Shown here: positions 1-64,000 of the stretch, one piece after another
How the letters are laid out: each line of letters opens with the position of its first letter
Numbering within the stretch: position 1 is the first letter of the stretch
Source of the DNA: Sedimenticolaceae bacterium
GTDB lineage: Bacteria > Pseudomonadota > Gammaproteobacteria > Chromatiales > Chromatiaceae
Assembly (NCBI GenBank): GCA_050287965.1
Contig: JBNKCX010000025.1
Location: forward strand, 6,233-70,232
Length of the DNA: 64,000 nucleotides
Direction: 5' to 3'
Notes under the pieces: generated by a model
Databases searched by the model: none
The model's input: the letters and a program-made list of their open reading frames with translations, nothing else
What the model was told of the DNA's origin: nothing
Translations under genes and position numbers: made by a program

Positions 1-133
1 AGTTCCCGCAGCCGCTCCGGCGCGAGCCACTGGCTCCGCTCCATTCCCCTGCGGACGGAAACGGTATCGTGCCCTTTCAGCCGCTCATGCAGCGGAAACA
101 GGAGCCCGGAAACGAGTCTGGTGTATAAACTGG

Positions 134-1384
134 TCATTTGTTGTTCTTTCCGTGCCCGGCGAGTCCCTTAAATATCTGCTCAAGCACCACCACCCGGGTA
201 TCCCAGGAGTTTTCCGCCGCGTACGCCAGGATCTCCTCACGGTCCCACTGTCTGCGGAGGGCATCGTCCAGGGCCTCCTCCAGGCGTGGCGCGTCATAGT
301 ACGGCACCACCGTCCCCAGCGCCTCTCGGCACACCACCTCCCGGTTACCCCCCACATCCGTGGTAATCACCGGCAGACCGCAGGCCATGGCTTCCAGGAA
401 GACATTTGCCCAGCCCTCGTTGCTGGTGGCCAACACGAAAACATCGGCGGCGGAAAGCGGCACTTTGAGTTCCGCGGATGGAACGGGGCCCAGAAATCGT
501 ACCACATCCTCCAGCTTCAGATCCGCAACCTGTCTGTGTAGACGCCCGCTCCAGTCCCCTTCCGGGCTCGGCCCTCCGACCACGAGATATTTGAGACCCG
601 GATTCCTCTCAAGCAGCCCGGGCAACAGCCCGATCACCCGGTGAAACCCCTTCCGCTCAACCAGTCCCCCAACCGAGATCAACACCTTGTCCGATTCGGA
701 CAGGCCCAATCGTCGTCTCGCATCGCCTTTGGGGATCGGACTGAATTTCCGCGTGTCCACGCCGTTCCCGACCACCTGAATCTTGGCGGCATCCGCACCG
801 AGGGAGACCATATGTCTTTTGAGGGAGTCCGATACCGATATCACCCTGTCCGCCCGCTGCAACGCCTTAAGCAGCAACCGGCGATGGAGCAGCATCCCGG
901 CCTGCGGAACCTCCGTCCCGCGCAGGGTGATGGTGACCGGGATATCCAGCCACTTTCCCAGCAGGGTCGCCGCGTAGCCGTCCGGATAGGCGAAATGACT
1001 GTCAATAACGTCGAATTTACTCTGCTTCTTCAACCGCAGTACTGAGGGCAGACTGCCAAGGGCCATGAACAGGCCGTCCAGGGATTTCAGGACCCCCGGG
1101 ACGGAAAAAAAACGGGGAAACAATACCTCATTTCCATCCTGCAGTTCCCGTGCTGGAACCGGTGGCCGAAAATGCGAACGAAAGCGTCGTATCAGCCCCT
1201 GGCCGGGAAACCAGGGCTTGGGAGATATTACCGTTACCGGAATCCTTTCCCCCACCCTGTACATACGCTCCCGTATGAATACTCCGGCGTTGGGAGTAAC
1301 GGCGTTTGGGAACAGGCTTGAAAATACCAGGACTCTGGTGGGGGTGCTTTCCATGTAATTCTTATGAAATTCCCGATGTCTCAA
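134..1384 (-). CDS. Glycosyltransferase, GT-B fold family 4
   Basis: 416-aa ORF. C-terminal E-x7-E signature EGWANVFLEAMACGLPVITTDVGGNRE. Polysaccharide-locus context. Confidence 0.8.
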   Translation of the reverse strand: MRHREFHKNYMESTPTRVLVFSSLFPNAVTPNAGVFIRERMYRVGERIPVTVISPKPWFPGQGLIRRFRSHFRPPVPARELQDGNEVLFPRFFSVPGVLKSLDGLFMALGSLPSVLRLKKQSKFDVIDSHFAYPDGYAATLLGKWLDIPVTITLRGTEVPQAGMLLHRRLLLKALQRADRVISVSDSLKRHMVSLGADAAKIQVVGNGVDTRKFSPIPKGDARRRLGLSESDKVLISVGGLVERKGFHRVIGLLPGLLERNPGLKYLVVGGPSPEGDWSGRLHRQVADLKLEDVVRFLGPVPSAELKVPLSAADVFVLATSNEGWANVFLEAMACGLPVITTDVGGNREVVCREALGTVVPYYDAPRLEEALDDALRRQWDREEILAYAAENSWDTRVVVLEQIFKGLAGHGKNNK

Positions 1385-1565
1385 TAAGGCGGCCTTATTG
1401 ACCTCTATATAAAAGTAATAGTGCTATGATGATAGCCGAAGCCCGGAGTATTATAGCACCCTGTCCGTCCTGAAAATGACCTGAAAGCTTTCCCTTACCG
1501 CCGTTCCTATTGCCCGTTTTCTGGTTGGGAGTGGAAGCTTCAGTATATCCTTATTAAATGTACCG

Positions 1566-2576
1566 ATGATAGAAGAAGACATAAGCAGAAGAATAGCGAT
1601 TATCAGATATGTCATGATATTTGGTATCGTCGTGCTCCATATTCCGCCCTACGTCCCGTTACCGGAAACGGGGCCTTCATTTTTTGATTCTGTAAAGGCC
1701 TTCTTTCAGCACGCCGTTTTCCGAACTTCCGTTCCTGTTCTTACATTTATTTCCGGGTATCTATTATTTAACAGCCGTCTGGACATCAATCTTCCTCTTC
1801 TCGCAAAGAAGAAAATTAAAACGCTTCTTGTCCCTTTGATTCTCTTTAATCTCCCCCTTGTAATATGCATATATATTATTCAGTTGAAAGGGGTGAACAT
1901 TCATGATTTCTCAGAACAACTCGTCCCCTTCGACCTGTTTACCTGGGTTAATGCGACCATCGGTATTTCCAGTGATCCCGTCAACTATCCTCTATCCTTC
2001 CTTAGAGACCTCTTCCTTATTTCTTTATTGTCCCCCATATTTGGTTGGGCAATAAGGCATATGCCATATGTTGGTTTCATTGCCGTATTTGCTATTTTCT
2101 GGTTTGACCTTGATGGACCATTGGTAATCAGAAACACCATGCCGATTCTATTTTATGCCGGCGGATTGGCCAGCACTTTACGATGGGATATGAGAAAGCT
2201 GGACCAATATGGGATTGTTCTTCTTTCAATTTTTATTGGGTTCTGTTTGGGGATAATCCTTTTTGAAGTCGAGAACAGGAATTACCTTCGAATAATATCC
2301 CCCCTTCTTATATGGCCCGCCATCTCTCTGATAGCTGATACGAAATTCGGATATTGGATAGCCAGCATATCCAAGCGCAGCTTTTTTTTATTCCTGGTCC
2401 ATGGTCCTATTGTGTTTGCGTTTTGGCTTCTATATAAATTATATCTTGCGGCCGTCCCTTACTGGCTGTTTTGGATCGTGACCCCGGTAATTACAGCATT
2501 ATTAATTGCTAAAATAGATGCGTTTCTTCATCGGGCTTTTCCCGGATTTATGAAAATCGCTCTTGGCGGACGATAA
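1566..2576 (+). CDS. Integral-membrane acyltransferase family 3 (polysaccharide O-acyl/acetyltransferase type)
   Basis: 336 aa, hydrophobic throughout (about 10 helices). N-terminal RRIAIIRYVMIFGIVVLH pattern is typical of Acyl_transf_3. Visibly AT-rich gene. Confidence 0.65.
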   Translation: MIEEDISRRIAIIRYVMIFGIVVLHIPPYVPLPETGPSFFDSVKAFFQHAVFRTSVPVLTFISGYLLFNSRLDINLPLLAKKKIKTLLVPLILFNLPLVICIYIIQLKGVNIHDFSEQLVPFDLFTWVNATIGISSDPVNYPLSFLRDLFLISLLSPIFGWAIRHMPYVGFIAVFAIFWFDLDGPLVIRNTMPILFYAGGLASTLRWDMRKLDQYGIVLLSIFIGFCLGIILFEVENRNYLRIISPLLIWPAISLIADTKFGYWIASISKRSFFLFLVHGPIVFAFWLLYKLYLAAVPYWLFWIVTPVITALLIAKIDAFLHRAFPGFMKIALGGR

Positions 2577-2612
2577 TTGGAATAACTTTTCCTTGTTAAC
2601 GATAAAACAAGC

Positions 2613-4655
2613 ATGAACAATTTCAGCAATCTGTTTTCAAAGCCGACAACAGCTTATATGTCGTCGGTCTTCATAGTTGTCCTCCTATCGGCTTTGTCTG
2701 AGTTTGTCCTGCTGCAACTAAAATACGATATTTTCACAGGTGGATTTTTACAACCGTATTCCTATCTATCCTGGATGGACAGGACGTTATTCATTTCCAT
2801 TTTTCTCTGGATGAACCTGGTGCTTTTCGGCGCGCTCGGCGCAATCTGGTTTTCCTTTATGATAAGGCGGGGTTCCCGACTACTGGTTGCTTCCTACCTA
2901 TTTATATATTCCTGCTTATCGTTAATGGGCGTATGGCTGACCTTGGAATATAAGGTACTTACCTATTTCAACGATACGATCAATTTTCTGATCATAAAAA
3001 ATCTTGGGGGAGGAAGCGTTACCAGCGCAATCCGCTATGTCGCCAATGAATCCTCGATAATAGTCATTGCCTGTCTCTTGTTGTTTCTCCTCTTCCTGAT
3101 AGGTCTTAGAATTGTCCGGAATTCCGCAAATGCCGGCTATTTTATTGCCAGCGGACCCTTGCCGTTCAGAAAAAGATGGCTGATCCCTGTTACAGGCTCC
3201 ATCACAATAGGCATGATCATACTGGTTAATTCCAATTTCTTTCTGCTCTACGGACTCAACAAGACGACCTCTTATGTATTAATCAGCTCTGTTCTCGATG
3301 AAGTTACCGACATCGACAGGGACGGCCATGGACTATTTTCATTCCCCGTTGATTCCGCCCCACTCGACCCCTCCGTTTACCCGGGGGCGCTTGATATACC
3401 CGGGAATGACATTGATGAAGATGGGTATGGAGGGGATTTCGCCTGGAATGAGGACAACTTCGATCCGCTACGGCTGCTATCACCTAAACAGGGATCCCAT
3501 ATCCTGTTAATTGTTCTGGAAAGCACTAGAAGCGATTTGCTTGAGATCGAGTATGAGGGAAAACCCGTCACTCCCAACATAGCCGCAATCGCAAAAAATG
3601 GCAGTGCCGTTCCCTACGCATACAGCCATACCGGCTATACGACAACGTCCCTTACCGCCCTGTTAAATCGCTCCCTTGCCTCCGGTTATGAAAGAACCAG
3701 GTTGGCTGATTTTCTGAGCGACTCCGGTTATTCCCTCTCTTTTATTTCAGGACAGGATGAATCCTTCGGTCACGTGGCAACAAGAACAGGTATGGCCGAC
3801 AAGGATAGGCACCTGTTCGATGCTCGTTCCGCCCTGCGGGATCGCGTATATCCCAGCAAGGATTCGGGGAGCCTCAGATTAAGTGAAGATCGGGTAGTGC
3901 AGGCTTTTTTTGAGAGGTCATCGGATGTTGACTGGAAGCAACCACAGTTCTTTTACATCAACCTTCAGGCCGCCCATTTCCCCTATTCCTACCCGTCCAT
4001 GCCCGTGCTTATCGGCGAGCGGCCTATCCCTCGTTCCGAAATAAGCGAAACCAACCGGGACTGGCTGGAAACCACCTACTGGAATGCGGTTTCCGTAGCG
4101 GACCAGGCAATAGGCCGAATAATCGAACGCCTCAAGAAGCTCGGCGTCTATGAGCAAACTCTCGTTGTGATCGTCGCGGACCACGGGGAATCCCTGTTCG
4201 ATGATCACTTTCTCGGGCATGGCCACGCTCTCGATGAGGCACAAACACGAATCCCCATGATCTTCAATCAATCTGGTATTGATGTTAAGAGCGCTGTCGG
4301 GCAGGTGGATATGGCCGATCTTATTATGCAGTTGGCATCCGGTTGCTTTTCGAACCAACAGTGGGACTCCCCGCAAAAACCTGTTCTCCAGATCGTCGGC
4401 TCTCTGGATGCTCCGCAGCTCGTGGGCACGGTTTCTTACGGTGAAATCCGCACCATTCTCGACCTGCGAACACGTAAAGTATTTTTCAGTGACCTGGAAC
4501 GCTGGGAGGACTTTGACGTCGCGTATAATGATCCGGTAATGGGGGCACGCACGAAAGGTCTCATTAATCTTTGGGAGTCAACCCGTTGGGAAAATCACCT
4601 CGCGCACCAGGAAGAAGAAGCACCGAAGCCGCCGGAGCAGACTGAACCCTTATAA
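2613..4655 (+). CDS. Membrane-anchored alkaline-phosphatase-superfamily transferase (LtaS/sulfatase-like)
   Basis: 680 aa with several N-terminal TM helices. Catalytic-domain motifs LIVLESTRSD and VIVADHGESLFDDH. Two DxDxDG motifs lie between the membrane and catalytic parts. Confidence 0.65.
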   Translation: MNNFSNLFSKPTTAYMSSVFIVVLLSALSEFVLLQLKYDIFTGGFLQPYSYLSWMDRTLFISIFLWMNLVLFGALGAIWFSFMIRRGSRLLVASYLFIYSCLSLMGVWLTLEYKVLTYFNDTINFLIIKNLGGGSVTSAIRYVANESSIIVIACLLLFLLFLIGLRIVRNSANAGYFIASGPLPFRKRWLIPVTGSITIGMIILVNSNFFLLYGLNKTTSYVLISSVLDEVTDIDRDGHGLFSFPVDSAPLDPSVYPGALDIPGNDIDEDGYGGDFAWNEDNFDPLRLLSPKQGSHILLIVLESTRSDLLEIEYEGKPVTPNIAAIAKNGSAVPYAYSHTGYTTTSLTALLNRSLASGYERTRLADFLSDSGYSLSFISGQDESFGHVATRTGMADKDRHLFDARSALRDRVYPSKDSGSLRLSEDRVVQAFFERSSDVDWKQPQFFYINLQAAHFPYSYPSMPVLIGERPIPRSEISETNRDWLETTYWNAVSVADQAIGRIIERLKKLGVYEQTLVVIVADHGESLFDDHFLGHGHALDEAQTRIPMIFNQSGIDVKSAVGQVDMADLIMQLASGCFSNQQWDSPQKPVLQIVGSLDAPQLVGTVSYGEIRTILDLRTRKVFFSDLERWEDFDVAYNDPVMGARTKGLINLWESTRWENHLAHQEEEAPKPPEQTEPL

Positions 4656-4886
4656 CTAGAAGAGCGTGTCATCCCGGCGCGGTCGCATAGGGCGGGCTGT
4701 CCCCGCCATCCCCGATTACCGTGTCGGCGCAGGCCGGGATCCTGAAGGCGCCTTCTTAGGAAAAGAATTTGAGGAAGTTGGCGCCCATCCCTCATTCAGA
4801 GGGAGCTGGAAGGGGTGACCTGAAACACCCCCGACCCGTATCCGGCACCACCCTGTCGCCCCTCCCCGAAAGAGGGGACGTGATCC

Positions 4887-5504
4887 TTATTTATCCAAAA
4901 AATCCTGAATTGCAACGGCGAGAATAGAGGCTGCCGGCGTTTCCGTAAAATCCATACTCGGTGTTTCATAGGAACCGGAGATATAGAATATGGTAAGCGG
5001 CTTCCTGGGGCTGACGAGCAATACCAACGTATTCTTTATCTGGTGCGAGATCGGATCTTCCACAAATTCATCCCCATACAACAGGACGTATCCGGCGAAT
5101 CCCAAACCATCAGCCTGATTATAAAGATGCACAGGAATATCAGACTGCCCCGTCAGTCTTACTATACCCTCTCGTTCCAGATTGCTGCCATAGGACAATC
5201 CGAGCTCCGGGTGATGATATAACCGCTTATGATCATAAGACCTGGCTACAAACAGACGAAAATCTCCCCTATCAGGACTGGTATATATACGCTCAAACCA
5301 GTCCTCACTTTTGAACATATCGTCGACCCACTCCTGTCCATGCCTTCCATACGGCGCTGAAGTGAAGCCATTCAGCTCACTTCTTATGTCCGCTACCGTT
5401 TTCCCATCCTCCAATGTAGCACCCGCGTAGGTGTGTATCAGCGTAGGAATCGAGGCGAGAACCAGGAACAGAATTACAGGAACAGCATAACGCGAGGAAA
5501 TCAT
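4887..5504 (-). CDS. EpsI-family exosortase-associated protein
   Basis: 205 aa with a single N-terminal TM. Its start overlaps the exosortase stop by 4 nt (5501-5504). Assigned from size and position directly downstream of the exosortase, not from a motif. Confidence 0.6.
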   Translation of the reverse strand: MISSRYAVPVILFLVLASIPTLIHTYAGATLEDGKTVADIRSELNGFTSAPYGRHGQEWVDDMFKSEDWFERIYTSPDRGDFRLFVARSYDHKRLYHHPELGLSYGSNLEREGIVRLTGQSDIPVHLYNQADGLGFAGYVLLYGDEFVEDPISHQIKNTLVLLVSPRKPLTIFYISGSYETPSMDFTETPAASILAVAIQDFLDK

Positions 5505-6367
5505 TGCGACACTTCCTTGGCCGTCTCCGTATCCCGGCCCATCCAGAATATGACAGGCAATGCGACTACGAATGTGAGCAGCCCTGATATTTCATGTGCC
5601 GATGTATTTAGAACATCAAGTCCATTCCACTGAACCAGAAGCGTTAACATAAGCACCCTTACAATATTGACACCTATTGCAAGTGGTGCCGCAACAAGCA
5701 GCACTAAGATTTTCCTGACGTTACTGGTTGAAAAATATGCCGTAAGGATCGCCACCGTTACCGTGGCATAAAGAGTGGAAAAACCGCTACATGCATCGGC
5801 GACCTGTAACGAACCGTTCGGTGTCTGCAATAAGGTATCCTGAGCGAAAACCGGCACACCGAGAAACGGGAGCACCATCGCTACACTATCCGCGGCTATA
5901 TGCCTTAACGCAAGGTGCGTCGATTCTGTAAATGTAAGTGGTATCGGTAACGTAAGAAACAACGTAATTAAAGGGAACGTGATGGATTTAGTACGTTCCG
6001 CCCCAAGAAACAACAGCGCCAGCCCCGGAAGTGCCATAAAAAGGGCTGCAGCGGCCAGAAGCTGAGTATGTATCCCTGTATCCAACATATGGAGCCCCAG
6101 GGCCGGAATCAGCAAGGCAAAACCCCAGGGACTGGAATCCTCAGGAAGATCCTTTTTTTGCCTTAACTCGTCCCGAATCAGATAACCAACCACCAATGTT
6201 ATCAGTATACCGTGTCCATGATTCCAAACACTCAACGTCCATCTATCCCAAAGCCAAAAAAGCGTTGGCCCGAAAAGGATAAGCAGCATTAATACCACTA
6301 ACCATAAGCGCCAGTTTACGGCTTGGCGCTGACTAAGAGCCCGGGCTGAAGAGGCGGATGAAGACAT
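5501..6367 (-). CDS. Exosortase (PEP-CTERM protein-sorting transpeptidase)
   Basis: 288-aa polytopic membrane protein. Candidate catalytic residues are visible: Cys in ADACSGFSTLY, Arg in NIVRVLML, His in SAHEISG. A PEP-CTERM substrate, a PrsT-like protein and EpsI are in the same window. Confidence 0.8.
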   Translation of the reverse strand: MSSSASSARALSQRQAVNWRLWLVVLMLLILFGPTLFWLWDRWTLSVWNHGHGILITLVVGYLIRDELRQKKDLPEDSSPWGFALLIPALGLHMLDTGIHTQLLAAAALFMALPGLALLFLGAERTKSITFPLITLFLTLPIPLTFTESTHLALRHIAADSVAMVLPFLGVPVFAQDTLLQTPNGSLQVADACSGFSTLYATVTVAILTAYFSTSNVRKILVLLVAAPLAIGVNIVRVLMLTLLVQWNGLDVLNTSAHEISGLLTFVVALPVIFWMGRDTETAKEVSQ

Positions 6368-6712
6368 TGCTATTGGTCGTCAGTAGTCATTTGTCTGCAA
6401 AGTTTGGCATAAACCTTCCTCTATTTCGATATATGACCCGTCATATTTCTTACCCGGGCCATGCGGATTACGCCATCAGCAAACCGCCAATCCCCACTCC
6501 TAGGCCAGGACCATTCGCCTCTAATGGCATCAATTTCCGGATTTGAGGAGTATTCCCGATAAATGACCAGATATGAGAGCCCCAAATTCTCCCCTTTTTA
6601 ACGATTTCGGCTTATGATGTTACTCCAAATAATAGCTATATAACCAAGCCTATCGCTTTGTTTTTTAAAGCTTTTATAACCAATAGCCCGATTTTTGCTT
6701 TAAACAAAACAG

Positions 6713-8374
6713 ATGCAACTCAACAGACAAGACATTATTTCACCCGGGGTATCCCTCTTTATTATCTTGTCTGTCCTCAGCGTCCTTGTGACACGTGAGC
6801 TGGGCAACCCGCATTTGGGGTACCCCGACGCCGATCGCATATTGATGGACGGGGTCTTTTTGTATGACTTCCTAAATGATCTTCCTCTTACTAGGATTTA
6901 CGACTATACAATCAACTATTATGCGCAATATCCGGCCCTGAGTATCGGTTATCGTCCCCCATTCTTTCCTTTTGTTGAGGCTGTCTTCAATGGAGCCTTT
7001 GGGGTAACCGTCTGGAGCAGCAGACTTGCCATCCTCGCTTTCGCACTGGTCGGGTTTTCCTCCTGGTTCTTCCTTGTCAGGCGTATCTTCAATACCACAA
7101 CCGCCCTGGCGAGTTCCTTATTACTGATCAGCCTGCCTTTCGTCGCTCGGTGGGGATGGTACACCATGGGAGAACTACCTGTCCTCTCCATGTCAATGCT
7201 GACATGCTATCTTTTCTACCGCTATGTTGAAACAGATAAGGCGCGTTTCCTTTTTGGCTGCGCCATCTCTTTCATTCTATCCGTCTGGACCAAGCAGACT
7301 GCCTTCTATCTGGCATTCTTCTTTATCTTCTATCTTTTCCATGATAGATCGCTACTCGATCGCTTGAAGCAGCGCAAAACATGGATTGTTTTATCCCTCA
7401 TACTTATTGCGCTTATCCCATTGGCGGTCATAACCGTATGGCTTGGAGACCAGAACCTTGAACAATCTGTTGGACTGGCATCCACCTCAAGTGATTCGCC
7501 ATGGATGCAACGTCTGACCAGCATTCCGAAACATTTCAGCAACATTTATCACCATCAAACAACGCTGCCATTTCTTATACTTTCCATCTCCGGCATGCTG
7601 CTATCACTCATCAAGCGTGATAGAAAAACCGTATTTTTCTGGCTATTTATTATTTCCACTTTTCTATTCTTCTCATATATTGTCCATAAGAACGAACGTT
7701 ATTCCATATTCTGGTTACCGGCCTTCTCCCTGTTCGCGGCTTACCCTTTATACCTGTTACGCAATAATAGTTATGCTATCTATTTTTCAGGGCTAGTTAT
7801 TCTCGGGATTTTTTCATTCCAGGTTTTTACTATATATAAGACCGAGCCCGGCTATGCCACGGGATATCAGGAAGCGGCTCAATTCGTTCTTGCTAACAGC
7901 AGATCGCCAACGGTTTTTATTGACGCCTACAATAATGGATATTTCACGTACTTTATGCGCGCCCTCGATGATGATCGTTCCATGTATGTACTGCGGGCGG
8001 ATAAGCTACTTGCATCATCATCCATAAGCGCACGACATAGGATTGAGATACACGCGCAAAGCAGAAGCGATATTCTTAAGATTCTGGATGATTATGGCGT
8101 TGAATTTATTGTTATAGAACGCGAGGATATTTCCGGTGTTGCTATATATAAGGAACTTAGATCACTTCTCAATGACGGCTCATTTTCCGTTGCAAAACGA
8201 ATACCCGTGATATCCTCACGTCAGGTATTGCAAAATCAGGAGTTATTGATTTACCGCTATCTTGATCGTAAACCCATTTCCGGCAATACGCTGACCCTGC
8301 ATCTTCCCGTTGTCGGTCAGACAATAAGTGTTCCTCTTCGCCAACTCATCGACGGTGACAAAAAGCCGAAATAG
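6713..8374 (+). CDS. GT-C fold glycosyltransferase (ArnT/PMT-like, family 39/83)
   Basis: 553 aa with about 11 TM helices followed by a soluble C-terminal domain. First loop reads YPDADRILMDG (acidic motif typical of the family). Confidence 0.55.
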   Translation: MQLNRQDIISPGVSLFIILSVLSVLVTRELGNPHLGYPDADRILMDGVFLYDFLNDLPLTRIYDYTINYYAQYPALSIGYRPPFFPFVEAVFNGAFGVTVWSSRLAILAFALVGFSSWFFLVRRIFNTTTALASSLLLISLPFVARWGWYTMGELPVLSMSMLTCYLFYRYVETDKARFLFGCAISFILSVWTKQTAFYLAFFFIFYLFHDRSLLDRLKQRKTWIVLSLILIALIPLAVITVWLGDQNLEQSVGLASTSSDSPWMQRLTSIPKHFSNIYHHQTTLPFLILSISGMLLSLIKRDRKTVFFWLFIISTFLFFSYIVHKNERYSIFWLPAFSLFAAYPLYLLRNNSYAIYFSGLVILGIFSFQVFTIYKTEPGYATGYQEAAQFVLANSRSPTVFIDAYNNGYFTYFMRALDDDRSMYVLRADKLLASSSISARHRIEIHAQSRSDILKILDDYGVEFIVIEREDISGVAIYKELRSLLNDGSFSVAKRIPVISSRQVLQNQELLIYRYLDRKPISGNTLTLHLPVVGQTISVPLRQLIDGDKKPK

Positions 8375-8398
8375 TTGGCGACACCGCGGCATTTCCCG

Positions 8399-9814
8399 CT
8401 AGCGCAATATATCCGAGTGTTTTCTTAGATCCTCATATATCGGGTAATAACCAACACCAAGGATGAACAATGCTGCCGCCAGAGCCAACCAGTCCCGAAG
8501 GAAATGGCCAATTGCGAGAAATGCCAAGAAGGCTATCATTACGGTTCCGATAGATCGCACTACCGCTGCGTCCATCCTGTACCGTAGTTTCCGTTTCAAC
8601 ATGACGATCAGAAATACAACAGCAACGCCAAGGGCGGCAGCAATACCTACTATGGCTCCGGATACGCCCAGGTACGCGGTAAACAGCGGCACACAGAGCA
8701 TAAGGAAAAAGCCTCCAATGACTGAAATAACAAGGGCGTGTTTATAGAATCCATGGGCGATAAATACCTTTGTTCCTGCCACATATATTGTCAAAGGAGT
8801 GAGCAGCCAGAGTACCTTTCCCAGCAGCCTACCGGTTTGTGCGAATTCCTCCCCGAATAGCGCTGGTACCAACCAGGGCCCAACGACCGCCCCCACCATG
8901 CCGCCGACCGCACCTGCAATAATTGCCAGGTGAATCATCGCATTCATAAACAACATATCTCTCTCATCCCCACGCCCGACCGACCTGCTGAGGGCCGGCA
9001 AGGAGGCGCGAACCACCGCTTGTGGTACCGCGCACGCCAATATGTAGAGCTGCATGGCCAGCGCGAATTGCCCAAGCTGAAGCTGGTCTTCAACCGTATG
9101 CCGGAACAACACCACCGGACCCTGCTGTATCCAACCGGACAGCAGAACCAGCCAATAAAGACTGGCCAACTGCAAGACACCTTCCGGAAGAGAAAAGGGC
9201 TGCCACGGGAACTTCACCAGACGCTTTCTTACCATAGTCATTGCCCAGGATGCCTGTGCTGCCCAGACAAGCGCGTGCAGCGCCGCTAAGGTGATAATTC
9301 CTTCGCCCGCTGCCAGTAAGATAATGCCGATAAGCACTTCGGCGGGACGAAACATTAGGTTTTGATACAGGACGTATTGCGCTCGCTCATAGGCTATAAA
9401 CATGCCATCCGCCCACCCCGCCATAGCGCGCGCGGCGAGCGCCAGAGATAGAATGAACAGAAGACTGCGAATGGACGCATCATCATTGGCAATCCATCCG
9501 ACTATCGCGCATACGATTGCCGCCGCCGCGCTCAACAATGTCTGCAGACTGCAGGCTCGTGATACCAGTTGTTCCGGATGTCCCGATTGGCGCGGGATTT
9601 CCCTCCCCAATAGATTGCCGATCGCACCGGCTCCGGCCAATGGAAGAAATGCAAGATACCAGTGGTGACCATATGCAAAAACACCATATATCTCAGGGCC
9701 AAGAAAGCGTGCCAACACAACCATATAGAGTCCGCGCAATACATGGGTTACCGCGTCCCCACCGAGCAGATTCGCGGAATTAGCAAGTACTGAGCGTATC
9801 CCATTCAGCTTCAT
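8399..9814 (-). CDS. Polysaccharide flippase (MOP/Wzx-like)
   Basis: 471 aa, hydrophobic throughout (12-14 helices), N-terminal region Wzx-like. Sits in an EPS operon. Confidence 0.65.
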   Translation of the reverse strand: MKLNGIRSVLANSANLLGGDAVTHVLRGLYMVVLARFLGPEIYGVFAYGHHWYLAFLPLAGAGAIGNLLGREIPRQSGHPEQLVSRACSLQTLLSAAAAIVCAIVGWIANDDASIRSLLFILSLALAARAMAGWADGMFIAYERAQYVLYQNLMFRPAEVLIGIILLAAGEGIITLAALHALVWAAQASWAMTMVRKRLVKFPWQPFSLPEGVLQLASLYWLVLLSGWIQQGPVVLFRHTVEDQLQLGQFALAMQLYILACAVPQAVVRASLPALSRSVGRGDERDMLFMNAMIHLAIIAGAVGGMVGAVVGPWLVPALFGEEFAQTGRLLGKVLWLLTPLTIYVAGTKVFIAHGFYKHALVISVIGGFFLMLCVPLFTAYLGVSGAIVGIAAALGVAVVFLIVMLKRKLRYRMDAAVVRSIGTVMIAFLAFLAIGHFLRDWLALAAALFILGVGYYPIYEDLRKHSDILR

Positions 9815-9840
9815 GACCTTCGCTCCGGCACGGCACTCTC

Positions 9841-10992
9841 TCAGCAGTTGCTGCCCTGCCGTCGGTCGGCGATTCTACATATTTCGGGCGATACTTCTGC
9901 AATCATTTCCAGCTTCGCTTCAAGATCCGGAATGCTTACCGGCACGTCAAAATGCTCCCTTACCCATTTCTTGGCCGCTTCCCCCATATTTTTTCTAAGC
10001 TCCGTCTCCTCCAGCAGCGTACAGATCGCGTCCGCCAGCATCCCCGAATCCCCTCGTGGTACCAACAACCCGGTCCTGCCATCGTCTATGATGTCCGAAG
10101 GCCCTGTGGGGCAATCGGTCGATACCACGGGAATACCCAAGGCCTGTGCTTCCAGAAGAACATTGGGCGTACCTTCATAGTCACTCGACATAAGACATAA
10201 ATCCGCCGCAGCCAACGCCGGATATGGATTCGCTGAGAATCCGGGCATATACACCGAGTCTCTCACACCCAACTCCTGAACCCGCTCCTCCAGCAATCGC
10301 CTTAACGGCCCTTCGCCCAATATGAGCAACGATACCCGATGTTTGATTCGCACCTTTGCGAAGGCATCCAATAACACGTCGTATCTCTTCGCATCACAAA
10401 GCCGCCCTATAGCCACCAGCGACGCTCGCATCGCACCCGCATTATCAGTTTCATCAGCCGCCTGACAGGTAACGCGCTCAACGTCGATCGCTTTATACCA
10501 TACGAGCACTCTTTCCGGATCGATAAATGGATAGGTCTCCAGGAAAATCGCACCTAAACGGTCACAGGAGGTCAAAAAATAATCAAATACGCGATAACTC
10601 CTCCTCGCCCAGGGCTGTCTCCAGCCCGGCTCATATGCCGGGTTACTGGCAATCATGGCAATACACTTCGGCCTTCTTTCCATACCACGTATTGCTTCAG
10701 CACTCAGTAGCGCGGGATTAAGGGCGCTAGTCACCAACAAATCCGGCTGAATCTCGTTAATCAGATTACGCAGCGTTCTGATTCCTTTAAATATCTTTAT
10801 CTTTCGGTCTATACCAAGTTCGTATGTTGCAATTTCTTTCGGCAACGCGAAAACTATATCCATCCTATGGAGTACAAGATGCACATCGAATCTGCGTCTA
10901 TCGAGATGCCAGATAATATTATTGATTTTGCGTTCTGCACCACCACTTGACATATCGTGGGTGACAAACATAACGCGGACAGGTGTTTTCAT
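9841..10992 (-). CDS. Glycosyltransferase family 4
   Basis: 383 aa. Signature EGTPNVLLEAQALGIPVVSTDCPTGPSD (E-x7-like motif). Confidence 0.8.
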   Translation of the reverse strand: MKTPVRVMFVTHDMSSGGAERKINNIIWHLDRRRFDVHLVLHRMDIVFALPKEIATYELGIDRKIKIFKGIRTLRNLINEIQPDLLVTSALNPALLSAEAIRGMERRPKCIAMIASNPAYEPGWRQPWARRSYRVFDYFLTSCDRLGAIFLETYPFIDPERVLVWYKAIDVERVTCQAADETDNAGAMRASLVAIGRLCDAKRYDVLLDAFAKVRIKHRVSLLILGEGPLRRLLEERVQELGVRDSVYMPGFSANPYPALAAADLCLMSSDYEGTPNVLLEAQALGIPVVSTDCPTGPSDIIDDGRTGLLVPRGDSGMLADAICTLLEETELRKNMGEAAKKWVREHFDVPVSIPDLEAKLEMIAEVSPEICRIADRRQGSNC

Positions 10993-11058
10993 ATGGACAA
11001 GTATTCTTCCGCCTGGCGGATACCTTTGAGTACATTTTGAACAAGCTGAACTAGCATA

Positions 11059-12186
11059 TCAGTTCAATAAGCAGGAAATAAGAGATTCCCAGGTCATATT
11101 CTTTTTATACTCCTGTATTTCCGCGCTCATACTCTCCGCCCTTGCACGTGTCATCGTATTGATCGCTTCAGCCAGATCATCAGCATCACCCGCGTTCACC
11201 AACAGCCCGGTTCTGCGGTCCTGTACAACATCCGGCAATCCACCGACCCGCGTTGCGATAACGGGCTTATTATAATGATATGCCAAAGACACAACGCCGC
11301 TTCCGGTCGCGTTGAGATACGGCAATATCACTACGTCCGCTCTTGCAAACAGTGCTGCCGCTTCTTCCTCTGAATGATATCCGGGGCGCACCTCAACCTG
11401 ATCCTCTATATCCAGCCGCTCAATATGCTCGCGTACTTCCTCTTCGCCCCCCCAGAACTCCCCGGCGACGGTAAGTTGAACATCGCTCCCTTTCAACTTC
11501 CCCATGGCCTTTATCAATATATCCAGCCCTTTGTACGGTCTTACGAAACCAAAAAAAAGCAGCTCCAGTCCCTTCCTTCTAGGCAATGTATGCTTCGGGG
11601 CCGGAAACTGATCATAGATCGGATGAGGGTGTACCACCACGTCCGCCATCGGCAGGGACTTTTTAAGGTTCTGCTCATCCGCTTTCGTATGCACCAGAAA
11701 GCGTGTGCCAAGCTTCAATACCTTGAAGGTGAGAAAGGACTTCCATCCTGCTGTTTCATGTTCCGTCACATTGTGACACAAAAATACCACCTCTATCTCC
11801 GATCGTCTTAATCGGCGTACCAGATACCCATAGCAAGGGACCCAGAATACCGTCCACCATGGAATCACGACCACGGTTGCTCCGTACTCTGTTATGCGCC
11901 TTGCGGTTTTCCGCCAGGTGAGCGGATTCAAAGAATCGATCAAATACTCCACGCCCGGCTCCCGGTGATGCCTGTACTCAGGATCTACATCGCTTTCTCC
12001 CGGGAATAACCAGATCGGATATTGACGCGTAAATGAGATGGTTAAATGCGCAACAGCTCCGGACATTGCCCGATGCAGCTTGGTGGTATGCTGCGCGATA
12101 CCCCCTCTGAACGGGAGTACCGGCCCGATCAGGACAACACGTTTGTCAGGATTTCCCGACATCTCCGGATTTTTTAGAAGCTTCAC
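11059..12186 (-). CDS. Glycosyltransferase family 4
   Basis: 375 aa. Motif TGSGVVSLAYHYNKPVIATRVGGLPDVV in a GT-B C-terminal domain. The 5' end overlaps the upstream GT2 gene, so the true start may be the internal ATG at 12162. Confidence 0.7.
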   Translation of the reverse strand: MKLLKNPEMSGNPDKRVVLIGPVLPFRGGIAQHTTKLHRAMSGAVAHLTISFTRQYPIWLFPGESDVDPEYRHHREPGVEYLIDSLNPLTWRKTARRITEYGATVVVIPWWTVFWVPCYGYLVRRLRRSEIEVVFLCHNVTEHETAGWKSFLTFKVLKLGTRFLVHTKADEQNLKKSLPMADVVVHPHPIYDQFPAPKHTLPRRKGLELLFFGFVRPYKGLDILIKAMGKLKGSDVQLTVAGEFWGGEEEVREHIERLDIEDQVEVRPGYHSEEEAAALFARADVVILPYLNATGSGVVSLAYHYNKPVIATRVGGLPDVVQDRRTGLLVNAGDADDLAEAINTMTRARAESMSAEIQEYKKNMTWESLISCLLN

Positions 12187-13117
12187 TCATCTCTATTCTT
12201 TTTACCCTTTCCAGAGTCTTTTCCAGAAGTTGTCTATTGAATGATATAAGGTCCGCCACCAGCCCAATCATGAATGTTATAAAACCTATAATTAAAAGAA
12301 CTCCGCCCAACAGCAATGATTGGATATGCCCTCCACCTGAGCCTGATAAGTAAAAATACAGGAATCGCATAATTGGTATGAGTCCCACCAGCGTCAACGC
12401 TGTTCCTGTATAGAAAAATACCTTGAGCGGCTGATACATCGAGTACATGCGAATAATTGTCGTAACCTGCCGCTCGATGAATCTCGGAACATTTCTGTAT
12501 AAGCGGGATTCGCGTGTCTTCGGATTTGTTCTCACGGGGACGGAGGTAACAGCCATATCCCGCTTTCCGGCCTGAATCAGCATCTCAATCGTATAGCTGA
12601 AAGGGGAAACAATATTCAGGCGTATGGCCGCATCTCTCGATATCGCTCGAAATCCGCTTACCGCATCCGGCACCCGGACACCGGAAAGTTTGCGCACAAC
12701 CCCACTCCCGAACCGCTGCATAAATTTTTTCCATTTCGAGAAATGCTCAATCTTGTCCGTTTGCCGATCTCCAACCACAATATCCGCAACTCCGTCCATT
12801 ACCGGCCTGATAAGTTTTGGAATATCCTGACCCGCATACTGATTATCACCATCGGTATTTACAATAATATCCGCTCCCGCCTCCAGACAAGCTTCCAGTC
12901 CTTTTTGGAACGTTCGCGCAAGCCCGTGATTTTCCTTATTCCTAATAATATGCTCGATACCCAATTCCTTCGCTACTTTAACTGTATTGTCGGTACTCCC
13001 ATCGTCAATAATAAGGATCTCAACATCGACTCCGGGAATATCACGTGGGATATCCGCAACCGTTGCCGGAAGAGTAAGTTCTTCGTTTAAGCAGGGAATT
13101 TGTACGATAAGTTTCAT
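12146..13117 (-). CDS. Glycosyltransferase family 2 with C-terminal TM helices
   Basis: 323 aa. N-terminal IPCLNEE...LIIDDGSTDNT...NTDGDNQY (DxD) GT-A signature, plus two C-terminal hydrophobic helices. Confidence 0.8.
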   Translation of the reverse strand: MKLIVQIPCLNEELTLPATVADIPRDIPGVDVEILIIDDGSTDNTVKVAKELGIEHIIRNKENHGLARTFQKGLEACLEAGADIIVNTDGDNQYAGQDIPKLIRPVMDGVADIVVGDRQTDKIEHFSKWKKFMQRFGSGVVRKLSGVRVPDAVSGFRAISRDAAIRLNIVSPFSYTIEMLIQAGKRDMAVTSVPVRTNPKTRESRLYRNVPRFIERQVTTIIRMYSMYQPLKVFFYTGTALTLVGLIPIMRFLYFYLSGSGGGHIQSLLLGGVLLIIGFITFMIGLVADLISFNRQLLEKTLERVKRIEMSEASKKSGDVGKS

Positions 13118-13163
13118 TTTCTATTCTTCTTATCTTCTCATGAGGCAGGATCGTTGGAGACAA

Positions 13164-14375
13164 CTATTCAACACTGCCGGTCAGCCTTCCATATACTTCT
13201 TGGTATTTTGATACGCTTGTCCGCCAGTTGCGTTCCTCCTCCACATATTTCCTTCCGTTCGCTTTCAACGCTTGCCAGCGACTCCTGTCATTGATCATTT
13301 CCACCGCCTTATTTGCAAGGGACTCCCGCGATCCCGCGGTAAACAGACATCCATTCTCACCGTCTCTTATCAATTCCTTGTGACCACCCACATCTGATGC
13401 AAGCACAAGTTTACCCTGGGCCATCGCCTCCAGGGGCTTTAACGGGGTTACCAGATCAGTCAGTCGCATATTCAGACGCGGATAAACAAAAATATCCACC
13501 AGACTATAATAGCGGCCAACCTCGCTGTGCGGCACTCTTCCCGTGAACAATACCTTATCCTGCAGATTCAACTGTCCAACCAACTCTTTTAGCAAGCTCT
13601 CCTGGGGGCCGCCGCCTACAAGCAGCAACCGGGTTTCCGGTAGCTGCTCCAAAATCTCCGGCAGGGCCTGCACCATTAGCGCGAGCCCCTCATAGGCATA
13701 AAATGATCCGATAAACCCCAGTACTGATTTGCCATCCAGACCCAGCCTCGCTTCCAGTTCCGAATACCTGGCCGGATCAAACTGGAAATTATCGATATCC
13801 ACCGCATTCGGAATAATGGTCACTTTATCGGCAGAGATACCACGGCCTATAATCTCCTGCCGTAAACCCTCGCAGATAGTCGTAACCGCATCCGCTTTTC
13901 GAAAGACATGAGTTTCCAGTGCACGCGTAATGCGATAACGTATTCCCCACTCCCTGCTTGTTCCGTGATCCACGGCGGCATCCTCCCAGAACGCCCTGCA
14001 CTCGTAAACTACTGGAATATGGTGCATTTTTCCCGCTTTCAGTGCAGCCAGCCCGTTCAGGCTCGGGGAGTGCGCGTGCAGGATATCCGGCCGTTCCTGA
14101 TTAATGATCTTATCCAGGCGCCGGGCCAGTGAGGTCACCACACCGAACTGATTCAGAACCGGAATCCTCTCGATAATCCCGCCGGAGGAATGTGTCCTGT
14201 AAAAATGCAGCCCATCCACGGTCTCCTCCTCAGGAGATTCAGCCACGTGTTTGGTGCTGGTCACATGGGTCGTTTCCCAGCCCAATTTGCGCTGCTGTTC
14301 GAGGATGGCGCGGGTTCGAAAGGTATAACCACTATGGAGAGGAATGGAGTGGTCGAGAATGTGGAGGATTTTCAC
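13164..14375 (-). CDS. Glycosyltransferase family 4 (exosortase-locus associated type)
   Basis: 403 aa with a GTG start. N-terminal MKILHILDHSIPLHSGYTFR and motif TPLKPLEAMAQGKLVLASDVGGHKE. Confidence 0.8.
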   Translation of the reverse strand: MKILHILDHSIPLHSGYTFRTRAILEQQRKLGWETTHVTSTKHVAESPEEETVDGLHFYRTHSSGGIIERIPVLNQFGVVTSLARRLDKIINQERPDILHAHSPSLNGLAALKAGKMHHIPVVYECRAFWEDAAVDHGTSREWGIRYRITRALETHVFRKADAVTTICEGLRQEIIGRGISADKVTIIPNAVDIDNFQFDPARYSELEARLGLDGKSVLGFIGSFYAYEGLALMVQALPEILEQLPETRLLLVGGGPQESLLKELVGQLNLQDKVLFTGRVPHSEVGRYYSLVDIFVYPRLNMRLTDLVTPLKPLEAMAQGKLVLASDVGGHKELIRDGENGCLFTAGSRESLANKAVEMINDRSRWQALKANGRKYVEEERNWRTSVSKYQEVYGRLTGSVE

Positions 14376-14380
14376 GGGTA

Positions 14381-14429
14381 GTTGTCAGTTGTCAGTTGTC
14401 AGTTGTCAGTTGTCAGTTGTCAGTTGATA
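14381..14429. repeat. Tandem heptamer array (GTTGTCA) x6 plus one degenerate unit
   Basis: Counted directly from the sequence. The complement is (TGACAAC)n, a rotation of ACTGACA. It supplies the last codons and the TGA of the four-helix-bundle ORF. Confidence 0.95.
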
Positions 14430-14778
14430 GTTTTATCGATTTAATTAGGCCTGACAGCATCCGTTTTAATTCTTCTAGCTTTCTATTCAACTCATCGAAT
14501 TTTGACGAGGGTATCCACCCGAGGTCTCTTGCAAGAAGCAGATGATATTCGGTTTCGCTAGCTGATCCGAATGAAATCCGGAGAAAACGAATCATTTCCT
14601 TCTCCCCACCACGCCCGCATCCCTCTGCAATATTTGTCGGTATTGACGCACATGATCGACGTAACTGACTAATTAATCCATATCTCTCTTCATCTGGAAA
14701 TACGTTCGTCAATTTATATACATCAAGTGTAAGATTATGCCCTTTGTTCCACACTGATAGTTTTTTGAAGTCTTGCAT
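14413..14778 (-). CDS. Four-helix-bundle protein (23S rRNA intervening-sequence protein / Avd family)
   Basis: 121 aa. FKKLSVWNKGHNLTLDVYKLT...FPDEERYGLISQLRRSCASIPTNIAEG...YHLLLARDLG matches the family pattern from memory. AAGGA lies 11 nt upstream of the ATG. Confidence 0.75.
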   Translation of the reverse strand: MQDFKKLSVWNKGHNLTLDVYKLTNVFPDEERYGLISQLRRSCASIPTNIAEGCGRGGEKEMIRFLRISFGSASETEYHLLLARDLGWIPSSKFDELNRKLEELKRMLSGLIKSIKLSTDN

Positions 14779-14864
14779 CCTTGCATAGTCCTTTTCGGTT
14801 GTTCGCTTACAGAAGCCCGCCTATATATTTCAGATTATAAGTAATCGCTCTTAGTGACTAATTC

Positions 14865-14962
14865 ACTGATAACTGATAACTGATAACTGATGACTGATAA
14901 CTGATAACTGATAACTGATAACTGATAACTGATAACTGATGACTGATGACTGATGACTGATG
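14865..14962. repeat. Tandem heptamer array (ACTGATA/ACTGATG) x14
   Basis: Counted directly: 9 ACTGATA and 5 ACTGATG units. It ends 5 nt before the TAA of the asnB-like gene. The unit is a rotation of TAACTGA. Confidence 0.95.
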
Positions 14963-14966
14963 ACTA

Positions 14967-16850
14967 TTAACCCTTAATAAACTCCCCAAACATCAATAAC
15001 GTCCACATGGCCGCACTATGGTCCCACCTTCCGGACTGATGCTGGTTGACCAGAGTCTCCAGATATGCCGGTTTGAAAAGACCTGTATCCATCATTGCAC
15101 TACCAAGGATATTGTCCCTAACCTTCTCCCGCAGGGGACCACGGAACCAGGTGGCCAGGGGGACCGAGAACCCCATTTTTGGGCGGTAGAGAATCTCTTT
15201 CGGCAGCTTCTGTTCCAGCGCCTTCTTGAAGATATATTTTCCCTCCCGCCCCTTCAGTTTCAGCTCCGGCGGTAAACCTGAGATCCAGTCAACCACCTCA
15301 TGATCGAGGATAGGGACCCGGACCTCCAGAGCGTGCGCCATACTGGCCCGATCAACCTTGGTAAGAATATCACCCGCAAGATATGTCTTGAAATCCAGAT
15401 ACTGAACCAGCGATTGAGGATGATTTGTCGGAGCCTGCCGCGCATAGTGCCGGAACACCTCTATGGCCCGGTATCCCTGAAGATCCCGCTTCAATCCGGT
15501 GCTGAACAGGGAGTCACGCATTTCGTTGGAAAGAACGGAAACGCTGTGCAGATAACCCTCCAAAGAGTCTCGGGCCATGGACTGCAGAGTGCTTTTGGCG
15601 CGGAACACCTTGGGCGCCCAATCGGCCTTTGGGTATACGCTGCCCAGAAATCCGAACAGGGGGCGCCTGATAACGGCCGGCACCAGAGAACGCATCTTTT
15701 CCTCATAGGTATGCCAGCGATAACGGCGGTAGCCCGCCAGGTTCTCGTCCCCTCCGTCTCCCGACAGCACCACCGTAACCTGTTTCTTCGCCAATTCGCA
15801 TACCCGATAGGTCGGGAGAGCCGAGCTGTCGGCGTAGGGCTCGTCATACAAACCGGCGAGACGATCGATCAGCGCGAAATCATCCGGGTCAACCTGCTCC
15901 ACCCGATGTGCGGTCCGATATCTATCGGCCACCATGGCGGCATATGCGGACTCGTTGAATTTAGGATCGCCGAACGAAATGGAACAGGTATTAACCGGGT
16001 CATCCGAAATACCAGCCATCAGGGCCACCACGGCGCTTGAATCCACCCCTCCGGAGAGGAACGCCCCCAAAGGCACCTCCGCGATCATACGGATCTTTAC
16101 CGCCTCTCGCAGCCTGGATATGAGCTCTTCCCCGGCTTCTGTCTCGCTCATGGGCGCATGCGGCCGAAAAGCGACATCCCAGTACTGCTCAGGTCTCAGC
16201 TCCCGTTGACCGCGCTTAACGGCCAACCGGAAACCCGGCGGCAATTTATATACTCCTTTGTAGATAGTTTTTGGATCGGGGACATAGCCGAATGCAAAAT
16301 AGTCCTCCACCGCGGTAGAATCTATCTCCCGCGGCAGCCTGTCATGAACCTTCAGGGACTTCAACTCCGAACCAAACAGCAGGGTACCATCCGGAAGCAT
16401 GGCGTAATAAAGCGGCTTGATCCCCAGCCTGTCGCGAGCCAGAAACAGGGTATCCCTGTTGCGGTCCCAGATACCAAAGGCAAACATGCCACGGAACCTC
16501 TCCACACAGGCCTCTCCCCACTCTTCCCAGGCGTGGACTATCACCTCCGTATCGCAATGGGTGCGAAACTGATGGCCATGCGCCTTTAGCTCCTCGGAAA
16601 GTTCAGGAAAGTTATAAATCTCACCGTTATAGGTTACTACCACGGACCCGTCTTCATTGAACAGCGGCTGTTGCCCGCTGGAGATATCGATTATGGAGAG
16701 ACGGCGATGACCGAACCCTAAACCCGGCTCCGTATGCAAACCGCCCTCATCCGGTCCGCGATGGAACTGGGTTTCATTCATCCGCGACAGGAGATCACGG
16801 GAGATTTCCCGTTTACCTGTTGTATCAAAGATTCCGACTATGCCGCACAT
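14967..16850 (-). CDS. Asparagine synthase (glutamine-hydrolysing)-like amidotransferase, exosortase-locus type
   Basis: 627 aa. N-terminal MCGIVG (Ntn Cys2) and PP-loop SGGVDSS. Confidence 0.85.
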   Translation of the reverse strand: MCGIVGIFDTTGKREISRDLLSRMNETQFHRGPDEGGLHTEPGLGFGHRRLSIIDISSGQQPLFNEDGSVVVTYNGEIYNFPELSEELKAHGHQFRTHCDTEVIVHAWEEWGEACVERFRGMFAFGIWDRNRDTLFLARDRLGIKPLYYAMLPDGTLLFGSELKSLKVHDRLPREIDSTAVEDYFAFGYVPDPKTIYKGVYKLPPGFRLAVKRGQRELRPEQYWDVAFRPHAPMSETEAGEELISRLREAVKIRMIAEVPLGAFLSGGVDSSAVVALMAGISDDPVNTCSISFGDPKFNESAYAAMVADRYRTAHRVEQVDPDDFALIDRLAGLYDEPYADSSALPTYRVCELAKKQVTVVLSGDGGDENLAGYRRYRWHTYEEKMRSLVPAVIRRPLFGFLGSVYPKADWAPKVFRAKSTLQSMARDSLEGYLHSVSVLSNEMRDSLFSTGLKRDLQGYRAIEVFRHYARQAPTNHPQSLVQYLDFKTYLAGDILTKVDRASMAHALEVRVPILDHEVVDWISGLPPELKLKGREGKYIFKKALEQKLPKEILYRPKMGFSVPLATWFRGPLREKVRDNILGSAMMDTGLFKPAYLETLVNQHQSGRWDHSAAMWTLLMFGEFIKG

Positions 16851-16860
16851 TGTTAGTTCG

Positions 16861-16957
16861 AAGTTATAAGTTTGAAGTTATAAGTTTGAAGTTTGAAGTT
16901 TGAAGTTTGGGGAGAAGCATAAATTCCGAATAGCCATTATCTACAAACTTCATACTT
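16861..16957. repeat. Heptamer hairpin element: (AAGTTTG/AAGTTAT) x7, 34-nt centre, inverted (CAAACTT CATACTT)
   Basis: Counted directly. It fills the gap between the asnB-like start (16850) and the stop of the upstream GT (16958). Confidence 0.9.
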
Positions 16958-18124
16958 CTAACCTCCAACCAGCCCATCATACACCGATATATACTGCTCC
17001 ACTGTTCTGTCCCAATTGAACTGCGATCTTACTTTTCCCAATCCGGCCTCACCCATGGTCTTTACCAATTCCCGATCGCTGACAAACTCCTGTAGACAGG
17101 CGGTTATTGAGGCCGGGTTTTCTTTCGGAACCAGCCGGCCGTTTACACCGTCTTCCACCAATTCCGGGTTTCCGCCGACATCGGTGGCGATAACGGGGAG
17201 CCCCGTCGCCATCGCCTCCAGCAGGGTATTGGATATACCCTCCCCGAGAGACGGCAAGACAAAAACATCAAAAAGCCTTAACAACTCGGAGATATCGTTC
17301 CTTTCACCCGCCATCCAGACATACTCCGCCAAACCCCATCGCAAAATCAGCTCCTCCAGCTGCCTGCGCATGGGACCCTCTCCTGCAATAATCAGTCTGA
17401 AATCCCGCCTGTTCCCCGGATTTTGATCCAACAGTCCCTTAAAAGCACTGATGAGGGTCGCTTGGTCCTTAACCGCCGCCAACCTACCTACGGTACCGAT
17501 CACAAACGGCTTTTCCGACAGAAACCCGGCAGGAGCGATATCCGGTGTCACGCCGTCCTTCGGCCTGAACAGATCCTGATCAACCCCGTTATAGATCTGG
17601 ATCACCTTATCTTGAGCCACACCTACCGTCTTTAACAACCAGTACTGCAGATCCCTGCTGACCGCAACATATCGATCGACAAAAAGACTCACAGCCTTCC
17701 TGAGCAGGTTATATTTCCTGTTTTTACCTTCAATATCAAAGACATCCCTACCATGCTCGCCATGCACCGTGCTCGCACCCGACAAAAACCAGGCCGGAAT
17801 CTGGGCCTCCAGGGCGGCCAGATTTCTGGTATGTACGATTGTCGGATTCAGGGTTTTTAGGACCTTCCACAGCTTCCAATACAACCTGAAGCTATGTCCT
17901 GCTTCGCTATGCAATGAAATTAGTGGTACGCCGGGCCTTGCGATACGTTTTGCAAACTCACCCGCCTCCGTCAGGCAGATGATGGCATGCCGGTACCGCT
18001 CGTCCGGCATGTGGTTAATGATATTAACCAACCCGTTCTCCAGCCCTCCGGTTCCCAGACTGTATATAACATGCACCACCAACGGTATTTCGGTATCCGG
18101 CTTCATGGCTCTACCGGCAACCAT
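16958..18124 (-). CDS. Glycosyltransferase family 4 (PEP-CTERM/exosortase-associated sugar transferase type)
   Basis: 388 aa. Motif EGISNTLLEAMATGLPVIATDVGGNPELV. Confidence 0.8.
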   Translation of the reverse strand: MVAGRAMKPDTEIPLVVHVIYSLGTGGLENGLVNIINHMPDERYRHAIICLTEAGEFAKRIARPGVPLISLHSEAGHSFRLYWKLWKVLKTLNPTIVHTRNLAALEAQIPAWFLSGASTVHGEHGRDVFDIEGKNRKYNLLRKAVSLFVDRYVAVSRDLQYWLLKTVGVAQDKVIQIYNGVDQDLFRPKDGVTPDIAPAGFLSEKPFVIGTVGRLAAVKDQATLISAFKGLLDQNPGNRRDFRLIIAGEGPMRRQLEELILRWGLAEYVWMAGERNDISELLRLFDVFVLPSLGEGISNTLLEAMATGLPVIATDVGGNPELVEDGVNGRLVPKENPASITACLQEFVSDRELVKTMGEAGLGKVRSQFNWDRTVEQYISVYDGLVGG

Positions 18125-19308
18125 TGATCGAGTTTCGGTAACGTGTTGTCCCAGGTATATGACCCGCAGATCAGGTTCCTCGCTTCGGAACCCAATTCCT
18201 CCCAGTCGCCTGCAAATATGGACATTGTCTTCTCTACAAAACTGGATATATCGGATGCCACCAGGACTTCCTTTCCGTCTTCCGCGTCGATACCTTCCAG
18301 ACCCTGCGGTGTCACCACGGTCGGCCTGCCCATGGCCATACCTTCCAGCACCTTGTTCTGTATCCCACGTGCGATACGCATCGGCGCCACTACCACTTCT
18401 GCGTGTCGTATGTAGGGCCGCACATCGTCAACCCGGCCGGTAACCACTATCCCCGGTTGCTGCTGCAACTTACATACACTCTCCGCGGGATTGCCGCCCA
18501 CAATATAAAACCGCGCCTCCGGCTCATCTTTCAGGATCTCCGGAAAGATCTCCTGTCCGAACCATCTTACCGCGTCCACATTCGGCCAGTAATCCATAGC
18601 CCCGGTAAACACCAACGCCCTTTCACCCATAACATACGGATATTTATGGTTTTTACCTGGATCAAAGTAATCTACATCAACGCCGTTGCTATAGTAGTCG
18701 ATCTTTTCTCCGGGATTCCCGGAAATCCGTTGGAACAGCTCCGCCTCCGCTGACGAAACAAACAGGCTGGCGTCAAAGCTCGACGCCACCTTCTTTTCAA
18801 ACTCGAACAGATGGTCCGCTTCACGCCGGTAAATCCGGCTCATAGGCCAGCCTTTCTTTTCCGCATACTGACGCCACTTATCCGAGTCGATATCTACGAA
18901 ATCTATTACCCTATTCCTGAACCCGAGGTCTGACCCCAGAACATACTGAGCCATTGCGGAGGAATAGACCATACACAGCTTGATGTCTTTATCCCTGACC
19001 CGGCTTCTTATCCACCGGTCCAGATCACCGTTGTAATAATAAGGTATGGACAAGGGCTTTCCGGATAGCAGGCCGGAGACACTCTTGATTCGCGCCAGTT
19101 GCGGATTTAGGTCTACAAAACAACACTCCTGGCACAATTCTTCAACCTTGGATGTATATCTCCAATCAGATGGTTCATCTATGAACGTCCCAAGAAAAAC
19201 ACTGTATCTTTCTGCAAGATAGCGCAGTAGATTGTACGATCTTATCTTGTCACCCTTGTTCGGTGGATAGGGTATACGGTGACAAAGGAAAAGCAGCGCG
19301 GGTTTCAT
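18103..19308 (-). CDS. Glycosyltransferase, GT-B (PEP-CTERM/exosortase-associated sugar transferase type)
   Basis: 401 aa. Motif ARGIQNKVLEGMAMGRPTVVTPQGLEG. Overlaps the downstream GT by 22 nt. Confidence 0.7.
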   Translation of the reverse strand: MKPALLFLCHRIPYPPNKGDKIRSYNLLRYLAERYSVFLGTFIDEPSDWRYTSKVEELCQECCFVDLNPQLARIKSVSGLLSGKPLSIPYYYNGDLDRWIRSRVRDKDIKLCMVYSSAMAQYVLGSDLGFRNRVIDFVDIDSDKWRQYAEKKGWPMSRIYRREADHLFEFEKKVASSFDASLFVSSAEAELFQRISGNPGEKIDYYSNGVDVDYFDPGKNHKYPYVMGERALVFTGAMDYWPNVDAVRWFGQEIFPEILKDEPEARFYIVGGNPAESVCKLQQQPGIVVTGRVDDVRPYIRHAEVVVAPMRIARGIQNKVLEGMAMGRPTVVTPQGLEGIDAEDGKEVLVASDISSFVEKTMSIFAGDWEELGSEARNLICGSYTWDNTLPKLDQWLPVEP

Positions 19309-19339
19309 TTTCGGGCGTCAGCGATCCGGATGGCTCTTC

Positions 19340-20395
19340 TCAACCCAGGTTTCTGGACAGCAGGGGTCCAATCAGGTTGGCTACGGGCAGCGGAAGTCTC
19401 TTCCAGGCGTTGATGAATAATTGATACTTCGGATTCATCGGATTTATCTCCGGGATCTTATCCGATTTCACCAGATAATATTCATAATGCAGGGGTTCCG
19501 GCGTAAATCCCCAGTTTTTCTTGAAGCTGTATGAGCCCGTACCAGTCTTGCTGCGGCCATAGTCAAAGATCTTTATCCCCTGCTCCGCCGATCTCCGCAT
19601 CAACTCCCAGTACATAAAATCGTTGGCCTTGAGAGAACGCGCCTGCGCAATACTGCCGCCATAAAACGGCAATACCTCATCCCTGAAATAAAAACTCAGA
19701 ACACCCGCCACATCCCTGCCTTCATGTTTGATCATCAGGACGTCGCAATCCGAACCGAAGACCTCCCGCAGGATCCGGAAATACCTGGCCGGGAAAACGG
19801 GTGTTCCCAGGTTCCGAACGCTCTCGGAATAAACCCGATACAGGCGTTGCCAGCCGTTGTCTGCTTCACCAGTCAATCCCGCGTTAATCCCCTTGCGTAC
19901 CATTGCCCGCTGTTTGCGGGGAATCGCTTTCAGATTGACATCCGGGTCGGGATCCATCTCTTTGCGGAAGGTGACATAGAGTTCCTTGGCGGGCCATTGC
20001 CGTCCGGTGGGCGTACGGTTCCTCAGCTCAAGAGCATCCACACCCAATCGTTCGGCATGCTCACAGGCGGCGTTCAGCAAAGCAGATGCCGCATCCTCGC
20101 TGGTTGCCGCCACTCCCCCATATACACAAAACGGTGTTGAAACCAGTGTGTTTCCAAAAAGAAGACTATTTATTTGGGCCAGAGGTAAAACCCCCTCTAT
20201 CCCGCCATCACCCTCGGCATATAGAAAAAGGGTGGGATGACTATAAGCACGCTCGAGAACGGTCTTCCAGCCTGCTTTGTGGAAAAAGGTGGCATCGGGG
20301 CAATGTTCTACAAATTCATTCCAACGATCTTCGTCGGCTGATGTCAGTTCTCGGATCTTCAAACTTCTGTTCCTGTTTCTATCCTTGATCGGCAA
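19340..20395 (-). CDS. FemAB-like/GNAT-fold acyltransferase, PEP-CTERM-locus type
   Basis: 351 aa. Lies immediately downstream of the deacetylase, as in exosortase A loci. Sequence features (FFHKAGWKTVLE...YGGS...FKKNWGF) are consistent with the FemAB family. Confidence 0.6.
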   Translation of the reverse strand: MPIKDRNRNRSLKIRELTSADEDRWNEFVEHCPDATFFHKAGWKTVLERAYSHPTLFLYAEGDGGIEGVLPLAQINSLLFGNTLVSTPFCVYGGVAATSEDAASALLNAACEHAERLGVDALELRNRTPTGRQWPAKELYVTFRKEMDPDPDVNLKAIPRKQRAMVRKGINAGLTGEADNGWQRLYRVYSESVRNLGTPVFPARYFRILREVFGSDCDVLMIKHEGRDVAGVLSFYFRDEVLPFYGGSIAQARSLKANDFMYWELMRRSAEQGIKIFDYGRSKTGTGSYSFKKNWGFTPEPLHYEYYLVKSDKIPEINPMNPKYQLFINAWKRLPLPVANLIGPLLSRNLG

Positions 20396-21249
20396 TGGAG
20401 GTCATTATCCACTTCATTTTCCAGAAATATCCTGTCCATCCTGTTCCAGCTAAAATCCCGGAACAAACGCTCCAGCCGCCCCTGCATTCGATGGAGATTC
20501 AGATAATGGCGGAATCGGGTTTTCATACCAACACCCTTCTGCCTTGGTTGATCCTTATCGATCTCCCATGGGTGAAAATAAAAAATACCGGGCTGCCCGT
20601 CCACTGAATTCACCCGCCGGAGAAGTTTGCGGGAGATCCTATAGGGTAACAGACGAAAATAACCACCGCCCCCACCCGGATAATTCCTTCCCCCGAATGC
20701 GACAGTGGTAATCGGGATCTCAAGAAAGCCGTCCCCCTCTATGGGCTTGTAAGGAAACCGGGGGGCGGAAGGCATACCGTAATGATCATGGCGTATGGGG
20801 TATATGCTGGAGCTATAGAAGTACCCGGCCTCAAGTAGTTTTTCATGAGCCCAGAGGTTGTTTTCGCCGATGGAGTAACTGGCTGCTCTATAACCCTTTA
20901 CCCTGACGGCCCCGATATCTTCCAATATATCTTTTGTCCTGGTTATATCCTGTCGAAACTCCTCGGGGGTCTGGTTGCTTACCCGGATATGCTGATAGCC
21001 ATGGCTGGCCAACTCATGTCCGTTCTCCACAATGGAACGCACAATCTTTGGATATCTCTCCCCCAGCCAACCGAGCATAAAGAATGTCGCCTTGATATCG
21101 CGCTCATTCAACATATCCAGAATACGATCCATATTACCCTCCAGTCGGCAGGGTATATTCTCCCAACCGGAACGGGGTATATGCCTTTCGAAGGCCGACA
21201 CCTGGAAGTAGTCTTCCACGTCGATGGTCATGGCGTTCTGGATGGTCAT
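20359..21249 (-). CDS. Polysaccharide deacetylase (NodB-like), PEP-CTERM-locus subfamily
   Basis: 296 aa. N-terminal MTIDVEDYFQVSAF and HELASHGYQH motifs. Confidence 0.75.
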   Translation of the reverse strand: MTIQNAMTIDVEDYFQVSAFERHIPRSGWENIPCRLEGNMDRILDMLNERDIKATFFMLGWLGERYPKIVRSIVENGHELASHGYQHIRVSNQTPEEFRQDITRTKDILEDIGAVRVKGYRAASYSIGENNLWAHEKLLEAGYFYSSSIYPIRHDHYGMPSAPRFPYKPIEGDGFLEIPITTVAFGGRNYPGGGGGYFRLLPYRISRKLLRRVNSVDGQPGIFYFHPWEIDKDQPRQKGVGMKTRFRHYLNLHRMQGRLERLFRDFSWNRMDRIFLENEVDNDLHCRSRIETGTEV

Positions 21250-21306
21250 ATCTCTCTAAATCACTCTATACTGCGGGGAATCCCGACCGTAACGGCAGGA
21301 CCGCTC

Positions 21307-22446
21307 CTATTCCTCCGCCCACGCCTTGATGACGCCCGCAATACGCTCCGCCGCCTTGCCGTCCCACAGTTCCGGTATCCTGCCGCTCTTGCCATCCGTG
21401 GTCAGAATATCCTCCACGGTGGTTCGTATTTTATTCGTATCCGTACCGACGATGGTATTGGTTCCCTGTTCGACGGTGATGGGTCTCTCGGTATTTTCTC
21501 TCATAGTGACACAGGGAACACCCAAAGCCGTGGTCTCCTCCTGTATGCCTCCGGAGTCGGTAAGCACCAATCGGGCCTTTTTCATCAGGCCCAGCATTTC
21601 CAGATACCCCACGGGCGGCAATATCAAAATTGTCTCACTCGCCAGAAATTCTTCCAGTCCCGCCTCATGAATACATTTCCTTGTCCTGGGATGTACCGGA
21701 AAAATTAAAGGTATTTTCCCGCTTATCTCCCGCAACACGTTCAGCAGACTCTTAAGAGTAGCCGGGTCGTCCACGTTGGAGGGGCGATGCAGGGTTACTA
21801 ATCCATACCCGGACGAATATCCGGAAATACGGTCACTTGCCTGATGAGTGGAAAATATCTGTTCCAGGGGGACTGCGCGCTCCATATTGTAGAAAAGTGT
21901 ATCGATCATCACGTTTCCCACAAAATGTATACGCCGCTCATCCACGCCCTCACGCAAAAGATTCCCTTGGGCGCTTCTCTCTGTTGTAAAAAGCAGCTCC
22001 GAGATCTGATCGGTCAGAACCCTGTTGATCTCCTCCGGCATATCGCGGTCGAAACTGCGCAACCCGGCTTCCACGTGAAAAACCGGAATACCCTTTTTTA
22101 CCGCTACCAGAGCACAGGCAATGGTGGAATTAACATCCCCTACCACCAGGATCGCGTCAGGCCGCCGTTCATCGAGAACCGGTTCGAAGCGCCGCATAAT
22201 CTCGGCGGTCTGTACGGCATGTGAGGCGGAACCCACTTCCAGGTCGATATCCGGTTCCGGAATATTCAACTGCGCAAAAAAAGAGGCCTTCATGGCCGCA
22301 TCATAATGTTGGCCGGTGTGTATCAGGCTGGCTGATAGTTCCGGACCGGCCGCATTCAATGCCCTCATGACAGGTGCGATTTTCATGAAGTTGGGACGCG
22401 CCCCGACCACGCACAGAATCTGAGCGGCGGACTGTTTAGATGCCAT
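21307..22446 (-). CDS. wecB: UDP-N-acetylglucosamine 2-epimerase (non-hydrolysing)
   Basis: 379 aa. Motifs VVGARPNFMK, HVEAGLRSFD and LTDSGGIQEE. Confidence 0.9.
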   Translation of the reverse strand: MASKQSAAQILCVVGARPNFMKIAPVMRALNAAGPELSASLIHTGQHYDAAMKASFFAQLNIPEPDIDLEVGSASHAVQTAEIMRRFEPVLDERRPDAILVVGDVNSTIACALVAVKKGIPVFHVEAGLRSFDRDMPEEINRVLTDQISELLFTTERSAQGNLLREGVDERRIHFVGNVMIDTLFYNMERAVPLEQIFSTHQASDRISGYSSGYGLVTLHRPSNVDDPATLKSLLNVLREISGKIPLIFPVHPRTRKCIHEAGLEEFLASETILILPPVGYLEMLGLMKKARLVLTDSGGIQEETTALGVPCVTMRENTERPITVEQGTNTIVGTDTNKIRTTVEDILTTDGKSGRIPELWDGKAAERIAGVIKAWAEE

Positions 22447-22632
22447 TTCCGCGTTCCTTCGGGAGGTGCATAATGATTTTCATTGCAACAGAAGCGAGAA
22501 GTACTGGGACTGTCTTTCGTATTCTACAAAATCAATCTACTATTTTCGCCGAGTTCAGAATCTCGCAAATATAAATGCAGGCACATTACTTTCACGAAAG
22601 ACTAATAAAACAGAGACAAAAACGCCGCCGGA

Positions 22633-24060
22633 CTAGAGATCTATATCCAAAGCCACCGTCACCCGATTCTCGTCATAGCTGTCACCAGCCGTGTCCGAAT
22701 CCCTCTCCGTATGGCGATAATCCAATCGAAGGTTGCTTTTCTGACCCAGTTCCCGCGCCATCCCTACCTTGAATGAGGTGGTATCCGCCTGGCTACCGTC
22801 GCTCATCTCCGAGCGACGCCAACTGATATCAGTGTTCGCGCTGGTCTTCCCATCCAACCGCCGGTCAAGAGCAATGCTCAGACCCATAAGTTTGGATCCG
22901 CTATCGTTCACATCCTGATAGATCTGCTTGGAGTGATCAGCCCGTAACTTCAGGGTAGTCCGCTTCCCCTTAAGGGTATATGAGGCATCGAACCGCTCAT
23001 TTACCAAAGTGACGTCATTGATCACCGCCACATCCCGCGCGATGATAAAAGGATTCCCGGTAATGGGATCAACCACCACGTTACCAAACTCATCCACCAG
23101 AAAATACAATTCCTGATCCATTATGAGAGAACGGGAATCGGTCAGCTCTCTGGAATAACCCGCTTCAAACGTGGATTTGCGGGACCGATGAGTGAAATCA
23201 AAGGAGGGTGTGGAACCGAAGTAGCGTTCGCCGTAGCCTATATCCAATGAGGTTCGCGGACTCGGGGTCCAAACCAATCCGGCATCCCAGCGGGCACCGC
23301 CCGTATCGGATCGTGTCGTCGTATAATCATTCCACTCCTTCCCCACTGACGCCCTGGCCATAATGGAGTGATCAAACCTGTAACCAAAATTCGCATCCGC
23401 GGATTTATAGTCGCTGTTGTCACTCTTCTGGGCATCAACCTTCCTGTAATCGCCATTTAATCCCCAGGAGAAGCTTTTAAATTTCCTGCCACTGTCCAAT
23501 GATACCGCGACGGACTGGCCGGTACTGTCTCCGGCCTGATCGCTGGTGTGGAATAGCTGATCGTAGGTATAACGGGCCTCAAAATCAGCGTAGCCCTTCA
23601 GCCGCCGTTTTATATAGGGGCTGACGGAATAGGAATAGGTGGTGGTGACGTTCCCGCTATCATTGGTCGTATCGTCGCCGCCGGAGGTATAGGGATTCAA
23701 GGCGTACTGTGAAGCCCGGGCTTTGGCATCGACATAAAACAGGTCTTCCACAAGCTCCGCGTCCGCATCAGCCTGAATGCGGGGATTGATGGAATCGTTT
23801 CCCCTGCCCTGGTCGTCGATCTTCACGGAGCCGGTAAATTTGACGCTCGCCCTGGCGCCTTTACCCGTAAAGGAAAGTTTGGGAGATGCGGAGGCGATAA
23901 CTTCACTTTGTTTTCCGCCTTCGGTCAAATGGTCATTATCGGTTATGGTCAGGCTGGTAGCCACACCCTTGGTTACCGACCATTCAGCCGCAGAGGAAAT
24001 CCCAGGCAACAGCGCTATTCCACACAACAGTATGAGCGAGCTGTTTTTCACCGTGTCCAT
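22633..24060 (-). CDS. Outer-membrane beta-barrel protein, PEP-CTERM-system associated
   Basis: 475 aa with a signal peptide (ALLPGISSA-AEW). Alternating-polarity, Y/G/D/S/T-rich sequence is typical of a beta-barrel. Position follows the tyrosine kinase gene. Confidence 0.55.
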   Translation of the reverse strand: MDTVKNSSLILLCGIALLPGISSAAEWSVTKGVATSLTITDNDHLTEGGKQSEVIASASPKLSFTGKGARASVKFTGSVKIDDQGRGNDSINPRIQADADAELVEDLFYVDAKARASQYALNPYTSGGDDTTNDSGNVTTTYSYSVSPYIKRRLKGYADFEARYTYDQLFHTSDQAGDSTGQSVAVSLDSGRKFKSFSWGLNGDYRKVDAQKSDNSDYKSADANFGYRFDHSIMARASVGKEWNDYTTTRSDTGGARWDAGLVWTPSPRTSLDIGYGERYFGSTPSFDFTHRSRKSTFEAGYSRELTDSRSLIMDQELYFLVDEFGNVVVDPITGNPFIIARDVAVINDVTLVNERFDASYTLKGKRTTLKLRADHSKQIYQDVNDSGSKLMGLSIALDRRLDGKTSANTDISWRRSEMSDGSQADTTSFKVGMARELGQKSNLRLDYRHTERDSDTAGDSYDENRVTVALDIDL

Positions 24061-24084
24061 CTCCCCGGATATACGGAAAATTCG

Positions 24085-25077
24085 TTATTCTGCCGTTTCA
24101 GTATTCGAAGACTTGCGTTTATAGCCGTAGCCGTAGCCATAACCGTAGCCGTATCCGTAACCATGTTTATCGCCGAGCTTGCGCTGTGACTTGTTAAGCA
24201 CCATTCCTATGACCTTGTCATCCCCCAAATGCCTGATCGCCTCCTTGACCGCTTCCTGCGAGGTCTCCTCCGCGGCAACCACAAATACGATCTGCCCCAT
24301 ATGGTTTGCCAGCACGCCCGCTTCCGTCGTTACCAGGAGAGGCGGAGAATCAAAAATGACCACACGATCCTTATAGCGCGTTGACAATTCCAACATCACC
24401 GAGCCCATGCTCTCGCTGGCAAGCAATTCCGTCGCCCGATCATGGGCGTGCCCCGCAGGAAGCACGCGTAGATTCGGAACATTGGTGGGTAATAAAACAT
24501 CCTGCAGTTGCACATCCTTGTTAATCAACACGTCGATCAATCCGGGGCCATCGGATATGCCTAATAACTGCGCAGCCGAGGCCTTGGAAACATCCGCATC
24601 CACGAGCAGCACCGTCTTGTCCTGCTCCATGGCGATACTCATTGCCAGATTCACCGCGGAAAAGGTTTTTCCTTCCCCGGCAAGAGCGCTGGTAACCATA
24701 ATAAGGTTCGCGTTATCAATCAGAGAGGCACCCTTACCTTCAATATTCATCAGCAGGGGCCGCTTGATACCTCGATATTCCTCTGCAATTCGGCTTTTGG
24801 GAACATCCGGCGTTATCATCCCCAGGGATGCCAATTTAGCCAAAGGCAGATTTACTTTCTCCGGCTTTGGCCTGTCATCCTGTTCCGAAGACTTGTTTTC
24901 CGGAACATCGGGGGCTGGACGACCTCTGGATTGGGATGGCACAGCGGTTTCGGCTCCGGCCATATTCTCCTGAAGCCCAACGGTTGTCTCCCTGGAGACA
25001 TCATCCGACTTTTCACGTGCCGAGGGTTTCCTGCCCCCCTTCTGAATCTTATCAACAGCCTTTTCGATAATACTCAT
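24085..25077 (-). CDS. Exopolysaccharide tyrosine autokinase (BY-kinase, cytoplasmic type)
   Basis: 330 aa. Walker A SALAGEGKTFS, Walker A' VLLVDADV, Walker B VVIFDSPP, and a C-terminal Tyr cluster HGYGYGYGYGYGYGYKRK. Confidence 0.85.
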   Translation of the reverse strand: MSIIEKAVDKIQKGGRKPSAREKSDDVSRETTVGLQENMAGAETAVPSQSRGRPAPDVPENKSSEQDDRPKPEKVNLPLAKLASLGMITPDVPKSRIAEEYRGIKRPLLMNIEGKGASLIDNANLIMVTSALAGEGKTFSAVNLAMSIAMEQDKTVLLVDADVSKASAAQLLGISDGPGLIDVLINKDVQLQDVLLPTNVPNLRVLPAGHAHDRATELLASESMGSVMLELSTRYKDRVVIFDSPPLLVTTEAGVLANHMGQIVFVVAAEETSQEAVKEAIRHLGDDKVIGMVLNKSQRKLGDKHGYGYGYGYGYGYGYKRKSSNTETAE

Positions 25078-25089
25078 AAAAATCCTGAA

Positions 25090-26808
25090 CTACGAAATCG
25101 GGTTAACATAAGAGGAGGTATACATCCGTACCCCCGTGACCATATGCCGGCGCATGTGGAGCATATGATTGGAAAGAGACCGTCCCTCCGTAACACCATA
25201 CTCCTCCACCACTGCCGGCGCGTCAGATAAAGCCCCCAGCTTATTATCTTCTTCCATCCCCATCCCCTGAAGCATACTGACACCGACAAACGCCATAAGA
25301 AGCGTGAGCAAAGCCGCCGAATAGACCAACGAGGCTTTAAACGCCTTTTTGCTCTCCTCCTCACTCTGAATCAACACGACGCTTCCCAAAACCGGCAGGC
25401 CCGTGACCTGACCAAGAACACGGCGGTTGGAAAATACCGGATGAAGAAGCGAAAGCAGGAATCCGATGCCGAGTCCAACCGCAATCGCTGCCAGCAGCAC
25501 CAACGCATTCAGCAACAGCTTGTTGGGTTCGGTGGGCTTGAGCGGTACAAAAGGTGGATCGATTACCCTGAACTTCACGTCTTCCACGTTCTGTTCCACT
25601 TCACCGGAAAGATGGGCGGACTCCCTGCGCTTCACCAGTGCGGCATATTGCTGGGAGATGGCCGAATAATCTCTGTTCAACTGCTTCAGCTCGGCTTCGA
25701 TCTTGGGGATGTTATCCACCTTTGCCTGCAGCGCTTCCACTCTGTCGCTATATTCCTTTACCCGCACATTAAGCTCGGCAACCCTGGCGTCCGCTTCCGT
25801 CAGCATGGCACGCATCTGTTGGTAAACAGGGTTAGCCCCCAGACTGGTCTTGGCGGCATCCTGCGAGGCCTTGATTTGTTCAGCCTCCTTTTTACGGTCC
25901 GCTTCCAGTGTTCGCAGCAGACCACGGATGTGTATCACCTCGGGGTGACGCTCGGTGTACCTCAGCAACAGATCGTCCAACCGCTTTTTCAGGATCTGGA
26001 TACGCTCATCATAGGACGTGGTAATCTGGTAGTCGTCACCCGCCCCGGAAGCGAGCAGGGAATCTTCCCCCTCATCCTCGAAATCCGCCAGCTGCTCCCC
26101 AAGTTCCGTTTGCCGGTTCTCCGCCTCTTTCAACTGCAGTTTGGCTTCCCGCAACTGCATCACGGCACTTTCCAGACGTTGGTAATAATCCCCGGTCTCC
26201 CCGGGCATCTCGCCGGCGTGCTCGCGCTTGAAATCCGCCAGTCTGTTTTCCGCCTCTATAAGCCTCTGTTCGTATTCCGCGATCTGCTGATCCAGAAACT
26301 CATGGGCATTGTCGCTTTCCTTGCGTTCCTCACCGAGAGTACTTTCGATAAATACCGTAATGAGCGACTGCACGATTTTCTTCGCGGTCTGCCTGTCATG
26401 GTGGGAAAAGGCTATGGAATAGAGTGATTCGTTTCGGCGTTCCCCGGTAAGTCTGATCCTGCTCTTCAGCTCCTCGAGCATCTTCTCCTTTTCGGCATCG
26501 GTCTTGACCTGCAGATCCAGATCCGCCATGCGCATCAGCTTTTCCAGATTGGGCCTGGTAATCAGCGTCTTGCTCATCAATGCAACCCGCTGAGTAACAT
26601 CCGGCTGAATCGCCAGACCCTGAAGCAGGGGCCTGAGAACCCGGTTGCTGTCCACATGTACCCTGGCGGTCGCCAGATATTCGTCGGGAATCTGTGCAAT
26701 GGCAATCCAACCGACAACCGCCACACACCAGGCGGCAATCATCGCCGTCCAGCGATAGCGCCAAACGCCCCACAGATACCCGAGCAGTTGTGTTAAAAGT
26801 TCACGCAT
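25090..26808 (-). CDS. Polysaccharide chain-length determinant (Wzz/PCP-like), PEP-CTERM-locus type
   Basis: 572 aa with an N-terminal TM, a long coiled-coil periplasmic region and a C-terminal TM. Directly upstream of the BY-kinase. Confidence 0.75.
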   Translation of the reverse strand: MRELLTQLLGYLWGVWRYRWTAMIAAWCVAVVGWIAIAQIPDEYLATARVHVDSNRVLRPLLQGLAIQPDVTQRVALMSKTLITRPNLEKLMRMADLDLQVKTDAEKEKMLEELKSRIRLTGERRNESLYSIAFSHHDRQTAKKIVQSLITVFIESTLGEERKESDNAHEFLDQQIAEYEQRLIEAENRLADFKREHAGEMPGETGDYYQRLESAVMQLREAKLQLKEAENRQTELGEQLADFEDEGEDSLLASGAGDDYQITTSYDERIQILKKRLDDLLLRYTERHPEVIHIRGLLRTLEADRKKEAEQIKASQDAAKTSLGANPVYQQMRAMLTEADARVAELNVRVKEYSDRVEALQAKVDNIPKIEAELKQLNRDYSAISQQYAALVKRRESAHLSGEVEQNVEDVKFRVIDPPFVPLKPTEPNKLLLNALVLLAAIAVGLGIGFLLSLLHPVFSNRRVLGQVTGLPVLGSVVLIQSEEESKKAFKASLVYSAALLTLLMAFVGVSMLQGMGMEEDNKLGALSDAPAVVEEYGVTEGRSLSNHMLHMRRHMVTGVRMYTSSYVNPIS

Positions 26809-26838
26809 ACCTTAACAACTCCCTGTTTCGCGCTTTTC

Positions 26839-27474
26839 CTAGAACCAAGCTTCCGGAATAATCAGGATGTCGCCCGGCATGAGTGTGGTGTTCGCGGTGA
26901 TATCACCATCCCTGATCAGATCGTCAAGGCGAACGTTATATACCTTCTGACCCTCGGATTCGGTGCGTACCAGCACGGAACTGTTACCGTCCGCAAAATC
27001 GGTCAGACCGCCAACCGCGATCATGAGGTCAAGCAGAGTCATGTGCTTGCGGAAGGGAACGGACAACGGCTTGGACGCCTCACCCACTACCCGCACCTGT
27101 TGCGACGGTATGCCGACGAATCCACCGACAATCACGCTGACAACGGCGCTCTTTACATAATCCGAATAGGCCTTTTCGATGTCTCTCGCGAGCTGACTGG
27201 GGGTTTTTCCGCTTGCGGGAATATCTTCAACCAACCGGGTGGTTATTTTTCCGTCAGGCCGCACGGTGACCGATCCGGTCAGCTCCGGGTTGCCCCACAC
27301 GAAGATCTCAACGCTATCCCCGGGGCCGATGAGGTAGTCGAATTCCTGATCCTGATCGCTGATATCCTGCGGATAGGGACCGGTGGCGGCGCAGCCGCCG
27401 ATCAGCAGGACCGCCGCCAGAGCTATGACGAGTGCCGTCACCCTTTTTGCAAAGACAGATGAAAATTCGCGCAC
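26839..27474 (-). CDS. Polysaccharide export protein (Wza-like, short form)
   Basis: 211 aa with lipoprotein-like signal LLIGGC. Motif YLIGPGDSVEIFVWGNPEL (Poly_export) followed by an SLBB-like C-terminus. Confidence 0.8.
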   Translation of the reverse strand: MREFSSVFAKRVTALVIALAAVLLIGGCAATGPYPQDISDQDQEFDYLIGPGDSVEIFVWGNPELTGSVTVRPDGKITTRLVEDIPASGKTPSQLARDIEKAYSDYVKSAVVSVIVGGFVGIPSQQVRVVGEASKPLSVPFRKHMTLLDLMIAVGGLTDFADGNSSVLVRTESEGQKVYNVRLDDLIRDGDITANTTLMPGDILIIPEAWF

Positions 27475-28011
27475 TGACTATTCCTCCCTAAATGTGATTC
27501 TTTAAGTCACCAAAAACCGGAATCCGCTGATTCAGATCAAACCCCGAAAAACCGGCGGATATTCGAAATCCGAAACGGTTAATAGTACCTGAAAACGGCC
27601 GATTTTTTATCCCCGAATCGCCTTTTATTTCTTCCAGAAAGCGCTTCCCAAACTTCTTATGGAGTTTAATAGAATATTGCCCTAAAGTATTGCATAAAAA
27701 AGAAAAATTGGCAATCGTAACGGACGATTTCCCGGCCCGTACCGATCCCTGAAGCGATCATCGAGATAAAGAGAAAGGGTGTTACCTCTTCCACCAGACT
27801 TTTTTTTGGGGTTTTTGGGAAAACTTGAGGGGAATTTTTGAACGCGGTTTTATTCCGTGTAAGGGAAAATCACTCCTTCCGCCCACCCCAGAAACCACCT
27901 TCGCCGTCATTCCAGGCGGCACGTAGTTGTAGGAGCCGCTCCCCTGAGGGAAAAATGGGGTTTGACCGGAATTGCACGGTGGACCGAGCTCCCGCAGGAT
28001 CCCGGCGCGTC

Positions 28012-29436
28012 CTACTCTTTTTCCCGTCCGTAGACATCTGCGAAACGAACGATATCGTCCTCCCCCAGATAAGATCCCGTCTGCACCTCTATCAGTTCCA
28101 ACGGGATAAGACCGGGGTTTTCCAACCGGTGTTTTGTGCCCAGAGGGACATAAACCGATTGATCCTCCGTCAGCGTTATCTCTTCGTCACCGCGGGTCAC
28201 CTTTGCCGTCCCCTTCACAACCACCCAGTGCTCGGCCCGGTGATGATGCATCTGCAGGGAAAGGCTCGCGCCCGGGTTGACCACGATCCGCTTCACCTGA
28301 AAGCGGTCGCTTTCGTCCACCGTCTCGTAGTTACCCCAAGGCCGGTAGACCCTGACGTGATGCAGGTGTTCGCAGCGACCTCCGGCCTTTATCTTTTCCA
28401 CCAGCTCCTTCACATCCTGAACCCGGGCCTTGTCCGCAACCAGGACTGCATCCGCCGTTTCCACCACTACCATGCTATCCAGTCCGATACCTGCGATCAG
28501 ACGACTCTCACTGCGCATATAACTGTTGGTCACATCTTTCGTGAGAACGTCTCCGGCCAACACGTTGCCATCCTCATCGTTTCCGATGACCTCGGAGAGT
28601 GAGGACCAGGAACCCACGTCACTCCACCCTGCGTCCATAGGTACAACCACCGCTTTGTCCGTTTTCTCCATCACCGCATAGTCAACGGATTCCGATGGAC
28701 AGGCGGCAAAAAGTTCTTTCCCAAGACGTAAAAAATCCTTGTCGCGTTCGCCGCCCTGATATGCCTTGCGACAGGATTCAAGGATCTCCGGGTTATGTTT
28801 CCCAAGTTCGCTCAGATAAGCATCGGCACGAAACAAAAACATGCCGCTGTTCCAGAAATAGTCTCCCGATTCGACATATCCCCTTGCGGTTTCCAGATCC
28901 GGCTTTTCCACGAACTCGACCACCGGATGGATCGTCGGTCGGATACTCCCGGCCGCCTCGCTCCCGCGGATATAGCCATACCCGGTTTCCGGCCTGCTCG
29001 CGATAATCCCGAACGTTACCAGCCCACCCCGGGTGGCAGCCTCCATTCCCTTGGATACCGCCTGTGCGAATACTTCAGGTTTTTGTATCACATGATCGGA
29101 CGGCATTACGAGAAGCACGGCATCCTGCTCCAGATCCTGCGCAAACAAGGCGGCGCAGGCGACGGCCGGGGCCGTATTCCTTCCGACCGGTTCCAACATG
29201 ATGGCGGAGGGATTCGTCTCCCGCTGGCGCAGCTGTTCCGCGACCAGGAAACGGTGCTCCTCGTTACAAACGATCAGAGGTCTCGCGCAGTCCGCCAATC
29301 CCGACAATCGTCCCACCGTCGCCTGGAAAAGCGTGTGCTCTTCCACCAACGGGAGAAACTGCTTGGGGTACGCACTTCTGGAAAGTGGCCAGAGACGGGT
29401 GCCGGAACCGCCGGATAATATTACTGGAACGATCAT
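28012..29436 (-). CDS. manC: Mannose-1-phosphate guanylyltransferase / mannose-6-phosphate isomerase (bifunctional)
   Basis: 474 aa. N-terminal PVILSGGSGTRLWPLSR and a C-terminal cupin (HHRAEHWVVVKGTA). Confidence 0.9.
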   Translation of the reverse strand: MIVPVILSGGSGTRLWPLSRSAYPKQFLPLVEEHTLFQATVGRLSGLADCARPLIVCNEEHRFLVAEQLRQRETNPSAIMLEPVGRNTAPAVACAALFAQDLEQDAVLLVMPSDHVIQKPEVFAQAVSKGMEAATRGGLVTFGIIASRPETGYGYIRGSEAAGSIRPTIHPVVEFVEKPDLETARGYVESGDYFWNSGMFLFRADAYLSELGKHNPEILESCRKAYQGGERDKDFLRLGKELFAACPSESVDYAVMEKTDKAVVVPMDAGWSDVGSWSSLSEVIGNDEDGNVLAGDVLTKDVTNSYMRSESRLIAGIGLDSMVVVETADAVLVADKARVQDVKELVEKIKAGGRCEHLHHVRVYRPWGNYETVDESDRFQVKRIVVNPGASLSLQMHHHRAEHWVVVKGTAKVTRGDEEITLTEDQSVYVPLGTKHRLENPGLIPLELIEVQTGSYLGEDDIVRFADVYGREKE

Positions 29437-29526
29437 TATTGTTACTTACCTCATTGCCTCGGAGTCGTTAGAACCTATCTCAAAATACCTCGTGAACCGT
29501 GTTAAAGATCACAACCAAAAACAGCG

Positions 29527-31008
29527 TCATAAACTCCTGAGTATCTCCATACAGATTCCGTTCATCTCCCGGGCCCGCTCCGCGGAACTCGCTTCATTAT
29601 AGCAGCGCAGTTCCGGGGCGTTTCCCGAAGGACGCAGGTGTACCACCTCTTCATTGCTGAAGGTAATGCGCAACCCGTCCGTTTCATCCGTATCTTTCAC
29701 ATTACCAAAAGCCTGCCCGAAAACCCGCTCAATGGCGTTGCGACCTCCCGAGGAAAAACCGCCTAAAAGCGCCTTACTCGATTCCGTTGGAAAATCCTTA
29801 AGCCGGTCGCTGTGGGTATAACGTTGCGGAAGCAGATCAAGCAGACCGGAAACAGGTACGTGGCGTTCTTTTGAGAATATCAGAACACTCAGAATAACGA
29901 TTACCGCATCCCGGGTAGGCAACGGAGCCAGCTCTTTGCCGTTCAGAAGCAACCGATCGGCGGTTAAAAACCCTCCGTTGGCCTCATACCCGACAACAGC
30001 CTCCTTTCCCTCCCGCAGAAACCTGTCCATTGCTGAAATTACAAAGGGAGAGCCGATCCGCGTCCGTCTCACCGCTTCAAACCAGCCGCATTTCTCCACC
30101 GCACTGTTGCTGCTTACGGGGGTGGCCAGATTCCGGGCGCCTAGGAATCGCGCGCACAGGATCCCGGCAACATCCCCCCGCAACCAATTTCCCTTCTCAT
30201 CGCTGATCAGGGGTCGATCCCCGTCACCGTCCGTCGAGACGATGCTATCCAACTGATATTCCGCAGACCATTTCCTGGCCAGATCAATATCTTCAATCCT
30301 GATCGCCTCCGTATCCACCGGCACGAACCGGTCGGAATACCCCAGTGGAGTGACCGTTGCCCCCAAACCCTCAAGGACCTCTTTCACGCATACACGGGCA
30401 ACACTGGAATGCTCATAAAGTCCGACCCGAAGACCCTGCAGGCAATCCGAAGGGAGGAAATCCAGATAGCGCGCTATATATTCCCTGAACGCCGCATCAT
30501 CCCGCTCGGGTAACGACGTTGGTTCGATAAACCGCCCGTCAAGGTCAAACAGACCGTCCGGTATCCTGATTTCCTGATCCCTTATCGCCTCTTCATCTTC
30601 CTTGAGTATCTCTCCCGTCGGTTTGTTGAATTTGATTCCGTTGCGGTCATCGGGGATATGGCTGCCGGTGACCATGATCGAGGGGATGCCTCGCCGCATA
30701 CCGTAGAGGGCTATCGCCGGCGTCGGAACGGTACCGGCGTTTACGGGAACCAGGCCTTTGTCTCTTACCGCCCGTGCTACCGCGGCCATTATCCTCGGCG
30801 TACTTGGCCGTAAATCACCGGCAATTGCCACCCTGCCTCCGGTGTTCACATCACCGGCGGAAAGAAGGTGCTGAAGGAATGCTGAAGTGTAGGCATAACT
30901 GACATAGTCCGTCAGTGAATCAGCCAGCCCGCGGACGCCGCTGGTCCCGAACTTGACACCCGTCTGCTCCATCAATTCGAAAACGGAGATAATTCCTTTT
31001 GTCCTCAT
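29527..31008 (-). CDS. Phosphomannomutase/phosphoglucomutase-family phosphohexomutase
   Basis: 493 aa. Phosphoserine loop TGSHIPDDRNG and metal loop STDGDGDRP. Confidence 0.8.
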   Translation of the reverse strand: MRTKGIISVFELMEQTGVKFGTSGVRGLADSLTDYVSYAYTSAFLQHLLSAGDVNTGGRVAIAGDLRPSTPRIMAAVARAVRDKGLVPVNAGTVPTPAIALYGMRRGIPSIMVTGSHIPDDRNGIKFNKPTGEILKEDEEAIRDQEIRIPDGLFDLDGRFIEPTSLPERDDAAFREYIARYLDFLPSDCLQGLRVGLYEHSSVARVCVKEVLEGLGATVTPLGYSDRFVPVDTEAIRIEDIDLARKWSAEYQLDSIVSTDGDGDRPLISDEKGNWLRGDVAGILCARFLGARNLATPVSSNSAVEKCGWFEAVRRTRIGSPFVISAMDRFLREGKEAVVGYEANGGFLTADRLLLNGKELAPLPTRDAVIVILSVLIFSKERHVPVSGLLDLLPQRYTHSDRLKDFPTESSKALLGGFSSGGRNAIERVFGQAFGNVKDTDETDGLRITFSNEEVVHLRPSGNAPELRCYNEASSAERAREMNGICMEILRSL

Positions 31009-31180
31009 AATATTCTTCCGGGCAGGCCTGATCTTAGCGTATCGTTTCCCCCATTGTAACGGGCTTTAGACCGGCAGTAACCTGGGGAAACCGTTGCGGA
31101 GTATTACATCCCGGCAGGAGCGCCCGCCTGGCGCGAATTTGATAAGATGGAAACAAGCATATACACCCGGTCATCAAACC

Positions 31181-32392
31181 ATGCGTCTAATTCCCGCCAC
31201 AAGCACCGCCTGTCTTTTTCTGACCGCGCTGCTCTTCGGTCATCCGGTATCAGGGACACCCAAGCCGGAAATCGTTATCGATGCGGATACGGGAGCCGTG
31301 CTTTACCATAACGAGGCCATACAAAGCTGGTATCCCGCTTCACTCACCAAGATGATGACACTCTACCTGGTGTTTAAGGCACTGAAAACGGGCGAGCTTG
31401 ACCCCGACGAGGAACTTACGGTGTCGGCCTACGCCGCAACTCAGCCTGCCAACGATATAGGACTTAAAGAAGGAGAGAAAATATCGGCGCGGGATGCAGT
31501 AATCGCGACAGCCACGGTTTCGGCCAATGACACGGCGGTGGTGTTGGCGGAACGGCTCGCCGGGACGGAAACGGCATTTGTCCAGCGTATGAACGAACAG
31601 GCGAACAAGCTGGGGATGTCCGCCACACGGTTTTCCAACGCCAGTGGTCTGCCGGGTCCGGACCAGCAGACCTCCGCCCGTGACATGGCGATCCTCGGGC
31701 TGCATCTGTTGCACGACTTCCCCAAGTGGTTCGATTTGTTTTCCAGATCCTCTGTTGCCTTCAACGGAAAAACCTTTCTCAGCACCAACCGCAAATTCCT
31801 CAATTATCCGGGTGCCGAAGGCATCAAAACGGGATTCACCTGCGACTCCGGATATAACCTGGTCGCTTCAATCAAGCGCGAAGACCGGGAGCTCATCGGT
31901 GTAGTACTGGGCGCGGAGAACGGGGAAGAGCGTTACCTTCGCATGATCAAGCTGCTGGACCTGGGATTTGCCGCTGACCGGCAACTGAAACCCGGTGCCG
32001 CCATCGGTTATCTGCGTAACGAACCGGGCGGAAAACCCGTCAGCATGGAGTCAAGCGTATGCATAAACGGCGTAGCCAAGGTTCGGGAGGGCATCATAGA
32101 AACCGAAGGGAATCTGCCGGGTTGGGGTATTCTGCTGGGTGTCTACGAGACGCGAAACGAGGCATTGAGCATGGCCAGAAAAACCCGTCAACGCGTTAAG
32201 GAGGTTGTGAAGAAGGTTCGCATAGCGATTCTGCCGAGACGATTCGCTCAGGGTACTTCCTGGAAGACCCTTCTGGTGGGGATGAGTCCCGAGGAAGCGG
32301 GACAGGCATGTTGGCGTTTATGGGCGGAGAAGGTTCCATGTTCCTCACTCTCCCCATCCATGCTCAATCAGCCGGGATTTGCCAAGCGCTGA
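31181..32392 (+). CDS. D-alanyl-D-alanine carboxypeptidase (S11 PBP) with a C-terminal SPOR-like domain
   Basis: The start was moved to the ATG at 31181, which precedes a signal peptide. Motifs SLTKMMT (SxxK), SANDTA (SxN) and KTGFT (KTG). The C-terminal ~70 aa (GWGILLGVYETRNEAL...) is SPOR-like. Confidence 0.8.
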   Translation: MRLIPATSTACLFLTALLFGHPVSGTPKPEIVIDADTGAVLYHNEAIQSWYPASLTKMMTLYLVFKALKTGELDPDEELTVSAYAATQPANDIGLKEGEKISARDAVIATATVSANDTAVVLAERLAGTETAFVQRMNEQANKLGMSATRFSNASGLPGPDQQTSARDMAILGLHLLHDFPKWFDLFSRSSVAFNGKTFLSTNRKFLNYPGAEGIKTGFTCDSGYNLVASIKREDRELIGVVLGAENGEERYLRMIKLLDLGFAADRQLKPGAAIGYLRNEPGGKPVSMESSVCINGVAKVREGIIETEGNLPGWGILLGVYETRNEALSMARKTRQRVKEVVKKVRIAILPRRFAQGTSWKTLLVGMSPEEAGQACWRLWAEKVPCSSLSPSMLNQPGFAKR

Positions 32393-32490
32393 TCGCCGTC
32401 CTCCGCGTGCCCTTTGATGGCCGGCGCGAAGGAATATGTTGCAGAACCAGGCGCCACTACTGCAATAATCGCCTTACATCCGGACAGGCA

Positions 32491-32526
32491 AAGAAAAAGC
32501 CCGGCAGTGCCGGGCTTTATATTTCT
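32491..32526. terminator. Bidirectional rho-independent terminator
   Basis: AGCCCGGC-AGT-GCCGGGCT stem. It is flanked by an A-run on one side and TTTATATTT on the other, between convergent genes. Confidence 0.7.
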
Positions 32527-32539
32527 CGAGGTGATCCGA

Positions 32540-33331
32540 TCAACCCAGGAACTTGCGCCGGGTTCCCATAAAGCCCAACCCGAGGGTCATCAACAGGATT
32601 GTCGCAGGTTCCGGAACGCTGCCGCCACCGCCGTTATCGTGATAGACCGTACCTGAAATCGCGCTGACCTTAAAGAAATCCGCTCCCCAGGTATTGTTGG
32701 AACCGACAACGGTACCGGAGGGATTCAACAGCGGGTTATATGCACCTACCAGCCAGTAGCGGGAATAGACCGTGTCACCTGGATTGAAGGTACCGGTGCT
32801 TCCGGGCCAGTCGGCCACATTGGCCATATGGGCGATATCGTCCCAACCGTTGGCAAGGAGCTGATTCCACTGGAGACTGGTGATATCGGAAGGGGCCCCG
32901 GTGAGCGCCAATACCGATATGTCCGAGTCGTTATACGACCAACCCACGGAGACGGAGTTCAATGAGACCAGATTCCCCTCGCCGAAATCGAACAGAATGG
33001 CTTCGTATTCGTTGTAATCGTTATCCAGGGCATGTGAGGGATAGGCCTCGGGCTCGTAGGTCTTTTTCGCCCCCAGGCCGGTCCAGGCATTGACCTGCCC
33101 CTGAGCGATATTCTGGCCGTCGCTGGCGATATAGCTCTTAACGGTGACAGTGTCGGTACCTGTGGTGTCCGTGTAGACCCGGTAATCGTCCCAGTCGCCG
33201 CACCCGTAGGTTCCCGCAACGCAGTTGTCCGTAAAGTTAAACGTCCAGGTTGTCGTCGCCTGACCCATAACCGGCGCCAGCAGCACCAATGCCGCAAAAA
33301 ACGCCTTTTGAACTGTTCTCGAAAGCTTCAT
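32540..33331 (-). CDS. PEP-CTERM-anchored secreted protein (exosortase substrate)
   Basis: The start was moved to the ATG at 33331 (signal peptide MKLSRTVQKAFFAALVLLAPVMGQA). The C-terminus GGGGSVPEPATILLMTLGLGFMGTRRKFLG shows a Gly-rich linker, the PEP motif, a TM helix and a basic tail. Confidence 0.85.
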   Translation of the reverse strand: MKLSRTVQKAFFAALVLLAPVMGQATTTWTFNFTDNCVAGTYGCGDWDDYRVYTDTTGTDTVTVKSYIASDGQNIAQGQVNAWTGLGAKKTYEPEAYPSHALDNDYNEYEAILFDFGEGNLVSLNSVSVGWSYNDSDISVLALTGAPSDITSLQWNQLLANGWDDIAHMANVADWPGSTGTFNPGDTVYSRYWLVGAYNPLLNPSGTVVGSNNTWGADFFKVSAISGTVYHDNGGGGSVPEPATILLMTLGLGFMGTRRKFLG

Positions 33332-33671
33332 TATTCTCAAGATTCCCTTTTTTAACCGCGCATATTGCGCCGCCAACAAACCGTGACTCGCTTCACAGTT
33401 TAATTAATACCTGACTATTTGCAATGAATGCAGAAATCGTACCAATAACTTCCGTCCACCCGGCGCCTATAGAATATTCTTTTTGAATCAGCCCGTTATC
33501 CGCCACCCCGCTGGTCCATACCGATACCGAGAGGTAAATTTCTTAAGAATCCGGTTCATTATTGTAAAAAAAACTGACACCCTGAAACAGGTTACTCTGA
33601 CACCGACGTCCGGCCGATGCGGGCAACCTGCTTTGGTACGGCAGGTCATCGGGGGTTTCGAGATTCGCCCT

Positions 33672-36467
33672 TTAGGGCTTGCTTAAGTCAGTCAACCTTT
33701 TGCGCGCGTCTTCGCTGCCCGGAAACCTCTCCTTCAGCGTAAACGCCTTTTCCAATTCCGCCCTGGCTTCGTCCCGGCGGCCCAGATCCTCCAGCGCCAC
33801 GGCAAGATGATAACGGATCTCCGCCTGTTTCGGACTGCGGGCACTTGCATCGCGCAGGTGGCCCAATCCCTTTTCCGTCTGACCCTCCCTGACCAGCAGC
33901 CAACCCAGGGTGTCGATTACATTGGCGTCCGTCGGAGCAAGCTCATAGGCCTTGCGGGCAAACTCCCGGGCGCGGGAATCGCCCATATCCGCGTAGAGAT
34001 TAGCCAGGTTGTTAAAAAGCGAGGGGGCCTTTACGCCCTGTTGCAGCAGCTGTTCGTAATGGGTCTTCGCCTCTTGCTTCTGTCCCTTGGCGTGGTAAGT
34101 TTCGGCCAATGCCATTCTGGCAACAGTTCCCTTGGGATGACGATCCACCCAGGCGGCCAGTTCCCGCAGTGCCGCATCCGGATCGCCGGCCGCACCGCGG
34201 GCCTTGAACCGCCGTAGCGCCAGGGTAGGATCATCACTTGTCTTAAGGGCTTCATCGTAGTACCCGACGGCCTTGCTGAACTCCTTCTTTCTTAATGCCA
34301 GATCACCACGTAACGGTTTGACAGCCGGATGATCCGCGGCCTGCGCGGCAAGCTGGTCAATCAATTCCGCCGCGGAGTCCAGTTTATTCATCCGGATCTC
34401 CATCTCCGCCAACGCCAGCAGCGCCGGCAAAAACTCCGGATCCCCTTTTACCGCCTTCTGCAACGACCAACGGGCCTCGTCCTCGATACCCCCCTGCAAC
34501 TGCAACTGTGCGATCTGATAAAGGGCCTCCGCATCAAAACCGGCCAGCTTGACGGCGTTCTTGAACGCCGCCCGTGCCGCCAGTGAATTCCCCAGCACCA
34601 CCTGAACCTTGCCGACGGCCTGATGCGCCAGCAGGTTTTCCGGCTGCCTTCTACGCATCTCCGATGCTATCTCCAGGGCCCGTTCGGGAGTACCGGCTTC
34701 TATAAAGAGATCGATCAGGCGGATAGCTACGTAATTGGCTTCGCGATCGATTTCATGGGCCTTTTCCAACAAACGTATGGCGCTATCCAATGAACCGGCC
34801 TGTTTTTCCAGGTTCGCCAGTTCATACAACAGACGGGGATTCTCCGGTTCTTTCGATAACAACCCCTGTAGCGCCCGGCGGGCATCATCAACCCTGTTTT
34901 CCCGCAGATCCAGATGCGCCAGATTGATTATGGCGGGCCTGAAATCCCCTTGGATAGCCAGTGCCTTGGCATACCATTGTCGCGCCGAATCCGGTTTTTC
35001 CAGCTGCACGTAGGTCGCTCCCAGCATATTGGCCACCGTGGCATTGTCCGGTTGGCGCTGTGCCATTTTAGTCAGAACCTCTTCCGCCCGCCGCGCATTG
35101 CCCAGACCAAGCTGGACGGCGGCGAGTGCCTGAGCGATGTTATTTGAATCCGGATCGGCCTGGTATGCCGCCTCAAGGTCCTGTACCGCTTTTTTCTTAT
35201 CTTTCGCCGCCAGACGGGAAAGCCCGAGCTTAAGCAGGGTTTCGGGCTGCTCCGGGGCCAGACGATCCGCTGTCTCCAGGCTGGCAACGGCTTTTCCAAA
35301 CTGACCCGCCTGCAGATAAGCATCGGCGAGCTGGCGGTGCAGATCAGGCATTCTTGGCCCCAGTTCAGTCGCCCGTTGCAGCACCGGGATGGCCTTGGAC
35401 GGCTCTTTCATAGCCAGCAAGGTCGACCCCAACATTTTGAGCGCAAGAAGGTTGTTGGAATCTTGGATCAAATAGTCCGAGAAAAACAGACGGGCCTTTT
35501 CCAGTTCACCATTGCTGTAATTTATCAGCCCACCCATCAGGAGCAGATGAGGAACCTCTCTCAGGTTGTCATAGCGGGCGGTATTTACCAGGTGAGCAGC
35601 ATGGGTTAAAGCCTCTTTGGCGCCTTGCAGATCGCCCGATCCACGCTTTGCCACAGCGAGAAAATAGCCTATCTGCGGATCCCATTTCGATGCTACGGAA
35701 AGTGCGTTCAATTCCTTTATGGCTTCTTCAAACCGTTGCAATTCGATATACGCGGATACGCGGGATATCCGTGATGTGTAGTGATTCGGCTGCAACTCCA
35801 ATGAGCGGGTATAATGGCTGATCGCCTGTTCCAGATCACCACGGGCATAGGCAATGGCACCTTTGGCATGCCAAGCCTCCGCGTGTTTCGAATCATAGGT
35901 AAGCGCCTGGTCGGCAAGGGTATCGGCAGCCTGGGGCCGATTCTGTTTCAACTCCAGCATGGCCAGACCTACGGTGGGCAACACCTTATCCGCACCGGGT
36001 ATCCGCAACGCCTGCCTGAAGACGTCCTCCGCCTCTTTCAACTCCCCCAGTTCAAGATAGGCCCTGCCCCGTAAAAACAGAATCTCCGGCTGCTGTTCCT
36101 GGGGCAGTCGCTCCGCCGGGATCTCTTCGATAAGTGCCGCAAACTTGTGCTGCTGATCGAGGGCCTTGGCAAGAGGCAGCAAAGTAAGGCTCGGTGCACC
36201 GCCGGTCCGCTGGGCAATACGGATCTCTTTCTCCGCGCTGGCTCCGTCACCCTGACGTAACAGAGATTCCCCCAGAAGAAGGCGCGCCGGCAGATAGTCG
36301 GAGTTGAGCTCCAGAGCGTTCTTCAGTTGAATTACCGCCGACTCATACTCCTGCTTGTTGAAATAGCCCAGCGCGTCCTCGTAGTAACGGACGGCCTCCG
36401 GAGACGGTTCAGCCAGGACCAGCCCCGACAAGGACCAGAGAACAAGGGCGTACAGTATGCGCTTCAT
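33672..36467 (-). CDS. prsT: PEP-CTERM-system TPR-repeat protein (PrsT-like)
   Basis: 931 aa with a signal peptide followed by continuous TPR repeats. The ~900-aa size and adjacency to a PEP-CTERM substrate match the family. Confidence 0.75.
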   Translation of the reverse strand: MKRILYALVLWSLSGLVLAEPSPEAVRYYEDALGYFNKQEYESAVIQLKNALELNSDYLPARLLLGESLLRQGDGASAEKEIRIAQRTGGAPSLTLLPLAKALDQQHKFAALIEEIPAERLPQEQQPEILFLRGRAYLELGELKEAEDVFRQALRIPGADKVLPTVGLAMLELKQNRPQAADTLADQALTYDSKHAEAWHAKGAIAYARGDLEQAISHYTRSLELQPNHYTSRISRVSAYIELQRFEEAIKELNALSVASKWDPQIGYFLAVAKRGSGDLQGAKEALTHAAHLVNTARYDNLREVPHLLLMGGLINYSNGELEKARLFFSDYLIQDSNNLLALKMLGSTLLAMKEPSKAIPVLQRATELGPRMPDLHRQLADAYLQAGQFGKAVASLETADRLAPEQPETLLKLGLSRLAAKDKKKAVQDLEAAYQADPDSNNIAQALAAVQLGLGNARRAEEVLTKMAQRQPDNATVANMLGATYVQLEKPDSARQWYAKALAIQGDFRPAIINLAHLDLRENRVDDARRALQGLLSKEPENPRLLYELANLEKQAGSLDSAIRLLEKAHEIDREANYVAIRLIDLFIEAGTPERALEIASEMRRRQPENLLAHQAVGKVQVVLGNSLAARAAFKNAVKLAGFDAEALYQIAQLQLQGGIEDEARWSLQKAVKGDPEFLPALLALAEMEIRMNKLDSAAELIDQLAAQAADHPAVKPLRGDLALRKKEFSKAVGYYDEALKTSDDPTLALRRFKARGAAGDPDAALRELAAWVDRHPKGTVARMALAETYHAKGQKQEAKTHYEQLLQQGVKAPSLFNNLANLYADMGDSRAREFARKAYELAPTDANVIDTLGWLLVREGQTEKGLGHLRDASARSPKQAEIRYHLAVALEDLGRRDEARAELEKAFTLKERFPGSEDARKRLTDLSKP

Positions 36468-36657
36468 ACGGCGACATCCATTATCGGCGAAAAATCGAGG
36501 GTAGAATTTTCGGCTTTATCCCGCAAGTTATCAACATACCGGGGCCGATTCACACTATAGGGATACTCATCGACGACGACCGTTTTCTTCCAGGACAAGG
36601 CGCGCAGCGTATCAAGGTACGGTTCGTGACCGGAAAACCGTCCGTATAGATATAGAA

Positions 36658-36744
36658 TGGTGCCCAGGGCCGGACTTGAACCGGCACGGCCGCGAGGCCG
36701 GCGGATTTTAAGTCCGCTGCGTCTACCAATTCCGCCACCCGGGC
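36658..36744 (-). tRNA. leuZ: tRNA-Leu (anticodon TAA)
   Basis: The reverse complement GCCCGGGTGGCGGAATTGGTAGACGC...CTTAAAATC...GGTTCAAGTCCGGCCCTGGGCACCA folds as a class II tRNA. It has a long variable arm and an encoded CCA. Confidence 0.9.
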
Positions 36745-36777
36745 AGGGGTGCGTTCCGCGAACGGAATAAATAAAGA

Positions 36778-36851
36778 TGGAGGCTGAGCCCGGAATCGAA
36801 CCGAGGTCCACGGCTTTGCAGGCCGCTGCATAACCACTCTGCCACTCAGCC
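36778..36851 (-). tRNA. cysT: tRNA-Cys (anticodon GCA)
   Basis: The reverse complement is GGCTGAGTGGCAGAGTGGTTATGCAGCGGCCTGCAAAGCCGTGGACCTCGGTTCGATTCCGGGCTCAGCCTCCA. U73 discriminator and CCA are present. Confidence 0.9.
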
Positions 36852-36979
36852 CTTTCAGTTAACCGTCGTTGGTTAACGGTTTTCAGTTTGGGTGCAGGAA
36901 AGTATCAGGTATTGTGCCTGATCTTTCTAGTTTTATTAAAGAAAAACCCCGGCAGTATCGCTCGGGGTTTTCCGGAATT

Positions 36980-37055
<76 letters not shown>

Positions 37056-37073
37056 ATCTCTGGAAGGCCGCTA

Positions 37074-37101
37074 TTTTAGTCTACCTGCCCCGCCTGTCAA
37101 G
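37074..37101 (-). promoter_or_regulatory. Sigma-70-type promoter for the tRNA Gly-Cys-Leu cluster
   Basis: The minus strand reads TTGACA-16 nt-TAAAAT followed by a GC-rich discriminator (AGCGGCC). It lies about 18 nt upstream of the mature tRNA-Gly 5' end. Confidence 0.55.
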
Positions 37102-37266
37102 GCGAACACATTGCAATTCAAGGCCTATATATGATGCTGCAACCGGAGGATTAATCTTTCGGCGGCACTCAATCCGCAACGACACGGCAACCCAAAAACG
37201 GCGCAGAAACTTCTGATAAAACAGCGGGATACCAAGTTCCCCGAGGGTTGCCTGCGCCGTTCCCGG

Positions 37267-37863
37267 TCAGCTGTCCGCCTCTTCCTCCGGTGCGGAGACC
37301 GCTGAATCGCCCCTGTTCAGGCTCGGCCAGGCGGCCCGCAGATAGAGCACCATGGACCAGAGGGTGAGAAAAGCGGCGACATAGAGCAGGACATAACCGA
37401 TGGTGTAGATAGGCAGTTCCCAGAGGGGTTCGCGGTAGATCAACATGACGATCGCCAGCATCTGAACCGTGGTCTTGATCTTGGCAATTACCGTAACCGC
37501 AACCTGGGCGCGAGCCCCGAGCTCGGCCATCCACTCCCGCACAGCGGAGATGGTGATCTCACGGCCGATGATGATCAGTACCGGAATCGCCAGTGCCGGC
37601 GACGGGTCCGACTCCAGCAGAAGAATCAGGGCGACCGCCACCATCAGCTTATCGGCCACGGGATCGAGAAAGGCGCCGAAGGGGGAGAACTGTTCCAAGC
37701 GGCGCGCCATATAGCCGTCCAGCCAATCGGTTATCGCCGCCAGGGCGAATATCCAGGCGCAGGCCTTGCTCGACCAGGCGAGAGGCAGATAGAACACGGC
37801 CACAAAGACCGGGATAAGGGCGATCCTGAGGAGGGTCAACAGGTTAGGGATATTGATCGGCAT
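37267..37863 (-). CDS. pgsA: CDP-diacylglycerol--glycerol-3-phosphate 3-phosphatidyltransferase
   Basis: 198 aa. CDP-alcohol phosphatidyltransferase motif DWLDGYMARRLEQFSPFGAFLDPVADK. The start overlaps the uvrC stop (ATGA). Confidence 0.9.
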   Translation of the reverse strand: MPINIPNLLTLLRIALIPVFVAVFYLPLAWSSKACAWIFALAAITDWLDGYMARRLEQFSPFGAFLDPVADKLMVAVALILLLESDPSPALAIPVLIIIGREITISAVREWMAELGARAQVAVTVIAKIKTTVQMLAIVMLIYREPLWELPIYTIGYVLLYVAAFLTLWSMVLYLRAAWPSLNRGDSAVSAPEEEADS

Positions 37864-39683
37864 TATTCGTTCCCGTGAAAAGCCTCATAAATCTTCTCCG
37901 CAAGGTGTCGACTGATACCCTCCACCCGCTGAAGGTCCTCGACGCCTGCGGCGGCGAGTTCCTGCAGACCACCGAACTGCTTAAGCAGCCGTTGCCGGCG
38001 CTTGGGTCCGATCCCCTCGATCCGTTCCAGGGGAGATTTTCCGGCGCGCGTATGCCGCCGCTGGCGATGGCCGGCAACGGCAAAGCGGTGGGCTTCATCA
38101 CGGATCTGTTGAATCAGGTGCAGGGCCGGTGATCCTGCCGGGAGTATAAGGGGGTGCTCGCGGCCGGACAAGAACAGCTGCTCCATTCCGGGTCTGCGAT
38201 CCGCCCCCTTGGCGACAGCCACCAGTTTGACGCCACTCACCGCGAGTTCTTCCAGTACCCGCTCGGCGGCGCGCAACTGTCCCTTGCCGCCGTCGATGAA
38301 AAGGATATCCGGCATCCTGCCCTCCCCGGCCAGGATGCGCTGGTAACGGCGCATCAGCGCCTGTTCCATGGCCGCATAATCATCACCCGGCCGTATATCA
38401 CGTATATTGAAGCGCCGGTAATCCCGTTTCGCCGGCCCCTGCTGATCAAAGACTACACAGGATGCGACGGTCTGTTCCCCCCCGGTATGACTGATATCGA
38501 AACACTCCATCCGCTCCGGCAGCTCATCCAACTCCAGTGTGCCCTGCAGCGCTTCCAGCCGCGCTTCCATACCGGCCTTACTGGCCAGTCTGGAATCCAG
38601 TGCCAAACGCGCGTTCTGCTGCGCCATCTGCAACCAGCGCGCACGCTCCCCGCGGACACCATTCAATATCTTCACGCCGTGACCCGCGGCGTTGGAAAGG
38701 GCCTCCTGCAACAGCGTTTTCTCCTCCGGTTTGTGGCTGACGATGATCTCTTTCGGTATCTGTTTCCCCAGGTAGTACTGCCCCAGAAAGGCGGAAACGA
38801 TCTCCCGCTCTCCGGAATCACCGGGGATCCTGGGATAAAAACTCTTGTTACCCAGATTGCGGCCGCGGCGGATGAAGAACAGCTGGATACAGGCCGCACC
38901 CCCTTTACCGGCACAGGCGACGATATCCAGATCACCTTTTTCGCCGCTGACATACTGCCGCTCCTGGATCCTTCGCAGGCGGGCGATCTGATCGCGGTAG
39001 CGGGCGGCCTGCTCGAACTCCAGCGCCTCGGACGCCAGCTCCATACGCTGCACCAGTTCGTCGATCACCTGATTGGTCCTGCCCTCAAGGAACAGCCGCG
39101 CATCGCGCACATCCCGCCCGTAGTCCTCTTCAGAGACCAGGCCGACACAGGGGGCGGTACAACGTTTGATCTGATACTGCAAACAGGGCCGGGAGCGATT
39201 GCGAAAGAAACTCTCTTCACACTGGCGCACGGGAAAGAGTTTCTGCAACAGCTGCAGGGTGGCGCGCATGGAACCGGCGTTGGGGTAGGGACCGAAGTAG
39301 TGTCCCCCGGCCTTTCGCGCACCCCGGTGATAGGAGAGCCGCGGAAACGGGTCATCGGAAAGATGGATATATGGATAACTCTTGTCGTCCCTCAGCAGTA
39401 CGTTGTAGCGCGGTTTCAGGGACTTGATCAGATTATTTTCCAGCAGCAGCGCCTCGGCTTCCGTATGGGTAACCGTCACCTCGATGTTCCTTACCCTGGC
39501 CACCATCAGCTGCAAACGCCGATCGAGGGAACGGTTAAAATAGCTGCTGACGCGCCGTTTCAAATCCCGCGCCTTGCCCACATAGAGCACCTCCCCCTTC
39601 TCGTCCAGCATACGGTAAACCCCCGGACGGCTGGTCAGGGTTTTCAGGAAGGGTTTGGGATCAAAAGAGGGAGCGGACGTCAT
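37863..39683 (-). CDS. uvrC: Excinuclease ABC subunit C
   Basis: 606 aa. GIY-YIG N-terminus (GVYRMLDEKGEVLYVGKA), a UVR domain and a C-terminal (HhH)2. Confidence 0.95.
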   Translation of the reverse strand: MTSAPSFDPKPFLKTLTSRPGVYRMLDEKGEVLYVGKARDLKRRVSSYFNRSLDRRLQLMVARVRNIEVTVTHTEAEALLLENNLIKSLKPRYNVLLRDDKSYPYIHLSDDPFPRLSYHRGARKAGGHYFGPYPNAGSMRATLQLLQKLFPVRQCEESFFRNRSRPCLQYQIKRCTAPCVGLVSEEDYGRDVRDARLFLEGRTNQVIDELVQRMELASEALEFEQAARYRDQIARLRRIQERQYVSGEKGDLDIVACAGKGGAACIQLFFIRRGRNLGNKSFYPRIPGDSGEREIVSAFLGQYYLGKQIPKEIIVSHKPEEKTLLQEALSNAAGHGVKILNGVRGERARWLQMAQQNARLALDSRLASKAGMEARLEALQGTLELDELPERMECFDISHTGGEQTVASCVVFDQQGPAKRDYRRFNIRDIRPGDDYAAMEQALMRRYQRILAGEGRMPDILFIDGGKGQLRAAERVLEELAVSGVKLVAVAKGADRRPGMEQLFLSGREHPLILPAGSPALHLIQQIRDEAHRFAVAGHRQRRHTRAGKSPLERIEGIGPKRRQRLLKQFGGLQELAAAGVEDLQRVEGISRHLAEKIYEAFHGNE

Positions 39684-39696
39684 AACGTCATTATAA

Positions 39697-39803
39697 GTTG
39701 TCAGTTTTCAGTTTTCAGTTGTCAGTTGGCACCCGGTTCGCGCTTAGAAGGTGCTCCTACGAGCGTTAACTGAAAACTGACAACTGAAAACTGACAACTG
39801 ATA
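39697..39803. repeat. Heptamer hairpin element: 5 units (GTTGTCA/GTTTTCA/GTTGGCA), 37-nt centre, 5 inverted units (ACTGAAA/ACTGACA/ACTGATA)
   Basis: Counted directly. It lies between the uvrC start (39683) and the udg-family stop (39805). The arms are about 30/35 complementary. Confidence 0.9.
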
Positions 39804-39804
39804 A

Positions 39805-40425
39805 CTACAACAACCCCCGTGCCCGAGCGAACACCGCCTGAAACATCTCAGCGGTGAGTCGTCTGGTCTGGGTGTTATAACGGCTGCAGTGGTAAGAATC
39901 GATGAGGCGTAGCCCCTCGGGCAAGAGGTGCAGACGGTCATGGCCGAAGGGGTACATCTTCTGGCGCAGCCCCTTGGCTTTGATGACGGCATTGTGGGCG
40001 ATGGAACCGAGGGCGAGAACCACCGCCGCCGGAGGCAGACTGTCGAGTTCCTTCTTCAGGAATCCGTTACAGGTATTGATCTCAACCCCTATCGGTTTGT
40101 TCTGAGGCGGCAGGCACTTCACCGCATTGGTAATCCGGCAATTCAAAAGACGCAGACCATCCGACGCCGACAGGGACTCCGGGGAGGAACCGAAACCGAA
40201 TCGGTAGAGGGTCTCGTACAGCAGGATACCGGCATAATCCCCGGTAAAGGGGCGTCCGGTGGCATTTGCGCCGTGCATCCCCGGGGCCAGCCCCACCACC
40301 AGCAGACGGGCATCAGGATCGCCAAAAGGGGCGACCGGACGGGCATGATAGTCAGGATAGGCCGTTTTTACTTCGTCGAGAAACGTGGCCAGGCGCGGGC
40401 ACGCGCGGCAGTCAGGATCGAACAC
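39805..40425 (-). CDS. Uracil-DNA glycosylase superfamily protein (family 4/5-like)
   Basis: 206 aa. Motif LLVVGLAPGMHGANATGRPFTGD and C-terminal HCSRYNTQT. Confidence 0.75.
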   Translation of the reverse strand: MFDPDCRACPRLATFLDEVKTAYPDYHARPVAPFGDPDARLLVVGLAPGMHGANATGRPFTGDYAGILLYETLYRFGFGSSPESLSASDGLRLLNCRITNAVKCLPPQNKPIGVEINTCNGFLKKELDSLPPAAVVLALGSIAHNAVIKAKGLRQKMYPFGHDRLHLLPEGLRLIDSYHCSRYNTQTRRLTAEMFQAVFARARGLL

Positions 40426-40433
40426 GGTACCGC

Positions 40434-41078
40434 TCAGGTCTGGAAATCCGCCAACCCGTGACGCACGGCCAGAAGGGTCAGTTCGGCATCGTTTTCCACG
40501 TCAAGCTTGTCATACAGGCGGTGACGATAGGTACTTATGGTCTTGGGACTGAGACAGAGAGAATCGGCTATTTCGCGGTTCTTCTGTCCCTGGATGATCA
40601 TCATCATGACCTGCATCTCCCGCTTCGAGAGAGAGGTAAACGGGGTATTGGTATCGGCGCCGCTCAGACGGGCGATGGTCAACTTCTGGGAGACCTCTCT
40701 CGAGACGAAAGGATTACCGTCGGCAACGGTCCGGATCGCCTCGAACAGCTCCCCTGCCGCGCAACCCTTGGTCAGGTAACCCTTGGCCCCCGCCTCGTGA
40801 AGCTGGGTGGGAAACGGATCATCCCCATGGACGGTAACGATGATGATCTGGATATCCGGATGACGGTGCCTGATCTTGCGGGTCGCCTCGATACCGCCTA
40901 TGCCTGGCATATTGATATCCATAAGCACCAGGTTGGGTTCCAGGGAGGAGATCTGTTCCAGCGCCTCTTCCCCGGTTTCAGCCTCACCCACTACCTGGAT
41001 GTCGGGCACGCCTTCCAACAGGCGCCGGAATCCGGTCCGGACCAGTTCATGGTCGTCAACAAGCATTACCTTGATCAT
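40434..41078 (-). CDS. uvrY: Two-component response regulator, NarL/FixJ class (UvrY/GacA orthologue)
   Basis: 214 aa. MIKVMLVDDHELVRTG...DINMPGIGGIEATRKI...LSPKTISTYRHRLYDKLDV...LTLLAVRHG closely parallels GacA/UvrY. It sits upstream of uvrC, as in enterics and pseudomonads. Confidence 0.85.
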   Translation of the reverse strand: MIKVMLVDDHELVRTGFRRLLEGVPDIQVVGEAETGEEALEQISSLEPNLVLMDINMPGIGGIEATRKIRHRHPDIQIIIVTVHGDDPFPTQLHEAGAKGYLTKGCAAGELFEAIRTVADGNPFVSREVSQKLTIARLSGADTNTPFTSLSKREMQVMMMIIQGQKNREIADSLCLSPKTISTYRHRLYDKLDVENDAELTLLAVRHGLADFQT

Positions 41079-41191
41079 GCCCCAATTGTCCCGCGGCTAC
41101 CGCCTTCCCCAACGGTATGGAATTGCCTGAGAATAACAGAGGAATCGGGCTGTAACAAACGGTGATTTGTCGGATCCGGCGCCGGTATGTC

Positions 41192-41241
41192 GTTGTCAGT
41201 TGTCAGTTAACAGTGGGCTGCGGGCAGTGTTGTCAGTTGCC
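41192..41241. repeat. Direct heptamer units (GTTGTCA x2, GTTAACA, then GTTGTCA, GTTGCCG after a 16-nt gap)
   Basis: Read directly. It lies between the uvrY start and the stop (41248) of the membrane-protein ORF. Confidence 0.8.
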
Positions 41242-41247
41242 GGAAAA

Positions 41248-41847
41248 TCAATCGACTGCGGGCCCGGGTTCCGGGACGTCGGTCTGTTCGGCAATGCCGG
41301 CAGGCACGGGATAGCTTTTCAGGATTCCGTCCGGGATCTCGCCCCTTCCGGCCTGGTAGATGGAACCCGACTCCAGCACGAAGTTGACCACCACCAGGAT
41401 GAAGGTGGGCATTATGCCGATGCGGGAGGAGATGGTCAGGAAGATATCCTGCATGGTCTTGTCGGCCCCCTGGGCCAGCAGCCAACCGCCGGCGATGATA
41501 ACAGCAGTGACCGCGTAAGCGATAAGGAGTAACTTGGCCCGCCGGAAAGCCAGCTTCCAATGGACCATCTCGAACCAGTGGCCGTTCTTTTGCGCCTGGT
41601 TGCCGCGGATATAGATAAAGGTGAAGACCGTGCTGGAAAAGAACAAAGGGATCAACAGCGCCGTGACATCCCGCATCAGAAAAATCGAGATCGGCGCGAG
41701 CATGAGGTGAAATACGGCCAGGTTGAACATGAAAAGCTCATGGGGAAATCTGGCCTTTGTTCTTATGGTTGGTTCAATCTCGAATAGCATCGTTATCCCC
41801 TGTGCGGACTCCGGCAGCATTAAGACCCGTCCGGGCGTGCCGGTCAA
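41248..41847 (-). CDS. Hypothetical integral membrane protein
   Basis: 199-aa ORF with about 4 hydrophobic helices and no recognisable motif. The start is uncertain (an internal Met lies at MLFEIEP). Confidence 0.4.
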   Translation of the reverse strand: MTGTPGRVLMLPESAQGITMLFEIEPTIRTKARFPHELFMFNLAVFHLMLAPISIFLMRDVTALLIPLFFSSTVFTFIYIRGNQAQKNGHWFEMVHWKLAFRRAKLLLIAYAVTAVIIAGGWLLAQGADKTMQDIFLTISSRIGIMPTFILVVVNFVLESGSIYQAGRGEIPDGILKSYPVPAGIAEQTDVPEPGPAVD

Positions 41848-41967
41848 GCCTGGGTTGAAGGGGAAAAGCTACCAAGTAACCCCCGGCGTCTCCATGACGA
41901 TACGCAATCGGAAAAATTGAACAGATTCCGCCGGCCTCCCCATGCCGCAGGCCGCAGAGAATGGAAT

Positions 41968-43692
41968 TCAGCGCACCTTGACCCGCAGCGCCTCTTCGCC
42001 GTTCTCGTCCATAAGATGAACGGCGCAGGCGATGCAGGGATCGAAACTATGGATGGTGCGCAGGATCTCAACCGGCTGATCCACATCCGCCAGAACATGA
42101 TTGTCCTGCAGCGCCGCTTCATAGGCCCCCGGCTGACCCGAGGGATCCCGGGGCCCGGCATTCCAGGTGCTCGGCACCACGGCCTGGTAATTGGCGATCT
42201 TGCCGTCTTCGATCACCACCCAATGGCCCAGGGCGCCACGCGGTGCTTCCATGAACCCCACACCCCTGGCCTCCGCGGGCCAGGTCGCCGGATCCCAAAG
42301 AGCCTCATTGAAGGTCTTGGTATCGCCGGCTTTGATATTGGTCACCAGTCCGTCATACCAGCCCTGCATGGCGTCCGCCAGTATCTTGGTCTCCAGGGTA
42401 CGGGCCGCAGTACGCCCTAAGGTTGAAAACAACGCACGCACCGGGATATCCAGATGCCTGAGGGTCATCTCCACCAGTTCCCGCGTCTGTTCATGGCCGG
42501 TGGCATGCAGCATCAATACCCGTGCAAGGGGCCCTACCTCCATCGCCTTACCCTTCCAGCGAGGGGCCTTGAGCCAGGAGTAGTCTTTATCCACGTCCAG
42601 ATGTTCATAGGGGGGTTCCGGCCCCGTATAGTTGAGGCTGGTTTCACCGTCATAGGGATGCAATCCCTGCTCCTTGTCGTCGGAGTATTCGTACCAGGAA
42701 TGTCCGATGAACTCCTGGATCTCCTCCGGATTGTTGATATCGATCGGGTGCACGGTGGAAATATCCCGATCAAGAATCACGCCGGAGGGGAATAAGTAAC
42801 CGGAAGGATCGTCCATATCCGTCGCCGGCAGATCACCGTAACAGAGAAAATTTCCCAACCCCTCTCCGCGCAGACCCCAGTCCTTGTAGAAGGAAGCGAT
42901 GGCCAGGGTATCCGGCAGGTAGACCTGATCGACGAACACACGCATCTGATCGATCACCTCCTGGACCTGCTGCAATCGCTTGGCGTTGATGGCCGAATCC
43001 GAATTCAGGTCGATGGCGGAAGCCACGCCCCCCACGAGAAAATTGGGATGGGGATTCTTACCGCCGAATATGGTGTGAAGCTTTACCACGTCCCGCTGCC
43101 AGGCTAATGCCTCCAGATAATGGGCTACCGCCATGAGGTTGGCTTCCGGCGGAAGCTTATAGGCCGGATGACCCCAATAGGCCTTGGCGAAGATCCCCAG
43201 TTGCCCGGTTTCCACAAACCCCTTCAACCGCTCTTTCATGTCCGAGAAATAACCGGCGGACGACTTGGGCCAATGTGGAGAAACCTGCTGCGCCAGTTCC
43301 GAGGTGGCCTTGGGATCGGCATCCAGGGCCGACACCACATCCACCCAGTCCAACGCATGCAGGTGATAGAAATGCATGACATGGTCGTGGATATACTGGG
43401 CCCCGATCATCAGATTGCGAATAAGCTGGGCGTTGGGCGGAATCTTATATCCCAGGGCGTTCTCCACCGCCCGCACCGAGGCGATTCCGTGCACCAGGGT
43501 GCAGACTCCGCAGATACGCTGGGCGTAGGCCCAGGCATCACGCGGATCCCGACCGCGCAGGATAATCTCGATACCCCGCACCATGGTGCCCGCCGAATAG
43601 GCCTGGGCGATCCTGTTCCCCTCCATCTGCGCTTCGATACGCAAATGCCCTTCGATACGTGTGACTGGATCAACAACGATTCGATCACTCAT
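41968..43692 (-). CDS. hynL: [NiFe] hydrogenase large subunit (group 1, Isp-type)
   Basis: 574 aa. N-terminal RIEGH and RICGVCTLVH (L2). C-terminal DPCIACAVH followed by a 15-aa cleavable extension. Confidence 0.95.
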   Translation of the reverse strand: MSDRIVVDPVTRIEGHLRIEAQMEGNRIAQAYSAGTMVRGIEIILRGRDPRDAWAYAQRICGVCTLVHGIASVRAVENALGYKIPPNAQLIRNLMIGAQYIHDHVMHFYHLHALDWVDVVSALDADPKATSELAQQVSPHWPKSSAGYFSDMKERLKGFVETGQLGIFAKAYWGHPAYKLPPEANLMAVAHYLEALAWQRDVVKLHTIFGGKNPHPNFLVGGVASAIDLNSDSAINAKRLQQVQEVIDQMRVFVDQVYLPDTLAIASFYKDWGLRGEGLGNFLCYGDLPATDMDDPSGYLFPSGVILDRDISTVHPIDINNPEEIQEFIGHSWYEYSDDKEQGLHPYDGETSLNYTGPEPPYEHLDVDKDYSWLKAPRWKGKAMEVGPLARVLMLHATGHEQTRELVEMTLRHLDIPVRALFSTLGRTAARTLETKILADAMQGWYDGLVTNIKAGDTKTFNEALWDPATWPAEARGVGFMEAPRGALGHWVVIEDGKIANYQAVVPSTWNAGPRDPSGQPGAYEAALQDNHVLADVDQPVEILRTIHSFDPCIACAVHLMDENGEEALRVKVR

Positions 43693-43708
43693 TATTTTTT
43701 ATCCCGAT

Positions 43709-44167
43709 TCAGGAACCCAAAAATTCATTCAGGATGGCGTACTGCCGGTCGTTTTCAGATAGCGAATTCCCGCTGTCAACCTCGGCGGCGACCATACAGG
43801 TACGCGCCATACGGCTGCTCATGGCCGCCTGCCATGCCGGACCCGCTCCAAAGGACTTTTTCTGAGGTGCCAGGCAGGCGGCCGCCGCCCGGGCCACGAA
43901 ATAGCTGGCCTGTTCCGCCCAGGAACAATCCGCTCCGCAGCGGGCATGTTTATCCAGCCACACCTTGTTGGCGACCTTATAGGCCGCATCCAGTTCGTCC
44001 TCGGAGGCATCCCCGGTAACCGCCACCTGCACCGCGCGTTTCAACCGCTCATCGCTGCAAAGTTCGACCACGTCCATGACAAACAACGCGCCTGCCTGCC
44101 GTTGCCGATCCAGATCAAGACCCTCCAGCGCCTGCCTCATTTCATGGTCATTCGTTACGGTAGCCAT
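43709..44167 (-). CDS. Hypothetical protein encoded inside the hydrogenase structural operon
   Basis: 152-aa ORF. Its ATG overlaps the isp2 TGA by 1 nt (TGATG), and it ends 16 nt before the hynL ATG. No motif was recognised. Confidence 0.55.
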   Translation of the reverse strand: MATVTNDHEMRQALEGLDLDRQRQAGALFVMDVVELCSDERLKRAVQVAVTGDASEDELDAAYKVANKVWLDKHARCGADCSWAEQASYFVARAAAACLAPQKKSFGAGPAWQAAMSSRMARTCMVAAEVDSGNSLSENDRQYAILNEFLGS

Positions 44168-45441
44168 CAGGAATCCTCTCCTTTCTCAACCAGGTGTTCA
44201 GCCAGCAACTCGGTCAATCCCAGTACCGGCAACTCCATCTTGTTCAGCTCCAATCCCTCTTCCAGGGTGATGCGGCAATTGGCACAGGCGGTAACCACCA
44301 GGTCCACGTTGAGTTCATCCAGCTGGCGTTTCTTGCGCCGGAAGGCGGTGAACTTGATCTCCTCCGCCCGCTCGTTGGCACTCACCCCGCCACCACCGCT
44401 GCAGCACCAGTTCATCGCCCCATGGTCCCGCATTTCCACAAAATTGGCGGCAACCGCGTGCAGAAGATTGCGCGGCTGCTCCACCACCCCGCCGCGACGG
44501 GCAATCTGGCAGGGATCATGGTAAGTGAGCCGCGCCTGCTCCAGACCCTCGGTGCGGAGTTTTCCCTGCCGACGCAGTTCATCCAGTATTTCCAGGATAT
44601 GCCGCACCTTGAATCCAAAAGGGCGCCCCATCAGATTCGGCCCCTCGAAACGTATCGCCATATAGGCGTGTCCGCACTCCGGACTCACCACCGTCTGCAC
44701 GTTCAACTCTTCCGCCGCAAGCACCACGCGACTGACCAGTTCCCGCGCCAGATCGGAAACCCCGATCTGAATGCCGCTGTTGGTGGCTTCGAACGCCTTG
44801 CTGGAGATGGTCCAGCTCTTGCCCGCCTGTTTGAATATGCGTGCGATGGCCTCCAGGTACTCGGGAAAATTCATGATCTCCATGGAGGACAGAAGCACCA
44901 TGAACTCAACGTCCGGGCGGTCCAGGGGGATCTCCAGCCCGGTATCCTGCTGCACGTGACTGATCTGGGCCTCCAGGGCGGGCAACCTGACCCCCATGGG
45001 ACTGCCGACAGTGATGGAACGGGTGACCGCGCCCACCAGGCCCTCGGGCGCATGCCCGGCGGCGGCAAAACCCTCCCGGATCTTACGGATCATGCCGGTG
45101 ATGTCGTTACCCACCGGGCACGCCAGGGAACAGCGGCCGCACATGGAACAGCCGTCGTATACCAGGGTCTCCCATGCGCTGAAATCCTCCTCCGTAACCG
45201 GCTCCGACCATCCGACCAGCGATTTGAGCTTGCCCCAGAGGGTGTATTCCTGCTCCCAGACCCGGCGCATCAATTCCACCTTGTGGATGGGCGTATACCT
45301 CGGGTCCCCGCTTTCGGTAAAGAACAGGCAGGCCTCGGCGCAGAGGCCGCAATGCACGCAGGCGCTGAAAAAACTGGCTACCGGCGCATCAATCTGCTCC
45401 TTTATAAAGCGAACACCCTTTTCGACTGTCGCGGCGCTCAT
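44167..45441 (-). CDS. isp2: Isp2, HdrD/DsrK-like Fe-S protein of the Isp hydrogenase
   Basis: 424 aa. Ferredoxin-type CVHCGLCAEAC and CSMCGRCSLACP motifs, plus CCG-domain motifs (PECGHAY, NWCCSGGGG, CANCR). Confidence 0.85.
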   Translation of the reverse strand: MSAATVEKGVRFIKEQIDAPVASFFSACVHCGLCAEACLFFTESGDPRYTPIHKVELMRRVWEQEYTLWGKLKSLVGWSEPVTEEDFSAWETLVYDGCSMCGRCSLACPVGNDITGMIRKIREGFAAAGHAPEGLVGAVTRSITVGSPMGVRLPALEAQISHVQQDTGLEIPLDRPDVEFMVLLSSMEIMNFPEYLEAIARIFKQAGKSWTISSKAFEATNSGIQIGVSDLARELVSRVVLAAEELNVQTVVSPECGHAYMAIRFEGPNLMGRPFGFKVRHILEILDELRRQGKLRTEGLEQARLTYHDPCQIARRGGVVEQPRNLLHAVAANFVEMRDHGAMNWCCSGGGGVSANERAEEIKFTAFRRKKRQLDELNVDLVVTACANCRITLEEGLELNKMELPVLGLTELLAEHLVEKGEDS

Positions 45442-46097
45442 GATTCCACCCCTCTATGACCCGCACGGTAACCCTGATACCAGCGGGCCAGAACAAAACT
45501 GAGCATGTGGGTCAACTTGCTGAACGGGGCTACCACCAACAGGACCTCCACACTGAGAATATGCAGTGCCAACATCAGCGTATACGGCAGCAGCAGGTGG
45601 TTGTACGCAAGATAACCGGTTACCAGCGGCAGCAAGGTAACGGTCCAGGCCAGATAATCTCCCGCCGTACTGAGAAACCGCATCACCGGGTGTCCCAGGC
45701 GAAAGGCCAGCGCTCCCGCCATGGACAGGATGGTGACCGCGGTCAGCGCGTCGATCACCCCGGCAGGCAGCCCCGGCCAACTGAGACCGGTAAGATTCTC
45801 GATCAGCACAATATGAGGAACATGAAAAAAGATCACCGCCAATAGGCCGATATGCATCACATAGCCGTTGGCGATACGCAGGGGCGCCACTTCGAACAGT
45901 TCCCGGCGGGGAAAACTGCGCGACCACAGGGTACGAAACCCGCCTTTCAGGGCGCTGCCCCGTTGTTCCGACAAATCCGGCGCGTTGCCCAGGCTGATGA
46001 TCTCAAACAGGCGCACCAGCATCCCGAACACGAATATCAACAGGGCGATATTCAGGCCCGGCCCGCGAACCCAAATCAGCAGTTCATTGGCGCTCAT
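45438..46097 (-). CDS. isp1: Isp1, NarI/DsrM-like membrane di-haem cytochrome b
   Basis: 219 aa with 5 TM helices and conserved His residues in the helices. It sits between hynS and isp2 with 4-nt overlaps on both sides. Confidence 0.8.
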   Translation of the reverse strand: MSANELLIWVRGPGLNIALLIFVFGMLVRLFEIISLGNAPDLSEQRGSALKGGFRTLWSRSFPRRELFEVAPLRIANGYVMHIGLLAVIFFHVPHIVLIENLTGLSWPGLPAGVIDALTAVTILSMAGALAFRLGHPVMRFLSTAGDYLAWTVTLLPLVTGYLAYNHLLLPYTLMLALHILSVEVLLVVAPFSKLTHMLSFVLARWYQGYRAGHRGVES

Positions 46098-47191
46098 TCA
46101 TCGGACTCCTTGGTCAGATCATCGGTGGTTAGAGTTTCGTGAGCCGCCTTGCAGGCCGCCTTGCTGCCGCGGTTACGCGCCCCCATCAAGGCGCCTGCCG
46201 CGACCCCTGCCACCGCTGCGGTAAAGAGCGTGCCGCTGGCGTTGCCGGTGGGTTCGGAAAGGGCCTCATAGAATCCGCCCGCATCCCAGAAATCCGGCTC
46301 CGAACAGCCGAGACAGCCGTGGCCCGACTCGATTGGAAAACTGGTACCCTGATTCCACTTCGCCGTGGCGCAGGCATTGTAGGTGGTCGGTCCCTTGCAA
46401 CCCAGTTTGAACAGACACCATCCGGCCCGAGCCCCCTCATCATCGAAGGTCTCGGCAAACTCCCCCCGCTCATAGAACGGACGCCGGTAACAGCGATCAT
46501 GAATACTGGTGCCGTAAAACACCTTGGGCCGGCGCAGATCGTCCAGTTCCGGCAGGGAGCCGAAGGTGAGAAAGTGGGCCAGTACACCGGTGATCACCAC
46601 GGGGATAGGCGGACATCCCGGCACGTTGATCAGCGGCTTGTCCGTCACGATATCCGCAACCGGCACCGCGCCGGTGGGATTTGGATCCGCGTGGGGGATA
46701 CCGCCAAAGGCGGCGCAACTGCCGACGGCGATGACCGCCGCCGCAGCGGCCGCCGTTTCCTGCAACATATCCAGGTTGCTTCTGCCGGCGATGGTGGAAT
46801 AACCCGGATTATCCAGCGGGACGGAACCGTCCACCACCAGCAGATAGTTCCCGCTGTTTTCCCGCATGGCCGCTTCCCGCGCAGCTTCCGCCCGCTCCCC
46901 CGAAGCGGCTTGAAGGGTATGGTGATAATCGAGGGAGATATGATCGAGAATCAGGTTCTCCACCGTGGGCGTATGGCTGCGGGTAAGGGATTCGGTACAA
47001 CCGGTGCACTCCTGGAAAGACAACCAGATCACGGACGGCCGCCGGGCGCGTTCCAACGCTTCGGCTATCTTCGGTACCAGGGCGGGAGAGAGCGCCATCA
47101 ATGAAGCGGTGGCGGTACAGAACTTCATGAACCCGCGTCGACTTATCCCCTGTCGCCGCAGAACATCACCCAACGTAATGTAATCAGCCAT
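46094..47191 (-). CDS. hynS: [NiFe] hydrogenase small subunit with Tat signal
   Basis: 365 aa. Tat motif SRRGFMKF and motif VIWLSFQECTGCTESL. Confidence 0.95.
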   Translation of the reverse strand: MADYITLGDVLRRQGISRRGFMKFCTATASLMALSPALVPKIAEALERARRPSVIWLSFQECTGCTESLTRSHTPTVENLILDHISLDYHHTLQAASGERAEAAREAAMRENSGNYLLVVDGSVPLDNPGYSTIAGRSNLDMLQETAAAAAAVIAVGSCAAFGGIPHADPNPTGAVPVADIVTDKPLINVPGCPPIPVVITGVLAHFLTFGSLPELDDLRRPKVFYGTSIHDRCYRRPFYERGEFAETFDDEGARAGWCLFKLGCKGPTTYNACATAKWNQGTSFPIESGHGCLGCSEPDFWDAGGFYEALSEPTGNASGTLFTAAVAGVAAGALMGARNRGSKAACKAAHETLTTDDLTKESDE

Positions 47192-47235
47192 TGCCTATCC
47201 TCCGGGATTTCCGGCCGTCTCTGTCCAGCCGCGCA

Positions 47236-47607
47236 CTACTCCATCGTGCGTAATTCCTGCTCCAACCTTCCCAGACCCTGGTCCACATCCACCCGTTGGG
47301 ACCGAAGTATCCGCGGGATCTCCGTGATTTCTATCTGCAGGGCGATACGTTGATCGTCGGGATTGTAATGATCGACAATCCAGACACCGGGAAATTCGCT
47401 TTCGCAGATACGGGTCTTCCCCAGGGCGTCCATCCGAACGGTCACTTCGCCCTCGCCCAGGAAGGCCAGCAGCCGCTCCTCCTCTCCGGGAGCGAACGGC
47501 AACGCCCGCAGATCAATGGTCGTCTCCCGTTTCTGTTCCATAAGCAGCAGAAGGGCGTGACGGATCTGATGAAGCACCGGCAGGGTGGTTTCGTTGGACA
47601 GTGTCAT
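47236..47607 (-). CDS. Hydrogenase expression/formation accessory protein (HupH/HyaF C-terminal-domain-like, tentative)
   Basis: 123 aa. Assigned from position (between the maturation protease and hynS) and general resemblance. No diagnostic motif was verified. Confidence 0.4.
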   Translation of the reverse strand: MTLSNETTLPVLHQIRHALLLLMEQKRETTIDLRALPFAPGEEERLLAFLGEGEVTVRMDALGKTRICESEFPGVWIVDHYNPDDQRIALQIEITEIPRILRSQRVDVDQGLGRLEQELRTME

Positions 47608-47700
47608 CTCCTCGCTTTGTCCGGCGGTTTCGCCAACACAGGACTTGTTGTTTTTATTTTGCCTGTTAACCCCTAAATCTAGCCTAATTTGAGAGACTAT

Positions 47701-48204
47701 CTACCCGGTGGACACAGGGGATAATTCCCGGTTCCAGCCTTCAATAAGGTCCTGCACAAGGCGGACCGCTTCCGGTAATGCTTTAGCTACCGGCTCGCTC
47801 AATACCTCACCCCAGTCGATTCTCGACGGTTGGATACAGATCAGTGCCCGACGCCGGGGAAAGCTGTCAGTGAGACGGGCGATATCCAGAAGGTCACGAA
47901 GTCCTACCTCGTGCACACTCTGGCGCGCCCGGGAAAGGAATCGATCCATCTCATCGCCTTCGTAAAGGCCTACCGTACCCGGCGGTGACCTGGTGTCCGC
48001 CGCATCCACGACGATCAACCTGTCATGGGCCGCCAACTCCTCGGCGAGACTGAAACTGAGGGTACCGCCATCCAGACAACGCACATCGCTCCGGTGGCCG
48101 GTTTCGGTCTGCATGCGACGGATCAAATGCACTCCCACACCCTCATCACGCAACAGGATATTGCCGATGCCGAGTACCAGAGTATTGGCGTTGGTCGGTT
48201 TCAA
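47701..48204 (-). CDS. hynD: Hydrogenase maturation endopeptidase (HyaD/HybD family)
   Basis: 167 aa. N-terminal LVLGIGNILLRDEGVGVH and internal LIVVDA motifs. Confidence 0.85.
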   Translation of the reverse strand: MKPTNANTLVLGIGNILLRDEGVGVHLIRRMQTETGHRSDVRCLDGGTLSFSLAEELAAHDRLIVVDAADTRSPPGTVGLYEGDEMDRFLSRARQSVHEVGLRDLLDIARLTDSFPRRRALICIQPSRIDWGEVLSEPVAKALPEAVRLVQDLIEGWNRELSPVSTG

Positions 48205-48409
48205 ATCAGGGGACCTCTGATCAAGACCGTGCCGGCCGTATCGCTATGGCCTGCGCACCGCGCGTTGCGATCATCGCCATCGTGGTCACAAACTCGGCTC
48301 ATCAGCGACATAATCTAAGAAGCTCCATAGCCCTGGAATCAGAAAGCTTTTTGTATTGTCAAACTCGAGTATAGTTACTGTAAGCCTTACCAGACGGAAG
48401 CAATGGATT

Positions 48410-48652
48410 ATGTGCCTGGGTATCCCCATGCAAATCATCGAGATCGACGGTTATAACGCCCGCTGCTCGGCGAAGGGCGTGGAACGGGACGTCAGTCTCT
48501 TCATGCTTCAGGATGAAGATCTCAAGGTCGATGACTTCGTGGTGGTTCATGTGGGCTACGCCATCCAGAAGATGACGCCGCAGGAGGCCCGGACTACCTG
48601 GGAGCTGTATGACCAGATGCTTGCCGCCGAGTCCGAAGAATCCGATGCATGA
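48410..48652 (+). CDS. hypC: Hydrogenase assembly chaperone HypC
   Basis: The start was moved to the ATG at 48410, giving the obligatory N-terminus MCLGIPMQI. 80 aa. Confidence 0.9.
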   Translation: MCLGIPMQIIEIDGYNARCSAKGVERDVSLFMLQDEDLKVDDFVVVHVGYAIQKMTPQEARTTWELYDQMLAAESEESDA

Positions 48653-48992
48653 ACTCAGTATCTGCCTATCGATGATGCAACAGGTGGAAACCATCGCCGC
48701 CGAGCAGAATGCCCGTCGCGTCACCGCCATCACCCTGCGGATAGGACCGTTGTCGGGGGTGGAACCGGATCTGTTGTTACAGGCCTTTCCCATAGCGGCC
48801 GCAGGCACCCTGGCGGAGGACGCGGAACTGAAAATAGAGCAACAGGCGGTTCGCATCCGCTGCACGCGGTGCGACGCTGAAAGCGAGGTGGCAAGCAACT
48901 TGTTGGCCTGCCCCGCGTGCGGAGAGTTGCGCACCGAACTCATTACGGGTGATGAGCTGCTGCTGGCCAACCTTGAACTACTTAAGGTCTAG
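48645..48992 (+). CDS. hypA: Hydrogenase nickel-insertion protein HypA
   Basis: The start was moved to 48645 (MHELSICLSMM). Zn motif CTRCD...CPACG. It overlaps the hypC stop. Confidence 0.9.
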   Translation: MHELSICLSMMQQVETIAAEQNARRVTAITLRIGPLSGVEPDLLLQAFPIAAAGTLAEDAELKIEQQAVRIRCTRCDAESEVASNLLACPACGELRTELITGDELLLANLELLKV

Positions 48993-49008
48993 AATCCAGG
49001 AACTGAAT

Positions 49009-49782
49009 ATGTGTGATAACTGCGGCTGTAATATAACCGGCGAAAGCAAGCGGGAAACGCTGTCCGTGCTGCAAGACCTGCTGAGCGAAAACGATCATCA
49101 AGCGGCCCACAACCGCCAGCATCTGGACGCCCATGGCGTCCTGGCGGTCAATCTGATGTCATCCCCCGGCAGTGGTAAGACCGCCCTGCTCGAGGCAACC
49201 ATTGACGCCCTCGGGAGCGAACTTCGCATCGCCGTCATAGAGGGGGATCTGGAGACCGAAAACGATGCCCTGCGTATCCGCGAGAAAGGAATCCCGGCGA
49301 TACAGATCAACACCGGCAGCGCCTGCCATCTGGATGCTCACATGATACATAAGGCGCTGCATCAACTTGATCTGGACACTATCGATATTCTCTTTATTGA
49401 GAACGTGGGCAATCTGGTTTGTCCCGCCAGCTTCGACCTGGGGCAGCACCGCAACACTGTTCTGCTTTCAGTAACGGAGGGTGACGACAAACCGTCCAAG
49501 TACCCGGTGATGTTCCGGGCGGCTGATCTGGTACTTGTCTCCAAGTCGGACCTGCTGCCGCACCTGCAGGAGTTCCGGCCGGAACGGGCCACGGAGGCCT
49601 TACGCAACCTGGCCAGCGACATACCGATCCACACCCTGTCGGTCAAAAGCAGCGTGGGGCTTGAAGGCTGGTTCGGTTGGCTGCGTCAGGAGCAATCGGC
49701 GCAACGGGCCCGATTGCAACAGGGCCACACCGCCGCTCCCCGCACGGCACGGCAGGAACAGCATCATCACGACCACGGTTGA
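49009..49782 (+). CDS. hypB: Hydrogenase nickel-incorporation GTPase HypB
   Basis: The start was moved to 49009 (MCDNCGC high-affinity metal site). P-loop SSPGSGKT and a His-rich C-terminus. Confidence 0.9.
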   Translation: MCDNCGCNITGESKRETLSVLQDLLSENDHQAAHNRQHLDAHGVLAVNLMSSPGSGKTALLEATIDALGSELRIAVIEGDLETENDALRIREKGIPAIQINTGSACHLDAHMIHKALHQLDLDTIDILFIENVGNLVCPASFDLGQHRNTVLLSVTEGDDKPSKYPVMFRAADLVLVSKSDLLPHLQEFRPERATEALRNLASDIPIHTLSVKSSVGLEGWFGWLRQEQSAQRARLQQGHTAAPRTARQEQHHHDHG

Positions 49783-49801
49783 GCCGCCCCGGGAAACAAT
49801 C

Positions 49802-50908
49802 TTGGCTACCTCGGCGAAAGAGTGGCTGGCGCTGATCGACGCCCTCCCCCTACCGAACAAGGTGCGCATCATGAACGTCTGCGGCGGCCACGAGCGCGCC
49901 ATTACCCTGGCCGGACTGCGCACCCTGCTGCCGGACACCGTCGAACTGATACCGGGTCCCGGCTGCCCGGTCTGCGTCTGCCCGGAAGAGGATATTTACC
50001 AGGCGATCCAGCTGGCCCTTAATAACGACGTCATACTCCTCGCCTTCGGCGATATGCTGCGGGTACCGGTTAACGTCCCGAGACACGAAGTTCGCACCCT
50101 GGCCCAAGCCCGCGGGGCCGGCGGTGATATCCGGCCCGTGGCGTCGCCGACGGAGGCCCGGCGAATCGCCCTGGAGAACCCGGAGCGCCAGGTGGTATTT
50201 TTCGCCACCGGTTTCGAGACCACTGCCGCGCCCGTGGCCTCCCTACTGACCGAGGGATTGCCGGACAATCTGCTGATTCTGCTTTCCGGTCGACTTACCT
50301 GGCCCGCGGTGGCCATGCTGTTGGAATCGGGAGGTGCCGGATTTGATGCCCTGGTTGCGCCGGGACATGTGGCCGCCGTGATGGGACCGGAGGAATGGGG
50401 ATTCGTGGTGGAGCAACACCGCCTGCCCACGGCGATCGCCGGATTCACCCCGGAAAGCCTGTTGGCGGCCTTCTACTCGGTACTGCGGCAGATCTCCGAG
50501 GGACGCTGTTTCCTGGATAACTGCTATCCGGAAGTGGTACACCCGGGAGGAAACCCCACTGCCCGCAGACAGCTCCAGGCAGCCTTTGAGGTTACGGAAG
50601 CCAGTTGGCGAGGCATCGGCGTGATCCCTGGATCCGGTTTTGCCCTGCGGGAAAACCACGGCGCAAACGATGCCCGCCGAAGGTTTGCCGATTATGCCCG
50701 CGACGGACACAAGCGGATCGGCGAGATGCCGGCCGGCTGCGACTGCGCCCGGGTGGTCCTTGGCAGGATCTATCCTGACCAGTGCGCCCTTTACGGTTCC
50801 ACCTGCACCCCGCGGGACCCGGTCGGCCCCTGCATGGTATCGGACGAAGGGGCGTGCAGGATCTGGTGGTCCGGCGGCATATACCATACCACTGCCACTC
50901 CCTTGTAG
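49802..50908 (+). CDS. hypD: Hydrogenase maturation protein HypD
   Basis: Motifs MNVCGGHERA, GPGCPVCV and FETT. The start is uncertain. TTG at 49802 is the first plausible start after the hypB stop, and the 49535 start in the ORF track would overlap hypB by 248 nt. Confidence 0.8.
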   Translation: MATSAKEWLALIDALPLPNKVRIMNVCGGHERAITLAGLRTLLPDTVELIPGPGCPVCVCPEEDIYQAIQLALNNDVILLAFGDMLRVPVNVPRHEVRTLAQARGAGGDIRPVASPTEARRIALENPERQVVFFATGFETTAAPVASLLTEGLPDNLLILLSGRLTWPAVAMLLESGGAGFDALVAPGHVAAVMGPEEWGFVVEQHRLPTAIAGFTPESLLAAFYSVLRQISEGRCFLDNCYPEVVHPGGNPTARRQLQAAFEVTEASWRGIGVIPGSGFALRENHGANDARRRFADYARDGHKRIGEMPAGCDCARVVLGRIYPDQCALYGSTCTPRDPVGPCMVSDEGACRIWWSGGIYHTTATPL

Positions 50909-50989
50909 GCCCGGCGCACCCGCTCGGCTTTCTTCGGACCGCGGTGGTAAGGTAAAGATTCGTTATCCCTGTAGCTGGAGAAAACCACT

Positions 50990-51994
50990 GTGCGGGAAAA
51001 ACACATCACCCTCGCCCACGGCAACGGCGGCCGGCTCATGCGGGAGCTGATCGAGAGGATCTTCGCCCGCCACCTTGCCAACCCCTCCCTGGATATCGAA
51101 GCGGATGCCGTACCCCTGGACCTGCCCCCGGGTGAACCGGTCTTCACCACCGACGGATTCATCGTGCAGCCGCTGGAGTTTCCCGGTGGTGATATCGGCT
51201 CCCTTGCGGTGCACGGCACCGTCAACGATCTGGCCGTTGCCGGCGCCACACCCCTGTTCCTGAGCCTGAACGCCTTTATCGAAGAGGGTCTGGAGATCGG
51301 ACTCCTGGAACGGGTGGTGACCAGTATCGGCCGCAGCGCCCGGGAGACCGGGGTAAAGGTGGCCGCGGGTGACACCAAGGTGGTACCACGGGGAGAGGGG
51401 GGTGGACTCTATCTGGCCACCACAGGTATCGGCATAAGACCTCCCGGTCTTGCCCTGGGAATGGAACATATCCGACCCGGGGACCGTATATTGGTTAACG
51501 GACCGGTAGGTGACCACGGCATCGCGGTCCTGCTGGCGCGGGAACAGTTCGGACTGCGGGGGAAGCTCTCTTCGGACTCCGCCAGCGTCCTTCCCTTCAC
51601 CCGGGCGCTATTGAACCACCCCGGACTCCGTTTCATGCGCGACCCCACCCGCGGCGGGCTCGTCACAGTCGCCCATGAGATAGCCCGCAGAACCGGACTC
51701 CAGGTGACCCTGTCCGAAGCGGGAATACCGGTTCGGGACCAGGTCCGATCGGTCTGCGAAATCCTGGGCTACGATCCCCTGTATCTCGCCTGCGAAGGGC
51801 GGGTAGTCGCGGTGGTGGCGGAAGAGACCGCCCACCGGGCCCTGGAGACATGGCGTGCCCTACCGGGCGGAGAGGGAGCCGCACTGGTGGGCCGATTGGT
51901 CACCGACGACAGCCTGGTGACCCTCGAAACCGAGCTCGGAGGACGGCGGATTCTGGAGGAGCTGGAAGATGATCCCCTACCCCGAATCTGCTGA
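50990..51994 (+). CDS. hypE: Hydrogenase maturation carbamoyl dehydratase HypE
   Basis: 334 aa with a GTG start. AIR-synthase-like fold motifs and the diagnostic C-terminus PRIC. Confidence 0.9.
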   Translation: MREKHITLAHGNGGRLMRELIERIFARHLANPSLDIEADAVPLDLPPGEPVFTTDGFIVQPLEFPGGDIGSLAVHGTVNDLAVAGATPLFLSLNAFIEEGLEIGLLERVVTSIGRSARETGVKVAAGDTKVVPRGEGGGLYLATTGIGIRPPGLALGMEHIRPGDRILVNGPVGDHGIAVLLAREQFGLRGKLSSDSASVLPFTRALLNHPGLRFMRDPTRGGLVTVAHEIARRTGLQVTLSEAGIPVRDQVRSVCEILGYDPLYLACEGRVVAVVAEETAHRALETWRALPGGEGAALVGRLVTDDSLVTLETELGGRRILEELEDDPLPRIC

Positions 51995-52025
51995 GATAAG
52001 GGGGGTGTTCCGGGTAAAACCTCAA

Positions 52026-52041
52026 ACACAATATGTAGTGA
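52026..52041. promoter_or_regulatory. NrdR box (distal)
   Basis: ACACAATATGTAGTGA matches the 16-bp NrdR palindrome consensus acaCwAtATaTwGtgt at 14/16 positions. Confidence 0.55.
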
Positions 52042-52149
52042 TGATACATATTTCACATTTTTTACGCTTTTTCACCTATAAAAATAAGAAGAATTTTTAA
52101 CTTATTGTTTTTTATGTTTATTCCATTTCTCTAATACACCCGTTTTTCC

Positions 52150-52178
52150 TTGACACACCCCCGTTTTAGACCTAATCT
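52150..52178 (+). promoter_or_regulatory. Sigma-70-type promoter upstream of nrdJ
   Basis: TTGACA-17 nt-TAATCT. It lies 12 nt upstream of the proximal NrdR box. Confidence 0.5.
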
Positions 52179-52189
52179 TTTGCCCCGAA

Positions 52190-52205
52190 ACACAAGATAT
52201 TGTGT
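52190..52205. promoter_or_regulatory. NrdR box (proximal)
   Basis: ACACAAGATATTGTGT matches the NrdR consensus at 15/16 positions and is near-perfectly palindromic. Confidence 0.65.
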
Positions 52206-52391
52206 TTTTAAATTCCGGGCTAAATCCAGGTATTTCTGGGGTTTAACCCGCAACCAAAGTCATTCTGAAGCAGCCCGTCGCCCTCCAGCCGTCGGGCTGC
52301 TTGGGGGGATATCCGGCAACCATCTCAGCACCCGCAACCCGGGTGAAGGGGCCGGGTTTCAAACAACAAATAACTATCGGGAAGGATACGC

Positions 52392-54551
52392 GTGTCTAGT
52401 AAAAGCGCTCACTTGAAAGCTGTTCCATCAAAAGTCTCCGACATTCCGCTGCAAGAAGCCTCGCTGGATATCTGGAATACCAAGTACCGACTCAAGACCA
52501 AGGACGGGACCCCGGTGGATCAGGATATCGACGCAACCTACCGGCGTGTCGCCAAGGCCCTGGCGAAGATCGAAAAGACCCCGGAGCTGCAGGAAAAATG
52601 GGAAGAACAGTTTTTGTGGGCATTGCGTCACGGCGCCATCCCTGCCGGCCGGATCACCTCCAACGCCGGCGCCCAGAAGCATAAACCGGCCACCTCAACC
52701 ATAAACTGCACGGTCTCCGGGACCATTCACGACTCCATGAATGAGATCCTCGGCAAGGTGCACGAGGCGGGCCTGACCCTGAAAGCGGGTTGCGGTATCG
52801 GCTACGAGTTCTCCACCCTGCGCCCGCGGGGGGCCTACGTCAGCGGTGCCGGTGCCTATACCTCCGGCCCCCTCTCCTTCATGGACATCTATGACAAGAT
52901 GTGTTTCACCGTCTCCTCCGCCGGGGGTCGCCGCGGGGCGCAGATGGCCACCTTTGATATCGGACACCCCGACGTCATGGATTTTATCCGCGCCAAACGG
53001 GAGGCCGGTCGCTTGCGACAGTTCAACCTCTCGCTGCTCGTCACCGAGGAATTCATGGAGGCGGTCAAGAGCGACGGCAAATGGAACCTCGCTTTCCCGG
53101 TTTCGGAGAAAGAGGCGGAGGCCGACGGACTGGATCTGAGCAACTCGGAACAGATCGTCTGGCGTGATTGGCCCCATCAGACCGGTTATATCGTCAACGG
53201 TACCGGCAAGGTTGCCTGCAAAATCTACAAAACCATCCGCGCCCGCCGTCTGTGGGACGTCATCATGTCCTCCACCTACGATTATGCGGAACCGGGTTTC
53301 ATACTCATCGACAAGGTCAATGAGATGAACAACAACTGGTTCTGTGAGAATGTACGCGCCACCAATCCATGTGGTGAACAGCCGCTACCACCCTACGGCG
53401 CCTGTCTGCTCGGCTCCATCAACCTCACCCAGTTTGTACGCCAACCCTTTACCGATGAAGCAAGTTTTAATTGGGATGAATTCCGCAAAACGGTCTCCAT
53501 CTTTACCCGCATGCTGGACAATGTGGTGGAAATAAACGGCTTGCCGCTGGAAGAGCAGCGCAAGGAGATCATGCGCAAACGACGCCACGGCATGGGTTAC
53601 CTCGGACTTGGTTCCGCCATCACCATGTTAGGTATGAAATATGGGAATCCTGATTCTCTTAAATTCACCGAGCAGGTCACGCGGGAACTCGCCCTGGAAG
53701 GATGGCGCACCGGCCTGGAACTGGCCAAGGAGAAAGGCCCCGCTCCGATCATGGAGGAGGAGTTTGAGATTACCCCGGAAATGCTGGCTCAGCGGCCGGA
53801 GATGGCGGTAGACAACTGGCAGGTGGGAGACAAGATCAAGGGCAAGGTGTTACACACCAGATACAGCCGCTATATGCAGCAACTGGCGATGGAGGAACCG
53901 AAACTGGTTGAGGCACTGGCCGAAACCGGCTGTCGATTCACCCATCACAGCTCCATTGCACCTACCGGCACCATATCACTGTCGCTGGCCAACAACGCCA
54001 GCAACGGTATCGAGCCCAGTTTCGCGCATCATTATTCACGCAACGTTATTAGGGAAGGCAAGAAATCCAAAGAAAAGATCGACGTCTTCAGCTTCGAACT
54101 TCTGGCATACCGGGCCCTGGTCAACGCAAACGCCATGCCCTATTCCGAGAATCCCGATGAACAACTGCCGGAATACTTCGTTTCCGCGGACGACATCACT
54201 CCCAAGCAACATGTGGATGTTCAGGCGGCGGCTCAGAAATGGATCGACTCCTCCATATCCAAAACAGCCAACGTTCCCACCGATTATCCTTACGAAGAGT
54301 TCAAGGATATTTACCTATATGCCTATGAGCAGGGTCTGAAGGGATGCACCACCTTCCGTTTCAATCCGGAGGCGTTCCAGGGCGTACTGGTGAAAGAACA
54401 GGATCTGAAGAACACCACCTACTGTTTCACACTGGAGGACGGCACCGTGGTCGAGGTGAAAGGTAATGAAGAGATTGAATACGACGGTGAAACCCATACT
54501 GCGGCCAATCTCTTCGATGCCCTGAAAGAGGGTTATTACGGCAAATTTTGA
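52392..54551 (+). CDS. nrdJ: Class II (adenosylcobalamin-dependent) ribonucleotide reductase, large N-terminal polypeptide
   Basis: 719 aa with a GTG start. Active-site loop ATNPCGEQPLPPYGACLLGSINL and motif TINCTVSG. The C-terminal part of the enzyme is encoded separately (next ORF), as in the split NrdJa/NrdJb of Pseudomonas. Confidence 0.85.
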   Translation: MSSKSAHLKAVPSKVSDIPLQEASLDIWNTKYRLKTKDGTPVDQDIDATYRRVAKALAKIEKTPELQEKWEEQFLWALRHGAIPAGRITSNAGAQKHKPATSTINCTVSGTIHDSMNEILGKVHEAGLTLKAGCGIGYEFSTLRPRGAYVSGAGAYTSGPLSFMDIYDKMCFTVSSAGGRRGAQMATFDIGHPDVMDFIRAKREAGRLRQFNLSLLVTEEFMEAVKSDGKWNLAFPVSEKEAEADGLDLSNSEQIVWRDWPHQTGYIVNGTGKVACKIYKTIRARRLWDVIMSSTYDYAEPGFILIDKVNEMNNNWFCENVRATNPCGEQPLPPYGACLLGSINLTQFVRQPFTDEASFNWDEFRKTVSIFTRMLDNVVEINGLPLEEQRKEIMRKRRHGMGYLGLGSAITMLGMKYGNPDSLKFTEQVTRELALEGWRTGLELAKEKGPAPIMEEEFEITPEMLAQRPEMAVDNWQVGDKIKGKVLHTRYSRYMQQLAMEEPKLVEALAETGCRFTHHSSIAPTGTISLSLANNASNGIEPSFAHHYSRNVIREGKKSKEKIDVFSFELLAYRALVNANAMPYSENPDEQLPEYFVSADDITPKQHVDVQAAAQKWIDSSISKTANVPTDYPYEEFKDIYLYAYEQGLKGCTTFRFNPEAFQGVLVKEQDLKNTTYCFTLEDGTVVEVKGNEEIEYDGETHTAANLFDALKEGYYGKF

Positions 54552-54685
54552 TGATTAATCAGCCGCGGTGGCACTAGAGAACCCAGAGATTTCCTATCCC
54601 CGGTATTTTTATACCCGCGCGGCGGAAATCACCTAGACTAAAAACAGATTCGGATAAAAAAACCGAATAGACAGGATCGAATATC

Positions 54686-55375
54686 ATGACCATCAAAATC
54701 GAAAAGAAAATCGTCGACTACAGTGTCGCCAAGGAAGAGGAAGCCGTTCGGACACCGGAGGCCGCCGCCTCTGAGGACGACATTGTCCACATGCATGAAA
54801 ATGTGGCCCGGCCGGAGATGCTTTTCGGCTCCACCTATAAGATCAAGACCCCTCTCTCGGAGCATGCCCTCTATGTCACCATAAATGACATTATCCTCAA
54901 CCAGGGAACACCCCATGAGGTACGCCGCCCGTTCGAGGTCTTCATCAACTCCAAAAATATGGACCACTTCCAGTGGATAGTGGCATTAACCAGGATCATT
55001 TCAGCCGTATTCCGCAAGGGGGGCGATGTCACCTTTCTGGTGGAAGAGCTGCGTTCCGTCTTTGATCCCAGCGGTGGATATTTCAAGAAAGGCGGCAAAT
55101 TCATGCCCTCCCTGGTGGCGGAGATCGGAGACGTCATTCACTGCCACCTGGTCATGATCGGCCTGTTGCAGGAAGAAGTACCGGACGAGCACCAGAAAAA
55201 GCTCATTGCCGAGAAAAGGGCGCAATACGAGGCGTCCATCAATATGAAAGACCGGGAGCACGGCAGCGATTTTCCCGAAGGTGCTCAGCTATGCACCAAG
55301 TGCAGCACCAAGGCAATGATTCAGATGGACAACTGCCTGACCTGTCTCAACTGTGGTGAGTCCAAGTGTGGGTAG
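54686..55375 (+). CDS. Class II ribonucleotide reductase, C-terminal polypeptide (NrdJb-like)
   Basis: 229 aa. Conserved FEVFINSKN...WIVALTRIISAVFRKG and a Cys-rich tail CTKCSTKAMIQMDNCLTCLNCGESKCG. Confidence 0.75.
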   Translation: MTIKIEKKIVDYSVAKEEEAVRTPEAAASEDDIVHMHENVARPEMLFGSTYKIKTPLSEHALYVTINDIILNQGTPHEVRRPFEVFINSKNMDHFQWIVALTRIISAVFRKGGDVTFLVEELRSVFDPSGGYFKKGGKFMPSLVAEIGDVIHCHLVMIGLLQEEVPDEHQKKLIAEKRAQYEASINMKDREHGSDFPEGAQLCTKCSTKAMIQMDNCLTCLNCGESKCG

Positions 55376-55460
55376 TTATGAAGTTTGAAGTTTCGCGACG
55401 CATTGCGCCGCCCCGGCAACTGAAGACTGATAACTTCAAACTACCAACTTTTTACTTTTA
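55376..55460. repeat. Heptamer hairpin element with GC-rich centre (ATGAAGTTTGAAGTTTCG - GCGACGCATTGCGCCGC - ACTGAAG ACTGATA ACTTCAA ACT...)
   Basis: Read directly. It starts at the first base after the nrdJb TAG. The left arm AAGTTTGAAGTT is complementary to AACTTCAAACT in the right arm. Confidence 0.85.
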
Positions 55461-55657
55461 ACCATGCCTGCTGCTTACCCCCAATATTTCGCCCGTGCCG
55501 CCACCCGCCCGGGCCAATTTGCCGGGGTATTTAGACCCATCCTAAATATCCCCCATGTCGGGCTATTTTTGCCTCCTATTTCCGCCCGAAAGCTGTTCTA
55601 TAAGCCGTCATAATCGCTATAATCAACCTTATTCAATAATAAGCTGAGGTAACAGGG

Positions 55658-55900
55658 ATGAATACTGAACGACGCACAGGCCAGGAGCCCGTTCCAAGGA
55701 ATCCGGAACGTCATCTGAATACCACTCAATTATCGGTCCTGCATCGGGTCGAGAGTTTCGGTTGGAAACTTAAATTCCTGCGCCGACCCTTGTTCCAGGA
55801 AACGGTCGCCGTGATAACCAATGCCGACGGCTCGCAGACCGGGGTATTGGAGGAAGACGGCGAGATCAATATGAACTCCGAGGTCCCGTTTAGGGAGTAA
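55658..55900 (+). CDS. Small hypothetical protein (80 aa)
   Basis: GAGG lies 10 nt upstream of the ATG. The ORF fills most of the unit between two inverted repeat copies. No motif was recognised. Confidence 0.5.
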   Translation: MNTERRTGQEPVPRNPERHLNTTQLSVLHRVESFGWKLKFLRRPLFQETVAVITNADGSQTGVLEEDGEINMNSEVPFRE

Positions 55901-55920
55901 TCGGAACTCGCTGGTGGTAG

Positions 55921-55954
55921 AAGCGGCGCTTAGCGCCGCGAAACTTCGAACTCC
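55921..55954. repeat. Inverted copy of the AAGTTTCG + GCGRCGC-NNN-GCGCCGC module
   Basis: The reverse complement GGAGTTCGAAGTTTCGCGGCGCTAAGCGCCGCTT matches 55379-55412 at 26/34 positions by hand alignment. Confidence 0.8.
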
Positions 55955-55964
55955 AGAATTTAAA

Positions 55965-55981
55965 GGCGGGCTATGCCCGCC
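55965..55981 (-). terminator. Putative terminator hairpin downstream of sppA
   Basis: GGCGGGC-TAT-GCCCGCC, followed on the minus strand by TTTAAATT. Confidence 0.4.
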
Positions 55982-56007
55982 TCTCTAACTGTTAACTCTA
56001 AAAAAGT

Positions 56008-56967
56008 TTACCTCACAGCGGGCGCACCGGAGAGGCCCATAATGCCGGCCAGTGTTTCCCCTGCGCTGGCGCCCATCTTACGGGCAAAGCGCTCCAACAG
56101 ATCTTCGGTCCTGGTGTAATCGACGATCTCTTCCTGACCGATCAACTCCCGGGCTACATAGCTGGCGCTGCCGATACCGTCGACCAGTCCCATCTCGACA
56201 CTCTCCTCGCCTATCCAGGACAACCCGCTGAATATCTCATCGTTCGGCTTCAGTCGGTCCCCTCTTCCTTTCTTGACCACCTCGATAAACTGTTGATGCA
56301 CCTTATCCAGGAGGGACTGGATGTGCTTACGGTCAAATTGCGTTACCGGGGAGAAGGGATCCAGGGCCCCCTTGTGTTCGCCGGCCGTATACAGTCGCCG
56401 CTCGACACCCAGCTTCTCCATTCCCTCCACAAAACCGAAGCCGTTCATCAGTACACCGATGGAACCGACGATACTGGCCTTGTCCACGTAGATTTCGTCA
56501 GCCGCTACCGCCACGAAATATCCCCCGGAAGCAGCCATATCCCGAACCACCGCGTAGACCGGAATATCCGGATGTTTGGCTTTAAGCCGCTGGATTTCAT
56601 CGTTGATATAGCCCGCCTGCACCGGGCTGCCCCCAGGGCTGTTGATACGGATTATGACGCCCTTTGTGTGTTTATTCTTAAAGGCCTCCCGCAAGCCCGT
56701 GATGACATTGTCCGCACTCGCCTCGGCCCCATCCATGATGATTCCATTCACGTCCACCAGCGCCGTATGGGGAGCCTGTTTACCGAGCCCGGCATCCTGT
56801 GGAACCAGAAGCCCGATCAGAAAAAACAGATAAATGAAAGTCAGGATCTTGAAAAAAATCCCCCAGCGACGGGCCCGGCGCCTCTCTTTCAGAGAAGAGA
56901 GTGCCAGTTCCTCAATCAGCTTACGCTCCCACTGTTCCGGTTTGCTGCCGTTTTCACCCGATTCCAT
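56008..56967 (-). CDS. sppA: Signal peptide peptidase SppA, 36K type (S49)
   Basis: 319 aa with an N-terminal TM. Motifs INSPGGSPVQAG and MAASGGYFVA (Ser nucleophile). Confidence 0.85.
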   Translation of the reverse strand: MESGENGSKPEQWERKLIEELALSSLKERRRARRWGIFFKILTFIYLFFLIGLLVPQDAGLGKQAPHTALVDVNGIIMDGAEASADNVITGLREAFKNKHTKGVIIRINSPGGSPVQAGYINDEIQRLKAKHPDIPVYAVVRDMAASGGYFVAVAADEIYVDKASIVGSIGVLMNGFGFVEGMEKLGVERRLYTAGEHKGALDPFSPVTQFDRKHIQSLLDKVHQQFIEVVKKGRGDRLKPNDEIFSGLSWIGEESVEMGLVDGIGSASYVARELIGQEEIVDYTRTEDLLERFARKMGASAGETLAGIMGLSGAPAVR

Positions 56968-57078
56968 AATCGCTGTTACCTCTGTTTCCTGTTGTCTACC
57001 TGTTTACCGACCTAATTATATTGCAGGAGTCGTCGGTGTTTGCGTGGCATTACTCACACTGTTAATTGAGTATCGAGT

Positions 57079-57744
57079 TCACATCGCGTGGATATCGCGT
57101 AACCAGCCGGATATTTCGTCGATGCTATCCAGACAGGTCAGGGGCTGATGACGCAACAGCCGCTCAACGGAATGGGCCCCATAACTTACCGCCACCCGCT
57201 CGGTTCCCGCATTACAGGCCATCAGCATATCCCATTCGGTATCTCCGATCATGACGGTTTCACGTCCCTCTACACCCAACTCCTCCATAATCTGCAGCAG
57301 CATCTCCGGGTGCGGCTTGGAGAGAGTCTCATCGGCGCATCGAGTTGCATGGAACAGGTCTCCAATACCGGTATACTCCAGCACCCGATCCAGACCTGCG
57401 CGCCCTTTACCGGTGGCTACCGCCAACAGATACCCGCTGCGGTTCAACTCCGTCAATACCTCTTCCGCTCCCGGGAACAAGGGTGACGGCGTCTCGTTCT
57501 TAATCAAAAAATGATATCGGTAGCGAGCCACCACGTCGTCCACCAGTTTCCCGTCGCCCCCCGGAAACAGCGTGGTAACCGCCTCACCCAGACCCAGCCC
57601 TATTATATTTCGAATACTGTCTTCGTCCGGGATAGGCAGACCCAAGTCCCTCGCCGAGGCCCGCACACATTCCACGATCCGTGCCTCCGAGTCCATCAGG
57701 GTGCCGTCCCAATCGAACACCAGTAACGTAAAACGGTTATTCAT
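57079..57744 (-). CDS. HAD-superfamily hydrolase (phosphoglycolate phosphatase-like)
   Basis: 221 aa. Motif [13 protein letters not shown] and motif [10 protein letters not shown]. Its position after rluC matches the pseudomonad arrangement. Confidence 0.75.
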
Positions 57745-58691
57745 TTCCTGAGCCTGTCCAACAGCCGCTGTAACGATTCTTCCAACGGCGCCTCAACCAG
57801 CAGTTCGCCGCCGTCATCCGGCCAGCTTATACCAATAGACTCCGCGTGCAGAAACAGCCTTTTCAGACCCAGTTCCCGCATAGCCCGGTTGGCGGCGTCA
57901 TCCCCATACTTCTCATCACCGAGAATGGGTGTCCCCAGATGCGCGAGATGGACCCTGATCTGGTGGGTACGCCCGGTTACTAAGCGGGCCTCCACCAGGG
58001 TGGCGTCCCGGAACCTTTCCCGGACCCGGAAATGGGTGGTTGCGGGTTTCCCCTGCGGATCCACCTTTACAATCCGCTCCCCCCCCTGCAGCAGGTTCTT
58101 CAACAGCGGGACCTGCACCTTCTCCTGCTGTCTTTCCCAGCGGCCGGAGACCAGCGCGATGTAGCGTTTATCCACACTGTTCTGCCGCAGAAGCTCATGC
58201 AGGGTACGCAGGGTACTGCGTCGCTTAGCGACCAATAAACACCCGGAGGTGTCCCGATCGAGCCGATGCACCAGTTCCAGTTGTCGTTCCTCCGGCCGCA
58301 GCAGCCGCAGCGCCTCAATGACCCCATAACTGAGCCCACTCCCTCCATGAACCGCCACACCGGAGGGTTTATTCAATACAATCAAACGCTTATCCTCGAA
58401 AAGTACGGCCTGTTCCAGTTGCCGCAACAGTCCGGCGCCGGGCTGAGGTTTCGTCTCCCTTGTGGCCACCCGTACCGGAGGAATACGGACCAGGTCGCCC
58501 GCCTGCAACCGGTAGCTTGCCTGAATTCTTCCCTTGTTTACCCGGACCTCGCCCTTGCGCAGGATGCGGTAGACATGGCTCTTCGGTACCCCCTTGAGCA
58601 GCCCCAGCAGAAAATTGTCGATGCGCTGGCCGGCATCGTCCTTCGCGACGACGACCTGCCTGACCAAAGAATTTTGTTTGCTTTCTGACAT
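57741..58691 (-). CDS. rluC: 23S rRNA pseudouridine synthase C
   Basis: 316 aa with an N-terminal S4 domain and the catalytic motif [11 protein letters not shown]. It is divergent from rne, as in E. coli. Confidence 0.85.
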
Positions 58692-59240
58692 TTACGCTAT
58701 GATACCAGCCTGGCTTGATTGATGCTCCAGGCCAAGACTGATATAGTTTGCAAGTTATACTTTTCCAAATTGCCCCGTTACAGGGCGGTTGGAGATAGAA
58801 AGAGAACTTGTTGCGGGATTTTTTGTCCTATTTTCCAACAGGTTATCGAAGGTTTTAAGACACCACGCATATCCGTGATGTCCGCCGGTACTGGAAGAAA
58901 GCGGGAGTAGCGCAGTTTACAGCGCCCCGTTACGGGCAAACAGGCTCTAAACAACACGCTCCCTGTCCCAAGGTACGGCAACCGGGAATTCCGTCTGGTG
59001 ACGGAAATATTGAATATAGATTAACTGCGCGCCCCTATCGGCGTATTTTATCGGCGTGGACGAACGGAATCCGTTTCATCCCGCGGGCAAAGCAGCCGCT
59101 GACGAGACCGTGAGGTATTCCGGCGGCCCCTGCTCTCAAGCCGATATATCGAGATAGGGAATTCGCTGAAGATCGCGGTCCTTTTGCCCCTTGCGGCAAC
59201 GGGACGGGAAGGCGATGGCGTGCCAAAGGATTTTTACAAC
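58692..59240 (+). promoter_or_regulatory. rne promoter and long structured 5' leader
   Basis: A 549-bp non-coding gap precedes rne and contains several short hairpins (e.g. CCGTC-TGGT-GACGG, TTGCC-CCTTGC-GGCAA). E. coli rne is autoregulated through a long leader. Confidence 0.4.
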
Positions 59241-62096
59241 ATGAAACGTATGCTGATTAACGCAACTCAGCCGGAAGAGTTGCGTGTGGCCATTGTAGAC
59301 GGCCAGAAACTTTTTAATCTTGATATCGAATCTCCCGGCCGGGAGCAGAAAAAAGCCAATATCTACAAAGGAAAAGTCACCCGGGTTGAACCCAGCCTGG
59401 AGGCCGCTTTTGTCGATTACGGATCCCAGCGTCATGGGTTCCTGCCGCTGAAGGAGATTGCCCGCGCCTATTTCAGAGAGGAGGTCCAGCAAGCCGGTGG
59501 CCGCGTCAGCATCAAGGATGCTATCCGCGAAGGCCAGGAGCTGGTGGTCCAAGTGGAGAAGGAGGAGCGCGGCAACAAGGGTGCGGCGCTTACCACATTT
59601 ATCTCCCTTGCCGGACGCTATCTGGTCCTCATGCCGAACAATCCTCGCGCCGGCGGGGTCTCCCGCCGCATCGAGGGAAGTGATCGTAGCGACCTGCGCG
59701 AGGCCATGAGCAATCTTTCCATACCGGAAGGTATGGGTTTGATCGTACGCACGGCCGGCGTGGGGAAAAGCGAGGATGAGCTTCAGTGGGATCTGGACTA
59801 CCTTCTGCAGCTATGGCAGGCCATTGAAACCTCCGCGGTAGAGAAATCGGCACCGTTCCTCATCTACCAGGAAAGCAATGTCATTATTCGCTCCATTCGC
59901 GACTATCTGCGGGCGGATATCGGCGAGATTGTTATCGACCACCCGGATGTGTATCGCGAGGCATGCGAATTCATCCAGCAGGTCATGCCGAAGTACCTGA
60001 AGAAGATTCGTCATTACCAGGACGAAATCCCTCTTTTTACCCGTTACCAGATCGAAAGCCAGATCGAATCGGCCTTCCAGCGGGAAGTACGGCTCCCTTC
60101 CGGCGGCTCTATCGTCATCGATCATACCGAGGCCCTGACCTCGGTGGATATCAATTCCGCACGCGCGACCAAGGGTTCCGACATTGAGGAGACCGCCCTC
60201 AATACCAATCTGGAAGCGGCGGATGAGGTAGCCCGTCAACTGCGTCTGCGTGATATGGGCGGGCTGTTCGTAATCGATTTCATTGACATGACACCGGCGC
60301 GCAACCAGCGGGAAGTTGAAAATCGGCTACGGGAAGCGCTCAAGCAGGACCGGGCACGGGTCCAGATCGGGAGGATCTCCCGCTTCGGGCTGTTGGAAAT
60401 GTCCCGGCAACGGCTACGCCCCTCCCTTGGCGAATCCAGCCAGCACGTATGTCCCCGCTGCACCGGCCACGGTTTTATACGGAGCGTTGAATCCCTCGCG
60501 CTCTCCGTTCTTCGTATCATCGAAGAAGAGGCGATGAAGGAGAACACCGCTCGCATCGTTGCTCACCTGCCGGTGGATGTGGCGACCTTTCTGCTGAACG
60601 AGAAACGTCAGGCGATCTATGACATCGAGCGCCGCCAGTCCGTCGATGTAGTGCTTGTTCCCAACGTCCATCTCGAGACGCCACATTACAACATCGAACG
60701 GATACGTCAGCAGGATCTCCAGCTATCAGGACGGGAGGTTTCCAGCTACGAGTTGGTTACCAAGCCTGAGCTGGAACCACCCGAATACGCCCGACCCGGC
60801 GAAACCAAGGCGGAAGAACCCGCTGTAAAACGCATCACCCCCGTTGCACCGGCGCCTAAAGCGGAGAAGGTTCCGGCGGATCAGAAACCCGGCTTTATCA
60901 GTCGCCTATTCAACGGTCTGTTTTCCGGCGAGAAAAAAGCGGACGCGACCGACACCTCCAAACCAAAGACACGTGACAGTCAGGACCGCAGACAGTCTCG
61001 TTCCGGTCAAAAGCGTACTTCCGAGGAACGTACGCGTGATACGGGAGGACGTTCTCCGCAGCGCCAGCAATCGCAGAAAGCCGCTTCCGGCAACCGCGGG
61101 AAAAAGCGGGATCAGAAGCAGGAGAAGGATCGCAAAGAAACAGCCGAGACACAGGAAAAGAAGCAACAGGCCAACAATGTGGAGAACGCCCCGGATACCG
61201 CCAGAGGTGACGAACAGGATCGAAAAAATACCGGCTCCCGACGCCGCGGCCGTCGTGGTGGTCGGCGCCGTCGCCCGTCCTCGCAGGATGGTGATGGTGT
61301 CGAGACCCAAGGTAACAACCCAATAGAAACGTCTGTTGACTCTCGACCTGCGGAAGAGCAGAGGCAACAGGCTGACGAAGAATCAAGGCCGAAACAGCCG
61401 CCCCGTCGCACGCGCAAACCCCATATGTCTCAGGATGGCGATATGTCGGTTTCCGCTTCGAACGCAACTTCCGATACTCCCGACGCGGAAAGAGGATCTC
61501 AAGCGGAACAGAAGAAATCCACCGACACATCGGGAGACTCGGCAACGAAACCGAAAGAGAACCCGATTGGAGATGCCGGCATGACCGCTACAGAATCCAA
61601 ACGGGAGGAACCGCCACGGCCGGCGCCCGTAGAAACGGTAAAATCGTTTACTCCCGCCGCAGACAAACCGACGGAACAGAATAGCCTCGTAACCCCAAGG
61701 AGTGAGCCGCCGGCAGGAGCGTTTAAGGAAACAGTGGATAGCTCGACGCAACGGGCTTCCCTGGGGGAACAACAACCGCAACACACATCGAGTATTCCGT
61801 CATCATCGGCTACTGAAGCGAAACCCGTCGCGCAGCCTCCTCAGCCGCGCGAGCAGGTTGAAAACCTGGGTTACACATCCACGCCGAAGGACACGGTGCA
61901 ATCCCCATCGAGGCCCGCCGTAGAGGCACAACCTCTACGAACAGGTTCCGAAACCATAAAACAGGAACCATCCAAGCTGCAGCAGGTTGAAACCAAGTCT
62001 CCTCCGGAAAAAACGTCCGAGAGCAAAACACCGTTTCCGAGTCGGGTCCAGACAATACCGCTGGACAAGATCCCCACTTCCGGCGAGGAAAACTGA
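59241..62096 (+). CDS. rne: Ribonuclease E
   Basis: The start was moved to the ATG at 59241 ([22 protein letters not shown]). S1 domain, catalytic VIDFIDM, Zn-link CPRCTGHG, and a long Arg/Pro/Glu-rich low-complexity C-terminal half. Confidence 0.95.
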
Positions 62097-62115
62097 GCCG
62101 GGAACCCGGTCCTTC

Positions 62116-62154
62116 AAACAAACGGCGTCCAGAACGGACGCCGTTTGTTTTTTT
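62116..62154. terminator. Bidirectional rho-independent terminator
   Basis: AAACAAACGGCGTCC-AGAAC-GGACGCCGTTTGTTT followed by TTTT, between convergent rne and the phosphatase gene. Confidence 0.85.
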
Positions 62155-62163
62155 ACCCGTCCC

Positions 62164-62652
62164 TCACAACTGACTGCGAATATGCTGCAAAAGCCCCATT
62201 GCCGCCTCTTCCACCATATCGAACACCCTTTCAAAACCGTCTCTGCCGCCATAGTAGGGATCCGGCACATCACGAATCCCCAGACCGGGCGCAAAATCGA
62301 GAAACATAAATAGCTTCTCTTCCGTACCTGGGGGAGCCATATCTCTCAGATTCCTATAGTTATCGTAATCCATGGCGAGGATGAAATCGAAATGATGGAA
62401 GTCCGCCTGCTTTGCTCGCCGAGCCTTCTGACTGCTTAAATCGCATCCTCGCAGCAGCGCCGTTTTCTGCGCGCGCTGATCGGGCGCTTCGCCTACATGA
62501 TAAGCATGGGTTCCAGCGGAATCGACCTCAATCAGGTGCGATATTCCTTCCCTCTCTATCAGGGACTCGAATACACCATGCGCCGTCGGGGAACGACAGA
62601 TGTTGCCCATACAGACAAACAGCACTCTTATCTTTCTTCTCTCTCTACGCAT
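62164..62652 (-). CDS. Low-molecular-weight protein-tyrosine phosphatase
   Basis: The start was moved to the ATG at 62652, placing the P-loop VLFVCMGNICRSP (C-x5-R-S) 12 aa from the N-terminus. DPYYG loop present. Confidence 0.85.
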   Translation of the reverse strand: MRRERRKIRVLFVCMGNICRSPTAHGVFESLIEREGISHLIEVDSAGTHAYHVGEAPDQRAQKTALLRGCDLSSQKARRAKQADFHHFDFILAMDYDNYRNLRDMAPPGTEEKLFMFLDFAPGLGIRDVPDPYYGGRDGFERVFDMVEEAAMGLLQHIRSQL

Positions 62653-63060
62653 AGGGATAACTAGAGGGTATAAAAAATACTTCCGTTTCGCCAAACACAG
62701 TTTGCTGGTTGACAGCCAAAATAACAACCGTCTATCCAATTTCATACTGAACATGCCGATGTATCACCGTCTTCCAGCCGGCCATCATGCGATTTTCGAA
62801 ATCTATTCCTGTCTTCTCGTCGGTTTTGCCGGAACGGGTCATCACTTGAGATTTGCGTTGTGTCTCATCCATCACGAGACTCCCGTCCCGAAATTTTAGA
62901 CTGAGATGAGTAGACGGAGTTTCCTCCGGAGGAAATGTGACGCACTCGGTGTTTCACCTCCGGGAACGTCTATAGCCTTTAGACCTATGGGGAAATGCCG
63001 CCCTGATGCGGCCCGCACTCAATCCCGCAGGGAAAAAAGTAAAAATAGAGGAGACTCAAA

Positions 63061-64000
63061 ATGTTCACCGAATTCTTTGCAAGCATTTTTGGAAAACTGG
63101 GCGCCATTGGTGCAGTCCTTTTACGCATTTTCACCAACGCCCTGGCCGAAGCCTTAAACGAGAAATCGGTAGGCAGCGAGACTACGGATACGGCTAGCGC
63201 CGCCCCGGAGAGCACCTCTGAAAACACTGTGGAAGAGGCTGCCGCGGAAGAGACCACCACAGAGGCTGCCGCGGAAGAGACCGTCACGGAACCTGTGGTA
63301 GTTGCCGCTGGCGCAACTGCGGAGCCCGTCGTGGAAGAGACCCCGACCGAAGCGGTAGCGGAAGAGACCCCGGCGGAGGCTGCCGCAGAAGAGACCCCGG
63401 CGGAAGCAGTAGCGGAAGAAACCCCGGCCGAAGCAGTAGCGGAAGAGACCCCGGCGGAGGCTGCCGCAGAAGAGACCCCGGCGGAAGCAGTAGCGGAAGA
63501 GACCCCGGCGGAGGCCGTTGCAGAAGAGACCCCGGCCGAAGCGGTAGCGGAAGAGACCCCGGCCGAAGCGGTAGCGGGAGAGACCCCGGCCGAAGCGGTA
63601 GCGGAAGAGACCCCGGCCGAAGCGGTAGCGGAAGAGACCCCGGCCGAAGCAGTAGCGGAAGAGACCCCGGCCGAAGCAGTAGCGGAAGAGACCCCGGCGG
63701 AGGCCGTTGCGGAAGCCGCCGGCTTGGCTACTGAACCCGTCACGGAGACCCCAACGGAGGACGTCACTGAAGAGGAGGTCGCCGTCGAGGGTAATGAGCC
63801 CATTTGGGGCGACGCGGGTAATAACTACCTGGTGGGAGATGACGGTAATGACACCATTTACGGTGAAGGCGGTGATGATTACCTGAAGGGCCGCGCGGGT
63901 GATGACATCCTGGACGGCGGTGCCGGCAATGACGGCCTGTACGGCTATGAAGGTGACGATCAGCTGGACGGCGGCGCCGGTAACGACTACCTGAACGGCG
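63061..64000 (+). CDS. RTX (haemolysin-type Ca-binding repeat) protein with an acidic tandem-repeat region, 5' partial
   Basis: This ORF is not in the supplied track because it has no stop in the window. GAGGAG lies 8 nt upstream of the ATG at 63061. The frame is open to 64000 with no stop found by hand translation (63061-63360 and 63709-64000 read codon by codon; the tandem repeat checked by its 27-bp unit pattern). The N-terminus is a hydrophobic helix, followed by (AEETPAEAV)n and then GGxGxD nonapeptides (GNDTIYGEGGDDYLKGRAGDDILDGGAGNDGLYG). Confidence 0.8.
   Translation, partial: MFTEFFASIFGKLGAIGAVLLRIFTNALAEALNEKSVGSETTDTASAAPESTSENTVEEAAAEETTTEAAAEETVTEPVVVAAGATAEPVVEETPTEAVAEETPAEAAAEETPAEAVAEETPAEAVAEETPAEAAAEETPAEAVAEETPAEAVAEETPAEAVAEETPAEAVAGETPAEAVAEETPAEAVAEETPAEAVAEETPAEAVAEETPAEAVAEAAGLATEPVTETPTEDVTEEEVAVEGNEPIWGDAGNNYLVGDDGNDTIYGEGGDDYLKGRAGDDILDGGAGNDGLYGYEGDDQLDGGAGNDYLNG
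63331..63708. repeat. 14 tandem copies of a 27-bp unit (GCGGAAGAGACCCCGGCCGAAGCGGTA, encoding AEETPAEAV)
   Basis: Counted directly. Units differ by 0-5 nt and the repeat is in frame within the RTX-like gene. Confidence 0.95.

Follow-up and report, generated by a model that had tools for sequence, protein, structure and literature searches.

The stretch of DNA analysed here (64,000 nt, called the window below) carries an XrtA-system EPS operon on its minus strand, and the spacer between the amidotransferase gene (asnB) and the glycosyltransferase gene stp3 (14376–14966, 591 nt) consists entirely of one cassette on the operon strand. Read in the operon sense, the cassette comprises a heptamer array (the 5′ arm), a leader, an open reading frame for a four-helix-bundle (4HB) protein and a second, inverted heptamer array (the 3′ arm). 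The features of the locus, together with two further heptamer sites of the window, are as follows:

14967–16850, minus strand: upstream host gene, XrtA/PEP-CTERM amidotransferase (TIGR03108, 1098 bits; stop TAA at 14967–14969)
14865–14966, minus strand: 5′ arm in the operon sense, 14.4 heptamers reading TATCAGT or CATCAGT on the minus strand (ACTGATA or ACTGATG on the plus strand)
14779–14864, minus strand: leader between 5′ arm and ATG, 86 nt, including TATAAT at 14834–14839
14413–14778, minus strand: 4HB gene, 121 aa (PF05635 23S_rRNA_IVP / TIGR02436)
14377–14432, minus strand: 3′ arm, 6.7 CAACTGA heptamers and one degenerate unit (GTTGTCA on the plus strand)
13164–14375, minus strand: downstream host gene, XrtA-system glycosyltransferase TIGR04063 (stp3), with a GTG start at 14373–14375
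16855–16912, minus strand: lone heptamer array, AACTTCA or AACTTAT in the operon sense
39684–39812, minus strand: ORF-less inverted heptamer pair between a UDG-family gene and uvrC

The two inverted arrays around the 121-aa ORF, proposed by the original prediction, were recovered by Tandem Repeats Finder at 14380–14426 (period 7, 6.7 copies, 100% match, unit AGTTGTC) and at 14865–14965 (period 7, 14.4 copies, 96% match, unit ACTGATA). Both arms abut the host genes closely: the 5′ arm begins 0–1 nt past the amidotransferase stop codon, while the 3′ arm ends at most 4 nt from the stp3 GTG, with no Shine–Dalgarno sequence between them. The last six codons of the ORF and its TGA are indeed taken from the 3′ arm, as had been proposed (…K L S T D N TGA). 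The 4HB gene has a GC content of 40% and a GC3 of 36%, against 53–55% and 58–64% in the flanking genes. The start context at the end of the leader (...GCAAGG-ATGCAAGA) is common to the nearest homologous loci, L167, L168 and L170, and the N-terminus of stp3 (MKILHILDHS) is identical in the orthologue at L014. In a collection of species-representative genomes, the best amidotransferase matches (Sedimenticola, Chromatiaceae) were 78–79%, which points to a probable gammaproteobacterial source.

[quoted passage not shown] The 5′ arm of most homologous cassettes reaches to 6–30 nt from the ATG and leaves no room for a promoter. At the cassette site there is no intrinsic terminator, nor does a U-run follow the 3′ arm. 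An Rfam search revealed no known RNA family in the cassette or in the window's other arrays and no rRNA anywhere in the window, the flanking genes being protein-coding members of the XrtA system. The cassette encodes no recombinase, and no mobilisation machinery was identified.

Profile searches placed the 121-aa protein firmly in the four-helix-bundle family of 23S rRNA intervening sequence (IVS) proteins, to which it had been assigned by eye. It matched PF05635 over profile positions 1–106 of 106 (E 4.5e-39; 133.4 bits against a cut-off of 33.8) and TIGR02436 with E 1.4e-39 (134.7 bits against a cut-off of 24), and it carries the family motif G..R...S...N..E, with G34, Q38, R41, N49, E52 and G53 invariant in our alignment A3. 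The AlphaFold model consists of four helices (pLDDT 94.5), and Foldseek aligned it to XCC0516 (2gsc; TM 0.87–0.96, rmsd about 1 Å), which phmmer also matched at E 9e-21, and to BT_0352 (2rld; TM 0.79–0.88). The suggested resemblance to the accessory protein Avd was confirmed at the level of fold (4dwl, TM 0.77/0.87; also 8ube). In array-flanked cassettes the protein evolves under purifying selection (dN/dS 0.11–0.24), and the median pI of 4HB proteins is about 9. The family is large (23,081 clusters at 50% identity, E ≤0.001); in the literature found, descriptions of it date from the early 1990s, and it was still termed uncharacterised in 2024. An exact look-up of the 121-aa sequence found no identical entry on record, and the window contains no further 4HB gene. 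A defence-system reading was dropped, as none of the PADLOC models matched the protein at E ≤0.01. Annotation pipelines name the gene "S23 ribosomal protein".

The asnB–stp3 junction in related operons

Comparison with related operons, suggested earlier as a check for an empty site, showed such a site in most relatives. Among 41 relatives carrying both genes in this order, the asnB–stp3 gap measured at most 103 nt in 30 and only 11–57 nt in the five best-matching relatives; none of the gaps of ≤103 nt contained an array. These short gaps argue for an insertion rather than an ancestral member of the operon, and from such sequence comparisons we consider it highly probable that the cassette was inserted into the asnB–stp3 spacer. 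A 4HB gene was present in one of 80 related loci (L014), which is also the only one with heptamer arrays beside a 4HB gene. Altogether, four other contigs (L014, L170, L167 and L168) carry a 4HB cassette in the same operon type, flanked by heptamers that differ from ours and yet are complementary to each other. In L014 the arms are TTAGCGA and CGCTAAC; in L170, whose asnB is 81% identical, 26 GCAGTDR units face CTGCCCA.

Arm pairing and the heptamer family

Folding of both strands supported the original idea of a stem that closes off the ORF. On the plus strand, the predicted helix between the arms is continuous over about 50 bp (−174.7 kcal/mol, z −5.6), whereas in the operon sense it is broken at intervals of 7 nt by an A–C mismatch or a 2-nt internal loop (−161.3 kcal/mol, z −3.5) and takes up no more than about 47 of the 101 nt of the 5′ arm. 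The antisense strand, judged by these values, is the better folder of the two. The G–U wobble noted earlier for plus-strand RNA is real, being restricted at this locus to the antisense RNA and due to 1–2 transition differences per unit; across loci, just two have transition-type mismatches in their consensus units. RNAduplex energies between arms, computed over 150-nt flanks, discriminated little, as mismatched control pairs scored nearly as high as true pairs. As in IVSs, terminal inverted repeats form a long stem around the insert in the predicted folds, and on this modelling the hairpin probably forms in vivo.

The arms belong to a known repeat family. ACTGATA, the consensus of the array at 14865–14965, is a rotation of the published TAACTGA repeat, and this array fits the published definition of two or more tandem intergenic copies; the CAACTGA arm lies in forward direction, directly before the stp3 GTG, and the TAACTGA-proper arm is reversed, just after the amidotransferase stop. 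Intergenic TAACTGA direct repeats have been described in Beggiatoaceae, Thiocystis, cyanobacteria and Bacteroidetes, the Orange Guaymas (BOGUAY) genome analysed having only one that is inverted (MacGregor 2015, PMC4679880); that study proposed S1, Csp or CsrA as binders and did not mention four-helix-bundle genes. Our arrays share with these repeats the identical unit, the intergenic position beside start codons lacking a Shine–Dalgarno sequence, the intermixing with related heptamers and the indels in 7-nt steps; they differ in being paired and inverted around a 4HB gene.

The original prediction implicitly treated the arrays as private to the cassette, which the data did not support: the repeat family occurs at several sites of the window and in other genomes. 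Similar heptamer arrays lie at three other places in the window. The array at 16855–16912 occupies the stp2–amidotransferase spacer up to 4 nt from the amidotransferase ATG, with neither a partner arm nor an ORF. The pair at 39684–39812 consists of TCAGTTG/TCAGTTT units, a 35-nt loop and CAACTGA/AAACTGA units in the same polarity as in the cassette, and folds to −56.5 kcal/mol on the minus strand (z −7.9) and −60.9 kcal/mol on the plus strand (z −8.9). Since the cassette arms share the repeat family of the rest of the window, the hairpin may be older than the 4HB gene. These three sites, the match to the published unit and the generality of the architecture in the protein family (below) go beyond what had been noted before.

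Recurrence of the architecture and its rRNA counterpart

In a metagenome sample of 80 loci with 4HB homologues, which are not phylogenetically independent, 49 arrays of period 7 were found within 150 nt of the homologue, and none of period 5, 6, 8, 9, 10 or 11. Period-7 arrays thereby reach 1.94 per kb in this vicinity against 0.068 per kb elsewhere, an enrichment of about 28-fold. Where both flanks were available, 41 of 73 loci had an array, and 23 of the 73 had one on each side. The arrays display a fixed polarity, 5′-TYAGNNN…NNNCTRA-3′, with TYAG in 29 of 31 upstream arrays and CTRA in 27 of 36 downstream arrays; this polarity (R…F) is unchanged when the opposite strand is read, so pairing is not a sufficient explanation for it. 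Within a locus the two arms are complementary at a mean of 5.76 of 7 positions, compared with 4.61 when arms were re-paired between loci; the observed mean was reached in 0 of 5000 permutations. In 65 of 74 loci the 4HB gene points in the same direction as the gene upstream of it, and its GC content is lower than that of the host sequence in all 59 of 59. Between orthologous loci, copy number varies by multiples of 7.

The pattern has its exceptions. Arms are undetectable beside roughly 30–45% of the sampled 4HB genes, and an orthologous group in which the gene lies between Der GTPase/3HCDH and a GMC oxidoreductase is mostly without them. Five deviant loci (L014, L122, L130, L144 and L161) have direct arrays, or an R–F pair upstream and an F array downstream; in L161, the ORF-adjacent arrays are direct and the inverted pair lies upstream. 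Of 22 plasmid records matched, the flanks were read for 14, and in 13 of these (the exception being L165) short tandem repeats with units that are inverted complements stood on both sides.

The suggestion of a mobile unit gained weight from alignment A2, in which 80–94% nucleotide identity is limited to array, ORF and array across five unrelated contexts and the homology ends within the arrays. Cassettes were found both in rRNA and in mRNA operons for EPS, CRISPR-cas and ribonucleotide reductase, Anabaena sp. 90 having the 4HB gene between cas6 and cas4; within the metagenome loci, an approximate conserved 23S probe found no 23S rRNA. The rRNA case is Azospirillum lipoferum 4B AZO_p2, where a 4HB ORF lies inside the LSU rRNA (896 bits) between inverted heptamers, whose arms fold into a predicted helix of about 38 bp (z −8.5). 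This authentic rRNA IVS has the same architecture as our cassette, so that the earlier description of the latter as IVS-like was apt.

The likeness extends to the ORF-bearing 23S rRNA IVSs of Leptospira, Coxiella burnetii (S23p) and Azospirillum lipoferum, which encode the same protein family. In these, as in the cassette, the ORF fills the loop of a long terminal-inverted-repeat stem, host transcription is needed, and heptamer repeats stand beside the ATG, threefold in Coxiella and as inverted arms in Azospirillum. In rRNA, this stem is a substrate of RNase III, which excises the IVS without religation. In Coxiella, the heptamers (GACAGAT ×3, strain-variable in copy number) precede the S23p ATG, RNase III cuts at the first repeat, and the ORF is decaying although the IVS persists (PMC4990558); the array-flanked cassette protein, unlike that ORF, is under purifying selection. 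The cassette differs from an rRNA IVS in lying outside any 16S or 23S rRNA gene, within the transcript of an mRNA operon, where a putative cleavage would part cistrons rather than fragment the ribosome, and its arms, of 14 and 7 units, are unlike in length and far exceed those of an rRNA IVS. The best reading of these sequence comparisons is that it represents the same type of element as the ORF-bearing 23S rRNA IVSs.

Other known systems share single traits with the cassette. Tandem heptamers in intergenic DNA are also seen in cyanobacterial STRRs and in Xanthomonas, where 70–75 convergent inverted pairs of GGGAATC heptamers per genome could form stem-loops (Rehm 2015, PMC4692102); these have been read as sequences that form G-quadruplexes and were not connected with any gene family (PMC4692102), whereas at the plasmid loci examined here such arrays constitute the arms of 4HB cassettes. 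The hmw1A leader of H. influenzae folds into a long hairpin with an (ATCTTTC)n array as one of its arms, and RNase III cuts this arm (PMC12721329). Like our cassette, it has a variable copy number and a surface-structure gene downstream, but there the other arm is a non-repeat G-rich segment, the loop has no ORF, and a single locus rather than a dispersed family is concerned. REP/BIME elements with their RAYT genes likewise combine dispersed intergenic palindromic repeats with a single small gene between inverted copies; REPs, however, are single palindromes instead of tandem heptamers, and the cutting mechanism of RAYT, an HUH nuclease, is known, while the gene flanked by inverted repeats here encodes a four-helix bundle with neither a transposase domain nor known catalytic residues. 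The kinds of component are already known, and their linkage, a 4HB gene with heptamer arrays, appears to be undescribed, no account of 4HB genes flanked by heptamer arrays having been found in the open-access literature searched.

Proposed mechanism and alternative explanations

That the locus belongs to the class of 4HB–heptamer cassettes, with the general form 5′-(TYAGNNN)n – leader – ORF – (N′N′N′CTRA)n-3′, is hardly in doubt. In our main reading, to which we assign a probability of roughly 0.6, the spacer is a widespread, dispersed and promoter-less 4HB cassette of the IVS type that was inserted into the operon and is looped out of its transcript. The cassette would have entered a short amidotransferase–stp3 spacer in operon orientation and be transcribed as part of the operon. 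Pairing of the arms in the polycistronic RNA would then loop out the 4HB cistron and bring the amidotransferase stop and the stp3 start to the base of one helix, restoring roughly the ancestral spacing. The units of the 3′ arm carry TGA or TAA and, as 7 is not a multiple of 3, would supply stops in all three frames at any copy number, so that translation could not run out of the cassette. By analogy with the rRNA IVSs and the hmw1A leader, RNase III might cut the long helix, which would set the 4HB mRNA free and split the flanking cistrons apart; this last step is plausible, though we rate it at somewhat under even odds. The cassette probably alters the coupling of expression within the operons it has invaded.

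A first alternative draws on heptamer pairs that contain no ORF. The inverted pair might be a resident host element, a REP-like intercistronic device tuning mRNA stability or translational coupling, in whose loop the 4HB gene is a mere passenger; its action would not depend on the ORF. The ORF-less pair at 39684–39812 has the same units and polarity, lies between unrelated genes and folds more strongly than the cassette stem; further ORF-less pairs occur in L099, L122, L128 and L161, convergent pairs abound in Xanthomonas (PMC4692102), the cassette arms share their unit family with the other arrays of the window, and single arrays adjoin start codons without a Shine–Dalgarno sequence as in Beggiatoaceae. 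Such a resident element would not account for the density of arrays beside 4HB genes relative to the rest of the same contigs, nor for alignment A2, where the arrays move with the gene into unrelated contexts; moreover, the 4HB arms of L099 have units unlike the other arrays on that contig, and the short asnB–stp3 gaps of relatives are free of arrays. We regard this explanation as rather unlikely. The converse view, in which the protein is a trans-acting partner of the arrays as RAYT is of REP, seems doubtful to us as well. It would have a putatively pentameric basic bundle bind array DNA or RNA, with the arms as autoregulatory or maintenance sites and the other arrays as targets. The lineages reported to bear heptamer arrays (Beggiatoaceae, cyanobacteria, Bacteroidetes and Xanthomonas) appear to be rich in the 4HB family, the linkage of gene and array is tight across phyla, and both the selection on the protein and its basic pI would suit such a role, as would the behaviour of its homologue Avd, which in the DGR ribonucleoprotein binds both RNA and the reverse transcriptase. 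Sequence clusters of the 4HB protein also share heptamer classes (a TCAGAAG and a TTAGCTG group), but common descent of whole cassettes predicts this equally, many 4HB genes have no arrays, and the persistence of the Coxiella IVS around its decaying ORF speaks against a needed partner (PMC4990558).

Two further explanations fit the data less well. The arrays could act as DNA, either as recombination hot spots or as highly mutable simple-sequence repeats, changing the expression of surface-polysaccharide genes or reshuffling them, with their inversion being incidental. The 7-nt steps in copy number and the change of flanks exactly at the arrays agree with this, and a role in gene rearrangement was suggested by MacGregor (PMC4679880); in addition, 16 of the 92 contigs have an end no more than 100 nt from the 4HB gene, which fits assembly breaks at the arrays. 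Incidental repeats would not be expected to show co-varying arms and a fixed polarity, and phase variation would make no sense in rRNA, where the same arms are also present; we consider this explanation quite improbable. Finally, the gene could belong to a diversity-generating retroelement, or to the remnant of one, as its Avd accessory gene, given the homologous fold, the basic protein and weak matches to Avd models (PF22296, E 9e-4; NF033474, E 1e-3; PHROG 3206, E 6.9e-7). Identity to Avd is only 7–9%, however, the Pfam and NCBIfam scores fall far below the curated cut-offs (20.1 against 40 and 19.3 against 80), and no reverse transcriptase was matched in Pfam or NCBIfam among the scanned called genes from 8399 to 27474, which are EPS-biosynthesis genes. 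We consider the DGR reading effectively refuted.

Returning to the inserted, looped-out cassette, we tentatively extend it to a more general scheme, in which 4HB genes and tandem heptamer arrays (STRRs, TAACTGA repeats and the G-rich heptamers of Xanthomonas) might be two halves of one system. They would form a new class of non-autonomous elements colonising intercistronic spacers and rRNA loops, whose Avd-like protein might bind the hairpin and have a part in processing, maintaining or spreading it, perhaps helped by a reverse transcriptase or an RNase III provided in trans; ORF-less arrays and hairpins would be derivatives or targets. Viewing gene and inverted arrays as one cassette ties together three puzzles so far treated apart, namely the function of the IVS protein, the meaning of the tandem heptamers of cyanobacteria, large sulfur bacteria, Bacteroidetes and Xanthomonas, and the origin of IVSs in rRNA, and reduces them to whether the protein binds its own arms and whether RNase III cuts the arm helix. 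Culturable carriers of the cassette include Nostoc PCC 7120, Anabaena sp. 90 and, for the rRNA form, Azospirillum lipoferum.

Anatomy of the cassette and its protein

Reading of both strands, Tandem Repeats Finder and the ORF call confirmed the expected arrangement of two heptamer arrays and an ORF within a spacer of the operon:

Components of the cassette and its neighbours, in operon order
14967-14969, minus strand: stop codon TAA of the upstream neighbour, the XrtA/PEP-CTERM amidotransferase gene (asnB; TIGR03108)
14865-14965: right array (5' arm on the operon strand), period 7, 14.4 copies, 96% match, unit ACTGATA (Tandem Repeats Finder)
14413-14778, minus strand: four-helix-bundle (4HB) ORF, 121 aa, between the two arrays
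14380-14426: left array (3' arm), period 7, 6.7 copies, 100% match, unit AGTTGTC (Tandem Repeats Finder)
14373-14375, minus strand: start codon GTG of the downstream neighbour, a TIGR04063 glycosyltransferase gene (stp3)

Both neighbours belong to a one-strand XrtA EPS cluster running from ~27474 to 8399, and the 591-nt spacer between them is wholly occupied by the cassette. Only 0-1 nt lie between the upstream stop codon and the 5' arm, the last six codons of the ORF and its TGA come from the 3' arm, and at most 4 nt, without a Shine-Dalgarno sequence, separate the end of that arm from the downstream GTG. The 4HB ORF has a GC content of 40% and a GC3 of 36%, versus 53-55% and 58-64% in the flanking genes.

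The family assignment made in the original prediction was borne out by profile searches, in which the 121-aa protein matched PF05635 (23S_rRNA_IVP) over its full length (E 4.5e-39; 133 bits, cut-off 33.8) and also the "four helix bundle protein" model TIGR02436 (E 1.4e-39). Its AlphaFold model (pLDDT 94.5) is a four-helix bundle that superposes on XCC0516 (2gsc; TM 0.87-0.96) and on BT_0352 (2rld); Avd of Bordetella phage is a more distant match (4dwl; TM 0.77/0.87, 7-9% identity). The Avd models scored far under their own cut-offs, and an origin of the gene as a DGR remnant was rejected. Clustered at 50% identity, the family comprises 23,081 clusters (E ≤0.001), and its domain was still termed functionally uncharacterised in a 2024 preprint; the window holds no second 4HB gene.

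The proposed stem around the ORF was recovered in the minimum-free-energy folds of both strands, where arm pairs with arm. The plus strand pairs better, with a predicted continuous helix of ~50 bp (-174.7 kcal/mol, z -5.6), while the predicted operon-sense fold consists of 5-6-bp segments with small internal loops between them (-161.3 kcal/mol, z -3.5). Its closing pairs join the last amidotransferase codons to the ACCC directly before the GTG, which would bring the upstream stop codon and the downstream start codon to the foot of a single helix. The TATAAT noted upstream of the ATG is present at 14834-14839, yet this hexamer occurs 17 times in the window versus 19.1 expected, it has no -35 element and the promoter scan also omitted it, leaving the promoter unsupported.

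The asnB-stp3 junction in relatives

An amidotransferase scan of one genome per species yielded 80 loci, the best matches being 78-79% identical (Sedimenticola, Chromatiaceae); the source of the window is accordingly a probable gammaproteobacterium without a representative in this genome set. In 41 of the loci stp3 lies downstream in the same orientation. The gap measures at most 103 nt in 30/41, and the five best matches have 11-57 nt. A ~1-kb insert is present at the junction in seven loci (L007, L013, L018, L063, L072, L074 and L077); the only one checked, at 7947-8882 of L013, encodes a Methyltransf_23-domain protein. Together with the 4HB cassette, these inserts indicate that the junction takes different extra genes in different lineages.

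A 4HB gene is present in just one of the 80 loci, the gammaproteobacterial MAG L014, where it occupies the same junction in the same orientation. The gene is preceded by a strong AAGGAGG; its upstream repeats (TTAGCGA units, then CAGCTAA-type units) are unlike those of the window, and 16 downstream CGCTAAC units, again giving the stop codon, end 5 nt before the stp3 ATG. The closest protein homologues (70-74% identical) lie on short metagenome contigs of the same operon type. In L170, an amidotransferase gene (81% identical) with stop TAG is followed by 26 GCAGTDR heptamers, a ~80-nt leader, the 4HB gene and CTGCCCA units. In L167 the cassette follows the amidotransferase C-terminus (arms TCAGTNN and AACTGA), and in L168 and L169 a stp2-like glycosyltransferase (arms TTAGCAG/TTTTCAG and CAACTGC). 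Given the short gaps in relatives and the different but complementary arms of L014, L167, L168 and L170, the cassette is, as read from these junctions, an insertion relative to most relatives, as originally proposed; it is common to a sub-lineage in which both arms have changed sequence jointly, complementarity being kept.

Heptamer arrays beside other 4HB genes

A metagenome scan with the 4HB protein gave 80 loci (homologues 50-64% identical), in which the density of period-7 arrays is 1.94 per kb up to 150 nt from the 4HB gene and 0.068 per kb elsewhere; near the gene, arrays of period 5, 6, 8, 9, 10 or 11 were absent from these loci. With the window, L014 and ten loci fetched later added to these 80, the enlarged set counts 92 loci, of which 73 extend at least 150 nt on both sides; 41 of these carry an array and 23 an array on each side, by a conservative detector that passes over mixed-unit inverted arms in some "array-less" loci (L081, L097, L138). 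A contig end lies within 100 nt of the gene in 16 contigs of this set.

Polarity is nearly fixed: upstream arrays (R) contain TCAG or TTAG in 29/31 cases and downstream arrays (F) CTGA or CTAA in 27/36, the latter providing a stop codon in every frame. As inverted complements, the arms within a locus match at a mean of 5.76 of 7 positions, versus 4.61 (sd 0.18) when re-paired between loci (5.76 was reached in 0/5000 permutations); at the three variable positions alone, the values are 2.43 and 1.53 of 3. The 4HB gene is co-directional with its upstream neighbour in 65/74 loci, and since the 5' arm usually ends only 6-30 nt before the ATG, it appears to depend on host transcription. Its GC content is below that of its own contig in 59/59 loci, and dN/dS is 0.11-0.24.

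In L086, L091, L096, L122 and L128, 4HB genes 80-94% identical at the nucleotide level are embedded in a homology that starts in the 5' array and stops in the 3' array, the flanks beyond being unrelated. The suspected mobile unit is thereby upheld as dispersal; no mobilisation machinery is evident. By contrast with such array-bounded cassettes, an orthologous group of eleven loci (L103, L114, L125, L127, L129, L131, L133, L134, L138, L146 and L155), in which the 4HB gene follows a gene for either a Der (EngA) GTPase or a 3-hydroxyacyl-CoA dehydrogenase and is itself followed after 6-30 nt by one for a GMC oxidoreductase, is mostly array-less, so the arms are not obligatory; L138 keeps degenerate inverted arms. 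This group suggests that the gene can settle as a stable resident of a locus. A second architecture, with an R-type then an F-type array upstream and another F-type array downstream, is seen in L014 (7871-7950), L118 (1-74), L141 (~386-446) and L161 (~1281-1500); pairing of the R arm with either F arm could enclose or exclude the 4HB cistron, as a structural switch.

A tblastn search of plasmids returned 22 records, 21 of them cyanobacterial. Flanks were read in 14, and 13/14 have short tandem repeats on both sides with inverted-complement units, L165 being the exception; in L161 the ORF-adjacent arrays are direct and an inverted pair lies upstream.

Plasmid-borne cassettes: context and units
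Nostoc edaphicum: between two ribonucleotide reductase genes; GGGAGTA / TACTCCC
Calothrix brevissima: after an integrase gene; GGGTGTA / TACACCC
Aulosira, Nostoc C052, N. punctiforme: between hypothetical genes; TCAGGAG / CTCCTGA
Anabaena sp. 90: between cas6 and cas4; GGTGACA / TGTCACC
Picosynechococcus: between cmr2 and cmr3; GGAGATA / TATCTCC
Pseudanabaena: between cas6 and cas4; AAAGCTA x16, inverted pair upstream

The cassettes in CRISPR-cas operons (L161, L166, L177) fit an earlier remark that the family occurs inside cas operons (PMC3936711). An earlier survey took such genes as possible cas-associated functions; their flanking arrays suggest that they are cassette insertions instead.

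The sole non-cyanobacterial hit, on plasmid AZO_p2 of Azospirillum lipoferum 4B, proved to be a true intervening sequence (IVS) of 23S rRNA, with Rfam LSU_rRNA_bacteria scoring 896 bits across it. Its ORF lies between CAGAGGA/CGGATGA/CAGAGGA/CGGAGGA and TCCGTCC/TCTGTCT/TCTGTCA/TCCGTCT units, predicted to form a helix of ~38 bp (-253.8 kcal/mol, z -8.5). Coxiella burnetii has GACAGAT heptamers, three or four depending on the strain, ahead of the S23p ATG, and RNase III makes its 5' cut at the first of them (PMC4990558). From these two parallels, the window cassette is, by its sequence architecture, an element of the type seen in ORF-bearing IVSs, but in an mRNA. Of the original interpretation, the cassette, the insertion, the IVS likeness and the dispersal find support; a TATAAT promoter does not.

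None of the kinds of part is new: the protein family and IVSs are known, as are the heptamers of the TAACTGA, STRR and Xanthomonas types, with convergent pairs also described in Xanthomonas (PMC4692102). In open-access full text we found no statement that inverted heptamer arrays typically border 4HB genes, or that rRNA IVSs and operon-borne 4HB genes form one cassette type. The gene-array linkage offers a concrete experimental handle on this large family.

Possible mechanism and heptamers elsewhere in the window

On folding of the operon transcript, the arms would pair and loop out the 4HB cistron, and the helix would bring the upstream stop and downstream start side by side; the 3' arm would provide frame-independent termination at any copy number. 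RNase III may cleave the long helix, by analogy with rRNA IVSs and with the leader of H. influenzae hmw1A, in which one arm of a hairpin cut by RNase III consists of a heptamer array (PMC12721329). Several observations weigh against this mechanism: mismatches recur at regular intervals in the predicted operon-sense helix, pairing is better on the antisense strand, the arrays of some cassettes are direct, and a sizeable minority lack arrays. The R...F polarity is moreover identical when read on either strand, so pairing leaves it unexplained.

The unit ACTGATA is a rotated form of TAACTGA, an intergenic heptamer described in Beggiatoaceae, Thiocystis violascens, cyanobacteria and Bacteroidetes, often a few nt ahead of start codons without ribosome-binding sites; a single inverted repeat was reported in the Orange Guaymas (BOGUAY) genome, and 4HB genes were unmentioned (MacGregor 2015, PMC4679880). 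The window has more arrays of this family, every one intergenic:

Other heptamer arrays in the window
16855-16912: AACTTCA/AACTTAT units, ending 4 nt before the amidotransferase ATG
39694-39731 and 39767-39806: ORF-less inverted pair (element 39684-39812), 35-nt loop, polarity as in the cassette, flanked by a UDG-family gene (39805-40425, minus) and uvrC (37863-39683, minus)
41192-41214: short GTTGTCA array, ~2.5 units, in the spacer adjoining a response-regulator gene (40434-41078, minus)

The ORF-less pair (TCAGTTG/TCAGTTT, loop, then CAACTGA/AAACTGA) folds more strongly, by z, than the cassette stem (-56.5 kcal/mol, z -7.9, minus strand; -60.9 kcal/mol, z -8.9, plus strand). It is the kind of element expected were the hairpin a host REP-like device and the 4HB gene a passenger, a reading we consider unlikely beside the enrichment of arrays at 4HB genes. 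Alternatively, the 4HB protein might be a cognate binder of the arrays, as RAYT is with REP, which seems similarly doubtful beside the array-less loci. Copy number varies by multiples of 7 at an orthologous site (L117, L119, L144, L145), where the 4HB gene is 88-95% identical versus ~70% for the upstream gene; a role of the arrays as hypermutable repeats, exerted at the DNA level, is nevertheless very improbable, joint change of the arms being the pattern observed. Pairing of the arms in the transcript remains the preferred reading.

In the same four loci, a ~70-nt segment after the 3' array (L117 ~1390-1460; columns 690-750 of alignment A1) is more conserved than the sequence further downstream; it reads …ACTCAAGTGGTTACATTGAT..TTCAATGCAACCGACGGGGACGGAGTG and holds an imperfect palindrome, GGTTACATTGA / TCAATGCAACC. 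The AACTTCA unit also directly precedes 4HB genes on two plasmids, gamma of Nostoc PCC 7120 (L165 1440-1500) and one from Stanieria (L176 ~550-597), and is thus common to a gammaproteobacterium and cyanobacteria, echoing the exchange between them suggested by MacGregor. A further GTTGTCAGTTGCC lies at 41229-41240, 15 nt from the 41192-41214 array, and the arrays at 41192-41240 gave no stable fold (z -0.9 and +0.8). A TATAAT (39690-39695, minus) lies between the 39684-39812 array and the uvrC ATG. Elsewhere in the window, a 27-bp tandem repeat (63333-63715; 14.2 copies, 88% match; GGAAGAGACCCCGGCCGAAGCAGTAGC) lies inside an ORF (62985-63803, minus) that would encode a 9-residue repeat protein with no Pfam match, and three tRNA genes cluster at 36661-37055 on the minus strand (Rfam RF00005, 58-70 bits).

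Follow-up and report, generated by a model that had tools for sequence, protein, structure and literature searches.

What are the tandem heptamers that recur at gene boundaries in the stretch of DNA analyzed here (64,000 nucleotides, hereafter the window), and why do they mostly occur as inverted pairs? A preliminary description had reported seven array sites. Tandem Repeats Finder and the sequence itself identified period-7 arrays with an AACT (or AGTT) core at five of these, while 41192-41241 proved to be a weak member and 55921-55954 a GC hairpin. The window contains 7 chains of at least three AACT units versus 0.02 in shuffles (at least two units, 11 versus 0.89), which upholds the proposal that related heptamer arrays form a family dispersed among gene boundaries. 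Tandem Repeats Finder called AGTTGTC (6.7 copies, 100% match) at 14380-14426, ACTGATA/ACTGATG (14.4 copies, 96% match) at 14865-14965, AGTTTGA/AGTTATA (7.9 copies) at 16855-16909, an inverted pair of arrays at 39696-39728 and 39768-39806, and a short period-7 array at 55374-55393. An independent short-read assembly (Logan SRR36185847) is identical at every base of the 39.7-kb and 41.2-kb sites and has a contig break within the long array. The sites beyond the first 15 kb are as follows.

16943-16960, plus strand: reverse arm, pairing with part of 16855-16910; about two units (AACTTCA TACTTCT), overlapping the TAG stop (16958-16960) of the stp2 glycosyltransferase gene
16855-16910, minus strand: forward arm, (AACTTCA/AACTTAT) x8, ending 4 nt short of the XrtA-system amidotransferase ATG (16850)
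39690-39730, minus strand: forward arm, AACTGAC/AACTGAA x5, then TATAAT (39695-39690), 6 nt before the uvrC ATG (39683)
39731-39767, no strand: GC-rich loop of the udg-uvrC hairpin, folding into a small stem of its own
39768-39809, plus strand: reverse arm with respect to the coding strand, AACTGAA/AACTGAC/AACTGAT x6 on the plus strand, overlapping the TAG stop (39805-39807) of the udg-family gene
41192-41241, minus strand: weak member, two short clusters of forward AACTGAC units (x2-3, followed by x1.5) between an ORF and uvrY
55374-55394, minus strand: reverse arm on the plus coding strand, AGTTATG AAGTTTG AAGTTTC, overlapping the nrdJb TAG stop (55373-55375)
55418-55461, plus strand: forward arm of mixed units, AACTGAAG ACTGATA ACTTCAA ACTACCA ACTTTTT ACTTTTA
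55921-55954, no strand: GC hairpin without an array, gcggcgc-tta-gcgccgc plus two AACT units, between convergent genes

Between co-directional genes, the module reads on the coding strand as stop codon, reverse arm, loop, forward arm, and start codon, with reverse arms equal to forward arms in regularity. All five stop codon contacts described earlier were confirmed: the GT, udg, and nrdJb stops overlap the first array unit, the four-helix-bundle (4HB) gene stop (14413-14415) lies inside an array, and the amidotransferase stop (14967-14969) abuts one. At the other end, forward arms finish 2 to 13 nt short of starts that lack a Shine-Dalgarno sequence (the stp3 glycosyltransferase, the amidotransferase, uvrC, and the ORF at 55464); the last of these arms terminates 2 nt before the ATG (55464) of a 49-amino-acid ORF. 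The earlier reading-frame argument also holds, in that ACTGAnA presents stops in all three frames and TATCAGT in none. The mixed units at 55418-55461 connect the unit types ACTGAnA and AACTTCA. Folding bears out the claim that paired arms form long hairpins, most strongly at udg-uvrC (39696-39809; dG of -59 to -61 kcal/mol, z of -8 to -10). The architecture of array, GC-rich center, and inverted array that had been ascribed to four loci is thus strong there and weaker at 16855-16960 (z of -4.4) and 55374-55461 (z of -2.8); the pair at 14380-14966 is inverted, but a whole gene occupies its center. The units at 41192-41241 all share one orientation, without an inverted partner, and have no predicted structure (z of +0.5). 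Downstream of the GC hairpin at 55921-55954 lies a second, terminator-like hairpin (55964-55984).

Dispersed, intergenic, hairpin-forming, and often inverted arrays recall REP/BIME-like or MITE-like families, which had been suggested here and would be mobilized by a RAYT (Y1) or other transposase, and REP hairpins likewise often lie between convergent or co-directional genes and possibly stabilize mRNA. The units found here, however, are periodic heptamers rather than palindromic REP units of 20 to 40 nt, and the approximately 50 predicted proteins of the window include no RAYT (Y1) or other transposase, no integrase, and no reverse transcriptase. The loops, judged by eye, differ between sites and share no sequence, and no target-site duplications were noticed in the sequences read by eye. 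We disfavor this mechanism and regard it as highly improbable.

A different picture emerges from the two largest arrays, which flank the gene at the center of 14380-14966.

14865-14966, plus strand: 5' arm of the 4HB cassette, (ACTGATA/ACTGATG) x14.4, 1 nt past the amidotransferase stop (14967-14969)
14834-14839, minus strand: candidate -10 box of the cassette's own putative promoter, TATAAT in CTTATAAT, with the 4HB ATG about 55 nt downstream
14413-14778, minus strand: 4HB protein gene, 121 amino acids (TIGR02436, E value 1.4e-39; PF05635 23S_rRNA_IVP, E value 4.5e-39)
14380-14435, minus strand: 3' cassette arm, (CAACTGA) x6.7 in forward orientation and degenerate units, holding the 4HB stop

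We conclude that a single insertion of about 590 bp, carrying a PF05635 gene, has 14865-14966 and 14380-14435 as its two arms. The preliminary description had treated this gene as a mere neighbor of an array; it is a neighbor, but it is also the cargo of a cassette with these arms. The cassette has a GC content of 39.4%, versus 54.5% for the window. Its 5' arm, read on the coding (minus) strand, is a stop-free reverse arm, (UAUCAGU)n, while the forward array supplies the last five or so 4HB codons with their TGA stop. A gap of 4 nt separates the end of this array from the GTG (14375) at which the stp3 glycosyltransferase begins, a start without a Shine-Dalgarno sequence. The outer arms pair around the gene in both the minimum-energy and the centroid structure, here and in a related locus, L015, and the long stem in the window is interrupted every 7 nt by a mismatch or a 2x2 loop. 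The TATAAT motif recurs in metagenome 4HB cassettes. PF05635 includes both the "23S rRNA intervening-sequence protein" (S23p) and Avd, the accessory protein of diversity-generating retroelements; the 4HB protein shares the four-helix-bundle superfamily of Avd (weak bAvd match, PF22296), but neither a reverse transcriptase nor a template/variable repeat pair was found in the window. Because the insertion carries an S23p/Avd-family gene, we interpret it as an intervening-sequence-type cassette, but one located in an mRNA operon, not in an rRNA gene.

Comparison of related exopolysaccharide (EPS) loci makes the insertion visible. At eight of them, no more than about 40 nt separate the amidotransferase stop from the glycosyltransferase start (MKILHILDHS), and the insertion is absent. 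L015 is the only one of 80 related EPS loci with arrays and the only one with a 4HB gene; both lie at the same amidotransferase-glycosyltransferase junction, although the units there are CGCTAAC. At 74% identity, the nearest relative of the 4HB protein (L174) is encoded at this junction too, and its arrays share the ACTGA core. Presence of the cassette at this junction differs among genomes.

Bracketing of PF05635-family genes by inverted period-7 arrays extends to many bacterial phyla and is found nearly everywhere. A flanking period-7 array accompanies 59 of 71 metagenome homologs with enough flank; array density is 4.75 per 10 kb in metagenome 4HB loci versus 0.25 in control loci, and 105 of 171 arrays fall in zones of about 250 nt beside the 4HB genes. 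Arms complement each other better within a cassette than between cassettes (score of 13.2 versus 9.3, P = 6e-7). Flanking arrays also occur at 13 of 14 named plasmid loci; their sequences are unrelated, and 12 of the 13 are inverted (one of the named loci, in Azospirillum, is a genuine 23S rRNA intervening sequence). Mismatches between sense-strand arms are more often of the A.C than of the G.U type (52 versus 29, P = 0.014), an excess that gives no sign of selection for sense-RNA pairing and is just as consistent with symmetry at the DNA level. No PF05635 gene occurs in 80 viral contigs (728 kb in total) picked for (Y)AACTGA x4 arrays, most of which are solo and in a single orientation. Arrays are thus far more common than the gene, and a cassette origin is not required for those sites in the window that have no gene; we assign them to the repeat class of 14380-14966, as arm pairs without a gene or as single forward arms.

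These distributions also bear on whether the 4HB protein, a probable pentamer like Avd, might itself recognize the arrays as DNA or RNA, gene and arms together forming a self-propagating element. The arrays would then be maintained, copied, or spread by the protein, with solo arrays as its footprints or trans targets. The nearly constant bracketing of the gene and the variable presence of the cassette at one junction are consistent with such a role, as are the ACTG core common to the closest proteins and the agreement of solo arrays with the cassette heptamer of their own locus (identical in 10 of 47 cases versus 2% for other loci, P = 0.0015). The protein is under purifying selection, as its dN/dS of 0.10 to 0.18 indicates, and is mildly basic (pI of about 8.7 to 9), and both PDB relatives (2gsc and 2rld) were deposited as five chains. 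Against this, the viral contigs are rich in arrays without the gene, and no mobility enzyme was found in the cassette or the window. Moreover, 4HB proteins at 50 to 60% identity accompany different heptamer cores, so that any array specificity would have to be loose. We consider self-propagation through this protein rather unlikely.

The heptamers themselves belong to a known but unexplained type, the TAACTGA repeats of Beggiatoaceae, cyanobacteria, and Bacteroidetes (MacGregor 2015, PMC4679880); the preliminary description had pointed to the large sulfur bacteria and cyanobacteria. ACTGATA is a rotation of TAACTGA, and in both cases the repeats are intergenic, mix in single-base variants, place forward copies just upstream of starts without a ribosome-binding site, and sometimes overlap the end of the upstream ORF. 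The "Maribeggiatoa" (BOGUAY) genome differs in having 2 to 6 copies per set and 1 inverted set among 170, whereas the window has up to 14 copies, mostly inverted arm pairs starting at the upstream stop codon, one of which brackets a PF05635 gene, a family with no mention in the text and one supplementary file of that study. Occurrence in a GC-rich host is not the novelty that it had been supposed to be: Thiocystis violascens was already included in 2015, the same junction architecture occurs with AACTGAC/AACTGGC arrays on a phage-like contig (L198), and Azospirillum and Gemmatirosa plasmids carry short-period inverted arrays around 4HB genes. Another class of intergenic tandem heptanucleotides, the STRR repeats, was reportedly described in cyanobacteria by Mazel et al. 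in 1990. Their consensus sequences and host lineage are different, but some arrays flanking Nostoc plasmid 4HB genes (AGTGGGG/TCCCTAC) resemble STRR1; no published link between STRR and PF05635 was found in the literature searched.

For BOGUAY, a posttranscriptional regulon was proposed in which forward arrays are sites for a trans-acting RNA-binding protein or specialized ribosomes, replacing the Shine-Dalgarno sequence (MacGregor 2015, PMC4679880); inverted arms would then be secondary. The forward arms before Shine-Dalgarno-less starts in the window agree with this proposal, and the same arrangement predominates in BOGUAY. However, the heptamer varies freely across cassettes while the arms stay complementary, a pattern that a single sequence-specific binder does not readily explain; a normal Shine-Dalgarno sequence is kept behind the forward arm at L198 and at the L015 4HB gene, and the reverse arms in the window are as regular as the forward ones. 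We consider such a regulon unlikely as the primary explanation, although it is compatible with, not exclusive of, the stem-based explanation favored below.

Tandem repeats slip, with copy number varying between Coxiella strains and Cyanothece strains differing in 7-nt steps, and three sites lie within a surface-polysaccharide locus, all of which would suit contingency (phase-variation) repeats switching exopolysaccharide and other genes by changes in copy number. The arrays are intergenic, however, so that no frameshift results, and the housekeeping genes uvrC and nrdJ have them as well. A promoter scan at uvrC found CTGAAA-17-TATAAT (10 of 12 matches), and the 7-nt period keeps a 17-nt distance between this -35-like unit and the -10 box at any copy number, which buffers a switch rather than makes one. 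(The arrangement of TATAAT plus 6 nt is present in 12 cassettes, all from one genomic context and possibly of a single lineage.) The two assemblies of the organism, probably both from one sample, show no variation. Phase variation is very improbable.

We favor, at about even confidence, the explanation that the arrays are operon-internal stems of inverted heptamer arrays of the TAACTGA-type class, probably serving as RNase III-type punctuation; the transcript-end or processing role suggested earlier is plausible. Dunn and Studier reportedly described intercistronic RNase III processing hairpins in the early operon of phage T7. Cutting there yields individual mRNAs, each with a protective 3' hairpin. 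The window modules resemble these sites as long imperfect stem-loops between cistrons of a single transcript and differ in being inverted tandem-repeat arrays rather than unique sequences, with cleavage only predicted. A second parallel is with 23S rRNA intervening sequences (Coxiella burnetii and Leptospira; Warrier 2016, PMC4990558), regarded as selfish insertions, in which a PF05635 ORF lies inside stem-forming terminal inverted repeats, tandem heptamers vary in copy number, and GC content is below that of the host. That of Coxiella has 2 to 3 tandem GACAGAT heptamers and a 28-bp terminal stem, and RNase III was shown experimentally to cut it at the first heptamer repeat (PMC4990558). The window element instead lies between two EPS-operon protein genes, not in 23S rRNA helix 9, 25, or 45, and its arms are much longer arrays that abut the flanking stop and start codons.

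In the predicted folds, the two arms pair in the operon transcript as a long imperfect stem, the base of which places the upstream stop codon next to the downstream start codon. By analogy with these two systems, we propose that this stem is probably an RNase III-type substrate, and its cleavage would excise or insulate the insert, punctuating the operon RNA. Translation may also be coupled across the stem. No reading frame stays open through the forward arm, which may in addition give the next gene its initiation context, either without a Shine-Dalgarno sequence or leaderless. At uvrC, the -35 box would be an array unit, with 17 nt between it and a TATAAT placed 6 nt before the ATG. Since the arms are tandem repeats, slippage in 7-nt steps should leave both pairing and promoter spacing intact.

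The heptamer arrays in the window are real: Tandem Repeats Finder, direct reading of the sequence and shuffle counts all bear out the preliminary description on this point. Common to the arrays is AACT (or AGTT) at 7-nt spacing. The window holds 11 chains with two or more units, where shuffles give 0.89, and 7 with three or more, where shuffles give 0.02. Tandem Repeats Finder together with sequence reading gave the following:

14380-14426, perfect array of AGTTGTC, 6.7 copies
14865-14965, array of ACTGATA, 14.4 copies
16855-16909, array of AGTTTGA/AGTTATA, 7.9 copies
39696-39728 and 39768-39806, period-7 arrays
41188-41208 and 55374-55393, short period-7 arrays

Exact AACTGAT units occur in 14865-14965 as runs of 3 and 6 among the 14.4 copies, and CAACTGA and AAACTGA variants are present at other sites in the window. 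Seven sites had originally been proposed, five of which stand as period-7 arrays; 41192-41241 is a weak cluster in a single orientation between co-directional genes, for which folding predicts no structure, and 55921-55954 drops out as a plain GC hairpin followed by two AACT units. The positions reported for stop codons at the arrays were correct on sequence reading, as was the statement that ACTGAnA arrays carry stops in all three frames. Two sites came out exactly alike in an independent Logan assembly from this organism, with a contig that ends within the long array. Phase variation through changes in copy number is very improbable in our estimation; the two assemblies are identical at two sites, although both probably derive from one sample.

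At paired sites between co-directional genes, the coding strand reads upstream stop, reverse arm, loop, forward arm and downstream start, the forward arm being made of AACTnnn units and the reverse arm of their complement. The stops of the stp2 glycosyltransferase gene, a udg-family gene and nrdJb are each TAG overlapping the first reverse unit, and the forward arms, which have stops in all three frames, end 2 to 13 nt upstream of the next start (GTG 14375 of the stp3 glycosyltransferase gene, ATG 16850 of the amidotransferase gene, ATG 39683 of uvrC and a 49-aa ORF at 55464). No Shine-Dalgarno motif was seen by eye before the stp3, amidotransferase and uvrC starts. The udg-uvrC module folds to a stem of ~45 bp (dG -59.4 on the sense strand, z -8.2), and the other two gene-less pairs fold less strongly (z -2.8 and -4.4).

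These arrays belong to a known class, the TAACTGA-type repeats, defined as at least two tandem TAACTGA copies, often interrupted by related heptamers, and placed in intergenic regions in forward orientation a few nucleotides from a start codon without a ribosome-binding site (MacGregor 2015, PMC4679880). The repeats were described from Beggiatoaceae, Thiocystis violascens, 15 cyanobacteria, and 5 Bacteroidetes, and in 'Maribeggiatoa' most sets are forward and just upstream of start codons, with one set inverted (MacGregor 2015, PMC4679880). The window shares with this class the tandem exact units and related heptamers at 14865-14965. Forward intergenic arrays lie close to starts without a ribosome-binding site at 14380-14435, 16855-16910, 39696-39730, and 55418-55461, but the exact TAACTGA array (14865-14966) is reversed and follows a stop codon. 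The expectation that such repeats would be new for a GC-rich genome does not survive the presence of Thiocystis violascens in the 2015 list, while the regular inverted stop-to-start architecture does appear to be new. A trans-acting factor that binds the forward arrays, as MacGregor proposed, is an explanation of the window arrays that we regard as unlikely.

A Gly-Cys-Leu tRNA cluster adjoins pgsA and uvrC in the window. The [NiFe] hydrogenase operon (41968-47191, minus strand) has two extra genes between those for the small and large subunits, an order that we take to be the hynS-isp1-isp2-hynL arrangement of purple sulfur bacteria; the product of one extra gene carries CCG and 4Fe-4S domains, the 219-aa product of the other had no match in Pfam, and the maturation genes hycI, hypD, and hypE are nearby. 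The tRNA cluster and hydrogenase gene order suggest that the host is a sulfur-oxidizing gammaproteobacterium.

Between the arms at 14865-14966 and 14380-14435 sits a gene for a 121-aa four-helix-bundle (4HB) protein, with matches to TIGR02436 ("four helix bundle protein," E = 1.4e-39) and PF05635 ("23S rRNA-intervening sequence protein," E = 4.5e-39), a weak bAvd match, and PDB relatives 2gsc and 2rld, with five chains each. This cassette of two arms and a gene lies between the TIGR03108 amidotransferase and TIGR04063 glycosyltransferase genes, and we conclude that it is an insertion, because related loci lack it, one locus carries a counterpart at the same junction, and the ~590-bp segment has 39.4% GC, compared to 54.5% overall. 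Our comparison set comprised 80 named-genome loci encoding the XrtA-system amidotransferase at 66 to 79% identity, the closest being from Sedimenticola and a Chromatiaceae MAG (78 to 79%). Eight related loci were inspected, and in these no more than ~40 nt separate the amidotransferase stop from the glycosyltransferase start MKILHILDHS. Period-7 arrays were found in one of the 80 loci (L015), which is also the sole locus with a 4HB gene; its architecture is identical and at the same junction, but its units are TTAGCGA/CGCTAAC. In both the window and L015, minimum-energy and centroid RNA folds pair the two arms around the gene. The closest 4HB relative (74% identity) follows the same amidotransferase and has the same ACTGA core, whereas the next two (70 to 71%) have ACTGC cores. 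A dN/dS of 0.10 to 0.18 points to purifying selection on the 4HB gene.

A close known counterpart of the cassette is the intervening sequence of rRNA genes. The 23S element of Coxiella has an S23p ORF from this family, 2 to 3 tandem GACAGAT heptamers in numbers that differ between strains, and a terminal stem of 28 bp; RNase III cleaves where the first heptamer begins, and excision of an S23p element by this enzyme has been demonstrated for Coxiella only (PMC4990558). The window cassette likewise has an ORF of the PF05635/S23p family and terminal inverted repeats that, in predicted folds, pair in a stem enclosing it. Unlike intervening sequences, which occupy the 23S or 16S gene (helix 9, 25, or 45), it lies between protein-coding genes, and Rfam found no rRNA in the window. 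We found no statement in the open-access literature that PF05635 genes are generally bracketed by heptamer arrays, which in that literature alone is not proof that no link has been published; the text of MacGregor 2015 and one supplementary file (PMC4679880) do not mention the family.

The suggestion that the arrays form a REP- or MITE-like family fared poorly. A search of the ~50 predicted proteins of the window found no transposase (Y1/RAYT or other), integrase, or reverse transcriptase, and target-site duplications did not show up in the window sequences read by eye. REP/RAYT systems combine palindromic 20- to 40-nt units with a Y1 gene, whereas the window has tandem heptamers and no Y1; MITE copies have internal sequence, terminal inverted repeats, and target-site duplications in common, whereas by eye no relationship is apparent among the loops at 39731-39767, 55395-55417, and 16911-16942; and diversity-generating retroelements place a reverse transcriptase and a template/variable repeat pair beside an Avd gene, whereas the window has no reverse transcriptase domain. 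We therefore rejected the REP/RAYT, MITE, DGR, and CRISPR-like readings, as their defining features are missing, and consider REP/RAYT or MITE mobility extremely unlikely.

The association between gene and arrays extends well beyond this genome. The 4HB protein has thousands of homologues, many on contigs shorter than 1 kb, and in each of the four contigs fetched for the closest homologues the sequence breaks off no more than 50 nt from the gene, at or inside the downstream array. Among 80 metagenome loci chosen by protein similarity only (50 to 64% identity), period-7 arrays occurred at 4.75 per 10 kb, versus 0.25 in the 80 control loci, and 105 of 171 arrays fell within ~250-nt zones beside 4HB genes that make up ~6% of the sequence. 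For the 71 genes with enough flank, an array was present upstream in 40, downstream in 47, on both sides in 28, and on neither in 12. Read on the gene strand, the arms are (TCAGCnn)n or (TTAGCnn)n upstream of the gene and the complementary (GCTGAnn)n or (GCTAAnn)n downstream of it; the array encodes the final codons and stop of the 4HB gene, and the next gene often begins in or directly after the array. Arm complementarity, an ungapped score used after RNA duplex energies were dropped as implausibly large even for shuffled arms, was 13.2 within cassettes versus 9.3 across cassettes (p = 6e-7) and 6.9 for shuffled arms. The genes are mostly co-oriented with their neighbors (56 versus 10 upstream, 37 versus 14 downstream). 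That the 4HB protein itself acts on the arrays is a reading we judge unlikely.

Annotated plasmids carry the 4HB gene mainly in cyanobacteria. Flanking arrays were present at 13 of 14 plasmid loci and inverted at 12, with units unrelated between loci (GTAGGGA/TCCCTAC, AGGAGTC/GACTCCT, GGCAGAA/CCTTCTG, GGGAAGA/TCCCTTT, and GGTGACA/TGTCACC); one of the 14, from Azospirillum, is a true 23S rRNA intervening sequence, and three lie inside CRISPR-cas operons. These three array-flanked cassettes (L162 1286-1965, L179 332-1107, and L178 657-1084, all on cyanobacterial plasmids) have cas6 and cas4 on either side in Pseudanabaena and Anabaena sp. 90, and cas10 and cmr3 in Picosynechococcus; the L162 arrays are direct rather than inverted (AAAGCTA x15 and AAAGCCA x10). 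On a Gemmatirosa kalamazoonensis plasmid (L175 530-1080), a distant 4HB gene (29% identity) has arms with an 8-nt unit, AGGAGGGC / CTCCTGCC, so the period is not strictly seven. The 5' leaders of two plasmid loci (L166 of Nostoc PCC 7120 and L168 of Stanieria) contain ACTTCAAACTT ~35 nt upstream of the 4HB ATG, matching the AACTTCA unit of the window arrays at 16855-16910 and 55432-55452. An identical 4HB protein (WP_010994075.1) is encoded on Nostoc sp. PCC 7120 plasmids alpha (L177) and gamma (L166); the gamma copy comes immediately after an annotated ISL3-family transposase gene, and the DNA preceding the alpha copy resembles, by eye, the 3' end of that gene, a hint that this 4HB gene hitchhikes with an IS element. 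At many other loci (L088 to L153), the cassette precedes a gene starting (MADS)FDYVIIGSGFGGS, GMC-type oxidoreductase-like by eye, whose ATG and first codons are built of array units (TGATGGCTGACAGC); at several of them the upstream gene ends ...GRGFYQY*, 3-hydroxyacyl-CoA dehydrogenase-like by eye.

The converse does not hold. When viral contigs were scanned for four tandem (Y)AACTGA units, at least 80 loci came up; the 80 listed (728 kb in total, median GC 38%) had 4.66 period-7 arrays per 10 kb, but none had a PF05635 gene at E = 1e-5, and we rejected the arrays as a predictor of the 4HB gene. Their arrays are mostly solo and in one shared orientation, although the phage-like contig L198 and some others show stop, reverse arm, forward arm, and start at successive gene junctions, as in udg-uvrC. 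In viral contigs, a crude comparison of array orientation with the starts and stops of ORFs gave a mixed picture and was set aside because stop-free reverse arrays inflate ORFs. In the loci selected for the 4HB gene, a solo array had a heptamer identical to that of its own cassette in 10 of 47 cases, versus 2% for other loci (p = 0.0015). Tblastn found no 4HB pseudogene remnants at the gene-less sites in the window. The 4HB gene thus nearly always has arrays, but the arrays are more widespread than the gene. The data do not allow the window's gene-less sites to be read as decayed cassettes.

The arms are complementary, and in the predicted folds their pairing places the upstream stop beside the downstream start. 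By analogy with the Coxiella intervening sequence and the intercistronic sites of phage T7, our preferred reading, at about even odds, is that the stems are RNase III-type processing or insulation sites; by keeping stop and start close, they would make insertion within an operon tolerable, and arms of tandem repeats would let both pairing and promoter spacing withstand 7-nt slippage. At uvrC, TATAAT precedes the ATG by 6 nt, and an array unit, CTGAAA, stands 17 nt upstream of it (a 10/12 promoter match); the TATAAT-6 nt-ATG design recurs in 12 of 73 cassettes, which share a single genomic context. Counting against the processing-stem interpretation, a break comes every 7 nt along the long stem of the window; mismatches between arms on the sense strand do not favor G.U (29, versus 52 A.C), which gives no support for sense-RNA pairing. 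The alternatives to processing stems are not all exclusive of them.

Several other features of the window were observed. GC content steps up from ~45 to 53% in the exosortase/PEP-CTERM polysaccharide locus (1-28000) to 55 to 64% in the uvrC-hydrogenase region (28000-52000). In the former, a TAGCCG/TAACCG hexamer repeat (24122-24164) encodes the C-terminal (GY)n tract of a polysaccharide-locus P-loop ATPase (minus-strand gene 24085-25077; Pfam AAA_31, ParA, and CbiA matches). The class II ribonucleotide reductase (52392-55375, plus strand) is split into ORFs of 719 and 229 aa, the shorter matching just the C-terminal end of B12-dependent ribonucleotide reductase. On the plus strand, an ORF from 63061 past the window edge contains a 27-nt tandem repeat (x14, 63231-63715) encoding (EETPAEAVA)n, followed by GGxGxD-type (RTX-like) repeats.

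Inverted arrays bracket the 4HB gene in at least cyanobacteria, alpha- and gammaproteobacteria, and Gemmatimonadota, and the gene inserts cleanly between operon genes, those of exopolysaccharide, CRISPR-cas, and ribonucleotide reductase operons included. The arrays as arms of intervening-sequence-type PF05635 cassettes outside rRNA, in several phyla, appear to be new and the more important point. We tentatively raise the possibility that PF05635 genes between inverted arrays of short period, mostly 7 nt, form a widespread, unrecognized cassette class, of which rRNA intervening sequences are the members that landed in rRNA, and whose Avd-like protein binds, maintains, or spreads the arrays. In practical terms, arrays break short-read assemblies, and many 4HB contigs end in them. 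The data tie together three decades-old loose ends, namely, heptamer tandem repeats (TAACTGA and STRR), where rRNA intervening sequences come from, and what the large PF05635 family does, and turn a curiosity into testable propositions: RNase III punctuation of operons, protein-array binding, and translational coupling across the insert. If true, the cassette proposal would provide a molecular origin for TAACTGA and STRR-type heptamer repeats and a function for the orphan family PF05635.
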